From: Lingula anatina
Taxonomy: Eukaryota; Animalia; Brachiopoda
Assembly: GCA_051362555.1 (NCBI GenBank)
Contig: CM120642.1
Span: 10,478,001 to 10,542,000 of the forward strand
DNA: 64,000 nucleotides
Reading direction: 5' to 3'
Part shown: positions 1 to 64,000 of the stretch, piece after piece
How the letters are laid out: the number at the start of each line of letters is the position of its first letter
Position numbering within the stretch: the stretch's first letter is position 1
Notes under the pieces: generated by a model
Seen by the model: the letters and a program-made list of their open reading frames with translations, nothing else
What the model was told of the DNA's origin: nothing
Databases searched by the model: none
Made by a program: the position numbers and the translations under genes

Positions 1-422
1 TTTCAGTACATTTTTATCTAAGAAGTGACATATCATATCTGAAAACAGCCAGGATAAAAAGTAGTTCTTTTGATATTATATCCCACAGCCTTGTCAATAG
101 ATGAGGGTTTTTTTTGTTTTGTTTATTTTTTTCATTAAAGAGTCCCTATGTGCACTTGATCTGTATGTCGTAGCATTTTTCTAATGAAGTGCCATCTTAT
201 ATACTTCTTTATTCTTTACACTGTGTATTTACCACATGACCAGTGATACTCTTTTCATGTTGTTTTTAGATGGTTTACATTTCCTGTTATTTTGATATGA
301 TTGCATATGTAATTTTAAAAATGTTAAATACGATATTTTTATATAATCCCAGGTATAGTACATACACATATGGAGCATCAGTGTAAGAAAAAAACCCGAA
401 CTTGTAATTCATTCTATTCCAG

Positions 423-2048
423 ACCTCCTCTGAACCATGTGAGTTACTACCAGATCTCACGTGATGTGGCTCTAGGGATGAACTACCTACACAGACACAA
501 GCCTGTGGTACTGGTGCTGGAGCTCAACACTACACACATCTTGCTGGGGGGAAATGGGAGGGCTAAGGTGTCAGGATTTGGCTTCTCCAAGCTCAAGTGA
601 GAATGTTGAATAGTTTCATTTATTCAGCTATGTTTTAATAAATAAATAAAATTCCATTTGCTATAGAAAAAATAGCTTAGTTAATTTTTCAAGTATGAAT
701 GCTTTAATAGAATTTTCGTGTGTTTTGAGTTGTGCATCAGTTAAAAGCACCTCGAGTTTCAGAAAACCCAGTTGTCCTTTAATCAAGCCTCTGCCATTTC
801 CAGTTGCTGTGTTCATAAGTTACAATGAGTGATCTCTTAAACTCAGTGTGTCTAAAAGTATTATGCGGTAAGTTTAAAAGTTAAAATTCAAGAGCCAAAC
901 AGGGGATGGCAATGCAATCCTGCTGCCACTTTTTGTGCTGAACATTTACCTCATGATTTTCATGTGATGAATAACTTGTGTTCCAGACATGATGCCCAGC
1001 TTGCTGCCTCTTCACCTGCTGCCTGCAACCCTGCCTGGATGGCCCCTGAGTTGCTTAGCAACCATGATGTCACTACCAAAGCAGACGTTTACAGTTATGG
1101 AATTGTACTCTGGGAAATGCTGACAAGGCAGATACCCTATGATGGGCTCTCTATGTATCAGGTATACAGTCATATAACTTAACAACTTGTGGCAATATGA
1201 CCTGGTGGCCCAAAATGCCTGTATTTTTTTCAGAGTATATCTTTGAATCACATAATTGTAAAACAACGAAATATAGAAGTGTATGAAAAATATTTGCTTT
1301 AATTTCTTTTAGATTATTGTTTCATCAAAATCAAGCCAAATAAATTTGCTTATATTTTTTCAAAAAAAAGAACAGTTTTATGTATTCTTATGAATATGAA
1401 TATAAAACCTAAATGCTCACATAAATAATTAATTTTTTTCAATTCAACTTTTTAAGGTTTTAGAACGAGTGAGGTCCAACCAAAGGCCTCCTTTGCCACC
1501 GTCATGTCCTGAGAGTCTGTCTTTGCTGATCTCCAAGTGCTGGCACCAGACACCTGGCAAAAGACCCCATTTTAAGGTAGACTCATAGAGGTGGCAGATG
1601 GGCTGGTTCTTTTATTATTTATTTTTTATGCCAAATTAGAAACGAGTCCGTTACAGAAGTTGAAAAATGTTATTTTCTGCTGTACCTAAATTCTGTCAGG
1701 ACACAGACTGGTAGTTTTCATGCTATTGCTTGTTCCCATATAGATGTACACTTTAATTTAATAATTTAATTCTCATGTTAATTAAGAAAATTGTTGAAAA
1801 AGATGGAATCAAAATCTACTTATTATTCTTGAGTCTACCCCATAAAATTTATAATCTCTATTTATTTTAGATGAGATAGGCATACACTTCTAACAAAGAC
1901 GCAATCCTTAATTCTGTTATTTCATTTGCAGGATATCTTAGATATGTTGGAAGACTTATCTTTCCCACCTGAATGGAAGGCAGTGTTTCAAGTGGCATCA
2001 AATACACATGAACTGCCCCAAGACAGTGTAAGAATACTAACACACTAG
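423..2048 (+). CDS. 3' part of a TKL/MAP3K-like kinase-fold gene, probable pseudokinase (exons 423-596, 987-1161, 1457-1576, 1932-2048; 5' exons lie upstream of the window)
   Basis: Spliced translation: ..[79 protein letters not shown]../[47 protein letters not shown]. Subdomains VIa-XI of TKL kinases; GT-AG junctions are phase-compatible; stop TAG at 2046-2048; AATAAA at 2450. Confidence 0.85.
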
Positions 2049-3275
2049 CAGGTGTACCACACAGGGATACAATTCAGGGGTTCTAAACATTCCAAAGACC
2101 ACGCTGACTTGAATTTAGGCTGATTTGGATTTAAGTCTTTGTCAGCCATTAAGAAGACCTGTACAAAACCATGCAATCCCAAGCCATGTGTACAGTCTCA
2201 ATTTTAGGCTGGGAGTATGATTCGACTTGTTAGTGTTCATGTCAGCTTTGGTGTGAAGAATTTTGCTTCCTGTAGTTTAGACAATGAGGGGACAGTATTC
2301 AGCTAAAAGCACAAAAATGTTTGAAAAGAATTTTTATTGTGGAGTCCTCATTAAATGAAAGCACATGGTAATATATTGCTGTGGATGAAAAAAATTAATG
2401 CTAATTTAAGCTGTTTGGAATATCAATTTCAGTCAGGTCTAGCTAGGACAATAAACAACATTTGGTGTCTAGGTCAGGCCTACAATTTTAGATAAATGTG
2501 CCAAATCACATGCTTAGATATTTCTATTTTTACAACTGTTTTATTAAGTATGCTTTTAGAATATTTCTCTTCAAATCTATTATATTATGCATTCCCTTTG
2601 TTGTTTTTTGTCAAAATGTTTTATATTTATCAGCTTGTTGCACAAAGTGCTGTGGTGGGATGATTGCAAAAAATGCATATTTGTTTTGGGATTCTTTGGA
2701 AGAGTAAAATACATACATAATTTTACTGTGTACATAATATTCAGCACAATGGCAATCAAATTTTAGAGGAGAAAGATTTTTGTACCAGATTTTCCCATAT
2801 TCTTTTAAGTAGAGTTTCAATCTGAAAGGCATGTTTCATCCTCCAGACAGAAGATAACAAAGTTTTAATTTTGTTGTTATCACAGGTTATAAAATAAATT
2901 AACTGTAACTTTTTTGTATGTGTTGTGTTAAAGGGGATTTTTAAAAAATACAACACAAAGGCAATACTTCATTTTAATGCCATATGGAATTGTACATTTC
3001 ACACACATGGTGACCATCATAAAATATACACATGGTGACATCATAAAATAAAGTTTAAAATTTGCATTATACCAATATTTTAAATACCTAGCTAATTTCT
3101 TTACAGACATCAGCCTTAACCCTATGAGGCAAAATGTATACTTATTTAAAAAATGAAGCACATTTTTAAAAAAATTGGCACAGAATATAGGATTTTTTTA
3201 CATGTAAATTATCCAATCAAAAGTAATCAATAACCTATTGGGAATGTTTCCTCAAGTATTGCACCCATATTGTAA

Positions 3276-6200
3276 CTATGATCCACGGACAAAGAAACCA
3301 AGTGTAGCAGCCACTGCTATCCCAATCAGAGTAAAAAGTACCAGAATAAACTGAGGCACACTTGGTAAATTTCTCTCCAAGAAGTTTGGTTGTAGATAAG
3401 GAATGGACTCCACTTCTTCCCCCTTTTTTAATGCATCATTACTTGGCATCTTCCCTTCTGCATTTAGGACCTATTTGTAAATTAATGAAAAATAACAGTA
3501 ACATTATTTTTACGTCAGTTGCCACAAAGCAATAAAATCATTGCCTAATTATTCACATCATAACATGATAACATGTAAAATCTCTCATGGTATTTTATTG
3601 AGCTGACCACTTCACCCAGCAGCTTGATAGGTTTGTATGAGAAGAATTCACTTCTAATTTAATAAAATTGTTGAGTTTTCATAATTGGCATCAAATCTTA
3701 TTTACATGTAGGTTAAGATACTGTAACACAAATTGTACAGCTTCAATGACTGGATCCTCTATTTCTGTCTGTGTCAAGTCTGTGTCAAGTTAGACATGTA
3801 TTTACACTACTGAATAATATACATGTGTAAATAGGAACCAACCTACCTCCAGTGCAGCTCTTTTGGCAGATCTCACTGCCCCCTCCATGTAACCTTGAAA
3901 GGTCAAGGCTGTTTCTGTTCCAGCAAAATGAACTTTGTTGAAGGAATCTCCGTGGAGCCTGAAAAATTAACATGTTTAAGCCTAATAAAAAGGTAAACTG
4001 ACGTAAAAATCTTGTCTGTGGCTTAATGATAACTATGCAGCTCCTATGGATCGAAAAAAAATTTTTTGTGAAAAAAAATCATGCACAAAACGTTTCTCCA
4101 ATCCCTCAGAACTTGTTTCAACATATTTAACATTTATTTAAAAAAAACGTGACATGCATGGAAAAATCACCTTTTGTATTTAGTGAGTACTCCAGGTGGA
4201 AGTGAGTATACACACATCCCTTTAGTCAGCCTCTTCCATTCCTCCTCATGCCAGTCCTTCTCTATGTAGTACACTGGAGAGAGAAACTGCTTCAGACCAA
4301 ACTGTGCTGCGTACTGCTTGCATATCAAGGCTTTTCTTCAAGGGAGATATGCCTAAATCATGTTTTTATCAAGTCTGCTGTGGAAATTAGTTCTTTTAAC
4401 AAACAAGAAAAACTAATTTTAAATTCTAGAACTACACTGTTACTTAGCAGAAGTGATAACTTCATTAAATTGTGTCAAAAATGCACTCTTCTTGTTAATT
4501 TTCTGATTGAATTGAAGTATATTGCAAATATGTTTACTTGATCAAGACTTTTCTTCTAACTTAACATTTCTACAATATTATAATTTTCAAATGCACAAGT
4601 GCAGGTTAGCATACACGTATATATTTACCTTTCTTCAAGATCAAGGTTGGCACATTCATCTGCTTGGAAGCCATCAATAAATCTGAAAATAACCTTGGAC
4701 ACTTGGAACTTTAAACATTCATTACCTGAGCACAGCTGTCTGTTATAAGTGTAAACTTAATATCACATCATCTCAAATCAATTTAAAATGTATGAATCAG
4801 AGTACTATGGCAGTTACCCTAAGACATGCCATCCTGATTGGCACTTTTAATCGGGTGACAGAAATCAGGTAATGTTCTTAAAAAACTATTGCCTTCAATA
4901 TTCTGAAACACGCACGTGCACATAAACACACACACACACACACACACAAAGTGATACTGATACCCTCCATCAAACCGCACCCCTCACCCCATGATACATG
5001 GTGCAGTTCCATCTGGCTTGGTGTCATCTATGGTGTAGGTAACAGGTCCTGACTGAGATATCAGCTGACCGTTCAGATCTGAAAGCGAATGAATAGCTAA
5101 GAGTGGGGGATCCATGGAGAAAGGGACTGAATTTCTAAATGCTTACAATACTACAGCAAAAGGACAGTTAAAGGAGGGCAGAGAAAACAAGTTTGAATAT
5201 TAGTACATATAGTACATGTACAGTGTCTATTCAACTTTGTAATAACATATGCTCAGATAATGAACAGAACTACTAGTATTAATAAAGTTAAAGGAGAAAT
5301 GTTTTTCATTTCTTTGAAATATTTTTCATTTCTCTATGCAAAAAGACTGTCAAATTCACATCAAAATGCAAATAACAGGTAAATAAAATAATACAGGTTG
5401 GCATATGTGTAGGAGTGCTACATGTATTCATGAAGAAGGAAAAGTATGGCAGTAACATCACAAGATATGCTCACCATGGTCTCGCCAAAATGGAGCTGAG
5501 TAGTACATAAATGTCTTGATGGTATGGCTGGACTTGGGAACAATACTTACAACCTGCAAATTAGATATGATTCATGATGTTAAAATATATGTATATTAAA
5601 ACATTTAAACTCACCACGACAGCATTAAAAAAACACTGCTTCATGTACTATAGTAACAAAAATTATAAAAACGTTATAAAAAATGACAATTTGTTTATGC
5701 ATGTGTCAGCTAAATCTCACATACTCACATTTTTAACACCAGAGGGCAGCAGGGGATCAAAATGTATCTTGTCTACAGCAGTTGGAGGGATGGCCAGGAT
5801 AACCCTTCTACACTGATATTTGATATCAAATAATGAACCATCTTATCAAATAATATAATAATACAGTCAAAAATGTCATTTTTATATCTCTCCCCAAAAG
5901 GAAAATCCAACAGATACTTTTTATTAAAATATTGATTAAGTCACACTTGTTATAACCTATGGTGCACTATAATGTGTATTTATTCATAATGCACACATCA
6001 ACATTATCAAGGTGACTGCCTACTTCTATGATGTCTCCCTGCTGGCAGTGTACTTCCACAGCTTCAGATGTCTGTCTGATGGTAATTACTTGCCTCTCCT
6101 TAAGTATCATGTCTAGTGAAGAGATCAAAGACTGGTCATTTCAAGAATGTCTGCCATAATAGTAAGTTACAATTCCTGTATTTACTGTCTAGCATGATGA

Positions 6201-9200
6201 TGTTTTTCAGTAAGTGAAATCAATGCATTTCTTGAATATTGACCATTTTCCAACTCGATTATCTTTTGAAAATGTAAATAAAATGTATATTTTTTAACAT
6301 AATGCCTTATCAAAAGCAATTGTCAAGAAAATTTACCAGTAGTATGAGTTGATAAAGACAACAACAAACAAACAAACAGAAATATATATATGTCACTGTC
6401 ACATAGTGGTGCGTCATGCACATTACGTAATATTATCCAATTAGAATAAAGCGCGGCTGTGTGCTGCAGTTGAGTAATTATTACAACGTGTCGTCTGGTG
6501 TGCGCTCCTCCGCTCGTAACATTACATGGTGTCAGAAGTGGGATGAATGACTTCAAGCCCCCACCAAAGTTTTCTTTTGATGGCGATGTTAGCCAGAATT
6601 GGAGGGAATGGAAACAAATGTTCCAACTTTTTCTGGTAGCCAAAGAAGCAGTGGAGAAAACAGACGCCACAAAAATCGCCATGCTACTCACGTGCATGGG
6701 GCCGGAGGGAGTAAAACGTTTCAACCAGTTTAACTGGAACGAAGCAGGTGATAAAGAGAGTTACGAGGGAGTTTTAGATAAATTTGACACTGAATTGTGC
6801 GGTGAGAAGAGGATCGTTTTTAATAGATTCGGCTTTTGGAACTTAAAGCGAGACTCTATATGCCTTTTGACGATTACCTGGTAAAGGTCAAGGCCATTGC
6901 GGCAAAGTGTGATTTTGCTGAGACCGACAACATGGTAAGGGACAAAATAGTGTTTACACAGGACAAAAGGCTGCAGGAAAGACTCTTAAAGGAGAAAAAT
7001 TTGGACCTCGCGAAAACTATAGACATTTGCCGGGCGGCGGAGATCAAAAAGCATGAAGTTGACTCTATGTCTGGGTTCGCACGTGGTGCCGCAGCTGCAA
7101 CTTCCAGTGTATCCACGATACAGAAGGGTAAGAGACAACCCTCAACGAAGTTTTCTCAGAAGAAAGATAATCGACACACCAAGTTATGCACACGTTGTAA
7201 GAGAATCCATGGTCCAAATCTGCACACAGACTGCCCTGCATGGGGACGGACATGTTACAGGTGTAAAGGTAACAACCACTTCAAAAGTTGTTGTAGAGCT
7301 ACTGTAAATGTCCATGAACTAAGTAATGATGATAACAGTGCAGTTCAACACAGTGATGAGTGTTTTATGGGAACAATAGAGCTGAGTATAGGCAGTGTGT
7401 CCAGGAATGAAGATCAGCGTGCATGGTTTGAAAATGTAAAGGTAGCTGACTCTCATATTAGAATGAAGATAGACACAGGTGCAGAAACCAGCTCAATACC
7501 CCAGAAAATATGGAGAAAGATAGCAGGTAGACCCAAACTAGAACAATCTCATACCATACTTAAAGCGTTTGGTGGTGCAGCGGTAGAGCACATTGGCAGA
7601 GCAAAAGTAGATATGAGCATGTCAAATGGACGTAAAACCATTGGAGAAGTGTTTGTTACAAAACAAAAAACAGTGCCAGTGCTGGGACTGCAAGCTTGCA
7701 TTGCTCTAGGTCTTGTTTCAGTGGAGAAACAAAGGAATCTTGATTCAGTAACTGCTTCAATTTCAAAAGATTCAATAGAAAAGGGATCTTATAAAAGTGC
7801 ATTCACAGGCCTGGGAAAGTTCCCTGGGCAGTATCACATCTCATTGAAGCAGGGTGCCAAGGGTCACATTGCTCCTACACACAGAGTTCCACAGAAGTTG
7901 ATGGCCCCATTGAGAAATAAACTTGAAGAAATGGAGAGACAAGGAGTTATTGAGAAGGTGGACCACCCCACAGATTTCATTAGCAATATTGTCATAACAG
8001 AGAAGAAAGACGGTTCCATAAGGTTGTGCCTCAACCCCCAACATCTCAACAAAGAGATATGCCAACATTCGAATCAGTAGCAGCGCAGATAGGAGGAAGT
8101 AAAGTCTTCACTATCAGCGATCTCAAGGATTCCTACTACCAAGTGGAATTAGATGACTCCAGTTCAGAACTTACTACTTTTTCCACACCTTTTGGACGTT
8201 ATAAATTTAGACGAATGCCATTTGGAATTTCGAGTGCTGCAGATATTTCGCAGAAAAATGTTTACCGTGTCTTTGGTGACATTAGAAATACATACGCTAT
8301 AGCAGATGACATTCTCATAGCAACAGAGACAGTTGAGGAACACGATCAAATCCTGGGAGAAGTGATTAAACGTGCCATGGAGAACAATGTTTGTTTTAAT
8401 GCCAAGAAAACGCAGTTGAAACAAAACAGTGTATCATATTTTGGGATGATCGTTGGAGAACAAGGAATCCGACCAGACCCAGAGAAGATTCGCTCAATTC
8501 TGGAAATGCCAGACGCAACTGATACTGAGGGAGTGAAGCGTTTAACAGGAATGTTGAATTTCCTATCACCTTTTATTCCAAATAAGTCTGCTACCATGAG
8601 TCCAATCAGCAATTTGTTGAAAGCTGGAGTACCTTGGAATTGGGGACCAGAGCAGAAAGCTGCCATGCAACAAATAAAGGATGTACTCTCAGAAGAACCA
8701 GTGCTGAAGTTGTTTGAGCCAGCCAAGCCAGTGACAATACAAGCAGACGCGTCATCTACAGGATTAGGTACATGTCTATTACAAGATGGTCAACCTATTG
8801 CTTATGCCTCGCGTGCATTAACTGATACTGAGACGAGATATGCACAGATCGAGAAGGAACTTTTAGCTATTTTGTATGCAGCAACAAAGTTTCACCATTA
8901 TATTTATGGCAATGAGGTTATGGTGGAGAGTGATCACAAACCTCTAGAGGCAATTATAAGGAAACCACTACACCAGGTGTCTCCTAGAATGCAAATGATG
9001 TTGTTAAAATTGATGAAATACAATCTATGTGTGACATATGTACCAGGTTCAAAGTTGTACATTGCAGACACGCTGTCACGTGCATATGTTGATGACACAT
9101 CTAAGGAGAGCATAGATTCTCAGTTAGAAGAGGGACAGTACAGGATTCATACTGTTACCCAGTATTTGCCAGCATCCACGCACAGGATTCAGGAACTTCG

Positions 9201-12200
9201 AGATGCTACTCAGAGTGACCGCAGCCTCCAGCTGGTCCGTAACCATATTGTGAATGGTTGGCCTCAGCATAAGTCTTCCCTAGCACCAGAAATTCAGGCA
9301 TATTGGAATTTAAGAGGACAAATGCATGTGGAGGAAGGACTGATATATGCTGGAGAGCGACTTATAATTCCTGTTGCCATGAGACAAGAAATGCTTGTTA
9401 GACTTCATGAAGGACATGCCGGCAGTGAAAAGTGCAAAGCACGAGCCTCTGAAATTATGTATTGGCCTAATATCAACAAGGACATAGAGACCAAGATTGC
9501 TGATTGCCCAGTATGTGCCACATATGCGCGTCAGAATCCCAAGGAACCAATGATTCCACATTCTTTGCCAACTCGTCCATGGTCAAAGCTGGGTTCAGAT
9601 ATATTTGAGTTTGCAGGTCATGATTACTTGTTGATAGTTGATTATTATTCAAAGTTTCCTGAAGTTGTCAAGCTGCAAAACAAAACAGCAGCTGGTGTTA
9701 TTGCAGCAATGAAACCAGTGTTTTCAAGGCATGGTATTCCAGATACCTCAGTTAATGATAATATGCCTTACAATAGTGCTACTTTTAAGCAGTTTGCAAA
9801 AGAGTGGGGATTCACTTGTGTTTATACTAGTCCCACTTATGCTCAGTCTAATGGTCAAAGTGAGCGATTTGTGCAGTCAATTAAAGGAATGCTTAAGAAA
9901 GCACAAGCAGAGGGTAAAGATCCTCACATAGCTTTGTTAGAATACAGAAATACACCTTTAGCTGGTATAGGTTCATCACCAGCTCAATTGTTAATGAGTA
10001 GGAGGTTAAAAGATAAATTGCCTACTACAAATAATTTGCTGCGACCAAAGGTGGTAAATGATGCACAGTCAAAGCTGCGCAAGCGTCAGCAAAAGCAGAA
10101 ATTCTATTATGATAGAAATGCTAAATATCACCAGTCATTTAATGTGGGTGATAGTGTTCGTGTGAATTTAGGACAAAATTGGGAACATGCCAGAGTGACG
10201 GATATTCATAATACGCCGAGGTCATATGAGGTGACTACTCCGGATGGACATTCATATCGTAGAAACCAACGCATGATAAACAAGTCTCCTGACTCGGTGC
10301 CTGAGTCGCATGTTATGGACACTGAACCATCAGGTACTAGTATGAGTAAAACAGTGCACCAGAACAATGAAACTGGAAAACAAATTGCTCAGCCACAAAT
10401 GTGTAGGCGTAGTACTCGGGAGAGACATCCACCTAAGTGGCAAGCAGATTATGAAATGAAATGACTGCATGTTTATTTGTTGTTATATTAAAAAAAAAAA
10501 AAAAAACACTTGTTGATTGTACACAGTGCCTGTAACGCATTTAAATGTGTGTTTGTAAGAAAACACTGTTGAAAAGTACTGCATTGACTTTATGCACTCA
10601 GGAAGATCAACATTGACTGTTTAGGGACGTTGTGTTTAATGTAATTGCACTTATTATAAAATGCATTTTGCTGATCAGAGACAATCATAACAGAACTTTT
10701 ACTCTTTATTTGTATTTTATTACTTTAACTAAGGTAGTAATACAATGTTTAAGATAAGCATGTGTATCACATTTTGTAGCTAGACATATAAGTAATTGTT
10801 AAGTGATTGTCTGTATGTTAATTAGTTTTTCCTTTAAAAGGGGGGGGATGTCACATAGTGGTGCGTCATGCACATTATGTAATATCACTCCTTTAATAAT
10901 CCAACTTTGATACTACCACATGTAGTCACACCATGTACTTACTATTTAGCTTGGCAGTTAGTTTCTCACAAATCAGACCTGATCCTCCAACAAACTTCAT
11001 TTCCTGAAACCAATGCAGTTTGTCAGGTGAATATACATGTATAAGTCTAACCTGTTCAACCAATAAAGATACTTTTTTATCTAAGACTGCCCAGCAGACA
11101 AACGACATTGATTCACCCTTGAATCAACGTTAATTTTGGTGGATCAACGTTGAATCAATGTAGAATCAATGGTGTTTGCCTGCTGGGTGGGTTCCCACAC
11201 ATTTAGATCGATCCATCTGGATCAACCTAACTCCCTGGGGGTTCACCCTAAATTGCTGTCAGCCAAGCATGCACAAAAGTTAATTACCCCCTTACAGCTT
11301 TTAGTAGGTGGGACAGACATTTAAACCAGCTAATCTGACAGCAATCTACTGAGACTCCCCACGAGGATAGATCGATCTAAAATCTGTGGGAATGCAGTCT
11401 AAGACCCCATTCTCACACACACCATTGGTCTACATTAATCAACCCAACTCTGTGTGGACTCTTGCTAAGTGCAATCAGAATGACACGCCTCCTCTTGTTT
11501 CCAACATACTCTTATAGCTTTTCTATATTCTACTTAATGCATGGAGGAGGCATGTTATTCAGTTAAGCTGATTGCAGTCAGTGAGAGTTCCCACAGAGTT
11601 GGGTCAGTAGACTGATGGTGTGTATGGGAATGAGGCCTAAAAAGAAAAAAAAATTAATAATCATATAAACTACTAAAACACTAAAGCATTCTCTCCAATG
11701 TTAATGACTAAAGACTGCCTTATAAATTGCATCATCTCTTTCAACAGCTCAAACAAAAATGTAAATATGTCTCAAATCCAAAAGATGAATTGTCAAATAA
11801 ACATCATTTGCTCAATCAAAACTGTGAACATTTCTCTCAAGTGAAAAGTGAAAGAGCTAAAAGCTAAAACATCAACCCCCAAACCTGAGCGCCATCTTTA
11901 GTGCTGGTCAGATGCACCAACCCTCCACACATGTGGATGGTGTGGAGAAAGAACAGCATTGAAATGTCTCCTGGTTCTGTGATATATATACTTTTTGCTG
12001 CAATCTCTCCAAGCAGTTTGGTGAATCTACACACAACCATGATAAATAAAAATCACAAGTGAGTGATGCAATCAATAAATAAACAAAAAGATGAACAAAA
12101 CAATCAACAAGGGAATGTACAAAAAAATATCAACTGAACCTACACAATTACAAAGCAAATAAAAGCAATTAAAATAGTGGCTTTTCTTTATCATATATTA

Positions 12201-14132
12201 AGAGCTGACAGATAATTTAACTTTTGTAAAATTTCTTAATACATGTATATATCACAAATGAGATGTTTTGTCTTACTTTGTCCAGGTGTTTTTCTCCAAA
12301 TACTCTGAAACACTGACACTATCCAAATAGTTTGCACAGGGATGATCCCAAGGTCTTCCCACAGGGACCTGAAGCAATGAAAAATTTGACAGTATACATG
12401 ATATGGAACCACAAAATAAACATCATTATAACAAATTTGCCTTAATTATTCATATTATTACAGAGGCCACACATCATCTTGATGGTACATCCAATCATCT
12501 AATCTTAATACCAATCTTCTATTATTATTACAATTATTATTATTATTATGTTTGTGTTTTATTAGCATACTATGTACCTCCAGACTGAGTGCATCTAAGC
12601 TTCTTATCATGTGATTCAGATCCAAGAGCTCCACAGGATTATATGAGGATGGTATGTCACCTTTAAATACATATCGGTCTTTCTGAAAAAAAAGTATTTG
12701 TTAGTTATTTCAAAAGATATATATACTAACTATAGGATACCAATGTATATATTAAATGATAAATTAATAGAGATCTTCTATTACACTAACAACACTATAT
12801 GTTTATGCACATGATGACATAAAAAAGGAAGGAAATGTGGGTCCAACTCAAAACAACAAAATCAGGTAAGTAGGAACAACAATATTCTTCTTTTTACGCC
12901 ATCTGAGAAGATTCAGAGGACATCCACTTTTTTTGTTGTTTTAATTATCATTTTATTTGTTGATTGACTGATGGACTAATTGGTTAATTAGTTATAGAGC
13001 CGGTGTGTTGAAGATTGATCAATCGACTTACTAATTGGTTACATACGGCATTTTTCTTTTCATTTCTTTTGTTTCTTTTTTGTTAAAACAGATACACCTG
13101 TACATGTACCTCAAGCTGCAGTGTAGTCTTCAGGTTAGACCCACCCACACAATATGTCATTATCCCCAGCTCCTCTGCTAGCTTTAAAACCTGCACATGT
13201 TTTCTACTGACATAAGCTGCACCACCTTCTGCATATCCTATGTTTTCCTTCTATAAATATACATATAATTAAACAAAATATTTTGATCAAACAATTATCG
13301 TATGAATCTAGATGAATAAACTTGTTCACATTAACCATACATGTTACGTTTTTATGCCAAATTTCATTGAGCTTGTATATGAAAAATGTATGCACAGACT
13401 ATCAGCTTTCTACTATACAGTACATCATCGAACAAATACTCAGTAACTGTAAAAAAATCATTCCACTGTTACATGTAAAATGTTTAAAATAAACCATCAT
13501 TTGAAGGCTTCAATCAATATTATAAGTTTGAATAAAATGTGAAAAGAATAAAAAATGTTTAGAACTGGATAGTCTACTCAGTATGTCAGTGTGACCACAC
13601 AAACATTAGAATGAGTAATATTATCAAAGACAGGGACACTAGATATGTTTTTTGGTGTCAAGGTAATACCCGAATAGTTTCAGTTCTTCCTCCTGTTTTC
13701 TCTCTGGCTTCTATAACCTGTACATGTAGGCCTTCTGCTACTAACAGCTGGGCTGCATGTAATCCTGCATTAATAATAAGGATCACACTAAACAAGATTT
13801 ATATTTAGATGTCAGGGAAATGAAGAAACAGATGGTCAGAATTTCTAATAATTACTTAAAAAAACATCCTTGAAAGGTGCCATAAATGACAAAAGAAAAA
13901 AGTGTAACATGCCAATTCTTTCCTATTTATGTGATTTTACATGTACTAGTACAAATGAAAAATTCTAAAGTTACTAGTACACATTTTTGTCTTACCAATC
14001 CTTCTTACTAGTATACCTGCATAACCTTCATTTCTGTTATTATCAACTGATGAAAATGCCATTTATCTTACCACTTAAACCAGCTCCAACAATAATTACA
14101 TCATACATGTATCTGTCTTTGTCCTTTGGCAT
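3276..14132 (-). CDS. MAO: Flavin-containing monoamine oxidase (MAO-A/B-like), about 521 aa, 15 coding exons: 14132-14072, 13764-13670, 13250-13110, 12682-12578, 12368-12277, 12026-11885, 11003-10943, 6112-6024, 5812-5729, 5553-5475, 5078-4988, 4682-4629, 4335-4171, 3958-3847, 3470-3276
   Basis: Manual splicing gives an open frame of 1566 nt. Motifs: MPKDKDRYMYDVIIVGAGLSGLHAAQLL..IEAREKTGGRT (FAD GxGxxG), EMKFVGGSG, VILAIPP, TIKTFMYYSAPFWR, YTIDDTKPDG..IMGF, VHFAGTETA..GYMEGAV..RAALEVL, and C-terminal FLERNLPSVP plus a hydrophobic tail anchor. All are colinear with vertebrate MAO-B as recalled. An in-frame TAG lies just upstream of the ATG. Confidence 0.95.
4927..4948. repeat. (CA)n microsatellite
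   Basis: Direct observation. Confidence 0.85.
6397..6526 (+). repeat. 5' LTR (130 bp)
   Basis: Begins TGTCACATAG, ends ATTACA, and is followed directly by the PBS. The first 37 bp recur at 10849 with one C>T change at a CpG. Confidence 0.9.
6527..6544 (+). promoter_or_regulatory. Primer-binding site complementary to a tRNA-Leu 3' end
   Basis: Reverse complement ATCCCACTTCTGACACCA matches the 3' end plus CCA of metazoan tRNA-Leu(CAA/CAG-type) as recalled. Confidence 0.8.
6543..10464 (+). pseudogene. gag-pol polyprotein of the Gypsy element, broken by two frameshifts (near 6855 and near 8058)
   Basis: Gag MNDFKPPPKFSFDGDVSQNWREWKQMF; zinc knuckles CTRCKRIH and CYRCKGNNHFKSCC; protease KIDTGAE; RT DLKDSYYQV, MPFG, IADDILI; RNase H DAS..EKELLA..DHKPL; integrase H-H-C-C with SDIF/NDN/SERF. 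The reading frame changes between ORFs 6498-6884, 6836-8080 and 8026-10464. Confidence 0.9.
10849..10885 (+). repeat. Truncated 3' LTR (about 37 bp)
   Basis: TGTCACATAGTGGTGCGTCATGCACATTATGTAATAT follows the PPT; identity to the 5' LTR stops abruptly. Confidence 0.9.
11085..11399 (+). mobile_element. MITE family A (PIF/Harbinger-like), copy 1, interrupted by a 98-bp insertion
   Basis: Imperfect TIRs GACTG(..)GGTTCCCACACATTTAGATCGATC / GATCGATCTAAAATCTGTGGGAATGCAGTC; TAA on both flanks; related copies at about 16245-16388 and 20426-20640. Confidence 0.75.
11090..11187. mobile_element. 98-bp palindromic mini-element (CCC..GGG ends, TG duplication) nested in the left TIR of MITE A
   Basis: CCCAGCAGACAAACGACATTGATTC...GAATCAATGGTGTTTGCCTGCTGGG, flanked by TG on both sides. 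The uninterrupted end (GACTGGGTTCCCA) is seen in the copy ending at 16388. Confidence 0.75.
11403..11637. mobile_element. MITE family B (Harbinger-like), abutting MITE A
   Basis: Long imperfect TIRs GACCCCATTCTCACACACACCATTGGTCTAC..ACCCAACTCTGTG / CACAGAGTTGGGT..GTAGACTGATGGTGTGTATGGGAATGAGGCC; TAA at 11400-11402 and 11638-11640. Confidence 0.7.
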
Positions 14133-15074
14133 TGTGAACTAGTGATAGGAATGTTTATGTCATTCTCCATGTAAACCTGAAAACAAGCAATTTATTTAAT
14201 TGGCCTTGGTTAAAAATGCTACACCTAAAAAGAATTCTTGATTTACAAATCTTTCTGTAATACAATTTTTTCAAAAGTGCACCGCCCCTGTGCATGGGAC
14301 TCAAATAGTGACACATTTTAATTTAAATATTGTGTAAAAAGAAAGGAAAAATCATTTCGAAAATTGGTCTGTTTTGTATTTTAGAATATAGTCTATCCTT
14401 CATATGTCAGACTTTGAGTGCTGCTGGACTTTGTGATTTTGGAAGAATGTATAGTTTCCCTTTCTCTGCAGTGGTTATGGTATACATACAGATTATACAC
14501 TTCAAATTATTTGTGTACTTATTTAATATTTAATCATTTATTTATTTATCTATTTTACTCAAGGCTACATTTAACCAAAAATAAATAACGCACTTTTAAG
14601 TCATTTTTTCAGGCACTTCTCATTTCATTGAATTATTGAGAATTATAGAGAAATAAAAAAGCCGTGTTGCAAATGACTGAGTGTTTGTTTGTGAAAGAGG
14701 ATTGAGTGAGAGAGATGTTTATTTAGTTATTTATCAATTTTGAAATGTAAGATTTTACAATTTACACTTTCCTTGGGTGATTTTAGCAGCCAAGGTGCTG
14801 TAATTACTGATTTTTCTTTAAGATTTTATTTGTTATAAAAAAATCTAGTTCGAAGAGAAATTACAGCTTATATGTGGGCTTTTTTCGGTACACATATGTA
14901 CTAGTACGTGTGGGGTCCTATCGAGGAATATAATGCAAAAGTTTATTTATAACGAGGTGTGTTGGGGGGGGGGGGGGGCATCGGTGTGTAGGAGCATGGG
15001 TGCGGGGAAGTATCGACATGACCCCGAAGAGTCGGGACTAAAATCACGCTGGTGGTGCAATAAAGTAGCTTCGT

Positions 15075-15115
<41 letters not shown>

Positions 15116-15314
15116 CAGAAACCGCCCAAAATGACAATTGCATATGAATTAATGAACTTTCACTTTCAATAATAGCGCACGATACACTAGACTAGAGTGA
15201 TCATACCGTAATGAATAAACCGCTAGTCGTTTCATATTTGAAGCAATATCGATATTACATTGACAATCGCAGCAAAGACATTGTTCTATCAAAGGAATAG
15301 CAAACAAACCTCAC

Positions 15315-15400
15315 TTGACGTAGAGCAAGACAAGATTTAGTTGACGGCCCTCGGCCACAGGTGACAGGAAGTAGCCATCGGCTCGCATGGAGAGGTGTGC
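15315..15400 (-). other. Probable non-coding first (5'UTR) exon of the MAO gene, in a CpG-rich promoter
   Basis: Minus-strand donor AA|GTGAGG at 15314; acceptor TTTTCAG ahead of 14176; CpG density rises sharply around 14850-15500. The 5' limit of the exon is approximate. Confidence 0.5.
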
Positions 15401-16244
15401 CCGTTCAGGCCCCCGATTGCCCTCTCAGACCGCCATCAAGAATTTCGTTATATGCAGAATGCGTGGTTCAGCGATGGTTTCTGGCTCTTTCACCCAAACT
15501 CAATATTTATGTCCATTTGAAGAAAACTGAAAATGAAGTTAAAGACATGTGCACGAATTCTTACTTTGTTTTAATCTTTGGTAAGAGAAAGTGACAAATC
15601 AGGCATTTTATGTAAATCAATGTAACTTTCGAAATTCATGCCTTGCTAGCATGAGGAATTTTCGTTTTCAGTAACGAAGGTTTAAGCTTATTTAAAAAAT
15701 AATAAACCATCATTAGGGCTCGACATTAAGGGTTGCCTTGTGCGTTTTTCAACCACTTTTTACACTCACGCAACCAGTTGTCCGACTGATTTTCTGGCAC
15801 GTAGAATGCACGCGGTCGAAACTTTGTACATTTTTTTTTTAATTAAAATCACATTTAAAAACACGTGTGTTGAGTAATCTAGAGGACACTGAAGCCCTAC
15901 AACTTGAAGCACTGCACATATGCCGAACTACATGTGTAGGAACTCACTGAAATTAATATTTACACAAGTTCAAGATAATTATTTTTCCACCAAAGCACGT
16001 GGATTTTGTGCAACCCTATAGGGTACGAGCAGCATTACGTCAATTCTTATATGGCGAATCACTATAGTTATTATAATGAGAAAATGTGTCTTGATACCAT
16101 TTGAGTTAAAACAGATACTTCACCCTAAAATGACAATAATAATAATAAAGTAACCACAAGGGTGTGTGTGTTTATGGAGGTATCCGAAGTTGTGATGTAA
16201 ATTCTGTAGGTAAACCTTACTGTTTTCAGTTTTGTGAAAACTGT

Positions 16245-16388
16245 TAGGGGGTAATTATCTTTACCCCTAGCTGATTCGGTAGGCGTGACAGACATTTAAG
16301 CCTCTTGAGCTGATAGCATTTTAATAGCGTGAACCCCCAGGGAGTTAGGTTGATCCAGTTGGATCGATCTAAGTATGGGAACCCAGTC
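16245..16388 (-). mobile_element. MITE family A, partial inverted copy
   Basis: Reverse complement reads GACTGGGTTCCCATACTTAGATCGATCCAACTGGATCAACCTAACTCCCTGGGGGTTCACGCTA, matching 11190-11250. Confidence 0.7.
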
Positions 16389-17085
16389 TAAGAGTTCAAG
16401 CATACATATGGCAGGATAAAAAGTTTCCCGACTTTTATTTTACAATATAAAGTACAACGAAATCAAATCACACCAGATAAATCATTTATAGTATATGTGT
16501 CGTATGATTCATATTCCCTGCGGTTTAGCTTGCCATCATTAGGATGCTGGTTTGCAAGATACAAGTAAGATATCTACCAAAAGATAAAATTGTTTTACAT
16601 CTCGTTTAAACAACTGAACTAGTAAAGGGTAAACTGTAAATTTGAAGACCTATTGTTACGTATCACGCACATAGAGTAGGCCTATTGGATGCATGGAAAC
16701 ACACCCACACGAAAGAAATTTATCCAAGTTTATCAAGTAAATTTAAGACTTAAAAATGCAAGCAAACAAAGGTAGGCCTACACATGTATATGTAAAAAAT
16801 TATCAAAGTCGCAAAGGCACCATACAAAAACATGCATCATTTCTCCATCTTACAATATGTACAATATAATACACATAATTATGTACAATATAATACGTAC
16901 TGATGTACTGTTTTTAAACATACATATTTAATATAAATATGTAGTTAGGCCCTAATATAATTTATTTGTGTATTTAACTATTTACTTGTTTATCTATATA
17001 TTTATACATTTTTTCACAACTCCTGAAGTATCCCATATTATGTTAATGTAAAGTCACTGTGGTGCTTTATGTCGGCTAACGTGGA

Positions 17086-20000
17086 TCACGTATGGGAAAC
17101 AATGCTTTTAGGCACTGTTCTGTCAAGAGAATGTAAAGGTGTGTACGTATAAGTAAACGGTGTCTCTGGTTCCTTATTAGGCTGTTGCTGTAACGGTTCA
17201 TAAGATTTTAAATGTTCGTTTCCTAATTTCTTGTCAATCTTATTCCCACCAGGAGCATCGTTGGACGTTTTGTCGGCGCTTGATAACAGAGCCTCTGAAG
17301 GAGAACAGGTTTCAGGGAAGATATAGGTTTTGTCATCTTCTTCACTCGAAGACCATGACAACCTCGGTGTGAGCGATGTTCTGTTGTAGTCAGCGACCTC
17401 GGCGTTACAATATTCTCCTGTTGTATATTCATCAGACGAATCATCGGTTGAATTATCAGAAAATCCGGACATTTCCTCGTTTTCCGGCGTACTTGGCAAG
17501 TCGAATGAATTGTTCAAAGAAGCTTGGGTAACACCCGCTCGTGCTGAAGGATAGGTATGGTAAAACGCGGGGTCAGTGTCAGTTGAAAAAGTTTGGCAAC
17601 CCTTTTCACTCCACGTGTGGTCATTCTTTAAGGACTGTGGTATCCTATTACTGGAGCCCGTGCCGGGTTCAGTAGCAAACAGCCCAGAGCCCGCCAACTC
17701 CCGCTTCAAAAAAGACCCCATACGAAAAAAATTCGGAGACGAAAGCGCTTTCTTTGGAATCTTAGAGAGACCTGGATTCATAGACTGGCAGTCAAACTGA
17801 GACCTGTGACTTGGCATGTACTTTGACGATCGCAGATGATGGTCTGTTTTCAATTTGTGTTTGACGCAGTCGTAACAGTAACATTGTCTACGTGGGAAAG
17901 TCTCGTCGCCAACCCTGCAGCAGAGACTGAGAGATTTCGAAGAGCGGATAACACGAGGAGTCGATGGGCGAGGATTTTGTTCGGCTGATGCTTTGGTTTG
18001 ACTCGCTCTCCCGCTGACCCTGGACCCAAGGTTGGGTCTCACAGTAGTATTAGGAAAGTTGGTAGTTGGGGGAAACTCACGACTGCGTCGTTTGTTGGCT
18101 CTGATGCTGCCAAATTTGTTGATGCAGCCTGGGGAAGACACACTTCTCTGAGTGTAAGAAGGCCGGTTGTGGCTTTTCAGACAGCAGGAACTGTCACACG
18201 TCATTGAACGCCTTCTGCCTGTGCAAAGCGATGTCTTAGACCCTTGATCACGATGGCAACGTTCGGAACTTGTGTTCCATACATCTGCATATCCACCACA
18301 GGTTAAACAACCTCGCGGAATTCTTTCTGTAACGCTACGTCTCGAAGAAGCGTGTCTGAAATCGCGGGAGTCTGGGATATCGTTGAGGGGGGCCTGTGCA
18401 TAAGGAAAAGAAACCGGCCTAGGATGCGGCGACTTTAAGCCAATCGACCCGTTACGACGTACATCCCCAAGCAATGAGCAACGGTCACTGCAGAGAGAGG
18501 TGCGAGAACACGCTCCCCGAGACTGCGTCCTAGTAATGCCAGTGAGCTGGACAGGGTGAGTTTGGACGCATTGATCACTGCAAAGAGAGTGGCACGACCA
18601 AGTCACCTGAGGATTTGATGACCACTCACCCTGGGAGTGAAACTGTTGGTGCTTGCAACACCTCGGCGGATGGGGATTGACGCCTTCATTTGGTGTACCG
18701 TTTTGCGGTGTTTGAAGACGTGTCGTCGCATACGCTGGGATGGACTCGATGGATTCGGCACTGTCAGCGTTGCTTGATTTGTTGTCGTCCAGGCAAAGTA
18801 GGACTTGCATAAATGTTCGTTTTTTGAAGTTTGTGCCTTCTGCTTGGTCCCCGTCGTGGTCGCCCGGTGGCTGGATCCCGGCTCGTTGTATGACTTTCAT
18901 ATTGGCCCGCCATTGTATACACCACAGTACGCTACATATGGTGGAGATGGTGACAATGACAAAGAGGAGCGTTAAGAATAAAGCTATGTAAAGTGCTTCG
19001 TTGCCTTTCAGGTTCAGTGCTCCATTTTCATCGCTAGATGTTGCCGGCGGCAGCTCGTTTGTGCTGTTGATGGTGTTTGATAACAGGATATTATTCAGCG
19101 TAACATTGCCCGACGATGCGCCATCGTATTGTATATCTGAAATTAAGGAGGATCTACACTATAAAACCCTATTTTCTTTCATGCAGTATAAAAGATGCTC
19201 ACGGATAACAAAGACACGAGTCACCTATCAAATTTCAAGACCGACAAGATGATACCCTGCCAAGATTCATCTGGAATAATGAAATGTTTTGCGTTTTGGG
19301 TTGGTGATAATGCGTTGTAATTATTTGTGAGTATTAGGTCTACTACAGTGTCAAGTAACAATTGATGTAAACATAATAATGCTTGGGCAAACAAATTCCT
19401 GTTATTTTGCAACTAGCACCCATATCAGCCAGAATTTAGAAATAAGTCGTCAGCAATCATTGTTCTTACTTCATTTGCACAAGTTATAACTCCTTGATTT
19501 GCATAAAATCAAAATTGAAGATTTGTTCATTTACATCATTAGCGCTTTTAATCCATGACCTGAATCACGTGATACCATTCTTTGTAAAGAAAAGGTGCAT
19601 TTTAAGCTTATTATCTGTGACAACGTTACATTTATTTATTTAAGGATTAGTCGCATTAAAGACATCAAGGAAAGGAAATACCAGAAATGCCACTGAATAT
19701 GTTCACTGAACTATTTATTTGTATTATCATAAATGTTTAAACTTTTGGCACCTTTGTTGTTTTGGGCTATATCTAAGTTAAGCAAATACGCTCGTGTGAG
19801 TGCGTAAACTTGTGTGCGCGCGTGTGTGTGATCGCATGAGAACTGGTAATATCTTCTCATTCAGTAATTTAAATTGTCAGAAACTTTCTCTTGTCTCAGA
19901 TGTTTTCAAACAAGATAACATCACTGCATGGTACCATTGTCGTTTAACTGGACACTCAGATCTAAACCATCTTGGGTATCTAATTTAGTTTCACTCAAAT

Positions 20001-20268
20001 ACTCTTTTCTTACAGCATCAAGCAAACTCAAATCAAAATGGTCATTCAAATAAAATGAGAAATCGAATATAGGAAGATGAATATAATACATTTTATCAAA
20101 ATTCAACTGTTGACGCTATTTTCCATGGTCTTTTAAGCAATCTCACTGCTTGTTTGCTAATACCAATTAAAACTTACCTGTGGTTTGTGACCTGTTGTTG
20201 GCCGCCTTTGACAGGATTGGCCCGAAACACAACATAAACGACCACGCGAATAATAAGGCTTTCCCCAT
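17086..20268 (-). CDS. Orphan single-pass type-I membrane protein, about 713 aa, two exons (20268-20178, 19136-17086)
   Basis: Exon 1 MGKALLFAWSFMLCFGPILSKAANNRSQTT (signal-peptide-like) ends in a phase-1 G|GTAAG donor. The acceptor TTTCAG|AT opens in frame with the 604-aa ORF and adds DIQYDG..ALNLKGNE plus the hydrophobic ALYIALFLTLLFVIVTISTICSGTVCIQW. A 2-kb stop-free frame in AT-rich DNA is unlikely by chance. Confidence 0.85.
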
Positions 20269-20425
20269 GTCTCATGAATTGCTGGCATTCTCGGAACCCG
20301 CATCCACACCCACGTCTCACTCCTCCGTTCACTTTACATCCGATACCCCGCAATTTAAAAACTGGCCGTGTTTTTTGGAACGTGACCTCGTGATTGAATG
20401 CCGTAAAGGGGGGTCGGATTTCAAT

Positions 20426-20640
20426 CACCCCATTTCCATAGATTAGATCGACCTACTTTAGATCGACCTAACTCCCTGGGGGTTCACGCTAAATAGCTGT
20501 CAGCCGGGCGGACACGAAAGTTAATTATCCCCTTACAGCTTGTAGTAGGCGGGACGGACATTTAAGTTGGATTATCTGAAAGTAATCTAGTGAGACTCCC
20601 CGCGGGGATAGATCGATCTAAAATCTATGGGAATAGAGCC
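20426..20640 (+). mobile_element. MITE family A, near full-length copy about 160 bp upstream of the orphan gene ATG
   Basis: CATTTCCATAGATTAGATCGA..CCTAACTCCCTGGGGGTTCACGCTAAATAGCTGTCAGCC..GATAGATCGATCTAAAATCTATGGGAAT, colinear with 11190-11399. Confidence 0.8.
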
Positions 20641-22978
20641 AATGAGTCAACATGGGCGTTTAAATTCTAGGGGAGGGAAGGAAGGGGGTGGGGCTGTGGT
20701 GGTTGGTGAGGTATTAAATTTTGATAGAAAATTTCCCAGCAGTTTGTTAACTATCCACTAACTATTATATTCATTTCAGTAAGGGCGCGACACTGGTATA
20801 TCTCAAGTGACGTCTGGTGTTACAAACATCCGTTATTTATTGAGGACACAGACATCTATACCCAAGAAATACCGAAAAATTTAACAAGGTGATTGGAATG
20901 TTGGCAAAAGTGATGGGGATGACAAAGGGGTCTCATGTTTTGGACACTTGAGAACGAAACCTTTTCTTGACTTTCCTGGGTTTACAAAGACCTTTCTTAC
21001 TGTAATTTTTCCGTGATGGGATATCATTACATTGGTTAAAAAGCAGAAGAATCAATGCTTGGTTAATCACCGGTGTTTATTTCAAACTCTGATATTCATT
21101 GTTTGAATCTTGAATGTGGATAATGCATGCTTCTTGGACAGCGCCGTGATTTTGATCGGCAAAATATTTTCTTTTACACAGTTCGTTTTGCTTTCGTATT
21201 AGACCAACATCATCATTATTTGTTTCTTTATCTTTTCTTGTGAGTAAAAGACAAATGTGAATATGTGAGAATTGAAAGTAAATAATTATTTTATGCAGTC
21301 ATGTCGTGAGTTGTAATGCCCCCGTCGTTTCCCTCCCCAATCTCGCTTATTCGTTCACGATGTTTTCTCTGCTAGACAAATTGCAATGTAGGGTAAATGT
21401 TGATACTAGGCCAAAGGTGACACGTCTTTTATTGTCGGAAACAGTTTTTAAAAGAAGAACCGCTCTCGGTCCATGTGATTTAAGCTACAGGTGTGAGGAA
21501 TTTAATATTTGTTTTCAAAACTATTTAGATTCTTTTGTCCAAAATTGCCAAAGCAATTTCTGTTATTGTTCTTATTTTGTGTGAACACATTCACAAACAC
21601 CAATAGACTTAAGAACTTTGGTATGTTGTTGAAATTACTTAAATAACTTCAACATTCGTCATCTTGCAATTCTTAAATTGGGTGTCAGGTTGCAAGGGAA
21701 TTCCCCTGTACCGAGGGCCTGAGGAATCTGACGTTCTTTATGTAAAGAATACATATATCAATAATATTTTCTTTCTTGAACCATAGGTCTTTATGTTAGT
21801 TTCAACGGTTAATTGTTTTGCCCACTTCTAAAAACGTTTTTATCAGTAAAACGTTAACCAAACACGGCCTGCCTTTAAAAAGCAGGCTCGTCCGTCGTTT
21901 CTTTTTCTTTGATATAACAGCGCCCTGATGGGCAACCGTATGCCTCTGTACCCACCAAAAATATCAACCCAGTGATTAAAAAGGAAACCCAGGTTTCCAA
22001 ACGGACGTGTATTCTTTAATTGCAGAAACATGCCTTTCCCGTTCGACCCTCATACACCTGGATCCATATGCGCTATTTCTTGGCAATGCCGATTTGAAGG
22101 GTTAAGTAAAAAAATAAAACTGGTTGACCTACACATAGTAGCCTATGTGCGTCTAGTGACCATGTGACACTCCATGGTAGGTGAGGGGGGAAAACTTACG
22201 AGAACAAGGCGTATAGTTAGGCCTAATATTCAATCTACTCGATCTACCAGTCTCTTTCCCCTGCCAGTATTCGTTCGGATTATTATGTGCTTGGTGAAAA
22301 AAGTATTTATATATAACGGCAAACTGACGGAGACTGTTGATACCTGAAATTAGGCCTACACCACTGAATACCCCCCCCCCCCCCCCCCATCCTCATCATG
22401 CCAGCCAGAAGAAAGTAAATCCTAGCTGCATCAATCAATCGTGGTCTTGTGATTACTAGTTAATCAATTTTTCAGTGCCTTTGATTATTATCTTTTATCA
22501 TTCATCAACTCCGATTGAGTAGAAACTTAAAATTTTCCGATGTAGTGTTTATCTTCTCTGTCGCAATCCTAAATGTAGTCTGCGCATGTGCTTTCGATCC
22601 TCTTCTTGGAAATGTGTCTCAGAATCCTCACCCTGCTATTAATTTGCATAATATAATATAGATAGCCTATTGCTGGGGCGAGGTACACGGTACAAGCAAT
22701 ATACGTGCATGCATCTGAATATTGCTCTTTCCTGTCGGCAATGTCGCAAAAAATGAGTTAGAGATGCTTTACCAACCTATTAAAACTGATGAATTCTAAT
22801 GAATACTCGTGCCGCTGTGGTAACACAAACACACACTTAAAAAGTGATGGACGCTAATCCGCTGTTCAAATTTTATATTCAGCAACTGAAAGGGAACTGC
22901 TGTAATCGGGTCAATAATCAGATCAACTTTCAAGCACAAAAGAGATAGTCAGTAGCAGTTGTGCCAATTTTCTAATGG

Positions 22979-23255
22979 TTTTTACTTGTTCACACAATGG
23001 ACAATAGAAGTGTCATCCCTACTGAACCAGTACTTTGGGGGAGATAAATGACTGTGGAATGATATGCTCCTGGTATCATTTTATTAACATCAAATTTCAC
23101 AAAAAAAAAATGTAGTAATTTTTACTTGTTCACACAATGGACAATAGAAGTGTCATCCCTACTGAACCAGTACTTTGGGGGAGATAAATGACTGTGGAAT
23201 GATATGCTCCTGGTATCATTTTATTAACATCAAATTTCACAAAAAAAAAATGTAG
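22979..23255 (+). repeat. Exact 137-bp tandem duplication (22979-23115 and 23119-23255)
   Basis: Both copies run TTTTTACTTGTTCACACAATGGACAATAG...AAAAAAAAAATGTAG and are separated by TAA. Confidence 0.9.
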
Positions 23256-23360
23256 ACCAGGCATTATAACTACTCAAGATGCCTACTTTGATTATTGATT
23301 ACTTGATTTTTATTTGATTACTCTGATTCAGGGAGTGACACTTCTATTGTCCATTGTGTG
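23131..23360. mobile_element. MITE with 25-bp perfect TIRs (CACACAATGGACAATAGAAGTGTCA)
   Basis: Left TIR at 23131 (also duplicated at 22991); inverted copy TGACACTTCTATTGTCCATTGTGTG ends at 23360; no clear TSD. Confidence 0.65.
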
Positions 23361-25287
23361 TACACGCATATTTGGACCTTTTATGACGCATATGCCTATA
23401 TTAAACTTTTTAAGTTTTTTTAATTTATTCAATAATTCTTTTTTAATGTATTCTAAGTTCTCTTTTGAACGAGCTTTTATAGGCCCCTATCCTTAATTTA
23501 GGCAGATCAAGGGAAATCCGTCGAAATAGAAAGTGAACAAAATGAAGTCGTCTGGCTACACTATAGAAGAGGGAAACCAAGGCACGCCATTTGGTTGTAA
23601 GGCCTACATACAGAAAGGAGATGTTGCGGTTTGTATCAAATAAACGCCCTTATTTCTATTTAAAGTTTTCTCCAAAATTCGAGCACCAAAACACACACCA
23701 CCGAAACACAAAGAGAGTCTGTTTAAAGGCGGCCTGGTGCAACTGTTTACCTACTTTTCCAGAAGAACTAAAATAATATTCTAACTCCTGAAATTAGCCC
23801 CAGATTAGCGGCACGGAGCCTCCCCTAGATCGGTGTATTGTACCCTAGGTTCTAGATTCCGGTATTGCCAGCTCGATCTTGATTTCATATATAACCAATG
23901 TCGCAATCACAAGGTATATTTAAGCTAGTTAGCTTTTACGTTGCTCTGACACTCAGGGTAGTGTATTGTCATCTAAAATCAAAAATAAGTCAATCAGGAC
24001 GTATTTCTAAGGAACAGCATAGACTTTGATTATAAGATGGAATACCCTAAATTGTCACAGAAAACAAAAATGATTTTTTCTTTTTTTTAACTTAAAGAAC
24101 GTATGGATGACATAATACTTTTAAAAACAAAATATACATCCATTTCACCAGCAGGGTTTAAATAATATAATTTTTTGCAACAAACTACTAAAAACGCAAA
24201 CGATTTAGTGTTGCCACTGAATATGTATTTAAGACTAATCTATTTCTTGTTTGTGTCGTGATTTATTTAGGATTCTTAGTAAGTTCAGTTTAACAAATTC
24301 ATGTTGAACAATTAATACAATGCAGCGAAGGTTTAACAATTTCTACTCAGTTGAAGTAGACGACCACAATTCCCAATAAAACAATATCCGATTCGGTGAA
24401 ATAAAGCATTTCTAACACTTAACTCATTGATTGTCTATAAATAGAGTTCTACTTGAACCAGAACAGCAGATTTTCATTTTCGCCTGGTCTTCAGTACAAT
24501 GCAAGTCAATATTGTTATGCGTGTATAAGTCAGTAATTCAAATATATGGATAGGATTTTACCCAGTGAATAAATCCACTTGCGACGAAAAGTAGAGATGA
24601 TGGTCACGGGACCGTGGCTTTGTGTACTCAGGAGCGATGACAGAAACGATTAGAAAAGTCAAAAACGGGGCCGCGATGTAAAAAAAATACTTGCAATGTG
24701 ATTGTATTTTCAAAGCTTTTGCATCTTCCATTTAATTCGTGTGGTTTTAAGAATCAATTGAGCCTTAAACCACCTTTCATCAATCCAGTAACTTGTTACA
24801 CCAGTAAATAAATACAAGCAGCTTTATTCTGAACAAATCCATGTACACTTCGAGCAATCTACACTATCGCTTTTCTCGTACTTCGGACTGTTTATTTTTC
24901 AAAATAGGTGGCAGTTTTGTGTCATTCTCCTTTAAAGACATCTTTAACTTGACCCATCCCTGCCATTTCCGCCTTGTGTAAAAATACATCTTTTTTAAAA
25001 AGTATTTTTGTGATTTATTTAAACTTCAATTTGACCCCGACTATTTTAGGTCGCATGTTTCAGTACTTTTTGTCAGAGTAGCGCACTTATATACAAATGC
25101 ACATAGATTACTCCTACTATATTGGCTTTGTGGCACCTGACCAATAAACAATGATCCGGGTTCACAAACACTCCGACGACCTAGAGGAACAGGTAAACAT
25201 AGTAAGCGTTGCCAGTGACATCCTCAGGTGTCAGGGACTTGCGAAATACGGTGCAAACAAGAAAGTGAAGTTCTTGAAGTGGTCACC

Positions 25288-25353
25288 AGTCGCTGGCAGT
25301 TTTATTTACATTATTTCTCTCCCACGCCCGGCCGCCAGTCTTGCACATCACAG
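25288..25353 (+). other. Candidate non-coding first exon of the ABCA gene
   Basis: GC-rich stretch ending in a strong donor CAG|GTAAGA; a pyrimidine-rich acceptor CTCTTCTCCTTTCTGCAG ends at 28123, 30 nt before the ABCA ATG. Confidence 0.4.
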
Positions 25354-28152
25354 GTAAGAGGATGACAATTAATGAGTAAGTTAATTGATAAGAATATGTT
25401 AAAATAATGTTTTGACTGTACAGGACAATGACAAGTCGGTCGCCGTTCTAACCGCTACTAGGGTTGTAAGAGAAACGTTATTATGCAATATCATAAAAAT
25501 GCGTTGCGTTAAAAAGAATTTTCCATGGTACATTTTTAGATACACGTTTAGTCAAAAAAAATTTAATTAGTTCAGTTACAGCTGCATTGCATTACTTGAT
25601 TCATCAGTCTATACTCCAGATGCTATTTTGATGATCGTAGTTCGAGGTAGTTTATCAGCATATGGCGAATTGTGTGCTGGTATCAATTAAAAAAAGTCCG
25701 TTTACTATAGAATAACACATCAAAAGATGAGATAACGCATGGCAACTGACAAGAATATTTAAGGCGATATTTTATAAAACATATAAAATCATCAGTTGTT
25801 TAAAAGTACTGAAATATAAGATAACGCATGGAAATCTCTAAAAAAAGAAAGGTGGGAACAGTCTGGAAGAATGCTATGGGTACAGTATTGAATACTACTA
25901 GGACGTAAGTATAAATATACGGTAAATTTGTCATTGGGTATTTAGATACATATGATGGATTTCTATCAAAATCCGTTACACAGGATATTTCATGCCGCAT
26001 TTCCCCTCCCTTCCAATAACAGGGGTTTGTATTATTTGATACAAAATTTAATCAATTCATTCTATTTTGCAACAGACTACAGAGAGCCCTGTAGTCGGAG
26101 GGGAACCTCTTCTCATGTTTTAGATTACATACGTCGCACTTTTTTTTCTTTATCACAAATGAAATGTATATTTGGTATCTCTGCTGCTTTAAAATAGGTA
26201 GCTGACTGACTGAAAAATGTAAATTAGAATCCCGTGGCATTGCAACATGGATATAAGCTTCAGGATGCAAACTATTATTTATTCATTTTTTGATTTCATT
26301 TTTTTTTTTTTTACCAAATTAGTGCTATTTTTGATGCGGACTGGTATTATGCTATATTTCAGTAACGATTGCGAAATAAATACCCGTGATCTTATTATAC
26401 TCCACTGTCTGGCGTAGCTTTTATTTCCAGTTAACTGATATTGCGAAATTCCCGTTGCGCAATGACCTGGGCGACCTGAAATTGCAGCTTTGAGCGTTAA
26501 ATGCCTGCTTTGTACCTGTATTTCTCTCCGCAAACGCTGACGAACTCCCTACGGGGTATTATCAAAAGATTTTTCTTTTGAATATTGTATATTTCTTTCC
26601 GATCCAGTCGTTAGTATAATTGAAACAGCATACGCTTCAAACAATTTTAGAAACGCTCCAGGTCGTCTTGGATTCGATCCCTGATGTTCTCAATTAAATC
26701 GCCTCTATAAAACCTGTAAAGTATTTCATAGCACATGATATTTGCATGTGTATACATAGATTTTGTTTTGTATATTTCAAAATTATTTGACATTTAGGTG
26801 AAAACGCCACTGACATACAAAGACAAATGAAAATATTAAGATGAATCTTGATAAATTCTCATATAAGAAACGTAATGTGTTAAAACTAAATATTTAGTTA
26901 AATAATATTCAGTTTTATTTTGTTCGGAACCTTAGAGCAATATAAGTTTGCCGGGCGAAAATGATATAGGAATGTCCAGGATTGACAAAATTTTGTTGAA
27001 TAATTCCTTTTTCTGAACATCTTTTTTTTTCAAAAGACTAATGGATGTGTACAATTAAGCTACCGATTATACTCCTAAGGATTTTTACATTCATCCAACA
27101 TTATAGCAGTGTGCTTTGGCGTAGGTTGATTGTGACCAAGCGGTGACCAAAGGAAAGAATATCAGCAGAAAATATTCACCTTAAACAAACTACATCAATG
27201 CATTTACACATGTACTAAGTATCCTTATCATTGCATTAATTTTTCATGATTAAATCTAATTATATTAAAATTTATAATTTAATGGCAACGTGGTTGTTTG
27301 TAGGTTGTGCCAATAAAAAAGAAAAAAAACGAAAACTATCGAAAATTGTCTCTTATAAACCGAGTTACTGACCATCAGATTCGAATTCAAAACCCAAGAA
27401 ATTCTTACAAACATTTATCTAAAACCGTCTTGCTTCCGTAGGCCAACTGTAATATAGATTTGCCTTCTTACTGTACGTAAAAGTGCAATTTACGAGTTAT
27501 TCCGTGAAGGGGATATAACAAGTCCTTGGGCATACACACAGGCCATCCACAACACATAGATAATACCAACATTTACAACAAAGTGATTTCCAAACTGATT
27601 AATTAATTAATTAATTGTAAATAACAGACTTGCCAATGTAAGGATATTCTGATACAAAATCTGACAAAAATTATTGTACCATTATATCTGCAACTGTTGA
27701 TATTTGCATTCTCTCGTTATTCTCTTGCGTATCTTTTGCCAGTTAGCTTGTTTTCGTCCTCAATAATTAAGCTAAATTGTCGAAGTCAAGTGCTACAAAA
27801 TATGAGTAGCTTTCCGCAAAATAATAGTGAAAAAAAAACATGAAACTGATAATTGTTCAACTGTTCAGAAAAAGTAAGAAATTAAATTTCAGAAACACAG
27901 GCGAAGGGATATCTTTCATTGCGTTTTCCCGACAGTGAAAGTCAACTACCGGGTACATGTACATGTGCATTTGCAGCATGGGGAGATATATTTTGACTGT
28001 CCTTTTTTCTGTTAATTATCTGGTTTTAATTTACGTTTCATTGTTATCACTGTTATTGGATGGATTGTGAATGATAAATATAAAAAATATACACAATTAT
28101 GAGACTCTCTTCTCCTTTCTGCAGTCAATTTTAATCACTGAGTGCGACACGC

Positions 28153-31100
28153 ATGGGAATAGCGGGCCAGTTAGGTTTGCTCTTACTCAAGGGGTTAACA
28201 CAGCAGCTTAGATATGCGGTAAGTCAAAAGTATAAAGAAGGAAAGGAAATCTGAAACCTTTTATCTGAAATTCTAACTGTCTAACTTTTGATTCAGGAGA
28301 GAGAGAAAGAGGAGGAGGGACAATGTCTGGTAATTAGAACGCAGTATTTCGTAAACGAAACCAAATTGATAATTATGTGTACAGAATCATGAGTAGTCTT
28401 TATTCATAATCATCTTACATTTTGTTATTAATATCTTATCATGGACAAAATTAATTTCCCTTTTCAGGTTGTTCTAGGAGTGAAGGTGGCATGGCCGCTC
28501 GCCATCTTTACAGCGGTGGTGGTGGTGAGGGTCTCTGTGCCCCCGGAAGAGAAGACAAATTGTAAGTCACCTCGTCGAAGGTTTTCAACAGTTTTTTTTT
28601 CGTGTTATTGCATGCGCCATAGCAGGAAATTTTCACACAAAGTGTCAACACGACCATAACGTAAAAAAAAAAATTATCATTATTAGGGTCTTATCTACCA
28701 ATATAAAAAACTCCCTCATCCAAATAAATACATGCTTATTGACATATAAAGAAATAGAACTTATATAAATGATTAAAATATAAACAAATACGAAAAAAAA
28801 AGATTAAATGAAAAAAATGTTATGTTGAAAATCGGCTTTCGACATTGGCACAATTCCACCAGAGGATAAACTGCACATTTTCCGAATAACAATAAGTTTT
28901 CAGCGTAAGTTTATTCATGATAAGTTTCAGGGAATATGTATTTTAGTTTTGGGGTCTAGAAGTACTTAGAAAATCCTTTGATTCTTCTTTATTGTAAAAC
29001 GGATGCCCCATAAAATATAATTTTATAACATGTCAAAGTCCAAGGGGACGCGGGAAATGTCAAAGGTGCCGCTGGAAGGGTGTCATAGGGGGATTTACAT
29101 AAATTATATGAGTGGGTTCGTTATTCAAATAGAAGAAGCATTTGAACAGCTCTTCTTTCACGATTTTTGAGGCTAGGGAAAGTGGATATCAAATCAGTTT
29201 TTATATTTTTATATGTTGAATATATTTAAAAAAATGAAAATAAATCGAATCAAAGATATTTGTTGATTTTCCACTGATGTAGCTATCTTCAAAAATAAAC
29301 TTTACCATTGATCAGTCACATGTTGGCCAAAAGCTAACAAAGCATGTGTTTTTACTGCTTATAGTCGAAGAATCCCTCATTGTTGTAGGCTACAATTATC
29401 AAAATATGTGCCATTTATAACTAATGTTATCATTTATTTCTTTACTATTTTCAGGTAACTATACTGTTTATTCCCTTCCAAACTCTGGTGGCCTGAGTTT
29501 TGTGCAGTCATTTGTCTGCAATATCAACAACACGTGTGCCAATGAAGAGACTGCGGCGGATAACACGGCGGCTGCGGGCACCGCTTCAGCTAGGTAGGCA
29601 TGTGAAAAAATTCCATAAACATATTAACGTTGTTTCGTGTAGGCCTAAACAAAGGGAAATTGATCGATAGGTGTGCATAAACATTTTGCTTGCTTTCCTT
29701 AGACATGTCATCGCCTACCTGTTTTTTTTTTTTTTTTTTGAGGGGGGGGGCGTCTGTTTTTTTCTACCGTTGATAAACCTCTTTTAAGAATGACAAAATT
29801 AACACTGTAACAGGCTTTGTCCTAGCCCCTTTTCACATCATGTGCTCCTTTAATCTGAATCGAAACATTTAGGGTGCGTTCACAGTGAAACTATTGTACT
29901 AGGTAGTTCGAACTAACACCGCCGGCACACTGGTTGAGTAGGCCTACAGTCAGCATGAGTCAGGTTAAAATTAAGGTTAACTAATCCGTTTAACTGGCCG
30001 TGTCGAGCCTGCCCCCCCCTCCTCCGGTTTCCGTTTAAATGACTCTGTTGCGTAATAGCAGGGTTATTATTTTATCTCTAAAAGCTACAGTCGATACAAA
30101 AAGGCTAGACGATATAAAAAGGCTAGCTATTTAAAGAAATGTAGGGCCTACTTGTACCGACTTATAAACAGATGCCAAACAAAATCCGTCCATTAACCTT
30201 TGTGTAATGCTGTACACAGACAAACAAACGGTAACGAAAATATAATCTCATTGTTATGTATACCAGTTTTTATGTAGATATGATTTGAACGTGTACAGCG
30301 ATAGCTAGGCCCTCGACCATGGGCCTGGCACAGCTAATGCAGCTGCACCGAGCGTGTTATGAGGTTGTGTTCTTCAGGTTGTCCACGCTGTTCGCAGAAA
30401 TGGAGCCGTTGCTAAATGACAGCCGGACACGTAGTGTCCTCAATGGGCTCCCACAGACAGCAACGCTTATCAAGGCCCTGGCCACAACGCTGGAGACACC
30501 AGAAGTGCAGGAGTTTCTAGGTTTGTGATTTGGCGTAAATTTTGCACTGAAGTGGTGGGGTACCACAGTTGTGCATTGTAGGCTACTGGTAAGCAGATAA
30601 GAAGCAGATAGCTTGAAGCTGTAGTCGAACAAGGCTGGTCGGTCAGTGCTTGGACATAATAACGGTCAGTGCTAGTTACAAGTATATATGTGCTTTGTCG
30701 TTTTCATGCTTAAAATAAAGGACTCTGAGTTTCTGTCCATAGTCTTAGACATCAGTAATTCAGAGATGTTTGATAGACGATTTTGTTTATGTTTATTCCA
30801 GGGAAAAATTGGACAGTGGCAGAGCTGTTTCGAAACCCTGATGAAGTGAAATCCTATCTAGTGACACAGCTAGGAGTGCTCCCAGATTATGTGGTGGATA
30901 ACATATTGGCTGCTACACTAAACATGACAGGGGTATGTATACATTGGGTGTCTATCATTCAGTGTACAAATTTTTGGGTACTACCTGTACGTTATAGCTG
31001 GCACATTTGGGATTTTAAGATGGGTCAGTGTGGATGCATAATTCCCAAATGAGAGATTGTCATATTTTCAGCAGGGTTTATGAAAAGAAGATATTTAGGC

Positions 31101-34100
31101 TTCGTTCACATGCAATGTCTATTTTCTATTTTCTATAGATTTTCTATTTTCGGTATGTCTTATGATCACGGTCTGTGCACTGAATATCCCGCCGCGTAAT
31201 TACTGGCAGCGCGAGCCAGTTACTTATAGTAACTTATAGTAACTGGCTCGCGCTGGCAGTAATTACGCCGCGGGATATTCAGTGCACAGACCGTGATCAT
31301 AAGACATACCAAAAATAGAAAATAGAAAATAGAAAATAGACATTGCATGTGAACGAAGCCTAAATTGTTTTCAAGATTTAGTATAGAGATGATAAAAAAC
31401 TTAAACTAAGTAACTATAGTGTTACATTCAGATTTATGAAATACAAGTAGGTGAAATGAAATCTGACTGCAATTTTAAATTAAAATTAAATAGAATCTAA
31501 CATATGTTGGATCATAGATTTAATTATGTGCTTCAAATTTTTTATTTTTCTGTAATTATTGAATATGTTTCCTTTCATTTTTTGGTCTTCAGCTGTATAA
31601 TCTGACTGGCAGCATCAACTTCAAGAGCATTGTGTGTGGTACAGACATGTTGAAGAAATATCTTGTCTTCAGTTCTGCTGTAGATGTCTCCGCTGTGTCC
31701 TCTAGTTTATGTGGCATACAAGATGATCTCATTCCTGTCATTGTGAATAAACTACAGACAGAAATTGATGTTGCAGAAATTGTCAGAATAGTAAGTATAA
31801 TTTCCAGAAACTGGAAGGCTGAGAGCCAATGTCATAAAATCTACTTCAAGAACAGATGCATTAATTGATACACTGACCAGGTATTGCTAGATGAAATTTG
31901 GTCTTCTTTTGATAACTTATTAATCTATCATTATAGTTCGATAGCAAAAATTTTGTAAAGTTTAGTTACTATCTTATACATATTTGAGACTGTTGACATA
32001 TATTTTCATTCAGCTTTGCAATATGAAAATATACATCATGTGTATTTATACTCATTATGGAATAGTCTCTAATTATTAATTTATGATCAACTTCTAATAA
32101 AATATTTGCTGTAAATGTAATTCTCCATTCAGGCTGCAGTGTTCAGTGATCTGTATGGAGAGTATACACTGGGAAAGAGCCTGAGAGATGTTGCCACAAT
32201 GATTGACACAGTGCTCCAGTTGGCCTCACTTCAGCCTTGGAACAGTGTTACGGAGTCTGACCTCCAGGCGGCGTCACTGTGGCTCAAGGCAGCCTCAAGT
32301 GTTGTCAGGTCTCTGGAGACTTCCCAGACACTGGATTTTACAAGGTCTGTTACAATTTCAGTACAAAGATGTATTTTTTAATTAAAAAAAACCTGTGAAA
32401 ATGTGAATGTGATGTGAAAATTTCATGATTTTTTTATGTACTAGAAAATATAGACAAATAATTGGTGTGGGAAGAATATTTTCATTTGTTTATGAGGAAT
32501 TAGAAACCGTTCTGTTTTACATGATTGCTGTAGATTTGATTTTTGCATGTATAAGTATTCATGAAAGTATTTTAAAATAAACATTATTGCAGTAAGTTGT
32601 CAAGTTTTCTAATATCAAGGGAATCCATTCCATATAATTTCCACATTTCTTGCTCACAACAAGAAACATATCAGTTTTTTTTTTCAGCCTGATAATCTCT
32701 CTGGCTATTTACTTGTGTTGTAATGATATATTTATATTTATAGCATCTCAGCCCTGTTAACGGCAGGAAGCTCTCACATTCAAAACAGCAGCTGGAGTTC
32801 ACTTGGTCCCATGGTCAATGTAGCAAACTTAATGATTGTCACTTTTAATGACCAACTGGACAGTATGAAAGGTACTGTAATAATATTGCAATTTTATACA
32901 GAAAGGTTAATGATATTCATATTTTCATTTTTATATGCATTTAAAATTACTACACAAAAGAATACCTATTTTTGATAACTGTATATATATGATATAATGA
33001 GCAGCACTTTATCTTTGAGATTGCCCATTTGTTTAATTTCATATAACAGCATGACTATCTGATGTAAATCAGTATTTATTTATGAAATTCTTAACATTGA
33101 AGGTGTACAGTGTTAAACTGATGGGTTTCTTTCTGTCTAGCTATGTACAACAGTTCCTCCATGTTTGGCAAGTTAATGAATTATACCATCATGTATGGGC
33201 CAGACTACATTGAAGCTATGGCAGTTACTATGCTGGATGAGCAAAAGGTACTAGTAGTAATATGTATTTATATATGATTATTTAGTATACAAATGTATGA
33301 ATAAAAATTGTAAAAATGCAAAGAATATACTCATACAAGAGGCAATTTAGCAATGATGCATTGTGCCATAGTCACAATACTGACGAACAAGCAGAACATT
33401 TGCTATTTTATGATTAAGCAGTTGTAACTGTGTATTTGTATGTATGTATGCAAAATGCATCGTACATTTGCACATATGGTATGTGCATTATAAGTTACGA
33501 TTTCATTCAGACTTATTTATACATTTGGAAAGATGAAGGTTTTGATCTTGGATATTTACTACCTGTCTCATTGAATCTTACACTCAGGTTATGAAGTTGT
33601 AGATGCTTTAAAGAATTTGGTGCCACTGTGAATTAGGAGTGCTATAAATATATTGCAGTTGCTGTAACTTTTCTTAATATTTGACATTTTTTATGTACTT
33701 AAAATTTTCCAGCTTACCCAACTAAGCTTAAATGCAGACATGATTGGGCTGTTCTGTAACTACACAGAGTTTGTGAAGTACTTCAGTCTGCCGTCTTATG
33801 TACCTGTGTCACAAATTCACACAGAGGTCTGCACCAACATGGCCGCCCTCAGTGCTCATATGACAGCTGCTATGGGTGGGAATTGGGCTACAGCTATGGC
33901 ACAGGTGATATAATCTGTTCTGATGCACAAATATCTCTAATGTTTGAAACATTGCTTATACTACTAGCTGTAAATAATATAATGGCGTTATATATTTTGT
34001 AAGTTATATCATACCTACAGTGTATGTATGAAAACACTTTGGCAACTGTATGGCAGTGGTGGGATCTTGAATATGTGCAGAAAAAAGTACTAGTGGATTT

Positions 34101-37100
34101 TTCAATAATGCTTTTAAATTTTTTTGTCCTCTTAGTTTCACACAGCACTTAACAGCACAGCCAGTTCAGCTGATCTCCAGACCACCCTGAACAATGGGAA
34201 ACAACTACAGAGCAATCTAGAGAGCTTCCTCACTGTGCAGTCTGAAACAATGGCACATTTACAGAAGGTCAACTGGACAAGATTCTTGGAAGCTTTTGGA
34301 AAATATGATGCTGCAGTGAAGACCCTCATGAATTCATATATGAATGAGTATGAATAAAATTGTGTAGTCATATACCTTAATAAATGATATTTTTACCTCC
34401 TCCCCCCCCCCCCCCCCCCAAGAAAAAATAATGATGAAATGACAAAAAAGTGAAAGAAGCGTTTTGAAGACCTAGTTTTGCCATAGATTTTTATGCTAGA
34501 ATGAGCCCAATATTTCTTTGGATTAAACCATAAAAATAAGGACACATTTCCTTTCATTTTTGAGAGCTCAGTGCTGGTATCACTATCAGTTTTGATGCTC
34601 GTCTTTTAAGATTGCTTGCATGGATAAACATTAAGTTGTTAGGTTGAATACAGAGAAGTAGACTACTTTTTCTCCAGGGCAGAAATTTCAGCAAATTTTC
34701 AAATGATAAGTTAGGCATTAAATGTCCAATTTTGTGTGGTTCTGGTTTTATTACCTTAATTATGTATTTGGCCATTCCAGTTCTTCCAGCTACAATCAGT
34801 ATATGTATAACATGCTGAGTGCAATGGATGCCAGGATGGACCAGAACAACACTCACTGGCAGATGATGAAGATGAACATGTTTATAACAGATCATGTCAT
34901 ACAACACATGAATCAGCAGCTTCTGAGACAGCAGGGTATGTGCTATATGTAGAATATGTGCTTGCTGTTATATTTTGTTTGTGATATACTATACATGCTG
35001 TACATCATTGTTACAGTGGTGACATTAAACTGAATAATATTTTTTCTGGTAATGGTGTATTATTCATTGTTTAATATTCCTCAGGCTTAGGCAACAATGT
35101 ATGGCTGTTTAGATTTATACAAAAAACACAATATATCATATCCTATTTAGTAACATTTATATTATTTTTAAGTTAGTTGTTTAGAAGACTTTTTATATAG
35201 AAAAATATTAATGATTTCAGCCATGTATAGTCAGAGCACAGCTATTTTCCAACTGGTCAATCATACACTGACTCATGGAGTGGACATTATCCCAGCACTG
35301 GTCACTGCCATGATGGACACACAAAAGGTGGCTTGAGTTATGACCCGGTTGTATTTAAGACTATGAAATATTGAATATGCTTGACTTGATGATAATGACA
35401 ATAGTAATAGATTATAATGATGAAGCTTGCAACAAAAATTTGGTGCAACTTAAAATGATGAAAAGATCATAAGATAAATTTACTTAAAATACAATAAGAT
35501 ATGTAAGACCTCAGATGAAATGGTAGATTAAATTTTTTAACAATAAAATAAATAATCATTATATTACTGATTATAACATTCAGACTTTATGAAATTCCCT
35601 GTAGAGATTTCAAAGTATAAGGTTTGCAAAGCTGTGAAATTGATGTCAGTTAAAATTAAATATTGTTTTCTGTCCTCTTCTAGGTTCTCAACCTGACGTC
35701 ATTCACAGATCCACTTGCATTGATTTGTAATCCCAGCATGCTTCAGTCCATTTTGGCCCTACCTTCATCTGTGCCAGTCACGGAGATGACATCACTGATA
35801 TGCACCAATGTCACCACCATCATAGCACAGATTACTGCTGATGTTGGAACAATGACACAGGTAAGGAGTGTGATAAATTGTTTATCTGTCCTTTCATTTT
35901 CTTAAGAACAAAAGAAGCATTGTATTCGATACAAAGTCTGCAAGTATTATTATTGTTATAGAGCTGCGAGTCATTTTTGTAAAACAGTTCTTGGCAGCAT
36001 AATTTGCTATCTGCTATAATTAAACCAGTTTACAATCATTATTATCTTGGTTTTATTCTGATATATATTCACTGTTTTAATAATTCAGCACTTTTTACGT
36101 TTTTTTTTTCATGAAGTGGGGTCAAAACCTGACGGCTCTCCTGAATGACACCTCTGCCATGTCCAGCTTCAACTTCACTCACCTGTCCATTCATTCCACC
36201 GAGTTACAGACCAACATGATGACCTTTCAGCAGAGTGTGGCAGCAGACATCAGCCGTCTGATGACTCCTGGCAGTATTAGTGTCAACTGGACACAAGTGA
36301 CAGAAAAATTGGGGTCTTTTGGTGCCACTCTTCAGACTATGTTTACTTCAATGGGGAATGAGTATGTTCCAATATTTCCATTTTTAGTGTTATAGTTTAG
36401 TCATAATATCAAGTTGTGCATATTTGAATGAAAAGGCTTATTTAAGTAAGATACACAGCAGTAGAAAAAGTCATATTAAAATTAATTGAAATGTTAATCT
36501 TACTAATACTGATGCTTTAAATTAAATTGAATGGCACTTTTTTGATGATGAGTTTATTAATGAAAGATCGATTTTTATGTTTACCACTTTGTTTTCATCC
36601 AGTTGCTTTCTCATTCTGTACCCATATTATTCCACTTGTATTTTACATTTATTTTCCCATATTTTAGTCCATCATCAATCACGGCAATGCTGGAAACCCT
36701 GGATGCAGCCTTAGTGAATGTGACATCTTGGAGAACTGTCAAACTTTACATGTCCATCATGAACACAGCAGTGACAGCTGTAAACACAGACATGCAGAAT
36801 GCATTAGGTGTGTGCTTATCATTGTGCTGTGTGTGTATATTTATGCCTCAAAAAACACATCCGCATGTATGTGCAAGTAAGAAAAATTAGATAAAGAAAT
36901 GTGCTTGTATGTTGAGAAAGAGAGGGTGGGAAGGATAGAGATGGAAGTTTGAAATTGACTTAATTATCTGCCAGTCATAAACCTTCAGTTAAAGCAGAAT
37001 TCATATTTCTAGAAAGTCTGTTAGGATACAGAGTGTTTGATTAACACTATTTCACCAATTAAAAATTTAATCGTGCATGAAACTAGTCACTTTGCATACT

Positions 37101-40100
37101 TTCAGCTAATGGAATGCGTGTGAGGGACCTACTACCCACAGCTGACTGGCTCCATGATTTCATCAATACTACCATCCTGGCCACCAAGGAGGTGGTTGAC
37201 CACTATGCCAGTAGCATGGTGTCTCCAGACCAGGTAGAATAGAACACTACAGAAAGTCAGTTACTGGTAGAATTTTAAACAGATTTTCTCTAAAATTTCA
37301 GGCAATTTTCCAAAAGTTTTATCTAGGATTGAATACGTGTATTTGTTGTTGTTATACTTTGTTGTATTTTCAGGTCCTGTTGGGTCTACTTCAAATTCCA
37401 GTCTTAAATATCCAAGCTGACTCTGTTCAAACTACAGATGTGACCAATGAAACCCTTGGTAATGTTACTGAATCAGCCAATCAAACCCTTACCAATGTTA
37501 CGGAATCAGCCAACGAGACCATTACCAATGTAGCAGAGAGTGTTGTGCAGATGACCTTTAACATTTGCAATAGCAGTGTTACAATTGCATCACTGTTGGG
37601 TGTCACCAACTCTGCCAATCTGGACAGGCTGCACGAAATGGTTTGTAATTCCACCATACAGACGGCAATGTTAACTGAGCTAATGAGTGACTCCGCACTA
37701 TCTGCTATACTACAGGTAAAAAAAATTAGAATTGTTTTTATCTGTGAAGAACAACTCACCATGTTATACGTACTTAATTTGTATCACTAAGCCTCATATT
37801 GTCTTTTTAAAACAGATGTACATGATCATTCATATAGTTACATAAGATTAATCATTTAAAATTAGTAGATTTTTACCTAAGTTTTGATTGGATAAATCAC
37901 ATTATTTTAATGCTCTAGACTGTCTACAAATTCAAAGATTGTATTAGAATAGTAGTTAACCAACCAGACATTCCTTTTAGCTTTGGCAATGATTCATTAT
38001 TTGAAAGCTCTAAACCCTTAAATTTACTTGTATATATAAAATTTACGGAACTATATTATGTTTACTTGGTAAGAAAAGTTCATTTTGCTTTGATTTTGTG
38101 AATAAAAAGGCAATACTGTAATACTTCTACATTTTGGAACTTTTCACTCTGACTTCAGATGCAATCTGTTAATCTGACTGAAGTGCCAAATGTCCAGCTG
38201 AACTGGACAGCGGTCCAAGGCAATATGAACTCCTTGATGGCCACCTTTATGCAGCTGATGTCCTACAATGGCACATACCTTACAGACACACCCATCACCT
38301 CTCTCCTGGGGTCGCTGGAGACACTACAGCAGTCTATGATGCAGTTCAATGTGACAAGGTGTTTGATATATAAACTTACCTGCAGAAAGTGTAGCTTAAT
38401 ATGACCAAGAACAGCTGTATGTTAGAAAAATTCAACTTTGACTTTAATTGTGAAAATATTGATTCAGAAATGATTCCAGAAGTGCCTTATTATCTTTTTT
38501 TATGGGAAATCTGATAGTAGGAAAAAGTAAAATGATATATAATGTTGGGCAATAGAAAATAAACAAGTGGATTGAAAAAAGTATATTATTGTTCTTTCAG
38601 TTATTTGAGCAGTTTAAGCAGTCTTTATACAATTCTGGATGATCCCAGCTTGGCCAACAACAGCATGTTGTCAAGTGTCCTGAATGTGACCCAAAGCTAC
38701 CTGGGCACAATACAGAGTCAGCTAGATCTCATGTCAGCACAGTTGGAGAAAATTAATGGCAAGTATATTATATAATAATAATAAAGTTTTATAATTATTA
38801 TGTGATATAGTAATTAGTAGATGTTATTAGCAAATATTTATGTTAATTATGGCATGTACTATCCAGGGTGTGTTTGATACAGGGTATATAATTTTAGAAC
38901 AATTTGACCTTGCCATTGTAATTTTTCACATCTGTAACTATATATATATATATATATTCAATAATGGTACGTGTGTCACAATAAAGAGTGATAAATAAAA
39001 GTGCATGTCGAGAATTGCACTGTGTGCATTGATGTTTTTAAGTATTTTTGCCTTGTTTTTGTCTAAATTTTTTTGCTCAGAACTGATGAGAAGAAATATT
39101 ACTGATTAAAAATTACTTAATTATTTTAGCTAATACTACCTCCATCATAGTCCTGGAGGATTTTCTCACTGCTGAGGTGAGGAAGGTTACAGCACTCATT
39201 GATAACTTGCCTGTACTGATGCAGTTTGCCTTGGAGTTTGTCACCACTGAACATAGGAACTTTTCACAGGTAAGTTTAATGACATTGTGTCTTAATTAAA
39301 ATTTATAACCTAAATATCTTTTACTCTCATATACCCACATTTACATAACATTCAAGTTACTTTGATTCTGATTTGAACTTATTGGTGCAAAAAAAAAAAA
39401 AAAAAGAAAAAAAAGGAAGTCATTAACTAGTAGTAATTAGGTAAGATATGCTTAAAATATGTAAGTATCAGACTCTGTGCCTCATTTTTCAATGATTTTA
39501 TTATTATTATTTTTTTTTTGTTTTGTTTTTCAGTTTAACCAAAGTCAAGAGAATATCATCGTGTCCCTTTGCTACAATGTGACCACTTTTGAGGCATTTT
39601 TTGGAGTGAACACCACCAACAGTGAGGTGAATTCAACACACCTGCAGTCTCTGCTGTGTGAGGCATTACAGCTGAATACAACTACACTGGTGACAGAACT
39701 GACTCAGAGTCAGAGCACAGAGGTTGCCAGTATGGTAGGTAATAAGGCTTTGATATTCAGAGCCTAACTTATTAATGCAGGTGAACTAACCAGTATTGAA
39801 TAAATGAACACAAAAATTCAACATCGCCTTGTGCTGGTGTATGTTGATATAAATACACATACATACATACACACATGTACATGCACTCACATACGTGCAC
39901 ACACACATACACACATGCATCCCTTCGTACAACACATACACACATGCTTATGTGCACATCACAATTATTTTGTAACAATTGCATCACACAATTGTTGATT
40001 TTTAATGGTTGTTTATTTTACATCATCATGCTGCTCATCTTCAAAAAAGCCAAGTATGTTATGTGAATGACAATATTATTTCAGATCATGTCAGCGACTG

Positions 40101-43100
40101 GGCAGACCACGACTGCCAACTTCACTACTCTACAGAATAGCATCAACCGGTACATGGCAGCTCTTGCTGCAGTCCAGTCCCTCAATATTAGCATCCCACA
40201 GTTTAGTCTGACAGGGAATGATGCTGACAACTTTAATGTCACCATGTGGCAGACCCTGGTCATGAGTTATCTACCAAGGTTGATGGAGCATGTAACTACA
40301 AAGTAAATATCTGCCCATACATTTTGTAGAATATTTGGCTTTGCTTTATACAGAGAAGATATAGAATTACATGTGATGCAGTTGTTTAAGAATATTCCTG
40401 TTCATATTAAGTTTCAATCAAAGAAAAATACATTTTTAGACAATTTAGGTTTTTGTTCTTAGGATGATTTCAATTAAATAGCTTGATGTTCTAGATTTTC
40501 ATCTTTTTGAAAGCAGTTATCAAATAAGATAATTTTTGTATGATAAATACATGTGTTTAAAAACTTAAACAATTAAGGTATTAATTTTCTTTTGAATTCA
40601 AAGATAACAAACATACCTATGTTTTTTATAGATAATATTTTTTAATTCGAAGTAGATTGACAGGTTTTCATTCCCCAAAGATCATAGACCATAGGGATGG
40701 GTATACTACAAATTAGTGATATGTCAATTATTTTATCTGAAACAAATTATTCATTGTTGCAGTATGGGGTCTACTTGTGATGCAGTGCTATCTTTGGTGG
40801 CCACTCAACATGGAGGTACGATGGACATGAGTGGCCTCTATGTTAACAGCCAGGTGACAGATATGATACACAACCTGGTGGTCCAAGGATCAGGTGAGAA
40901 ATTTGGATTGTGTTATCGATTTTATCTCTTTTGCCCTATATAGTTCTTAACAAAGTTCATAGCATGCTTTACAGTATTATTGTTTCATTAATTTTCAAGG
41001 TCATTTTTATTTCATAAAATTTATATATTTTGTAAAGATAAAGACCAGTTGTTAACATTTTATGTAACTTTATTATGTCAACAAAATTTCAGTGTGACGT
41101 TGTTTTACCCTTGACTCATTGATAATATAAACTTATAATATTACAAAAATGCAGAATGTACAAACCCACCATGTAAACCCAGTAGGATTTCAATGGTAAA
41201 AACCCGTAATAAAATCTCAGATTAAGCAGTTTCATTGAACAGAAACAACATCAGTGACTTACAATGACAGAATTTAATGTAATTTTAATAAAAGCTTTTC
41301 ACGTTAACTTTATTGCACATCAAAACAATCCCCAGTTTTCATCTTAAGTCATCAATTTCAGGTCTTAGTGGACTTCTCTGTGACTACATGTCAATGAATA
41401 GTACAGCAACTATGATGACTGCAATGGACATACAGACTAGGATTATGAATGTAAGTTAAACTGGGAGTGAGATAAAAGTCATATGCTAGCCAGTGGCATA
41501 ATATAAAAGTAACACAGGTAAATGATAAACATTCTATAACTTTCTAAAATGTATATTGATTTTGCTCATAATTTTTGTTCTTAAGAAAAAATAAATAAAT
41601 AAAAAATAGCAATGTCCAGTTCACTATGTTCTGACTCTGGATGAAGTATATGAACGACACTAGATGGATATAGCCAAGGATAAAGTACTTAGCAGTAACT
41701 GAGCCTTCAGTTCAACAATTTTATGATATTTCCATGCAGTGAAGATTTCCTTGTTATATTTTATCTAACATTTAATAAATAACCCTGTATTAAAATATCT
41801 CATTGGGTCAGAAAAATTTCTGTGATTATTTTTTTTATGAGCAATTCTGTTAAGTATAGTAAAACTGAAAGTATGACAATGAAAAATTGGTAATGAAAAT
41901 GAAAAAGATTACTGCTACAGTACCAGAAAAGGATGATGTCATGAACTGATTCATTATATACAAATGCCTTATGTTACTTCTCTGAGGTTAAAGAGAATGG
42001 GCAAATATGTCTTGGTGATCTTCATTTGATGAGTTTTCTGACTGTTCATCAGGTAATGTCTCCAGATTTGAAATTGTGTATCTTCTGACTCGTGCAGGCC
42101 GCCTGGGTTGTGAAGGTGTTGGTGCAAAGAGTAATCTATACAACCTTTGAAAAAAGCTGTGGTTGTCTTCAACACTGGCTCCAGTAAATGAGGATGAGAG
42201 TATGGATGCTGGAGCACTTTCTCTGCGATTTCTTGCAGCCTTCTGAAAGATATGAATAATGAATGAAATAAAAAATATTTGAAAAAAAAAATAGACAAAT
42301 TGATGGATAAAAATGGTTTAATTTTTCTATTTATTGTACATTCTTGTTTGCTGTTTTTGTGCTCTAGCCAGGGTCCAAAAGCTATTATTTTACTGAATTA
42401 AAAAAAAAAAAATTGTTTTTTTAGGATTAAAAATAAGAAGTATTAGAAAGTTGTACATAAGAAGGTAGTATTTTCAAATTGCTGAATCGGCTGTTTTGTG
42501 AAAAATAAGAAGTACCAACTGATCAGTCAAAAGTCAGTTTAAAAACATTTGCAGGTATTGATGAATAATCCATATATTCATGAGTCATTGTTTACCTAAG
42601 GAGTTGGTGCAATTTGATAGATTGGGGAAACCCCTTTCACCCTCTATAAATAGGTCATAGCTATATTCCAAGTTATTTAGTGAATAAAAAAGAATTGAAA
42701 TGTAAAAAAGAAAAGAATAGGTAAAAATGAAAGAGAAATATGGAAAATTATTATAATAGCTTAAATTATGTGGAATGTGACAAAATTTATTTGTGGAATT
42801 ATTTTTGTCTCACCTGTACTTTTTCATGGTGATCCTTGTACTCCATATTGAGGTCATCGCTTATTTTTCTCAAGTCAAGTCCTATCTCATTATGTGCTCT
42901 GGCCTGCATCATGGAAGAGACATTAGGCAAAGAGAAAGCCCTTCCCCTCTGCAAAATAATAACCTCTCCAATGGCTTGCTCAGTTTGAACAGAATGTAGT
43001 TGTCTATGAGGGGCATAATCCTGTGAAAGACTGTCCTTGAAGGTCCCTAAGTCACTGTACTGTCCCCCTGTAGCACCAGGTATAGCAATGAGGCTTGCTG

Positions 43101-46100
43101 CAGCACCAGCACATTCTTCCTCTTCCTCTTCTTCCTTAGTGTCACCAACAACGAAGACGGCATGCTCCTCGCTATCCATCATGTTAAGGTCTTACTCATT
43201 TCAAAACGCCTTAGTGGTCTTGACTGGTTAACCTGTTTGTGCATGTATATTTCCAAGCTTATCCTGACACCTGCTGATCATGTAATAACTTGCAGTGTTG
43301 AACTGGACTGCTTGTATGCCAAGTGTATTGCAACAGTGCTGTAGGTTATCTAAATACTTACAGTAGTATCTACTGCGTAGAGGTCTCTTCAGTTCAAGAT
43401 TATTTGTTTACTGTACCTGCATATCAGGATAAGTGACAGCCAAATGTCAGCTGTTCACCTGGTAGTAAATGAATTTTTAACACTGAGTTTTATAATGATC
43501 TTTCACTGGTAACTCAAGTGACCTTTATGTTACCTCAAGAATTAGGCCGCCTTTTGTTTATGTGCGCTGGTGTTTTGGATCTGCTGTTAATCCTCAATAG
43601 TACTTGTATCCCTAGGCACTGCTGAATGGAATAATACACCTAGTGTCACCTTTTCAAATCATCTGCGGTATACATAAACAGGTATTATTGCCCAACTGTG
43701 AACATTTGCATCAATAGAAAAGTAAGATCATTGAAACCATAGGCCTCTAAGTTCTGAATGCCTCTGGAAGCTTGAAGTCACCTGTATTTATATACCTGTC
43801 AACTCAGCATTGTCATGGTCTATAAATAGCCCGCTTTCACCTGGCCAGAAAATTAAACCCCATTTTAAGCAAATAAATTTATGTCATCAATTTTTGAAAA
43901 TATGTTCATCCATCTCATCTAAAATCTATGTTAGTAATTTGATAGGTGGGTGATGATAGCATGATTTGTTTCATAGATTTATCCAGAATTTTAATAGATA
44001 AGAAGGGGATTACCAATTGCTCGTCACGTGTAAGGTTAGATGTCATGTTATTGTTTGGTTTGGCAACCTGGTCACATTCACATTTAATAGCTAAGAGTAT
44101 TTAAAAACTATTGAATGTTATGCTAATGGCTTCTATTAGTGAAATTAGAGAGGTATATGCTCAAAAAATAAATAGAAAATAAGTTCTTTTCTGCTTATTC
44201 GTTAATTTGAAAGTTTAAAAGTGTATTTATTTCTGTTCCATTGCTATCAGACACATGATTACACTAAGATAGAATCAGTTTTGGTCTGATAGCACCAAGT
44301 GTGAACTAGTCCCATAAAGTGGATGGTCACGTGATATTTCCAAACTGATCAAAGTGCAAACGGAATAGCTACCTGTTCAGGTTATTGTTTGTTAATATAT
44401 TTAGCTATAATCCTAATAACTAATTCCCCCCACAAGAAGTAAATAAAGGGAGTTTTCTATTTCTGGACTGTTAGATGGTTTTTACTGAGGGTTCTAATTC
44501 TGGACTCAGCAAATACAAAATGTGTGTTTTTTTTTTTAATTTCTTCCTGGTAGAGAGCTTGGCAGAACATATATTTATCAGTGATTTACTAATCATGTTT
44601 GAGGGCAGCTATTGCGCAGTATAGTATGGCATAAGGTTGTGCAATCTATATGAAGTAAAAAGTTTATAACTTTTAAGTTGGTTATTAATTAGAATAGTTA
44701 TTAAAATAGGTAATTTATGTGTTATGTTAATTTTTTGTGATTCATTTAAGATTTAAAAAGCATAGATGTGTCATGCAATTAACCACTGGGAAAACCTCCC
44801 ATAGTCATGTGTCATACATTTAATCATATTCCAACTTGGAGCAACCCAACTTTGAGTTTTCCATGATTACATGCCTTTGACTTCACTATTACTTACTTTA
44901 CATAAAAGTGAATTATTTGAAATTTTGACCCTGAAAAACAGGAACTTTGTTGTCATATACATTACTTTTACTTCATGATTTGATTTTGTCAATGGGGAAA
45001 ACTTATCAGTTTTTCAGATACATAATTTTTTGAGTCACTGAAAATGCTTTTACAATTTGTGTTGTTTTAAATGTATGGAATAGAACTATAAGGTAGCTTG
45101 CTTTTCAGATTTGCTGATACCACTCAATAGGAATGTTTTAATTTTAAGAATTTAAGACTTAAAAAATTACAGTTATTGTTTGTGTAAATTTTACAAGTGT
45201 TCCCATGCACTGAAAAGATTGAGTCATTACAATATTACACCTTGATTATCTTGCATTTGTGTTTAATTTTGTGTTCACAAATTTTTTAACCCCTGATTTA
45301 TTTCTTGGTTTTAAACATGACAAATGTGAATAATCTTTTGTCATGAATATAATTAAACACTTAATTTATTTCAAGCAAGAAACGGAATGAGCATATTAGA
45401 GTCCCTCCATCGTAGTGGTTATTTTGACTTAATTGATGTAAGGCCAGCTCAGGTGAAAGATAAAGGTGTGGCTTGTGTTAAGCAAGGGAAGAAATAAACA
45501 GACATGAGGTTTTTCCGTGGAAATGTGGAATTGCGCATTTTTTAAATTCAATTCTGATGGTTCCTGGGATGCGTCAAGGTCTGCAATGAAATCTGATTCA
45601 GAGATTTTTTTTTTTAGTAAATGGTGATCTGTTAACCATCTCTCAAGTCTAAATACCCGCCTCTTTCCGTTGTCTTCTCCTGGCATCAGTCACCTCAAAA
45701 TTCAAAAGCTCAAGAATTGAAACTTTGTCTTATTTTAGATATTATATATAACTACCAGTCTGAATGGGCTTTCCAGGTACATCACTGTACTTGTTTCAAC
45801 TTAGTTTGTACAAGGTGTACATCATTAAGTTGTTACACTAATTTCAGTGACGAGCTAGAGAATTGACCCCAGAACATCAGAAATTGACCCTGCAAATGAA
45901 TTAAACTGCAATTGAACTGCCAGAAAAATGGATATGTAAATAGCCATGACTATAGCATTCAACAGGCTCAAGGAGATGGCTAGAGGTTCCGAATGAGATC
46001 TATTCATAAAATGTGTATTTTATTTTACTGGAAATTGTCAAGTTTCATCTTCACATCATGGCATGACTCATTTATAACACTGTTATCCTAACCCTTTTCT

Positions 46101-46562
46101 TTAATGGTCTTGGTGTGAACCACTGTATAGTCGTACAATTCAAATACTTTTTTCTTTTAGATTGTACAAGTCCTCAGTAACTCCAGCATGCAGACTGGAA
46201 ATGACACCAACAGTACCAGCAGCACCATGACTTTACCATTCTCCTGTAGTGCCACACTGGCTAAAGAGACAGAGATCAGAAATTACATCACCAACTGGAT
46301 TAACAGCACCAATATCACTGCCCTGGCAATGTCTTGTATGCCGCAGAGTTATGGGGACATGTGAGTATCGGAATGTTCTTCTACAAACTGCAGTCCATTA
46401 GGATGCTTTTTATTTACATTAACTATGACATTCTTATTTGTAGACAATGATTTACATCTATAAATCTTTAAATGCAAACACTAAAAATTGAATGGGTAAA
46501 GTTTACTTATAGACTTCTTTAAATCTTCTAAATGAAGCTGTCCCTGGAATATACTATTTTTT

Positions 46563-46594
<32 letters not shown>

Positions 46595-49500
46595 ACATCT
46601 AAGTGTTGTTATGAACAGCTATTTTCCATTTCCCCTTTGACAAATTAATTTAGGAAGTAGGCTGTAGACCAACATCTATGCATCGTAAGGAACATCATAA
46701 ATTTCAAAACACAATATATTCTGTAAAAAAGCCTTTTATATCTGCCAACATCCAGTGTGTCAGGGACTTGCAGCAGTCTAGAGAGTATGTTAAGTGCAGA
46801 CCCGGGTTACAGCTCCATGGCGTCATACTTTGCTGCTCTGGCTCCTGTGCTGGAAGAGGTGTCTAACCAGCTGATGGGCAGTGGAGGTAAGGTTTTTAGC
46901 ATTATGCAGGTCGGTTAATTATGTATGAGTATTTAGAAATATTGATATTATTTCTTCTCACTTAAAAAAAAAATTATTTAACATAAAAAATAGAATATAT
47001 TAAACAATAGAAATGTGGAGTTGTAATGTTGGCAGTGAAGTTTATGTTAGGTGAAAACATTGATAATGTTTATTAATAGATATATTACTTATTTATTTTT
47101 GCAGCATTAAAAATTAATATTTATCTGGGCATATTTGTGAGTCATATTTTAATTTAAAAGAATGACAGATATTGGACATGACAAAAATAAAAACAAAAAT
47201 GATGCCAATTTTACATTAAAACACATGGCATCCTTTCACACTGTTGGTCCAGCATATTACTTAATCGGGAGAGGAGGGGGTTGAGAATAAAAAAAAAATA
47301 ATAAAAAAAAAATTATCACAGGGGTAAAGTTACTTTCATTCAGGTACATCATGTGATTGTGTTAGGTGAACTCAGTAATAATATGTAAAAGGCACATCCA
47401 GACACATTGGAATTAACTTTAATAGTAAAGACAAAAAAAAAAAAACCCTAACCAAGATAGGTATTAATTTTAGCTTTTGTTTTTGTGACTTTATTTGAAT
47501 CCTATTACATATAAATATTATTATTTAGATACTTGAAATGTTCTAATATTGATTTAAAAAAACTGTCAAGAAACATTTTAACTTTTCAGACATAAATGAT
47601 TTCCTCTGTGATGCTGTATCTGGTGACGTCTCAGCTTCAATGAGCAGAGCCATGTCTATACAACAGAGCATGCAACAGGTAAGGTTTTCTATAGCTTAGC
47701 AGTTTAACAGTACATGAGATTGGTGATGGCGGTATTTCAGAAATTTACCAGGATCTGCCCTTAGCTAAGATATGAGGATGTGTTTTGATCTGTTTATTTT
47801 TATGGTATTTGGTGCAGTAAATGGGCAGTTATGACTTTAAAAATGATTAGTAATATGTGTTTGATTTTGATTTTATGTAGATAGGTAAAAGAGGCAAATT
47901 ACCTACATGAATTTCTGTTAAACTTACAAACTGTATGTTTAAAAAGAATGATAAGGAGCAAAAAAATTTTTTTTTAATAAGTAAATCATATATATCTGAT
48001 TTTATCTCGGGGTGACAAAATGAAATATACTCTTTTTAGCATTTTAATTGAAGTCTTGTTAACATTACTAACTGACACTAATTTTTTATACCCTTAATCC
48101 TGAGAAATAATCATTTTTCAACACTATCTTTCATATAGCTGCTGTCCCTGATTAACAGTACCAGTATGGACGTTAGCAACAGCAATAGCAGTAACAGCAC
48201 TGCTACACCGTATACTGTCAGTTATAACTGCTCTGATGCTATGACCTTGGTGACAAAACTGACTAGCCTTGCTAATCCAGCAACATGGGCTCTTAACTAC
48301 ACCAGAGTTGTACAGTGCATGCCCTCATTCACTGAAACATCATTGTAAGTATTTCAATCTCTTTATTTAGATAATCTACACCAGAAAATATAATCATCTT
48401 GATTCAGCAAGTCTATAATTTTTGTTGAGTTTTTGTGTTTAGTCTTGTATGCTTGCATTTACTTTATGTGTATCCTGTCATGGATTTTAAAAAATATTAT
48501 CAACAAGGACTCACTGATAAGTTGAAATATTCAACTACTGTTTTTCCATTTTCATTATGTGTATCCAATTTTAAAACATTCTTGAAATATATCAAAATTA
48601 CCAGGATTCCCTTTGTTTCTTAATATCCAGCCTGACTGATACCTGTTCCTCAGTGAGTGCCATGTTAGACCCTGCAACTAAGACCATGTTTGCACTAGGG
48701 AACCAAGCAGCCAAGATGGTCCATCAGCAGGCTCTGGCACATCTGGGTAATTGCATCTTGGTTATTAATGTATTTGATTGGCAATGGTGCTTCATGGTGT
48801 TTTGTCTAGTTCATTTCTTCATTATTAATTGTGCAGAAGTATCCATGACTTTGCTCACTCTGCTTTGACAGGAGCTTCTGTATTTGTGCATTTTTTTATG
48901 TTTAAGCATATTATATGCATTTTCTGCCATCAAAATGATTTCTTTTCACCTGTGAATGTGCTCATGTATGCCAATCCTATTGGTGAGGAGTAACCTTAAG
49001 CTTTCAAACAAGTATTCAGTTGTAAAAAGGTTGAGAAGAGGATGCATCATATTTATCACATTGATATCCCACTTCATTGTAGATTTCCCTGGACTAGTGT
49101 GTGATGCTGTGGCCATGAATCAAGCTGGACTTATGGCTAAGATAACCAGCCTAAATACAACTGCCATGGACATCATGGCGATGGTGAGTTGTTTTATATT
49201 GGCTCTCTCCATTCAGTCATCTTCCATATTGTATATCTCCATAAACTTCAGTGTAGCCAGATCCATGAATCTATATATAATTGGTTTTCTATTTTTTTCT
49301 GTAGTATTTATTTAGGCATTAAAAGATGCTATCATTAAAAGGTATTTTCTGTATATGATTTATATTTTCAAACTCCTGTTATTATATTTTCTGAAATGTG
49401 TAGGTGATTCACTTTGTGTCCAGAATATTTCAAAATACTCACCAGAGTACAATGGCCTCCAATTATACTGTAGGTGTAAAACCAGTCAATTTAATGTGAA

Positions 49501-52500
49501 AACTCCATTGTTGCAGGTGTCAGCTGTAATGAATGGTACAGAAACCATTAGTTTCAACTGCTCAGAGATCGTGTCCTTATCCACAACCTTGACAGATTTC
49601 ATCAACCACACAGCAACCAACTTCAACATGTCTGCCATGACCAGTTGTCTGATGGCCTCTCAAGATGTTTCCAAGATGAACACCACAGCTATGTTATATG
49701 GCAGCTGCGTGCAGGCAGCTTCCACAGGGGCTTTACCCATGTTTGCCTACATGCAGGCATATTTGGAACTGATGACTGATTATTATGGAGTGATGGAGGA
49801 AATGATGTGTTATGGAATGTCTATGAACGTTACTGCATTGATGACAACTGTGACACAGTTGCAGAGTGATCCTGTTTTTATGACAAAGGTGGGTAGGAGA
49901 GTGCGTAAGGTGAAAGTGGCATTTATGTATTTTCTTGAATAGGTGAAAGTGGTATTAATGTATTTTCTTGAATAAATGAAATTGCATTTTAATATTATTG
50001 TTCAGTTCAAATCCACAAATTCAGTTTGTAGACAATCCCCATTAAAGCAGCTCATATGTCTCTGAATCACTTGCCAGTTGATTATTATATATCCTGATTT
50101 GACATGCATGTACTTATTGTTAAGGTATAAAAACTAGAATAATTTGGCTTCAAATATTTTGATTTAAAGAAGTTTGTAATAATAATTTATTTATACATTT
50201 GGAAACCTTAAGTTGAAGTTTTCAATTGGGACTTATTTCATGCTTCTTACATCATTAAAAAGATATGAACTGCAGCTAAATTAAAGTTCTAGCTTGACAT
50301 ATATCTTTTAAGATAATTAAAATTGTTAAGGTTATTACACAGATTGTAATAACTAGAGAATAAAAATAAAGAAGATATAAATGATATAAATGCCATTATA
50401 TAAATGCCATTATAGAAAATAATCTGTAGTCTTATGGGTTAATTTGGAATTTGGAAAGATCTCTCTTATCAAATTTTTTTATGTGCAGATGGGAGAAATG
50501 ATGACCATGAATTTCTCTTCTCCGGTTAGCTGTGATAGTTTGGCTAGTAATTTCCACTCTGTAATGACAAAGATGAACACCACCGTGCACAATGGGGCTG
50601 CAATGTTCACCAAATGTATGGCCCCAGACATGGCACATATGGACTTTGGAACAATGTGAGTTGATGAATAGCAGGACATAGAGCTGCAGTCAGAGAAGAG
50701 ACAGGCTTTCTGACAAGTTTTGTGTAAAAGCATTCTTCTTGCAAAGGGCATTTTTATCTGTGAATTGACATGAGGTAGAAGGATTAATTTACAGATATGA
50801 TTCCTTCTATGACTTTTAGTTTGTAGCTTTAAAAGGGTCCTTAATTTATCAGAATGTCTGTATACAGTTTGTGCATGTTAATCACATGTTTGATCTCGTA
50901 AACCTTTTTCATTTACTTTATACAGAAACTGTATTGAGCAATAGGATATATTATTATTTAAAAAAAACTTGCTGTGTAACTCTTTCACTATTCTTTCACT
51001 TTTCCCATGTTCCAGGATGAAGCAGATGCTTGTCCAGGTCAATGGGTACATGAGCTCTGATCCCAATATGGCCACCATATGGACTCCTATGTACTTGGTA
51101 CTACAAAATGTCCTCAGTAACAGCACTTGGGCATGTAAGTCCATTGGGGGTATACATTGTGAAATCAAAATCATAGTTACCCATCCTATAAGTTAGAGCA
51201 TTTATTAAATAATAGCATGTTTTTGCAAAAAACTTACTGTCATTAAGCATGTGCTACATTTACAAATATTTTAACTACAATATGTTACATACATAATTTT
51301 AATTTATTAATTATTTCCCCTATATTATTTCAGCCATGACCAGCTTTTCCTCCATATTAAGTATTAATCCTGGTCACCTGCCTGACCTGGCTCAGATCAG
51401 TGGAGCTTCCTCACAGTTGATTGCAGCACTCATGAATTCTACATTTAATGTTAATCCGGTAAGTGCATTTATTATTGCTTTAAAATTTATTATAAACCCC
51501 GTCAGTTGTTGATCCAGCAGGGTTATAACTACTGAAATTCAGTACAAATCAAAACTTGAAATTTTCTTTTGGGCTATGTTAAGAATTTGGAAATGAGATT
51601 CTTTTCATTTGTGACATATTATGTTAATTGTTCATTATAAAAGAATATGTTAATTGCAAGGAATAGTGATTATAAAAATCTTTTATATGAGAGTGAATCA
51701 GATATATGACCAAACCTCCTAATCATTTTCAGACAACCATAGCAGCAATGAGCCGAAATGACTTAGAGTCTGTCCTGTGTAATGTGACAGCCCTCAGTCA
51801 GGTGATCTCTCTCCACCCCGCCTTTCAACTGACAACTGCCAACATCAGTGCTGCCATCTGTGGGCCAAATAAAAATGAAACGATCAACACCCTTGCTCAG
51901 ATGCTGGACATCCAGAAAGTCGCCATGGCCGTAAGTTTCTTATGTAGCAGTTATAATAACATATCTGTGTTGTGTGTCAACGGTTTCACACTACAGGAAG
52001 AGAAGGACACAAGAACATGAAACATGACCTTTGGTTGTTATATCATATTTATTATACTATTCTTTTGTAATTATTTTTAATTTTTATTGAGAAGATTATG
52101 AAACTAATGATGTTAAATGTCGGTTTAATTTCGTCTCTCATTTAAATGATTTCTGATGTCAGTTTAATTTTGTCTCACATTTGATACAATATCAGGTATT
52201 TGTAATTATTTTTTTCAGTTTAAATTAGTTATCATATGCCAGAGTGAAAAGTTATTTATTTGGTGAACTTGTGATAAGAATAAGCTGTGAGGAATGAATT
52301 ATTTTAAAATAACTGTGCTTTTTCTTTTAGTTTTTGGAGACAGGCGTACCTTCTTCCTTCAACTCACAGTGGGCCTTGTCTGTGCTGAACACTACAACAA
52401 ATCTGGTGACCAGCCTGTCAGAATTCACTCAGATTGCTACACTGATGACCAACTTCAATGTGGAGTCCCTAGCAGCAGCAGCACCTAGTCTGGTGGCTTT

Positions 52501-55500
52501 CTTCAATGGTGGAGGAGCAGAGACAGTCTTTACCAAGTAATTTTTTGTCTTATTGCATATATCACTGTTTGCATCTCTCCTTTAACTCTTTTCTCTTCTC
52601 CATACCATTTTTAAGAACTGACATTTAAACTCGTTCACTAATTTATGATTACATCTAGAATGAAACATTTAATTTAGAACAATATTATTCTTTTTGAGAA
52701 AGTGGACTAGTATTTGGGTAGATATTTAGTGATATTTGCATGTGTATATTTACATATAATTTGATGTTGTTACAGCCTGGATCTGCTGATAAATGATTTC
52801 AAGAACATAGTTAGCAATGACAGCACTGCTCTGGCTTTGTTGAATGATGCACAGATTATGTCTGCTGGCATCAAAGGTCTCTACTTGCTGCAAAACTTCT
52901 TTCCATTGCAAGGTATGTAAAACCCTTTTAAAACAAAAATTGCAATCTCACTTAAAACAGTGTCTATACATATTGCCATTGTATATTAGAATTAAGCTTA
53001 GTTGCTTAGTTATCATATCAAACTGATTTACATTTTTAAGTACATGTGCTTTTTCTGTTCTGAATTTCAGTTCAACTGAAGCAAGTGTTTTTGAATGAAA
53101 CAGCTATGGAGGTATTCCTCACTGACACAGTCAACTTGCCCAGTGCTGTCGCTCAGGAAATCCTGGAGGCTAACTTGTCTTTTGCAGAGGTAAAAACAGT
53201 ATAAAGGTCAGACTACCTTGAAGATTTCAAAGCAGAAGATGAAGATATTGTTTGCACTTTCGTGCATTTGAAATTTATATGCACTCCTTTTTGTAAGTAT
53301 ACTTCTGTGAGTGCATGAACACAGTTTACGTAGTTTGGGATTCCTGTGCCACAGCAGGAGTTTTGCATCACAGGACAAGGTGTGATTTCCTCACCACACT
53401 AGGTGACAGCTTGGTGGAAAAGTGTATTTGTATAAATTGTTATGATTTTTAGACAAATATAGACTGAACTCACATCAACACCTTTATCCTTTTTTTGTGT
53501 TTGCAGCTTATAAATATTATTTTCCAATGAATATTTATAGTTCTAGTTGTCAGACAGACTGTTTAGGTGTTTTCAGTTATTCAAAAGGGATTTTAATTTC
53601 AGATGATCAACTTGGGTCAAGCAGATCTGAATGTTAAGAGCATATTCTGTGATCCTCAGAAGCTTGGGAAACTGCTCATCCTTAACAACACAGTGTCCAA
53701 TGGGGTAACCATGGCAACTGTTTCCACAGCCCTCTGTGCCATGAATGAGAATCAGACTGCAAGTATAACCCAGCAGCTACTCAGCATGTTGGAGGTTGGA
53801 GAACTTGTCAAGAGGGTAATTTTTGCAATTTTGAATCTTATACACATATTATACATTTTTCTAAGAAATATAAGATCTCCCTGAATAAAAAGAATAAGAA
53901 AGGGCTACAAGTTAATTTGAATTATAGAAATTTAATTTGGACAGAATTTATCAATAGAAATATTTGGAATTTTATAATTGAATATTTCAATTTTGCTTAG
54001 AAGTAATTGGAAAAAAACTGTAACAACCTACCAAGTGAATATAAATGGGAATATTTTTAATTTAATTTTTTTCTACATCATGTAATACTGTTATTCTCTA
54101 TTTTTACAGTTTGTTACCTCTAGCGTTGACTCCTTAATTCATCAGTATAACGTGTCATCAGAAGACGTCAGGAGTGTGTTCCAGACAGGGACCAGTATTC
54201 AACCTAACCTCACTGTTGCCTTGAGCTCTGTCACCAACTACACTAATGGCTTGAATGTCTTCAATTCAGCTGATGGTACTATATCTGGTAGGTTCTCTTT
54301 GAAACAATTATGATAGGAAATTGATAAACTATCTACTGTGGTAAGTACCCACTGGAGATAAGTGCAGTTTTAAAGGTATAGTTCATAATGACATTATAGT
54401 TCATTTTCTCCAGTATTCCTTGGTTATAGAACACACCTTGGGACATATTATAAGTTGTATGTAATATGTCCCTATGTAATACTTAATTACACTCCACTTT
54501 CACTTGTTATGTCTTACCTGTAAAGGCAAGTGTATCTTGATGGGAGTTTAACTCCTTGCTTGTACAGTTAAAATTAAGCATAGAGATTTTCTGATTGATA
54601 AGATCAATTCCAAACAATAATCTTTCTTCTAGGGGCACAAGCTGTGCAAGGAATGTCTGAAATGCTATGTGGGACAGAGACCGCCTTCGACATATCATCC
54701 TCGTTTTCAAGGGAGTCTGCCACTGGGGAGAGTCCCAGCACCAGCTCTTCCACTACCAGCTCTGCTCTGTCTAGTGTGGAAATACCTACAGACCTTCCAG
54801 CCTCTTGTGAGGCCTTGTACCAACAGGTGTGCTGGGAATGAAATGTTAACAAAGAGAAATGAGTGAATATGGATGGATGTGTATAATGGGTATATAAAGT
54901 AATGAAATATTGAATTTAAGAGGAGATATAAGTAGGTATATTTAATGTACATATCACACTGGCAATTTTGAAAATCTTATTTTAATCCTTTCTGAAATTT
55001 GTGACTTGCCTTTCACCATTTTGTATATAAAGCAGGCAAACAATATTGCACAGATAGAAATCATTCTGTGGTGACTGTACTTTGGCCTTTCTGTGACAAA
55101 AGACCAACATTCTCCCATGTTCCTTGGCTGTGATCACTTTCACTTTTAATTCATAGATCCAGAGTGTTGACTCTGGTGCCATCATCTGGACATACATGGA
55201 ACCATTGATGCGAGGGAAGGTGCCATTTTATCCAGCCACATCAGAATATGCTGCCATTATGTCTGAGGTCAGATACATGTTTATTTTTGTATAGAATTCC
55301 TAATAGTAACTGATGTAAGAGTTTGGGATTGAAAAAGTGAATAAATTCAAGAAATGGAAAACTTAACAGATGTTTCAAAGTTTCCATTTCATTTTCATGT
55401 AGCAAATAAATCAAAACAATAGGTGATCTGATTTATCAGTTCTATCCAGTCATGTGTAATACATGGGAATAATTGCAGCCAAGTTGTGGTTTTGGTATTT

Positions 55501-58500
55501 AGCATGTTTTATGCCAGTGCATAATGCTTTGGAATGAAATTTTTAACTTTCTCATCTTTTAAAGAGCAACATTTTCTAGATATAGATCTATAACTTATAT
55601 TCAGCAATATTCCACATGCAATTTAACAATAGACTAAGAAATGAAATATTTCTTTTCACAGACCAACTCTACTTTTGAATCCCTGGCCACATTTGTTGAG
55701 TTAGCCAAATCCTGGGCTAATGGAGTCACTGGTCTTCAAGAACTGCTCAATATTTCCTCCCAGATGATAGTTATAGAGGTAAAAATGTTCAAACTCTTCA
55801 TTCATTTATTTATGTGATATTTTGCCATTTAAAGAGACAACTATCAGTTTCAGTGTTTTAGTAAGTGTGTATTAATAATGAAGACATCCATATGTTTTGA
55901 ATAAAACGTGTTATTTACTAACAATCTGGTTTGTTGCTATTATAAATTTAAGATGGATTTCCAGAAATTAGAAAAATTTTATACATTTTGATTGATGTCA
56001 TTATTCAAACATCTACAAAAAATTTCAGAATTTACTTATTTGCAGTCACATCAGGAAGAGGATTGACCCTTTATTTATCAAAATTGAACCTTAATTTTTC
56101 AGAATGCATTGAAAAGTAACTCTTTTGTTGGCGGTGCTTTGGAAAATGCCTTTGGTGTCTCAGTGGACGACATGATGAGCAGCTTAAACAGCTTTTCATC
56201 CTTCTCAGCAGAAGACCTGACCAAACTGAAGGCAATGGCTGACCTGATTGTCAACTACACTGAGTGTTTTGATTTGGACCGTATGGAGGGTTACGGCTCA
56301 GAGGCAGAGCTAGAAGACAGAGTGCAAGCATTGGGATCTGGAAGTCTTATGGGAGGTTAGTTTGGAATTATCAATTATCAAGTGTTTTATGGTATTTGTT
56401 TCCATTGTACAGTATGATCATGAATAATGTGATAGATAATTTGAATACATAATGAATTATACTTATCAGAACACTGAATAATAATTATAATAATAATAAT
56501 AACAACAAACAACAACAAACAAACATTCAACATTAATTGCATTCCAATTATTGCTTAAATTTAGAGCATATGGCAAATGGGACACTTGACCGCAATCAGT
56601 TTTCTGTTTTTTCCTTGCCTGACTTTGAGGTTTTTCTATTTCTATTTAGCTGTGGTGTTCAGAAACTCCTCCAGCAGCACCAGTAGCAGGAAGAAGAGAG
56701 CTACAGCTTCCATCCCTAAGCATGTCAAGTATGAGATTAGGATGGACATAGATAACGTGGCCAGGACGGATAGAATGAGAGATCTGTGAGTATCTTTGCT
56801 ACACATGATTTTTGTCAACAAACTCATTTAACAATGTTACCATTTTATTGAATGAAGTTTAAATGATCAACATTATTACTTTTTATTTAATAAATCTCAA
56901 ACATGTCTGGGCCAGTACTGGTTGAACTTAGCATATTTCATACTTTCATATTTTATACTAACATGATATGTATTTTTTTAATTTTTTTTTACTTGTTAAT
57001 ACAGGTGGAGAGATTATAATTACCACATAAATGAAAAAAAAAAGAAAAGCCTTTTCTCTGTTTTTTGAGTATGTTATTGAAAATAAGAGAAAATATTTTT
57101 ATAGCATTATTTATTTGTTCATTAAATAATTTCTTTATTTGTAGTATTTGGAGACCAGAGCCGTCTGATGATTTTGGGGAGGACATGAGGTACATGCGTG
57201 GTTTTATCCAGCTCCAGGAGATGGTAGAGCAGGCAGTGATCAAGGCACACACAGGGAAGACTGATATACCAGCAGTTAACCTACAGCAGATGCCTTTCCC
57301 ATGCTATGAGAAAGATGAGTGAGTACTGAAAAGCAATTCTTTACTTGTATATAGGACATCCTTTTGTAAATACTTCCTCTACACAGTGTTAGTTATTCTA
57401 CCAAAAGACATTGAAGAGAATAACTACCAATTTTAATTCTATTTGTTAGTACTTTGAAAAGATTGTGCTTCATGTGCGTACCTATTGTTTCAGCTTTATG
57501 TACTACATGGCCAATTACCTGTTCCCTGTGATCATGTGTCTGTCCTGGCTGATAGTTGTAGCTGTGTCTGTGAGAGGGGCTGTGTATGAGAGAGAGAAGA
57601 GCAGGATGGAGGTGAGTGGCCAGAACTTGACATGCCTGTTTGTTGTATTGAAAATGACATTTTCAGAAGTGCTCTATCTTTTGGGTTTTAAATAAGTTTA
57701 AAACACAGTTCCAAATTAAATTTTTTAGTTAATTTGGAAGCTATTTTGTTGGGGTTTCACATACTTATGGCTATAATAAAAACTACAATTTATGTGGGTT
57801 TATTTATTTGCTACTCTTTTTGCATTGACAGCAAGGCTAGTGGAAATCCTGATATCTTTTAAATATATTAAGCAAAATATTGATAACATGGAAATTCTAC
57901 AGGTGGAGTCTTTTTTTAAGTAATTTCATTTCTATTTCAAATTTGTAAGATTATAAATATCATGCACTAAATCATGGGCCTTGGCTAATACATGATATTA
58001 ATATGTCTTTACAGTATGTGTTTTATGCGTATCATTTCTGTTCCAGATTCTCCAGATCATGGGCCTCCGCCCTATACTCAGCTGGCTGTCCTGGGCCTTG
58101 CTGGTCTTTGTGGAAATGCTGATCTTGTCTATAATGGCACTATTCCTGCTGAAGGTGTCTGGGTCTCTCAGGCACACTGACATGGGGATCTTCTTCCTCT
58201 TCTGCTTGGACTTCTCCCTGGCATCCATGGCTGTGAGGTGGGTCATTGCAGATAAATGGAACTTCTGAAACTGTTAATGGCTTGCTCCTGAATCTCTGGT
58301 TCATCTGTAATAAAACTTATTAACATAAAGGTTTTTTTTCCTTCATTATGACTCTGAAATTTTATTTGGATTTTTCTTTTACAAAACAGGACTATATTTT
58401 AGTGAATGTATGTGTGTGTACAGTGGGTGGGGGTGTATTAAGTGGTGTTTAGTAGCAAGGTACTTAGTAGCTGTAAGAATGCCATTATTTTCAGTTTGAT

Positions 58501-59221
58501 GGTGGCAGCCTTCTTCACCAGTCCTGGTCTGGCCAGTCTCACTGCCGTCATGGTCTTCCTCATCATGTACCTGCCTTATGTCATAGTCATCAGCATGGAG
58601 GTGCACATTACCTTGGCTGGAACAGTTATTCTTGTGAGTGAATTATATTTAACAGGAAGCCTAGAATCATGTTTTTATTTATCTCTTAAACAATATGTAT
58701 AGATGATATGCTATGATCGAATTAGCCTTGTTATGCTTATAATTTGGTCTTTATTGAATGGACATTCATTACAATGTGATTGCAGGGATTGCTTTGACTG
58801 GAGTTGTGGAATGATGCTTTTAATGATGGTTTTCCAATTTTTCTCATGAATTTTTTTTCTTCAACTACATTTCATTTTAATGTTATTAATCATTTGGATG
58901 CATAATTTTATAACCAATAAATTATATTTTCATTACCAAACAGCAAAAAATTTTCTTGCAGTGCCTGTTCTCCAACACGGCCTTTGCCTATGCTCTGGCC
59001 ATCATGGGACGGTATGAACAGCAGGGCGTGGGCATCAACTGGAATAATGTGATAGTTAACCCGTACAAAGGAGTAGACATGAGCTTTACTGGAGCCTGCA
59101 TCATGATTCTAGTGGACGCTATTATATACCTGTTGATAGCGTTGTTTGTCCTTATTGCTGTACCAAGTGAGTATAAAGTTCTGTTGCATAGAACTATAAG
59201 TTAAATGTCCAAGGTCTGAAT

Positions 59222-59276
<55 letters not shown>

Positions 59277-62200
59277 TTTTGTTGTGCCAAATTAGTATGA
59301 AATAAAAAAAAGGTTTTTTGGCACTACAAAAGAATAAAAGTAGAACAAAGTAATGAACACTTTATGAATCTGATGCAATAATTTTGTGACTTAGTTCTGG
59401 CCACTGCCTGCATAAATGATGTGCAGCTAAGGTGGACCACTGATGGACTGCATGGTGATTTTCTGTTCACTAAATGTGGCCATAACTTTAAAAGGAGATT
59501 TTCCCAGTAATTGGCCTTGATCATTTTTACGATACCCATTCATAGACTGTATTACCCATTACCTCATACTCTTTTTGCTTCTTTTTATTGATATCCAGTC
59601 AGAAAGTATGTTATTTAACTATTAAATTTTATTGTTACTGATTGTCTCTTGATGTTCTTTTATAGAGATTAAAATGAGGCTCAGAAAAAGGAACAAAGTA
59701 TCTGATGAACCTGGAAATTCACGGTTTATGTTCTGTGAGTATCATTTAAATTTAAAGATATTTCCAACCATATTATGATAAAATGCTAGCAGAAGTGCAG
59801 ACATCACTATGGGGAAAAGAATACCAGAAATATCAGCATTTAATTCATAGAGGGTTACAATTTTTTCTATGAAATGAGAGTTGGTTTCGCTTCTTTCAAA
59901 TTGACAAGATAATTTTATCAAATTAGATTTGTCAAACTTTTGAAATGAAAAAAAAAATCACAATATTTATCTTAACACTAACATAAGAAAAAACAAATGG
60001 GTGTTCAAATATTTTTTCCATTAAATAAACATTGAAGTATTTAATAGGTTTTTTAACTGTATTATGATCAACACCATAAACTTTCAGCTGCTGATTCTCG
60101 TGTGGTGGAGCCCCAGGTAAATAGCCTCCCAGTAGGTATTTCACTGACAGGTGTGACCAAGGTGTTTACAGAGAATGGCAAGGTGGCTGTGGATGACCTA
60201 ACACTGGACTTTTATCGTGGTCAGATCACTGCTTTCTTAGGCCACAATGGGGCTGGCAAAACCACTACCATGTAAGTTGGTCCCTTTGACCATATATTGA
60301 TTGTAAGTGCTTGTGTTTACTGCCATACTTATACTAAATAAAGTGTATTTTTAAAAGAAAAAAAGAAAAACTGTAAAAAAATTTAATGGACAGAAACATT
60401 TTATACTTAAAGCAGTACATATGCTTTGGGATGTAGGCTAAGCATGAATATTTTCCCTGACTGATAATTTCAGAATGTTATTCTAGGCAAAAATAATGCA
60501 AAAAATGGTCACTTTTTTATTTGATTCATAATGATTACATGCATGCAATGTTACGCAAAATCAGTAGATTCTAATTATGTCAGAATGAACCTGTAGGTTA
60601 CATTAGAAATTTATTTTGGTAGCAACATGCTGACTGGTATTGTGGCCCCCTCTCAAGGTACAATCGTCGTTGATGGGAAGGACATCTCTAAAGAGTTCAG
60701 TAAACTGAGGGGACATGTGGGATACTGCCCACAGGAGGATGCCTTGTTTAGCTAGTATGTATTAGTGTTTCCACTTCATTTATCTATTTTTATATTAAAA
60801 GTACATGCATATGTGAGAGGTATGGTTAGAACACTGTATGGATAGTGTTCCATGCATGTGTATTTATGAGTCTCCATATATGCTTGATTGACTGTGCAAT
60901 TATTTGAGTTGCTTTGTATGAATGCTTGGGAGTGTTGCTCTTTTCTTTGAAATGCTAAAAAAATGTGCAGCAGCAATATTTATAGATCTTGCTTTTTGTA
61001 TAGTGTTGATAAATCATTTTTCTACAAACATTCTCTGTCATGACCAAATCCACATCATTGGTACACCATATCCATATATATCTAAATAAACAATATATCC
61101 CTGATATTTGTATCTTAATGTTTGTCTTACAGTCTGAATGTCCAGGAGCACCTTATGTTCTTTGGCAGACTCAGTGAGAAGTACAGCAAAAGTGAACTGA
61201 AAAATAAAGTGGAAGAGATGCTGAAGGATATAAAGATGGAACATGTTAGGAAGGAGGTGGCATCTAACTTGTCTGGTAAAATTTAATTTTCTTTTCTTTA
61301 AGTTTAATTTTTATATAGTTTTTTTGCTTGATGTGTTTCTCTCAGTAAATAATAATTTGCTCATAATAACATAATATTGTTATGAAATTATAACACTTTT
61401 TGTATTTCTTTGTTATCAAAAGCGTAATGTCAGTGTGCAGACTATTTTCTGTATTATTTTAAAACTTGTTACTTATGACTTTTTGTCTTTATGAAAAAAA
61501 ATACACATATATTCTATGCAGTTAAAAAAAAATTTGCACGTGCTGTTGTTTGGCGTTGGAGAAGTCTGTATGTGTTATATGAAATAGCTTGGTTTCTGTT
61601 TATGCTATACTTTTTCTAGGTGGTATGAGGCGTCGCCTGTCAGTTGCTGCAGCTTTCATCGGTGGAGCAGAAACCATTGTACTGGACGAACCAACTGCTG
61701 GTGTGGACCCTGCTGCGAGGAGAGCAATATGGGAACTGATATTGAAATATAAAGAGGGTAATTATGACATGCATGCCTTAAAAGCTGTTTATTTCAAATA
61801 GGCACAAATATATAACATGTCTCAGTTTGCAAAGTGAAAAGAAAGATAATTTTTTTAATTGGTATGTTTTTTTAAAATTGGTACCTCTCATAAAAACGTA
61901 CTGGCCCTTCAGATTTATCACACTGCAGCAGGGTAATATCTAAATCCTATTATTTTCTGTTTGAAGGCAGAACAATTCTGTTGTGTACCCACCACTTGGA
62001 TGAAGCAGACGTTCTGAGTGACAGAACAGCCATTATTCATAAGGGCAAACTCCTATGTGTTGGCTCTCCCTTGTTCTTAAAGAGACACTTTGGAACTGGA
62101 CATAAACTGACCATTAGTAAGAAACCAGGAGCAGTTGGTGAGTTAATTGATTAATTTATATATACACACATAGTATACAAATCATACATCATACATATGT

Positions 62201-63972
62201 GTAGTGCCCAGTATTTTGTCAGATATAATCGTTTATGATCATTATTTTTATGGGCATTTGTTTTACATTTTTTAGGGGATGAATCATCTCAGAAAATCCT
62301 TGATTTTGTCACCCGCCATCTTCCACTGGCTTCACTAATTGAGGAAGTTGGTACAGAGATGACATTTGGACTTCACCTAAACCAGGGACAGTCAGGAACA
62401 CTGGAGAAGTTCTTCCTTGTGTTGGAGGAAAATCCAGAGTTCAAAAACATTGTGAATGGTTATGGAATCTCAGAAACAACCATGGAAGAGGTCAGTATGA
62501 AAAAAGCACTTCAAGCCAGCTATCTTAAGATACGTAGATATCTTATTTGTGAATTGAATCAGTTAAATTTTGAATGATAAAAAAATTAAAATTTGAAGAT
62601 TTCAGAAAAAAAATTTGTTTTGACCCTTTTAAATGAGAGAATTGTTAGGCTTGTTAAAAAACATGTAAACGTCAGCACATGCAATTTCCCTGGAATGAAT
62701 TCATTTGAAGCAAAATGACTTATTATTTTACCAATTCATTGTGTCAAGCATATTTGCAACTTGTATATATTCAAGATATCTAGATCCACAATTATATATT
62801 GTTCTGTGGCAGGTATTTTTGCAAGTTTGCTCAAATGCAGAATCTGGAAGACTACTGAATACTGAGCTGGATGCCTCTGTGGATAAAGAGGAAACCCCTA
62901 CAGAACAGAACAGTGAGTTTTCTCTGCCAAAATCTGATACTGAAATTATCTTTTGAAACATAACTGTTTTGATAATTTCATATGAAACAAAAGCAAGAGA
63001 AATGTGATCTTGATTCACTGGATTTTAGTAGGTATTATTGTTTAAAATTTGTGTTTTAATTTCAATGAAGCTGATTATGAAATGTATTTCATTACTATGC
63101 ACTTAGTTACTACAGACCTCCTTGGATTGGGAAATTTGTTTATTACATTTTACCATATAATTATTATTATTGAATAACCTTATTTATTGTTCAATGGAAT
63201 TCATAGGAATAACCAGAACATGGAGCATGGAGGCAACTGAGAAAACACCCAGAGCAACAGGAGTCAGGCTTAGGCTACAGCAATTTGGAGCTCTGATTGT
63301 GAAAAGATTCCACCATTACAGGCGAGACTGGAAGACATTTGTCCTTGGGTTGATCTTACCCATGGCATTTCTGATTCTGGCACTTGGTCTGTCTTTGATC
63401 AAACCTCAGATGGCTGACATGCCTTCCATCCCCTTGATGCCCTCTTTGTATGATCCTGACCATGTGTTTTACAAGTAAGATGTGGGACAAGCTGTTCAAT
63501 ACTGGCAGTTACAGACAAAAATACTGTGTATTATGAGAATAATAATTTTTTCTGATAATACATTAATTGCTTGGCCAATGTTTCTGTACTACAGTTATAG
63601 CTTGTGTTTACCTTATTATGCCACTACATATGAAACTAGCAGGAAAATTCAAGGACATGTTTATCTAATGCTTTATGATGGTATGTAGACAATAGACAAT
63701 CACTGTAGCAGTATCTCTGGCATGTCCTACATAATAAAGTAACAAGCAAAATCAGTGAGACTAATTTATGTAACAATAATTTTAAAGTATGGATTAAAGT
63801 TTAAAAAGAGTGAGATGTTGATACAAGAATTGCAAAGTACTTACTTTCTCATAACATGTTAATTTTCAAATTTCAGAATTGAGAATCCAACTCCATTCAA
63901 TCAACGCTTAGCCTCCTTTCTGACTCAGGACATTGGCCTAGGCACCAGATGTATGCCAGATTTTGATGAAAA
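28153..63972 (+). CDS. ABCA: Giant ABCA-subfamily lipid transporter (ABCA1/2/12/13-like), about 60 exons in the window, continuing past the right edge
   Basis: N-terminus [67 protein letters not shown] resembles ABCA1 QLRLLLWKN..VAWPLFIF..MPSAG..QGIICN. Later motifs: [62 protein letters not shown]1 helices, Walker [57 protein letters not shown], and TM7 [15 protein letters not shown]. Confidence 0.95.
31098..31360. mobile_element. 263-bp near-perfect palindromic (foldback) MITE in an ABCA intron
   Basis: GGCTTCGTTCACATGCAATGTCTATTTTC...GAAAATAGACATTGCATGTGAACGAAGCC; the arms pair almost to the centre; flanks TTA / TAA. Confidence 0.85.
37444..37542 (+). repeat. Coding 33-bp x3 tandem repeat ([32 protein letters not shown])
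   Basis: Seen directly in the exon at 37374-37715; dense in N-glycosylation sequons. Confidence 0.8.
41988..43182 (-). CDS. BH3-only pro-apoptotic-like protein (BAD-like, with a BIM/BMF-type LC8 motif), about 207 aa, exons 43182-42814 and 42242-41988, nested in ABCA intron 41451-46160
   Basis: Exon 1: [51 protein letters not shown]|GTGAGA (phase 0). Exon 2 after TTTCAG: [49 protein letters not shown] fits the BH3 consensus (hydrophobic-small-xx-L-xx-hydrophobic-small-D-x-hydrophobic-N). Confidence 0.8.
43787..43794 (-). promoter_or_regulatory. Candidate TATA box (TATATAAA) of the nested BH3-only gene
   Basis: Minus-strand TATATAAA about 600 bp upstream of the ATG; GTCACGTG E-boxes lie further upstream at 44023 and 44326. 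Confidence 0.3.
46567..46594. repeat. (GT)n microsatellite
   Basis: Direct observation. Confidence 0.9.
57494..59166 (+). other. ABCA TMD1 helices 2-6 (exons near 57494, 58047, 58495, 58962)
   Basis: [26 protein letters not shown]; [13 protein letters not shown]; [17 protein letters not shown]; [36 protein letters not shown]. Confidence 0.9.
59220..59279. repeat. (ATTT)n tetranucleotide microsatellite
   Basis: Direct observation, about 15 units. Confidence 0.9.
60088..62137 (+). other. ABCA nucleotide-binding domain 1
   Basis: Walker [10 protein letters not shown] at 60240-60266; Q-loop GYCPQ near 60720; signature LS|GGMRRRL split across the exons ending near 61275 and starting at 61620; Walker B IVLDEP; H-loop CTHHLDEAD. 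Confidence 0.93.
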
Positions 63973-64000
63973 GTGAGTAGTAAGCAGAACTGTGACTTCC

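What the first reader, a model, noticed from the sequence alone, without database searches (positions are those of the whole stretch)
29455..57318. ABCA transporter with a giant (about 2,500 aa) first ectodomain
Seen in sequence: about 45 exons (my manual sum is about 7.5 kb of coding sequence) lie between TM1 and TM2, rich in sequons and Met/Thr/Ser with apparently amphipathic character. Established knowledge: ABCA1 ECD1 is about 600 aa and forms a lipid tunnel, and a multi-thousand-residue ECD1 is a hallmark of vertebrate ABCA13. Inference: an independently expanded invertebrate ABCA whose elongated helical ectodomain could act as a built-in lipid acceptor or long conduit.
Basis: partly seen in the sequence, partly recalled or inferred. 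Interest (0 to 1): 0.75.

Follow-up and report, generated by a model that had tools for sequence, protein, structure and literature searches.

The report
Invertebrate ABCA12/13 with tandem lid array
This brachiopod gene is the invertebrate counterpart of the human lipid pumps ABCA12 and ABCA13; its 2,500-residue outer domain is built from about ten duplicated exon cassettes, most of them copies of the small, structurally unresolved "lid" of ABCA1/ABCA4, and the array likely forms a closed loop that would hold exported lipid.

Summary
The 61-exon model is gap-free and 98% identical to Lingula anatina XP_023932994.1 (4,287 aa).

"Independently expanded" is wrong. Giant ABCAs (3,000-7,400 aa) occur across protostomes, echinoderms and hemichordates, and the sampled ones form one clade with vertebrate ABCA12 and ABCA13 (100/99; AU p=6e-9 against grouping with ABCA1/2-like proteins).

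New here:
- Intron phases cycle 2,1,0,(0) ten times.
- Seven cassettes encode a ~220-aa module with a C-x(22-28)-C core that matches the ABCA4 lid (residues 197-257). Most ABCA1-like proteins carry one copy; giants carry up to 25.
- Cysteines equivalent to ABCA1 C75-C309 flank the array, so it is probably a closed loop, not a straight conduit.
- A furin-type RKKR site near the end of the ectodomain is kept in 42 of 45 spiralian orthologues and 0 of 46 short paralogues.

Best mechanism: an ATP-driven lipid exporter whose array acts as a built-in lipid acceptor (inferred, untested). No Lingula reads were obtained. The scan had not noted this on other DNA.

The parts
28153..63972 (+). ABCA gene, exons 1-61 (aa 1-3294 of 4,287); continues past the window end
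28153..28561 (+). Exons 1-2 (66+94 nt): N-terminus and TM1; ends at c.160 like human ABCA4 exon 2
29455..29593 (+). Exon 3: N-terminal part of ECD1 base with C75 and C81 (align to ABCA1 C75, C81)
30378..31790 (+). Exons 4-6: lid module A1 (aa ~99-256), core C206/C231 in a 198-nt phase 0-0 exon; equivalent of the ABCA4 lid
32133..39734 (+). Exons 7-22: four 4-exon type-A cassettes (phases 0-2, 2-1, 1-0, 0-0), each ending in a C-x(22-28)-C core exon (10, 14, 18, 22)
40085..51458 (+). Exons 23-35: type-B units (~135 aa, different Cys pattern, mostly 3-exon); five matches here against one in 15 other giant proteins
51733..53815 (+). Exons 36-40: penultimate type-A core and last full type-A cassette (C2129/C2158); the last module is the one still recognisable in vertebrate ABCA12/13
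54110..57318 (+). Exons 41-47: tunnel and base of ECD1 (aa ~2199-2573 = ABCA1 ~264-630); C2256 aligns to ABCA1 C309
56688..56699 (+). RKKR (aa 2482-2485), furin-type site in a loop inserted into the ECD1 base
57494..59166 (+). Exons 48-51: TM2-TM6; exons 49-51 total 535 nt, as human ABCA12 c.3295-3829
60088..62912 (+). Exons 53-59: NBD1 (Walker A, Q-loop, signature, Walker B with catalytic Glu, H-loop all intact) and the following region
63207..63972 (+). Exons 60-61: TM7 and start of ECD2
41988..43182 (-). Separate two-exon ORF (207 aa) nested in the 4.7-kb intron 25, BH3-only-like; explains the one long intron and is not part of the transporter

Best explanation
This is the Lingula member of the ABCA12/13 clade, a full-length ABCA with two intact ATPase sites that likely exports lipid, and whose first ectodomain carries a tandem array of lid modules in place of the single ABCA1/4 lid; the array is predicted to be a disulfide-closed loop that would act as a built-in lipid acceptor.

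Shown: (1) gene structure and single frame; (2) clade membership; (3) repeated exon cassette and module, homologous to the ABCA4 lid; (4) ABCA1-like tunnel and base after the array; (5) conserved Cys pair at both ends of the array; (6) conserved RKKR motif.

Inferred: ATP hydrolysis extracts phospho- or sphingolipid or sterol into the ECD tunnel, as in ABCA1/7/12. At the tunnel tip the lipid meets not one lid but a loop of about ten amphipathic, glycan-coated helical units, which would take up lipid in a vesicle lumen or outside the cell without a soluble apolipoprotein. A proprotein convertase likely cuts the base loop during maturation; TM1 and the C75-C2256 bond would keep the N-terminal piece attached.
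For: Frame and RefSeq match. IQ-TREE LG+C20 on 28 rows x 1,200 columns: giants + ABCA12 + ABCA13 at 100/99; FastTree on 63 rows agrees; AU rejects Lingula with the short paralogues, p=6e-9. Three human ABCA12 introns (c.3294, c.3829, c.4579) fall at Lingula intron sites with the same phase. Phase triplets 2,1,0 occur 10 times; maximum 6 in 100,000 shuffles. Module profile: 7 Lingula matches at 34-97 bits (reversed control max 14.4); 20 of 23 short ABCA1/2-like rows match above the control, mostly as one copy at aa ~95-290; 25 cores at ~225-aa spacing in Ptychodera P0001. The core profile hits human ABCA4 197-257, E=3.6e-4, both Cys aligned, inside the unresolved lid 138-271. AF2 of aa 1734-2576 is largely helical and its last ~375 aa match the ABCA1/4/7 ECD (Z 8-11.6). 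AF2 of a bivalve-like orthologue's first module gives pLDDT 83-97 over the core. C75 and C2256 align to ABCA1 C75 and C309, a described disulfide. Three unnamed-source orthologues run from the ABCA N-terminus through both NBDs as one ORF filling 92-98% of their contig, i.e. spliced transcripts (P0144, P0147, P0209). Homologue function: ABCA12 loads glucosylceramide into lamellar granules, ABCA13 accumulates cholesterol in vesicles, fly CG34120 is needed for neuron-to-glia lipid transfer.
Against: No lipid binding, cavity, localisation or cleavage was shown; the folding tool returns no coordinates, so no cavity was measured. The large model has pTM 0.39 and mean pLDDT 61.5, so module packing is unknown, and its type-B part is below pLDDT 50. 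Modules are only ~20-25% identical and ECD1 tolerates more change (61 of 2,531 vs 5 of 763 differences to the RefSeq allele), as a spacer would. The furin motif is absent from 4 of 4 located ambulacrarian giants and 17 of 17 ABCA13, and present in only 14 of 83 fish rows and 1 of 7 squamate ABCA12, so it is not essential to the clade. No transcript reads for this organism were obtained. Human ABCA12/13 and vertebrate ABCA2/4/7 were not in the trees; the outgroup was two ABCA3-like halves of fused gene models.
Confidence: 0.55

Rival explanations
1. The array is a spacer, sorting or glycocalyx element that targets the pump to a vesicle class or spans a lumen, and does not itself hold lipid; only the terminal lid works with the tunnel.
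For: Copy number ranges from 2 to 29 profile matches, with recent 92-95% identical duplicates in Ptychodera. First and last modules are best kept; vertebrates retain clearly only the last. ABCA13 without its N-terminal region loses vesicle localisation (PMC7948424).
Against: Internal copies keep the Cys pair and amphipathic helices over >500 My. The ABCA13 deletion starts at Met2892 and so also removes TM1 and part of the base; it does not isolate the array.
Confidence: 0.25
2. The modules stack into one long hydrophobic conduit (hairpin or superhelix) that carries lipid to a distant membrane or matrix.
For: Each unit copies the lid, whose AlphaFold model is described as enclosing a cavity continuous with the tunnel (bioRxiv 10.64898/2026.06.25.734683). 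Regular 225-aa period in hemichordates.
Against: Both ends are pinned near the base, so a straight tube is impossible and a hairpin needs paired ascending and descending modules. Copy number and interspersed B units vary freely. Low pTM.
Confidence: 0.15
3. The giant ECD1 arose independently in this lineage from a short ABCA1-like gene, or the exons belong to another gene or are skipped.
For: The B block is expanded only in Lingula. Several database orthologues are annotated as split genes (e.g. P0001, P0002, P0004 lack NBDs). Whole cassettes could be skipped in frame.
Against: Trees and AU test; single RefSeq protein; intron-free full-length contigs in relatives; molluscs, nemerteans, the annelid and echinoderms carry separate short paralogues.
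Confidence: 0.04

Closest known systems
Vertebrate ABCA13 and ABCA12
   Same: One clade by TMD/NBD tree; oversized ECD1; terminal lid module retained (profile-profile probability 92-96); three shared intron positions with human ABCA12.
   Different: Here ECD1 is encoded by 45 small cassette exons with clear repeats, whereas ABCA13 uses a 4.8-kb exon (title of Prades 2002 seen in reference lists) and its middle shows no detectable module. The furin motif is missing in ABCA13 and patchy in ABCA12.
ABCA1 / ABCA4 / ABCA7 (solved structures)
   Same: TM1-ECD1-TMD1-NBD1 order, tunnel and base fold, Cys pattern, exon 1-6 layout, lid module.
   Different: One lid instead of an array; no RxK/RR loop insertion (0 of 46 short paralogues); ABCA1 needs soluble apoA-I.
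Arthropod ABCA12/13 sister clade (Drosophila CG34120, Tetranychus tetur27g01890)
   Same: Published as sister to human ABCA12/13 (PMC3724490); CG34120 needed for lipid export from neurons.
   Different: The passages read say nothing on ectodomain size or repeats; the 2021 preprint groups CG34120 with ABCA1/2/4/7/12/13 jointly. Neither protein was in my data set.

Membership tests
ABCA subfamily | Full transporter with ABC2_membrane_3 x2, ABC_tran x2 and R1_ABCA1 | tested here: met
   Pfam on P0187; NBD1 exons in the window
ABCA subfamily | TM1 separated from TM2-6 by a large ECD1; TM7 followed by ECD2 | tested here: met
ABCA subfamily | Intact Walker A, Q-loop, signature, Walker B Glu and H-loop in both NBDs | tested here: met
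   (NBD2 read from P0187, outside the window)
ABCA subfamily | ATP-dependent lipid transport | not testable with these tools
   needs biochemistry
ABCA12/13 clade | Monophyly with vertebrate ABCA12 and ABCA13 to the exclusion of ABCA1/2-like proteins | tested here: met
   100/99, 63-row FastTree, AU p=6e-9 for the alternative
ABCA12/13 clade | Abnormally large ECD1 | tested here: met
   ~2,531 aa vs 520-760 aa in short paralogues; feature named in PMC13161189
ABCA12/13 clade | Shared intron positions with human ABCA12 | tested here: met
   3 of 3 testable human splice positions in TMD1/NBD1 match in phase; two of them map with a constant 3-aa offset through squamate ABCA12 and are 535 nt apart in both genes. 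Whether these are exclusive to the clade was not tested.
ABCA13 specifically (1:1 orthologue) | Groups with ABCA13 rather than with ABCA12+ABCA13 | tested here: not met
   ABCA12 and ABCA13 are sisters (100/100); the Lingula gene is a pro-orthologue of both
ABCA13 specifically (1:1 orthologue) | ECD1 encoded partly by a giant exon | tested here: not met
   largest ECD1 exon is 372 nt
Lid-module array shared with vertebrate ABCA12/13 | Internal modules detectable along the vertebrate ECD1 | tested here: inconclusive
   ABCA12: 3 sites (probability 50, 87, 92); ABCA13: 2 sites (56, 95); reversed max 13.5. With the core half only the terminal copy is strong.
Apolipoprotein / saposin-like lipid-binding fold | Structural match of the module to a solved lipid-binding domain | tested here: inconclusive
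   no Foldseek match at E<=0.001 and no VIA Z>=5 among 48,161 chains for the 368-aa model; the core was barely tested on its own

The most novel reading that the evidence does not exclude
The bilaterian ancestor of ABCA12/13 fused its own apolipoprotein: a disulfide-closed belt of 10-25 lid modules that the pump fills with lipid, matured by a furin cut next to the membrane, so that pump and lipoprotein scaffold are one polypeptide. The unexplained 3,000-residue N-terminal region of human ABCA13 is the eroded descendant of this belt, and invertebrate modules give a stand-alone handle on the unresolved, disease-mutated ABCA4 lid.
Probability: 0.3. Interest if true: 0.85.

Novelty: new variant of a known kind. 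Interest (0 to 1): 0.62.

Why it matters
ABCA13's N-terminal region is reported to have no homology to known human proteins or conserved domains (PMC7948424), and ABCA13 is called a mechanistic outlier (PMC13161189). The ABCA4 lid is unresolved in cryo-EM yet holds about 17 pathogenic sites and 52 uncertain variants. The invertebrate genes show that the lid is a duplicable, predicted self-folding unit and that giant ECD1s probably date to the bilaterian ancestor. This gives expressible modules for structure and lipid-binding work, a deep alignment for the lid, and testable predictions (loop closure, furin processing). It also suggests that many "uncharacterized" 4,000-7,000-aa invertebrate proteins and split gene models are one family.

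Tried and rejected
- No whole genome was held and no sequencing runs were obtained, so expression, tissue and exon skipping in Lingula are untested.
- A single-exon homologue search found nothing, but it covered only 101-2,000-aa proteins.
- Single ECD1 exons gave no Pfam family at cut-off (0 of 8 ECD1 exons) and, except exon 47, no PDB relative. The 7-row Lingula-only core profile did not reach ABCA4; the 48-row profile did.
- BLAST self-comparison of ECD1 printed no internal match; repeats showed only by phmmer and exon phase.
- ESM Atlas gave no usable hit.
- Fold searches for the module found no solved match. This is no proof of a new fold.
- The short core HMM found 0 of 8 ABCA12 rows and 3 of 10 ABCA13 rows. 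The full-module HMM found the terminal copy in 9 of 10 ABCA13 rows but above the control in only 2 of 8 ABCA12 rows. Counts at the 12-bit threshold lie under the reversed-control maximum (16 bits) and include some noise.
- The type-B profile matched no vertebrate row.
- Rows dropped: Dimorphilus (halves from different fused genes); 35 of 63 rows, including the long branches Cherax, Vespula, Brachionus and Araneus. The placement of echinoderm giants within the clade is unresolved (63/25).
- No cnidarian giant appeared; these lists are capped, so absence is not shown.
- Paper searches (also 36, 69, 71, 83 for splice sites and disulfides) found no description of the repeat array or of furin processing of ABCA12/13. 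The library lacks most subscription papers (e.g. Prades 2002, not read), and no supplements were opened.
- Scan notes held nothing relevant.
Full report
Observation. The window is AT-rich animal DNA. From splice-site candidates I built a 61-exon model starting at ATG 28153. After fixing boundaries and dropping one false exon it reads as one frame of 3,294 aa with no stop. Sequons (84 vs 38 shuffled), Ser/Thr/Met richness and helical amphipathicity (z=6.5) are real. The model is colinear, gap-free and 98.0% identical to P0187, the named record XP_023932994.1 of Lingula anatina, 4,287 aa. That record is itself a computed annotation, so it corroborates the exon chain but is not a transcript. Both NBDs carry all catalytic motifs.

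Repeat anatomy. Intron phases through exons 3-40 run 2,1,0,0 again and again: ten 2-1-0 triplets against at most 6 in 100,000 shuffles. Seven phase 0-0 exons carry C-x(22-28)-C. A profile of these seven, run over 1.84 billion representatives, returned 66 proteins, the best with 25 matched stretches. Of the ten large ones looked up, nine are named, from a hemichordate, a crinoid, an annelid, two bivalves, three gastropods and a wasp; all begin like ABCAs or carry ABC domains. A full-unit profile (about 220 positions, trained on invertebrate giants only) finds 7 units in Lingula at 34-97 bits (reversed control max 14.4) and 2-29 matches in other giants. It also matches 20 of 23 short ABCA1/2-like proteins above control, mostly once, at aa ~95-290; two deuterostome short proteins hold a partial second copy. 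A 48-row core profile hits human ABCA4 197-257 with both cysteines aligned (E=3.6e-4). That is the lid, residues 138-271, unresolved in cryo-EM (bioRxiv 10.64898/2026.06.25.734683, passages). Human ABCA4 exon ends at c.160, c.302 and c.768 (PMC5749174, passages) correspond to Lingula c.160, c.299 and c.771 in the same phases. The middle of the Lingula array (exons 23-35) is a second, ~135-aa unit present five times here and once in 15 other giants. Lingula's first module is closest to first modules of limpet, nemertean, oyster and starfish (30-37%), whereas Ptychodera has neighbours 92-95% identical. The array is old and still turning over.

Phylogeny. Two further searches listed the best 120 of 784 and 120 of 124 hits. 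They include giants of 4,000-7,400 aa in chitons, bivalves, gastropods, cephalopods, nemerteans, a priapulid, chelicerates, decapods and echinoderms, and show that ABCA12 itself is 3,400-3,900 aa in squamates and up to 5,000 aa in fish. On 1,200 columns (end of ECD1, both TMDs and both NBDs), 63 rows by FastTree and 28 rows by IQ-TREE with a mixture model put all sampled giants with ABCA12 and ABCA13 (100/99). Short paralogues from the same phyla fall outside. Forcing Lingula among the short proteins costs 99 log units (p-AU 6e-9). Human ABCA12 splice positions c.3294, c.3829 and c.4579 (PMC6503032, table passages) match Lingula introns 48, 51 and 56 in phase; the first two are 535 nt apart in both genes. 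That ABCA4 lacks the first of these rests on a recalled boundary (c.2160) and is not counted. An arthropod sister clade of ABCA12/13 is already published (PMC3724490, passages), so the orthology is not new in kind. In vertebrates the last module is clearly retained (profile-profile probability 92-96), one or two N-terminal copies weakly, and the middle not at all. Descent of the whole ABCA13 ectodomain from the array is therefore open.

Structure and topology. AlphaFold2 of aa 1734-2576 (24 rows) is largely helical, mean pLDDT 61.5, pTM 0.39. Model residues 466-840 (aa 2199-2573) match ABCA1 264-630 and the ABCA4/7 equivalents (21 Foldseek matches at E<=0.001, all ABCA; Z up to 11.6). By sequence, Lingula 5-165 aligns with the ABCA1 N-terminus and 2232-3065 with the rest of the first half, with C75 and C2256 on ABCA1 C75 and C309. 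That pair is a disulfide linked to apoA-I binding and efflux (PMC13607428, passages). So about 2,100 residues replace the lid, and their two ends are predicted to be bonded together: a closed loop. The first module of P0037 (an orthologue fragment 58% identical to a bivalve giant; 75 rows) folds with pLDDT 83-97 over the core and has no solved match, as expected if the lid is missing from the maps.

Furin-type site. Where ABCA1 has a short base loop, Lingula has an insertion with RKKR at 2482-2485. R-x-K/R-R lies in this loop in 42 of 45 located spiralian giants (2 of 47 rows not located), 3 of 6 ecdysozoan (4 not located), 0 of 4 ambulacrarian (1 not located), 14 of 83 mostly fish ABCA12 rows, 1 of 7 squamate ABCA12, 0 of 17 ABCA13 (1 not located) and 0 of 46 short paralogues. 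Background is 0.005 per window. The rows are related, so these are not independent events. That the motif is a furin site is established knowledge (recalled); cleavage was not shown. One search for ABCA12 with furin listed four papers, none on this by title or abstract start.

One transcript. No reads were obtained for Lingula. In relatives, P0144 (6,229 aa), P0147 (5,329 aa) and P0209 (4,595 aa) start with the ABCA N-terminus, contain both Walker A motifs and fill 98, 95 and 92% of their contigs, leaving no room for introns. Of six such contigs checked, one is fish ABCA12-like and two lack the very N-terminus. I infer these are spliced mRNAs joining the giant ECD1 to the pump.

Mechanism. I commit to a lipid exporter with a built-in acceptor loop (0.55), against spacer or sorting element (0.25), long conduit (0.15) and artefact or independent origin (0.04). 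Lipid export is inferred from family membership and from ABCA12, ABCA13 and CG34120 data (PMC13161189, PMC7948424, bioRxiv 10.1101/2021.03.03.433580; passages). The acceptor role is inferred from amphipathicity, the position of the array at the tunnel tip and the loop topology. None of it was tested. PMC5039799 and PMC6747505 (passages) added nothing on the ectodomain.

Verdict. A real feature and a member of a known clade, with a repeat architecture, loop topology and protease motif that my ten searches did not find in print. New variant of a known kind; interest 0.62.

Noticed in passing
window 41988-43182 (-), in intron 25: Nested two-exon ORF of 207 aa (GT-AG, phase 0) with an RxRxxS motif followed by a BH3-like LRKISDDL. 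This resembles BAD (recalled); Pfam gives only a weak PUMA hit, E=0.099. A candidate invertebrate BH3-only gene; upstream exons unknown.
   Followed up: partly
window 6397-10885 (+): Ty3/Gypsy-type LTR retrotransposon with gag and pol split over three ORFs (RT, RNase H, integrase) and matching terminal repeats at 6397 and 10849, inside an intron of the neighbouring gene.
   Followed up: partly
window ~3300-14200 (-): Multi-exon gene that by eye looks like a flavin amine oxidase; not tested.
   Followed up: no
window ~400-2050 (+): 3' exons of a protein kinase, read by eye.
   Followed up: no
window 17086-19158 (-): 690-codon stop-free frame with one hydrophobic segment and a long Ser/Arg-rich tail; no Pfam match.
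   Followed up: partly
window 31093-31365; 11198-11404, 16279-16377, 20461-20645; 22979-23255: A near-perfect palindromic MITE-like element in intron 5, a dispersed ~185-nt repeat family, and an exact 137-nt tandem duplication.
   Followed up: no
window 28000-31400 vs 32000-64000: CpG counts drop from about 50 to about 10 per 2 kb just inside the ABCA gene, the pattern expected of gene-body methylation behind an unmethylated promoter (recalled).
   Followed up: no
proteins P0170-P0206, P0210-P0302: ABCA12 is 3,400-3,900 aa in squamates and 4,450-5,000 aa in the fish listed (search limited to that range), so giant ECD1 is not unique to ABCA13 among vertebrates.
   Followed up: partly
proteins P0008, P0173, P0015: Some ambulacrarian giants carry extra domains: C-type lectin (Saccoglossus P0008 at 660-757; Asterias P0173) or WAP (Anneissia P0015 at 532-571).
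   Followed up: no

Follow-up and report, generated by a model that had tools for sequence, protein, structure and literature searches.

The 64,000-nucleotide stretch of Lingula anatina DNA analysed here (the window) contains a gene with two coding exons that lies antisense in an intron of an ABCA gene, yields RNA from its exons and encodes a protein with BH3, LC8-like and basophilic motifs, which resembles BH3-only proteins in blind searches. We consider it probable (roughly 60%) that this transcribed gene encodes a disordered, BIM/BMF-like BH3-only trigger that is predicted to be silenced by phosphorylation. The gene and its surroundings are composed as follows:

41451..46160, plus strand: host ABCA intron containing the gene, 4,710 nt, GT-AG
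43183..43740, minus strand: 5′ leader, from RNA depth; apparently unspliced, with upstream ATGs
43182-42814, minus strand: coding exon 1, 123 codons (residues 1-123), phase 0, from ORF, RNA depth and ESM Atlas
42813-42243, minus strand: intron, 571 nt, GT-AG, phase 0
42242-41988, minus strand: coding exon 2, 84 codons plus stop (residues 124-207)
41600..41987, minus strand: 3′ UTR, from RNA depth; lower end approximate

The proposed minus-strand ORF of about 207 aa is borne out, as its two exons (43182-42814 and 42242-41988) join at GT-AG into a product of 207 aa in total. Among 16 donor/acceptor pairs tried near 42814/42242, the sole GT-AG combination is the predicted junction, and the GC content amounts to 0.46 in exon 1, 0.42 in exon 2 and 0.26 in the intron. 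With respect to the minus-strand 42814/42242 junction, the RNA is confirmatory in part: in six runs, the reads extend over both exons and leave out the intron, where two depth surveys yielded zero depth at 42309-42712 and at 42340-42807, respectively, in four of four runs each. The exon edges are likewise respected by the reads; in run X8, bin 42208-42308 has a depth corresponding to about 2 and 4 reads of exactly 35 nt, and bin 42713-42813 was empty in runs X7, X8 and X9. Reads joining the exons, however, number just two, both from run X8, and no exon-exon joint met the threshold of three reads in the runs examined. Taken literally, these two reads contain seven bases where six are predicted, and this extra base, if real in the lineage of the divergent reads described below, would shift exon 2 there. 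The orientation of the mates agrees with a minus-strand RNA in runs X1 and X4 and is mixed in X2. The originally assigned extent of 41988-43182 holds for the coding part, whereas the transcript is longer and spans about 41600-43740; one 21-codon upstream frame in its leader ends on the main start codon. As predicted, exon 2 is read in a different frame from a competing ORF; the competing frame 41969-42397 is open throughout the exon. The choice of frame follows from the phase-0 junction of the window itself, and the substitution pattern in the divergent reads picks no frame for exon 2.

The nesting was likewise confirmed. When the flanking host exons (41362-41450 and 46161-46360) are joined over the 4,710-nt intron, a single open frame results, and an exon on the NBD side matches human ABCA7, ABCA1, ABCA3 and ABCA4 with E values of 4e-25 to 7e-22, identifying the host as an ABCA gene. 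Of the 19 rough host introns listed between 28.5 and 46.8 kb, this one is the longest, the others measuring 256-1,350 nt, and a search for a transposon-like repeat in it returned none. Most likely, the location within ABCA is incidental. The CpG pattern of the window is mosaic, which fits an invertebrate.

All motifs named in the original prediction were found at their places in the protein by a sequence check. They are given here together with two candidate FoxO elements:

43404..43411, minus strand: GTAAACAA, candidate FoxO element in the 5′ leader
42979..42996, minus strand: HSVQTE, residues 63-68, candidate LC8/DYNLL site with VQT anchor (motif definitions in PMC3078936 and PMC12017986)
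42925..42948, minus strand: RGRAFSLP, residues 79-86, candidate Akt-type/14-3-3 site, Ser84
42838..42888, minus strand: BH3 motif, residues 99-115, with I100, L104, I107, D109 and L111
42588..42595, minus strand: GTAAACAA, candidate FoxO element in the intron
42210..42233, minus strand: RNRRESAP, residues 127-134, second candidate Akt/PKA/14-3-3 site, Ser132
42126..42158, minus strand: amphipathic segment, residues 152-162, candidate membrane-binding or second-lock sequence
42075..42092, minus strand: RVRRYT, residues 174-179, third basophilic site, without +2 Pro

Exon 1 thus comprises an acidic N-terminus, the LC8-like site, the first basophilic site and the BH3. According to PMC9171138, a BH3-only protein presents four hydrophobic residues along a single helix face, with an acidic residue lying between numbers three and four, and here I100, L104, I107 and L111 together with D109 are present in register with PUMA peptides. 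Using patterns written after seeing the sequence, we found the strict BH3 pattern in 0.07% of 20,000 shuffled versions of the protein. Across all six translated frames of the window (127,996 aa) it occurs once, in this protein, and the loose pattern Lxxx[GSA]D 51 times. The Atlas, PDB and Pfam searches are independent of these patterns and were performed with the exons separately. A PDB search with the 34-aa BH3 region yielded exclusively BH3 peptides (7/7), the closest being PUMA (BBC3; PF15826) at E 0.011 with 11 of 19 residues identical, a match limited to the BH3; with the whole exon 1, six of eight matches were BH3 peptides. Pfam returned PUMA over the BH3 with E 0.06-0.1, at 13-14 bits below the cut-off of 26.4, and no match for the full 123-aa exon 1. 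The best ESM Atlas match was a BMF cluster (0.90; 208 of 256 features shared), followed by BIM, PUMA, PXT1 and BIK; all nine among the matches listed are named as BH3 proteins or families (BMF, BIM, PUMA, PXT1, BIK and a BAK fragment), and at the family level eight of the best ten agree with a BH3-only protein, with a score of 0.9 being also reached by shuffled proteins in 4-10 of 100 cases. Neither exon has a Bcl-2 fold match in Pfam or PDB. The composition points to disorder, with a mean hydropathy of 0.425 versus a boundary of 0.434 and 64% of the residues FoldIndex-negative; the AlphaFold single-sequence model (pLDDT 38.5) is uninformative and too poor for a fold search. Moreover, the BH3 of BH3-only proteins resides within one exon, the second-to-last (PMC7022251), and the BH3 studied here lies within one exon, which is the second-to-last coding exon.

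Taken together, the database searches, the disordered composition and the exon position support the original assignment to the BH3-only class. Alternatively, the protein could be a disordered kinase substrate and 14-3-3 client with a BH3-like helix that is coincidental or serves a non-apoptotic function such as autophagy or metabolic control. This we regard as improbable: every family match, including those to BH3 proteins, lies below its threshold, BH3 patterns predict poorly without biochemistry (PMC9171138; PMC7022251), and non-apoptotic proteins such as Beclin-1 contain BH3-like motifs (PMC7022251), yet all four hydrophobic residues as well as the Asp fall in register, 11 of 19 residues are identical to PUMA, the Atlas matches are entire BMF/BIM-type clusters, and the exon position fits. 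An assignment to the Hid/RHG-like proteins was rejected. Hid/RHG-type proteins carry an Ala-led IAP-binding motif directly after the initiator Met, and the N-terminus here reads Met-Met-Asp-Ser.

Homolog searches with exon 1 confirmed none of 13 candidates of 67-216 aa, none of 399 candidates of 217-2000 aa and none of 266 stretches in a metagenome DNA scan. Four matches among 1.84 billion representatives were dismissed as repeat or coiled-coil proteins with summed weak stretches, one of them having a best pairwise E of 0.83, and exon 2 alone gave chance-level matches (DUF1179, E 0.2; V-ATPase E and others, E of at least 0.65). A search with an ABCA exon, meant to place the taxon, likewise gave 0 of 431. 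Variation within the gene was followed in one divergent RNA set, in which 40 of 73 variant rows were examined. The 23 coding substitutions listed there include no stop, which is unremarkable (P 0.32), and 7 of the 23 are synonymous versus 6.2 expected under neutrality, so that they give no signal of purifying selection. Exon 1 contains nine of these substitutions in 369 nt (five synonymous; P about 0.10) and exon 2 contains 14 (two synonymous). All five listed indels are located outside the CDS. No listed variant alters L104, I107, S108, D109, L111, S84, S132 or VQTE, and among the 40 of 73 rows none falls at 42205-42242, the RNRRESAP region; the Arg79 codon shows a silent change and Phe83 is replaced by Leu. 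In addition, K106R converts the RKIS within the BH3 to RRIS, a fuller PKA site. The lack of a homolog, the neutral synonymous share, the possible extra junction base and the upstream ATGs of the leader would all suit a non-coding or decaying antisense transcript with an ORF that is untranslated or no longer selected. We deem this very improbable in view of the intact spliced frame of 207 codons, the raised GC content, the clustering of rare motifs, the confinement of indels to non-coding parts and the few substitutions in exon 1.

The basophilic motifs are more frequent than expected by chance. At least three RxRxxS/T motifs occurred in 0.025% of the 20,000 shuffles and at least two RxRxx[ST]xP motifs in none; the latter pattern is present four times in the six-frame translation, twice in this protein. 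The protein shares with BAD a group of basophilic serines, of which two lie in 14-3-3-type contexts near the BH3, together with a further serine inside the BH3, Ser108 of the RKIS at 105-108, in a basic context immediately before the Asp; these features are present as sequence motifs only. Mouse BAD is phosphorylated at Ser112, Ser136 and Ser155 (PMC1368972). Both 14-3-3 sites of BAD precede the BH3 serine, by 43 and 19 residues, whereas here one lies 24 residues before and one 24 residues after it. BAD was matched neither in sequence nor in features, being absent from Pfam, the PDB BH3 peptides and the best 30 Atlas ranks, and BAD is not known to have an LC8 site. The BAD-type regulation originally put forward, control by basophilic kinases and 14-3-3, is plausible from the motifs, because they exceed chance and RRIS appears in the divergent reads, whereas the nearest matches are BMF, BIM and PUMA.

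BMF and BIM (BCL2L11; PF15185, PF06773, PF08945) are the nearest Atlas clusters (0.90 and 0.89). As this likeness comprises Atlas features only, and the BMF, Bim_N and Bclx_interact profiles gave no Pfam match above the cut-off or otherwise, we use the label BIM/BMF-like and not ortholog. The LC8 motif is given as [D/S]-K-x-[T/V/I]-Q-[T/V]-[D/E] in PMC3078936; VQTE fits positions -1 to +2, and the -3 Lys and -4 Asp/Ser are absent, so that the candidate site differs from those of BIM and BMF by the missing basic -3 residue. Further differences from BIM and BMF are the two RxRxxSxP sites flanking the BH3, about 45 residues beyond the amphipathic segment, and the Ser before the BH3 Asp in place of the Gly in the BIM core LRRIGD (PMC4695108). 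The hybrid of BAD and BIM/BMF controls proved overstated, because LC8 docking and an Akt site for 14-3-3 recruitment are found together in BimEL already; the promoter and the first intron of the BIM gene also contain FoxO sites (PMC2871139, PMC4695108). In the mainly open-access literature, we found no invertebrate BH3-only protein described with both LC8 and 14-3-3 motifs.

It is rather unlikely, in our judgement, that the gene is a real but ordinary BIM/BMF-type or lineage-specific BH3-only gene, in which the LC8, 14-3-3 and PKA motifs are partly or wholly unused or independent. Short motifs often arise in disordered proteins, the LC8-like pattern occurs in 2% and QT[DE] alone in 7% of the 20,000 shuffles, compared with RRxS, RKIS is a weaker site for PKA, and the absence of BAD from the matches points the same way, as does the description of BH3-only proteins as polyphyletic (PMC11463336). 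The paired RxRxxSxP sites, unseen in the shuffles, argue against it, and so do the motif cores, which stay constant in the divergent reads although codons 136-159 close by have 11 substitutions.

The C-terminal part and the FoxO elements recall PUMA. Residues 152-162 have the highest hydrophobic moment of the protein (0.77); a transmembrane helix was rejected at a best 19-residue hydropathy of 0.87. Like that of PUMA, the segment is short, hydrophobic, Pro-flanked and charged, with no true tail anchor (PMC10185343). Perfect GTAAACAA sites occur only twice in the 64 kb, both within this gene, and a looser FoxO pattern has 4 of its 61 window sites in the gene versus about 2 expected, which is no clear enrichment. 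According to a primer in PMC2118330, the functional FoxO element of Puma contains the same 8-mer and is intronic, as is one of the copies found here. Differing from PUMA, the gene has no paired p53 site upstream, where one half-site was found.

On the preferred reading of a phospho-silenced BH3-only trigger, the protein would bind pro-survival Bcl-2 proteins and thereby set off mitochondrial apoptosis. Residues 99-115 would form a helix in a Bcl-2-type groove, with I100, L104, I107 and L111 filling four pockets and D109 providing the acidic contact, and occupation of the groove would free Bax/Bak. Growth-factor or nutrient signalling may lead to phosphorylation of Ser84 and Ser132 by Akt/RSK/PKA-type kinases, and a 14-3-3 dimer gripping both of these sites, 24 residues to each side, would hold the BH3 in a cage. 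Once phosphorylated, Ser108 within the helix is predicted to block groove binding by analogy with Ser155 in the BH3 of mouse BAD. LC8 binding to VQTE may dimerise or stabilise the protein as in BIM and BMF, and the amphipathic segment may assist membrane or partner binding. In the weakest step, loss of Akt signalling would also boost transcription via the two FoxO-type sites.

Predicted BH3-only proteins are depicted for cnidarians, an annelid, a brachiopod, molluscs, echinoderms, a hemichordate and amphioxus in Fig. 5 of PMC8998228, according to which such candidates await experiments. Together with EGL-1 and the schistosome and Hydra proteins they belong to the same class, being disordered with the BH3 on one exon, and they were likewise detected through low similarity to Bim, Bad or Bmf; compared by description, they differ in that the section consulted mentions no LC8 or 14-3-3 motifs for them. 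More tentatively, and possible at best, the gene may represent a so far unnoticed invertebrate lineage of BH3-only proteins with all controls in one chain, which keep the layout of a single bilaterian ancestor, the controls of which were split among vertebrate BAD, BIM, BMF and PUMA. This layout would unite tethering by LC8, a pair of 14-3-3 sites that cage the BH3, a kinase switch within the BH3, a PUMA-like BH3 and tail, and FoxO input.

In most invertebrate annotations, the BH3-only triggers form the tier of the apoptosis pathway that is missing; according to an oyster survey, BH3-only proteins had yet to be identified in molluscs (PMC8917759). Antisense nesting in an intron of a big gene may partly explain why such genes are overlooked. 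Shared ancestry versus repeated origin of BH3-only proteins is under discussion (PMC8998228, PMC11463336), and an expressed gene with BAD-type and BIM/BMF-type candidate controls in one chain makes the questions of invertebrate triggers and of ancestry testable. With its predicted docking sites, the gene is a lead on the evolution of BH3-only triggers, and, if the proposed control is true, the Akt/14-3-3 link from growth-factor signalling to cell survival would be older than vertebrates.

The gene was originally predicted as a two-exon open reading frame of approximately 207 amino acids, nested antisense in an ABCA intron. In line with this prediction, we observed two minus-strand exons with a GC content of 0.46 and 0.42, respectively, versus 0.26 in the intron between them:

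43182-42814, minus strand: exon 1, 123 codons
571 nt, minus strand: GT-AG intron, joins both exons into 207 codons
42242-41988, minus strand: exon 2, 84 codons

A second minus-strand frame (41969-42397) is open through the whole of exon 2, with 142 codons from stop to stop; it is not favoured by the substitutions relative to the divergent reads considered below. The nesting likewise held. The gene lies inside an intron of a plus-strand gene (41451-46160; 4,710 nt), more than three times as long as any other among the 19 roughly mapped, and the host exons on either side join in frame. These exons extend on the plus strand from approximately 28.5 kb to beyond the window end, and one of them matches human ABCA7, ABCA1, ABCA3 and ABCA4 (E 4e-25 to 7e-22); judged by its sequence, the host gene is an ABCA transporter. 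In its portion within the window (28468-64000, plus strand), the first extracellular region is very long, with dozens of exons over approximately 28 kb; it has a high content of Met, Thr, Asn and Ser and contains recurring Cys-bearing segments.

Elsewhere in the window, we observed protein kinase exons at 328-1179 on the plus strand (PK_Tyr_Ser-Thr, E 1.4e-14) and an LTR retrotransposon at 6474-10461 (plus strand), whose gag-like, protease and RT/RNase H/integrase regions are read in three different frames and follow a Gypsy-type domain order. A single-exon frame of 690 codons (17089-19158, minus strand), which has a hydrophobic stretch close to the start and ends in a long tail rich in Ser, Arg and Cys, has no Pfam match. 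CpG observed/expected is 0.13-0.25 in the gene bodies from 32 kb on versus 0.72-0.95 over 16-32 kb; the 16-kb block 16000-32000 thus stands without CpG depletion amid depleted gene bodies, a mosaic methylation footprint typical of invertebrates.

Expression was followed in six of nine RNA-seq runs listed under the species label, using 6-30% of each. Depth was low (21, 7, 25 and 30 reads on 7 kb; 5, 44, 47 and 38 on 3 kb), with reads over approximately 41600-42242 and 42814-43740 and an empty intron in every run save about 21 nt in run X2. In run X8, depth in the edge bin of exon 2 corresponds to about two and four reads ending at 42242. No exon-exon joint reached the threshold of at least 3 reads in the runs used. 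In X8, two reads connect 42245 with 42820 across four intervening letters, a position that fits the predicted intron because the three bases beyond 42242 can be assigned to either side. Counted literally, the joint has one base more than predicted; a counting offset, or a changed codon 122 combined with a slip in the neighbouring A-run, could account for it. Mates in X1 and X4 are oriented opposite to those on the host exons in X1, as antisense RNA should be; in X2 the orientation is mixed, and the strand call thus rests mainly on the GT-AG orientation. We consider it very highly probable that the gene is real and expressed. Its leader of approximately 550 nt contains several upstream ATGs, including a frame of 21 codons (43244-43179, minus strand; second ATG at 43199) that stops on the main start codon, and these could dampen or gate translation. 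The leader and the intron each harbor a FoxO-type site:

43404-43411, minus strand: GTAAACAA, in the leader
42588-42595, minus strand: GTAAACAA, in the intron

These are the only two perfect GTAAACAA sites in the 64-kb window, where 5.5 are expected in shuffles. The identical 8-mer lies within a functional FoxO element in intron 1 of mouse Puma (PMC2118330, excerpt), and in Bim, FoxO sites occur both in the promoter and in the first intron (PMC4695108, excerpt). As looser FoxO patterns are barely enriched in the gene, and this was one of several tests run, a transcriptional layer is only a lead.

Neither searches of protein collections nor a metagenome DNA scan returned a sequence relative of the protein. 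Three pattern-independent searches nevertheless agree with its predicted BH3-only identity. The top ESM Atlas cluster was BMF (0.90, 208/256 features), and all nine rows shown were BH3-bearing (BMF, BIM, PUMA, PXT1, BIK and a BAK fragment). With the BH3 region as query, all seven PDB matches were BH3 peptides, from PUMA in six cases (best E 0.011, 11/19 identities). Pfam returned PUMA across the BH3 for three query versions, below cut-off (E 0.06-0.1), and no match for the exact 123-aa exon 1. Each of these results is weak, and they are not fully independent since all read one short helix. The composition of the protein is on the disordered side; no transmembrane stretch is present, and amphipathicity is strongest in the window of residues 151-161. 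The protein shows the sequence-level features of BH3-only proteins, but as it fits none of the BAD, BIM and BMF profiles, it is filed under none of these. Taken together, the protein is probably BH3-only, and we put the probability of a functional BH3 at roughly 0.8.

Every motif named in the original prediction was located. Tested against 20,000 shuffles with patterns composed after the sequence was seen, two RxRxx[ST]xP sites occurred in 0/20,000, and 0.025% of shuffles had three RxRxxS/T. Against chance, the LC8-like site stands out far less (2-7% of shuffles). Its VQT is known as an LC8 anchor (PMC12017986, in part), but the site does not match the fuller motif at -4 and -3 (PMC3078936, in part). 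Ser84, Ser108 and Ser132 are spaced by 24 and 24 residues, so that two candidate 14-3-3 sites flank the BH3 on both sides. In our judgement, control by kinases and 14-3-3 is somewhat favoured, and LC8 binding is an even prospect.

Although runs X7-X9 carry the same species label, they depart from the window at many near-fixed sites; their reads are mostly 90-99% alike and none at 99% or above, which suggests a divergent population or a cryptic sister species or lineage. Among the 40 of 73 variants listed, 23 are coding and none creates a stop codon, all five indels lie in UTRs, and no change affects L104, I107, S108, D109, L111, VQTE, S84 or the motif 127-134; K106 is replaced by Arg, turning RKIS into RRIS. 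The synonymous share of the listed coding substitutions is 7/23 versus 6.2 expected, and that of exon 1 is only suggestive (5/9, P ~0.10). A hypervariable patch at 42135-42204 (codons 136-159) holds 11 listed substitutions, 10 of them replacing; this middle part of exon 2, into which the amphipathic segment partly extends, is changing rapidly yet keeps its hydrophobic positions. With a synonymous share near expectation and a fast patch, purifying selection is not demonstrated.

The serine layout resembles that of BAD (Ser112, Ser136 and Ser155; PMC1368972, excerpt), the BH3 that of PUMA, and the candidate LC8 site and overall appearance those of BIM/BMF. The proposed BAD and BIM/BMF hybrid is partly known, as BimEL pairs an LC8 site with an Akt site (Ser87) recruiting 14-3-3 (excerpts of PMC2871139 and PMC4695108). 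Invertebrate BH3-only candidates have been published, and that set could contain an ortholog (PMC8998228, in part). In the portions of the literature searched, also including PMC7022251, PMC8917759, PMC11463336, PMC9171138 and PMC10185343, we found no description of an invertebrate protein that unites an LC8 site with paired 14-3-3 sites and a BH3 serine switch. In the most likely reading, the BH3 would bind pro-survival Bcl-2 proteins and thereby release Bax/Bak, while survival kinases and 14-3-3 would keep the protein inactive. Because 14-3-3 commonly engages a single client at two sites (PMC12017986, in part), it may cage the BH3 from Ser84 and Ser132, and LC8 may dimerise or stabilise the protein.
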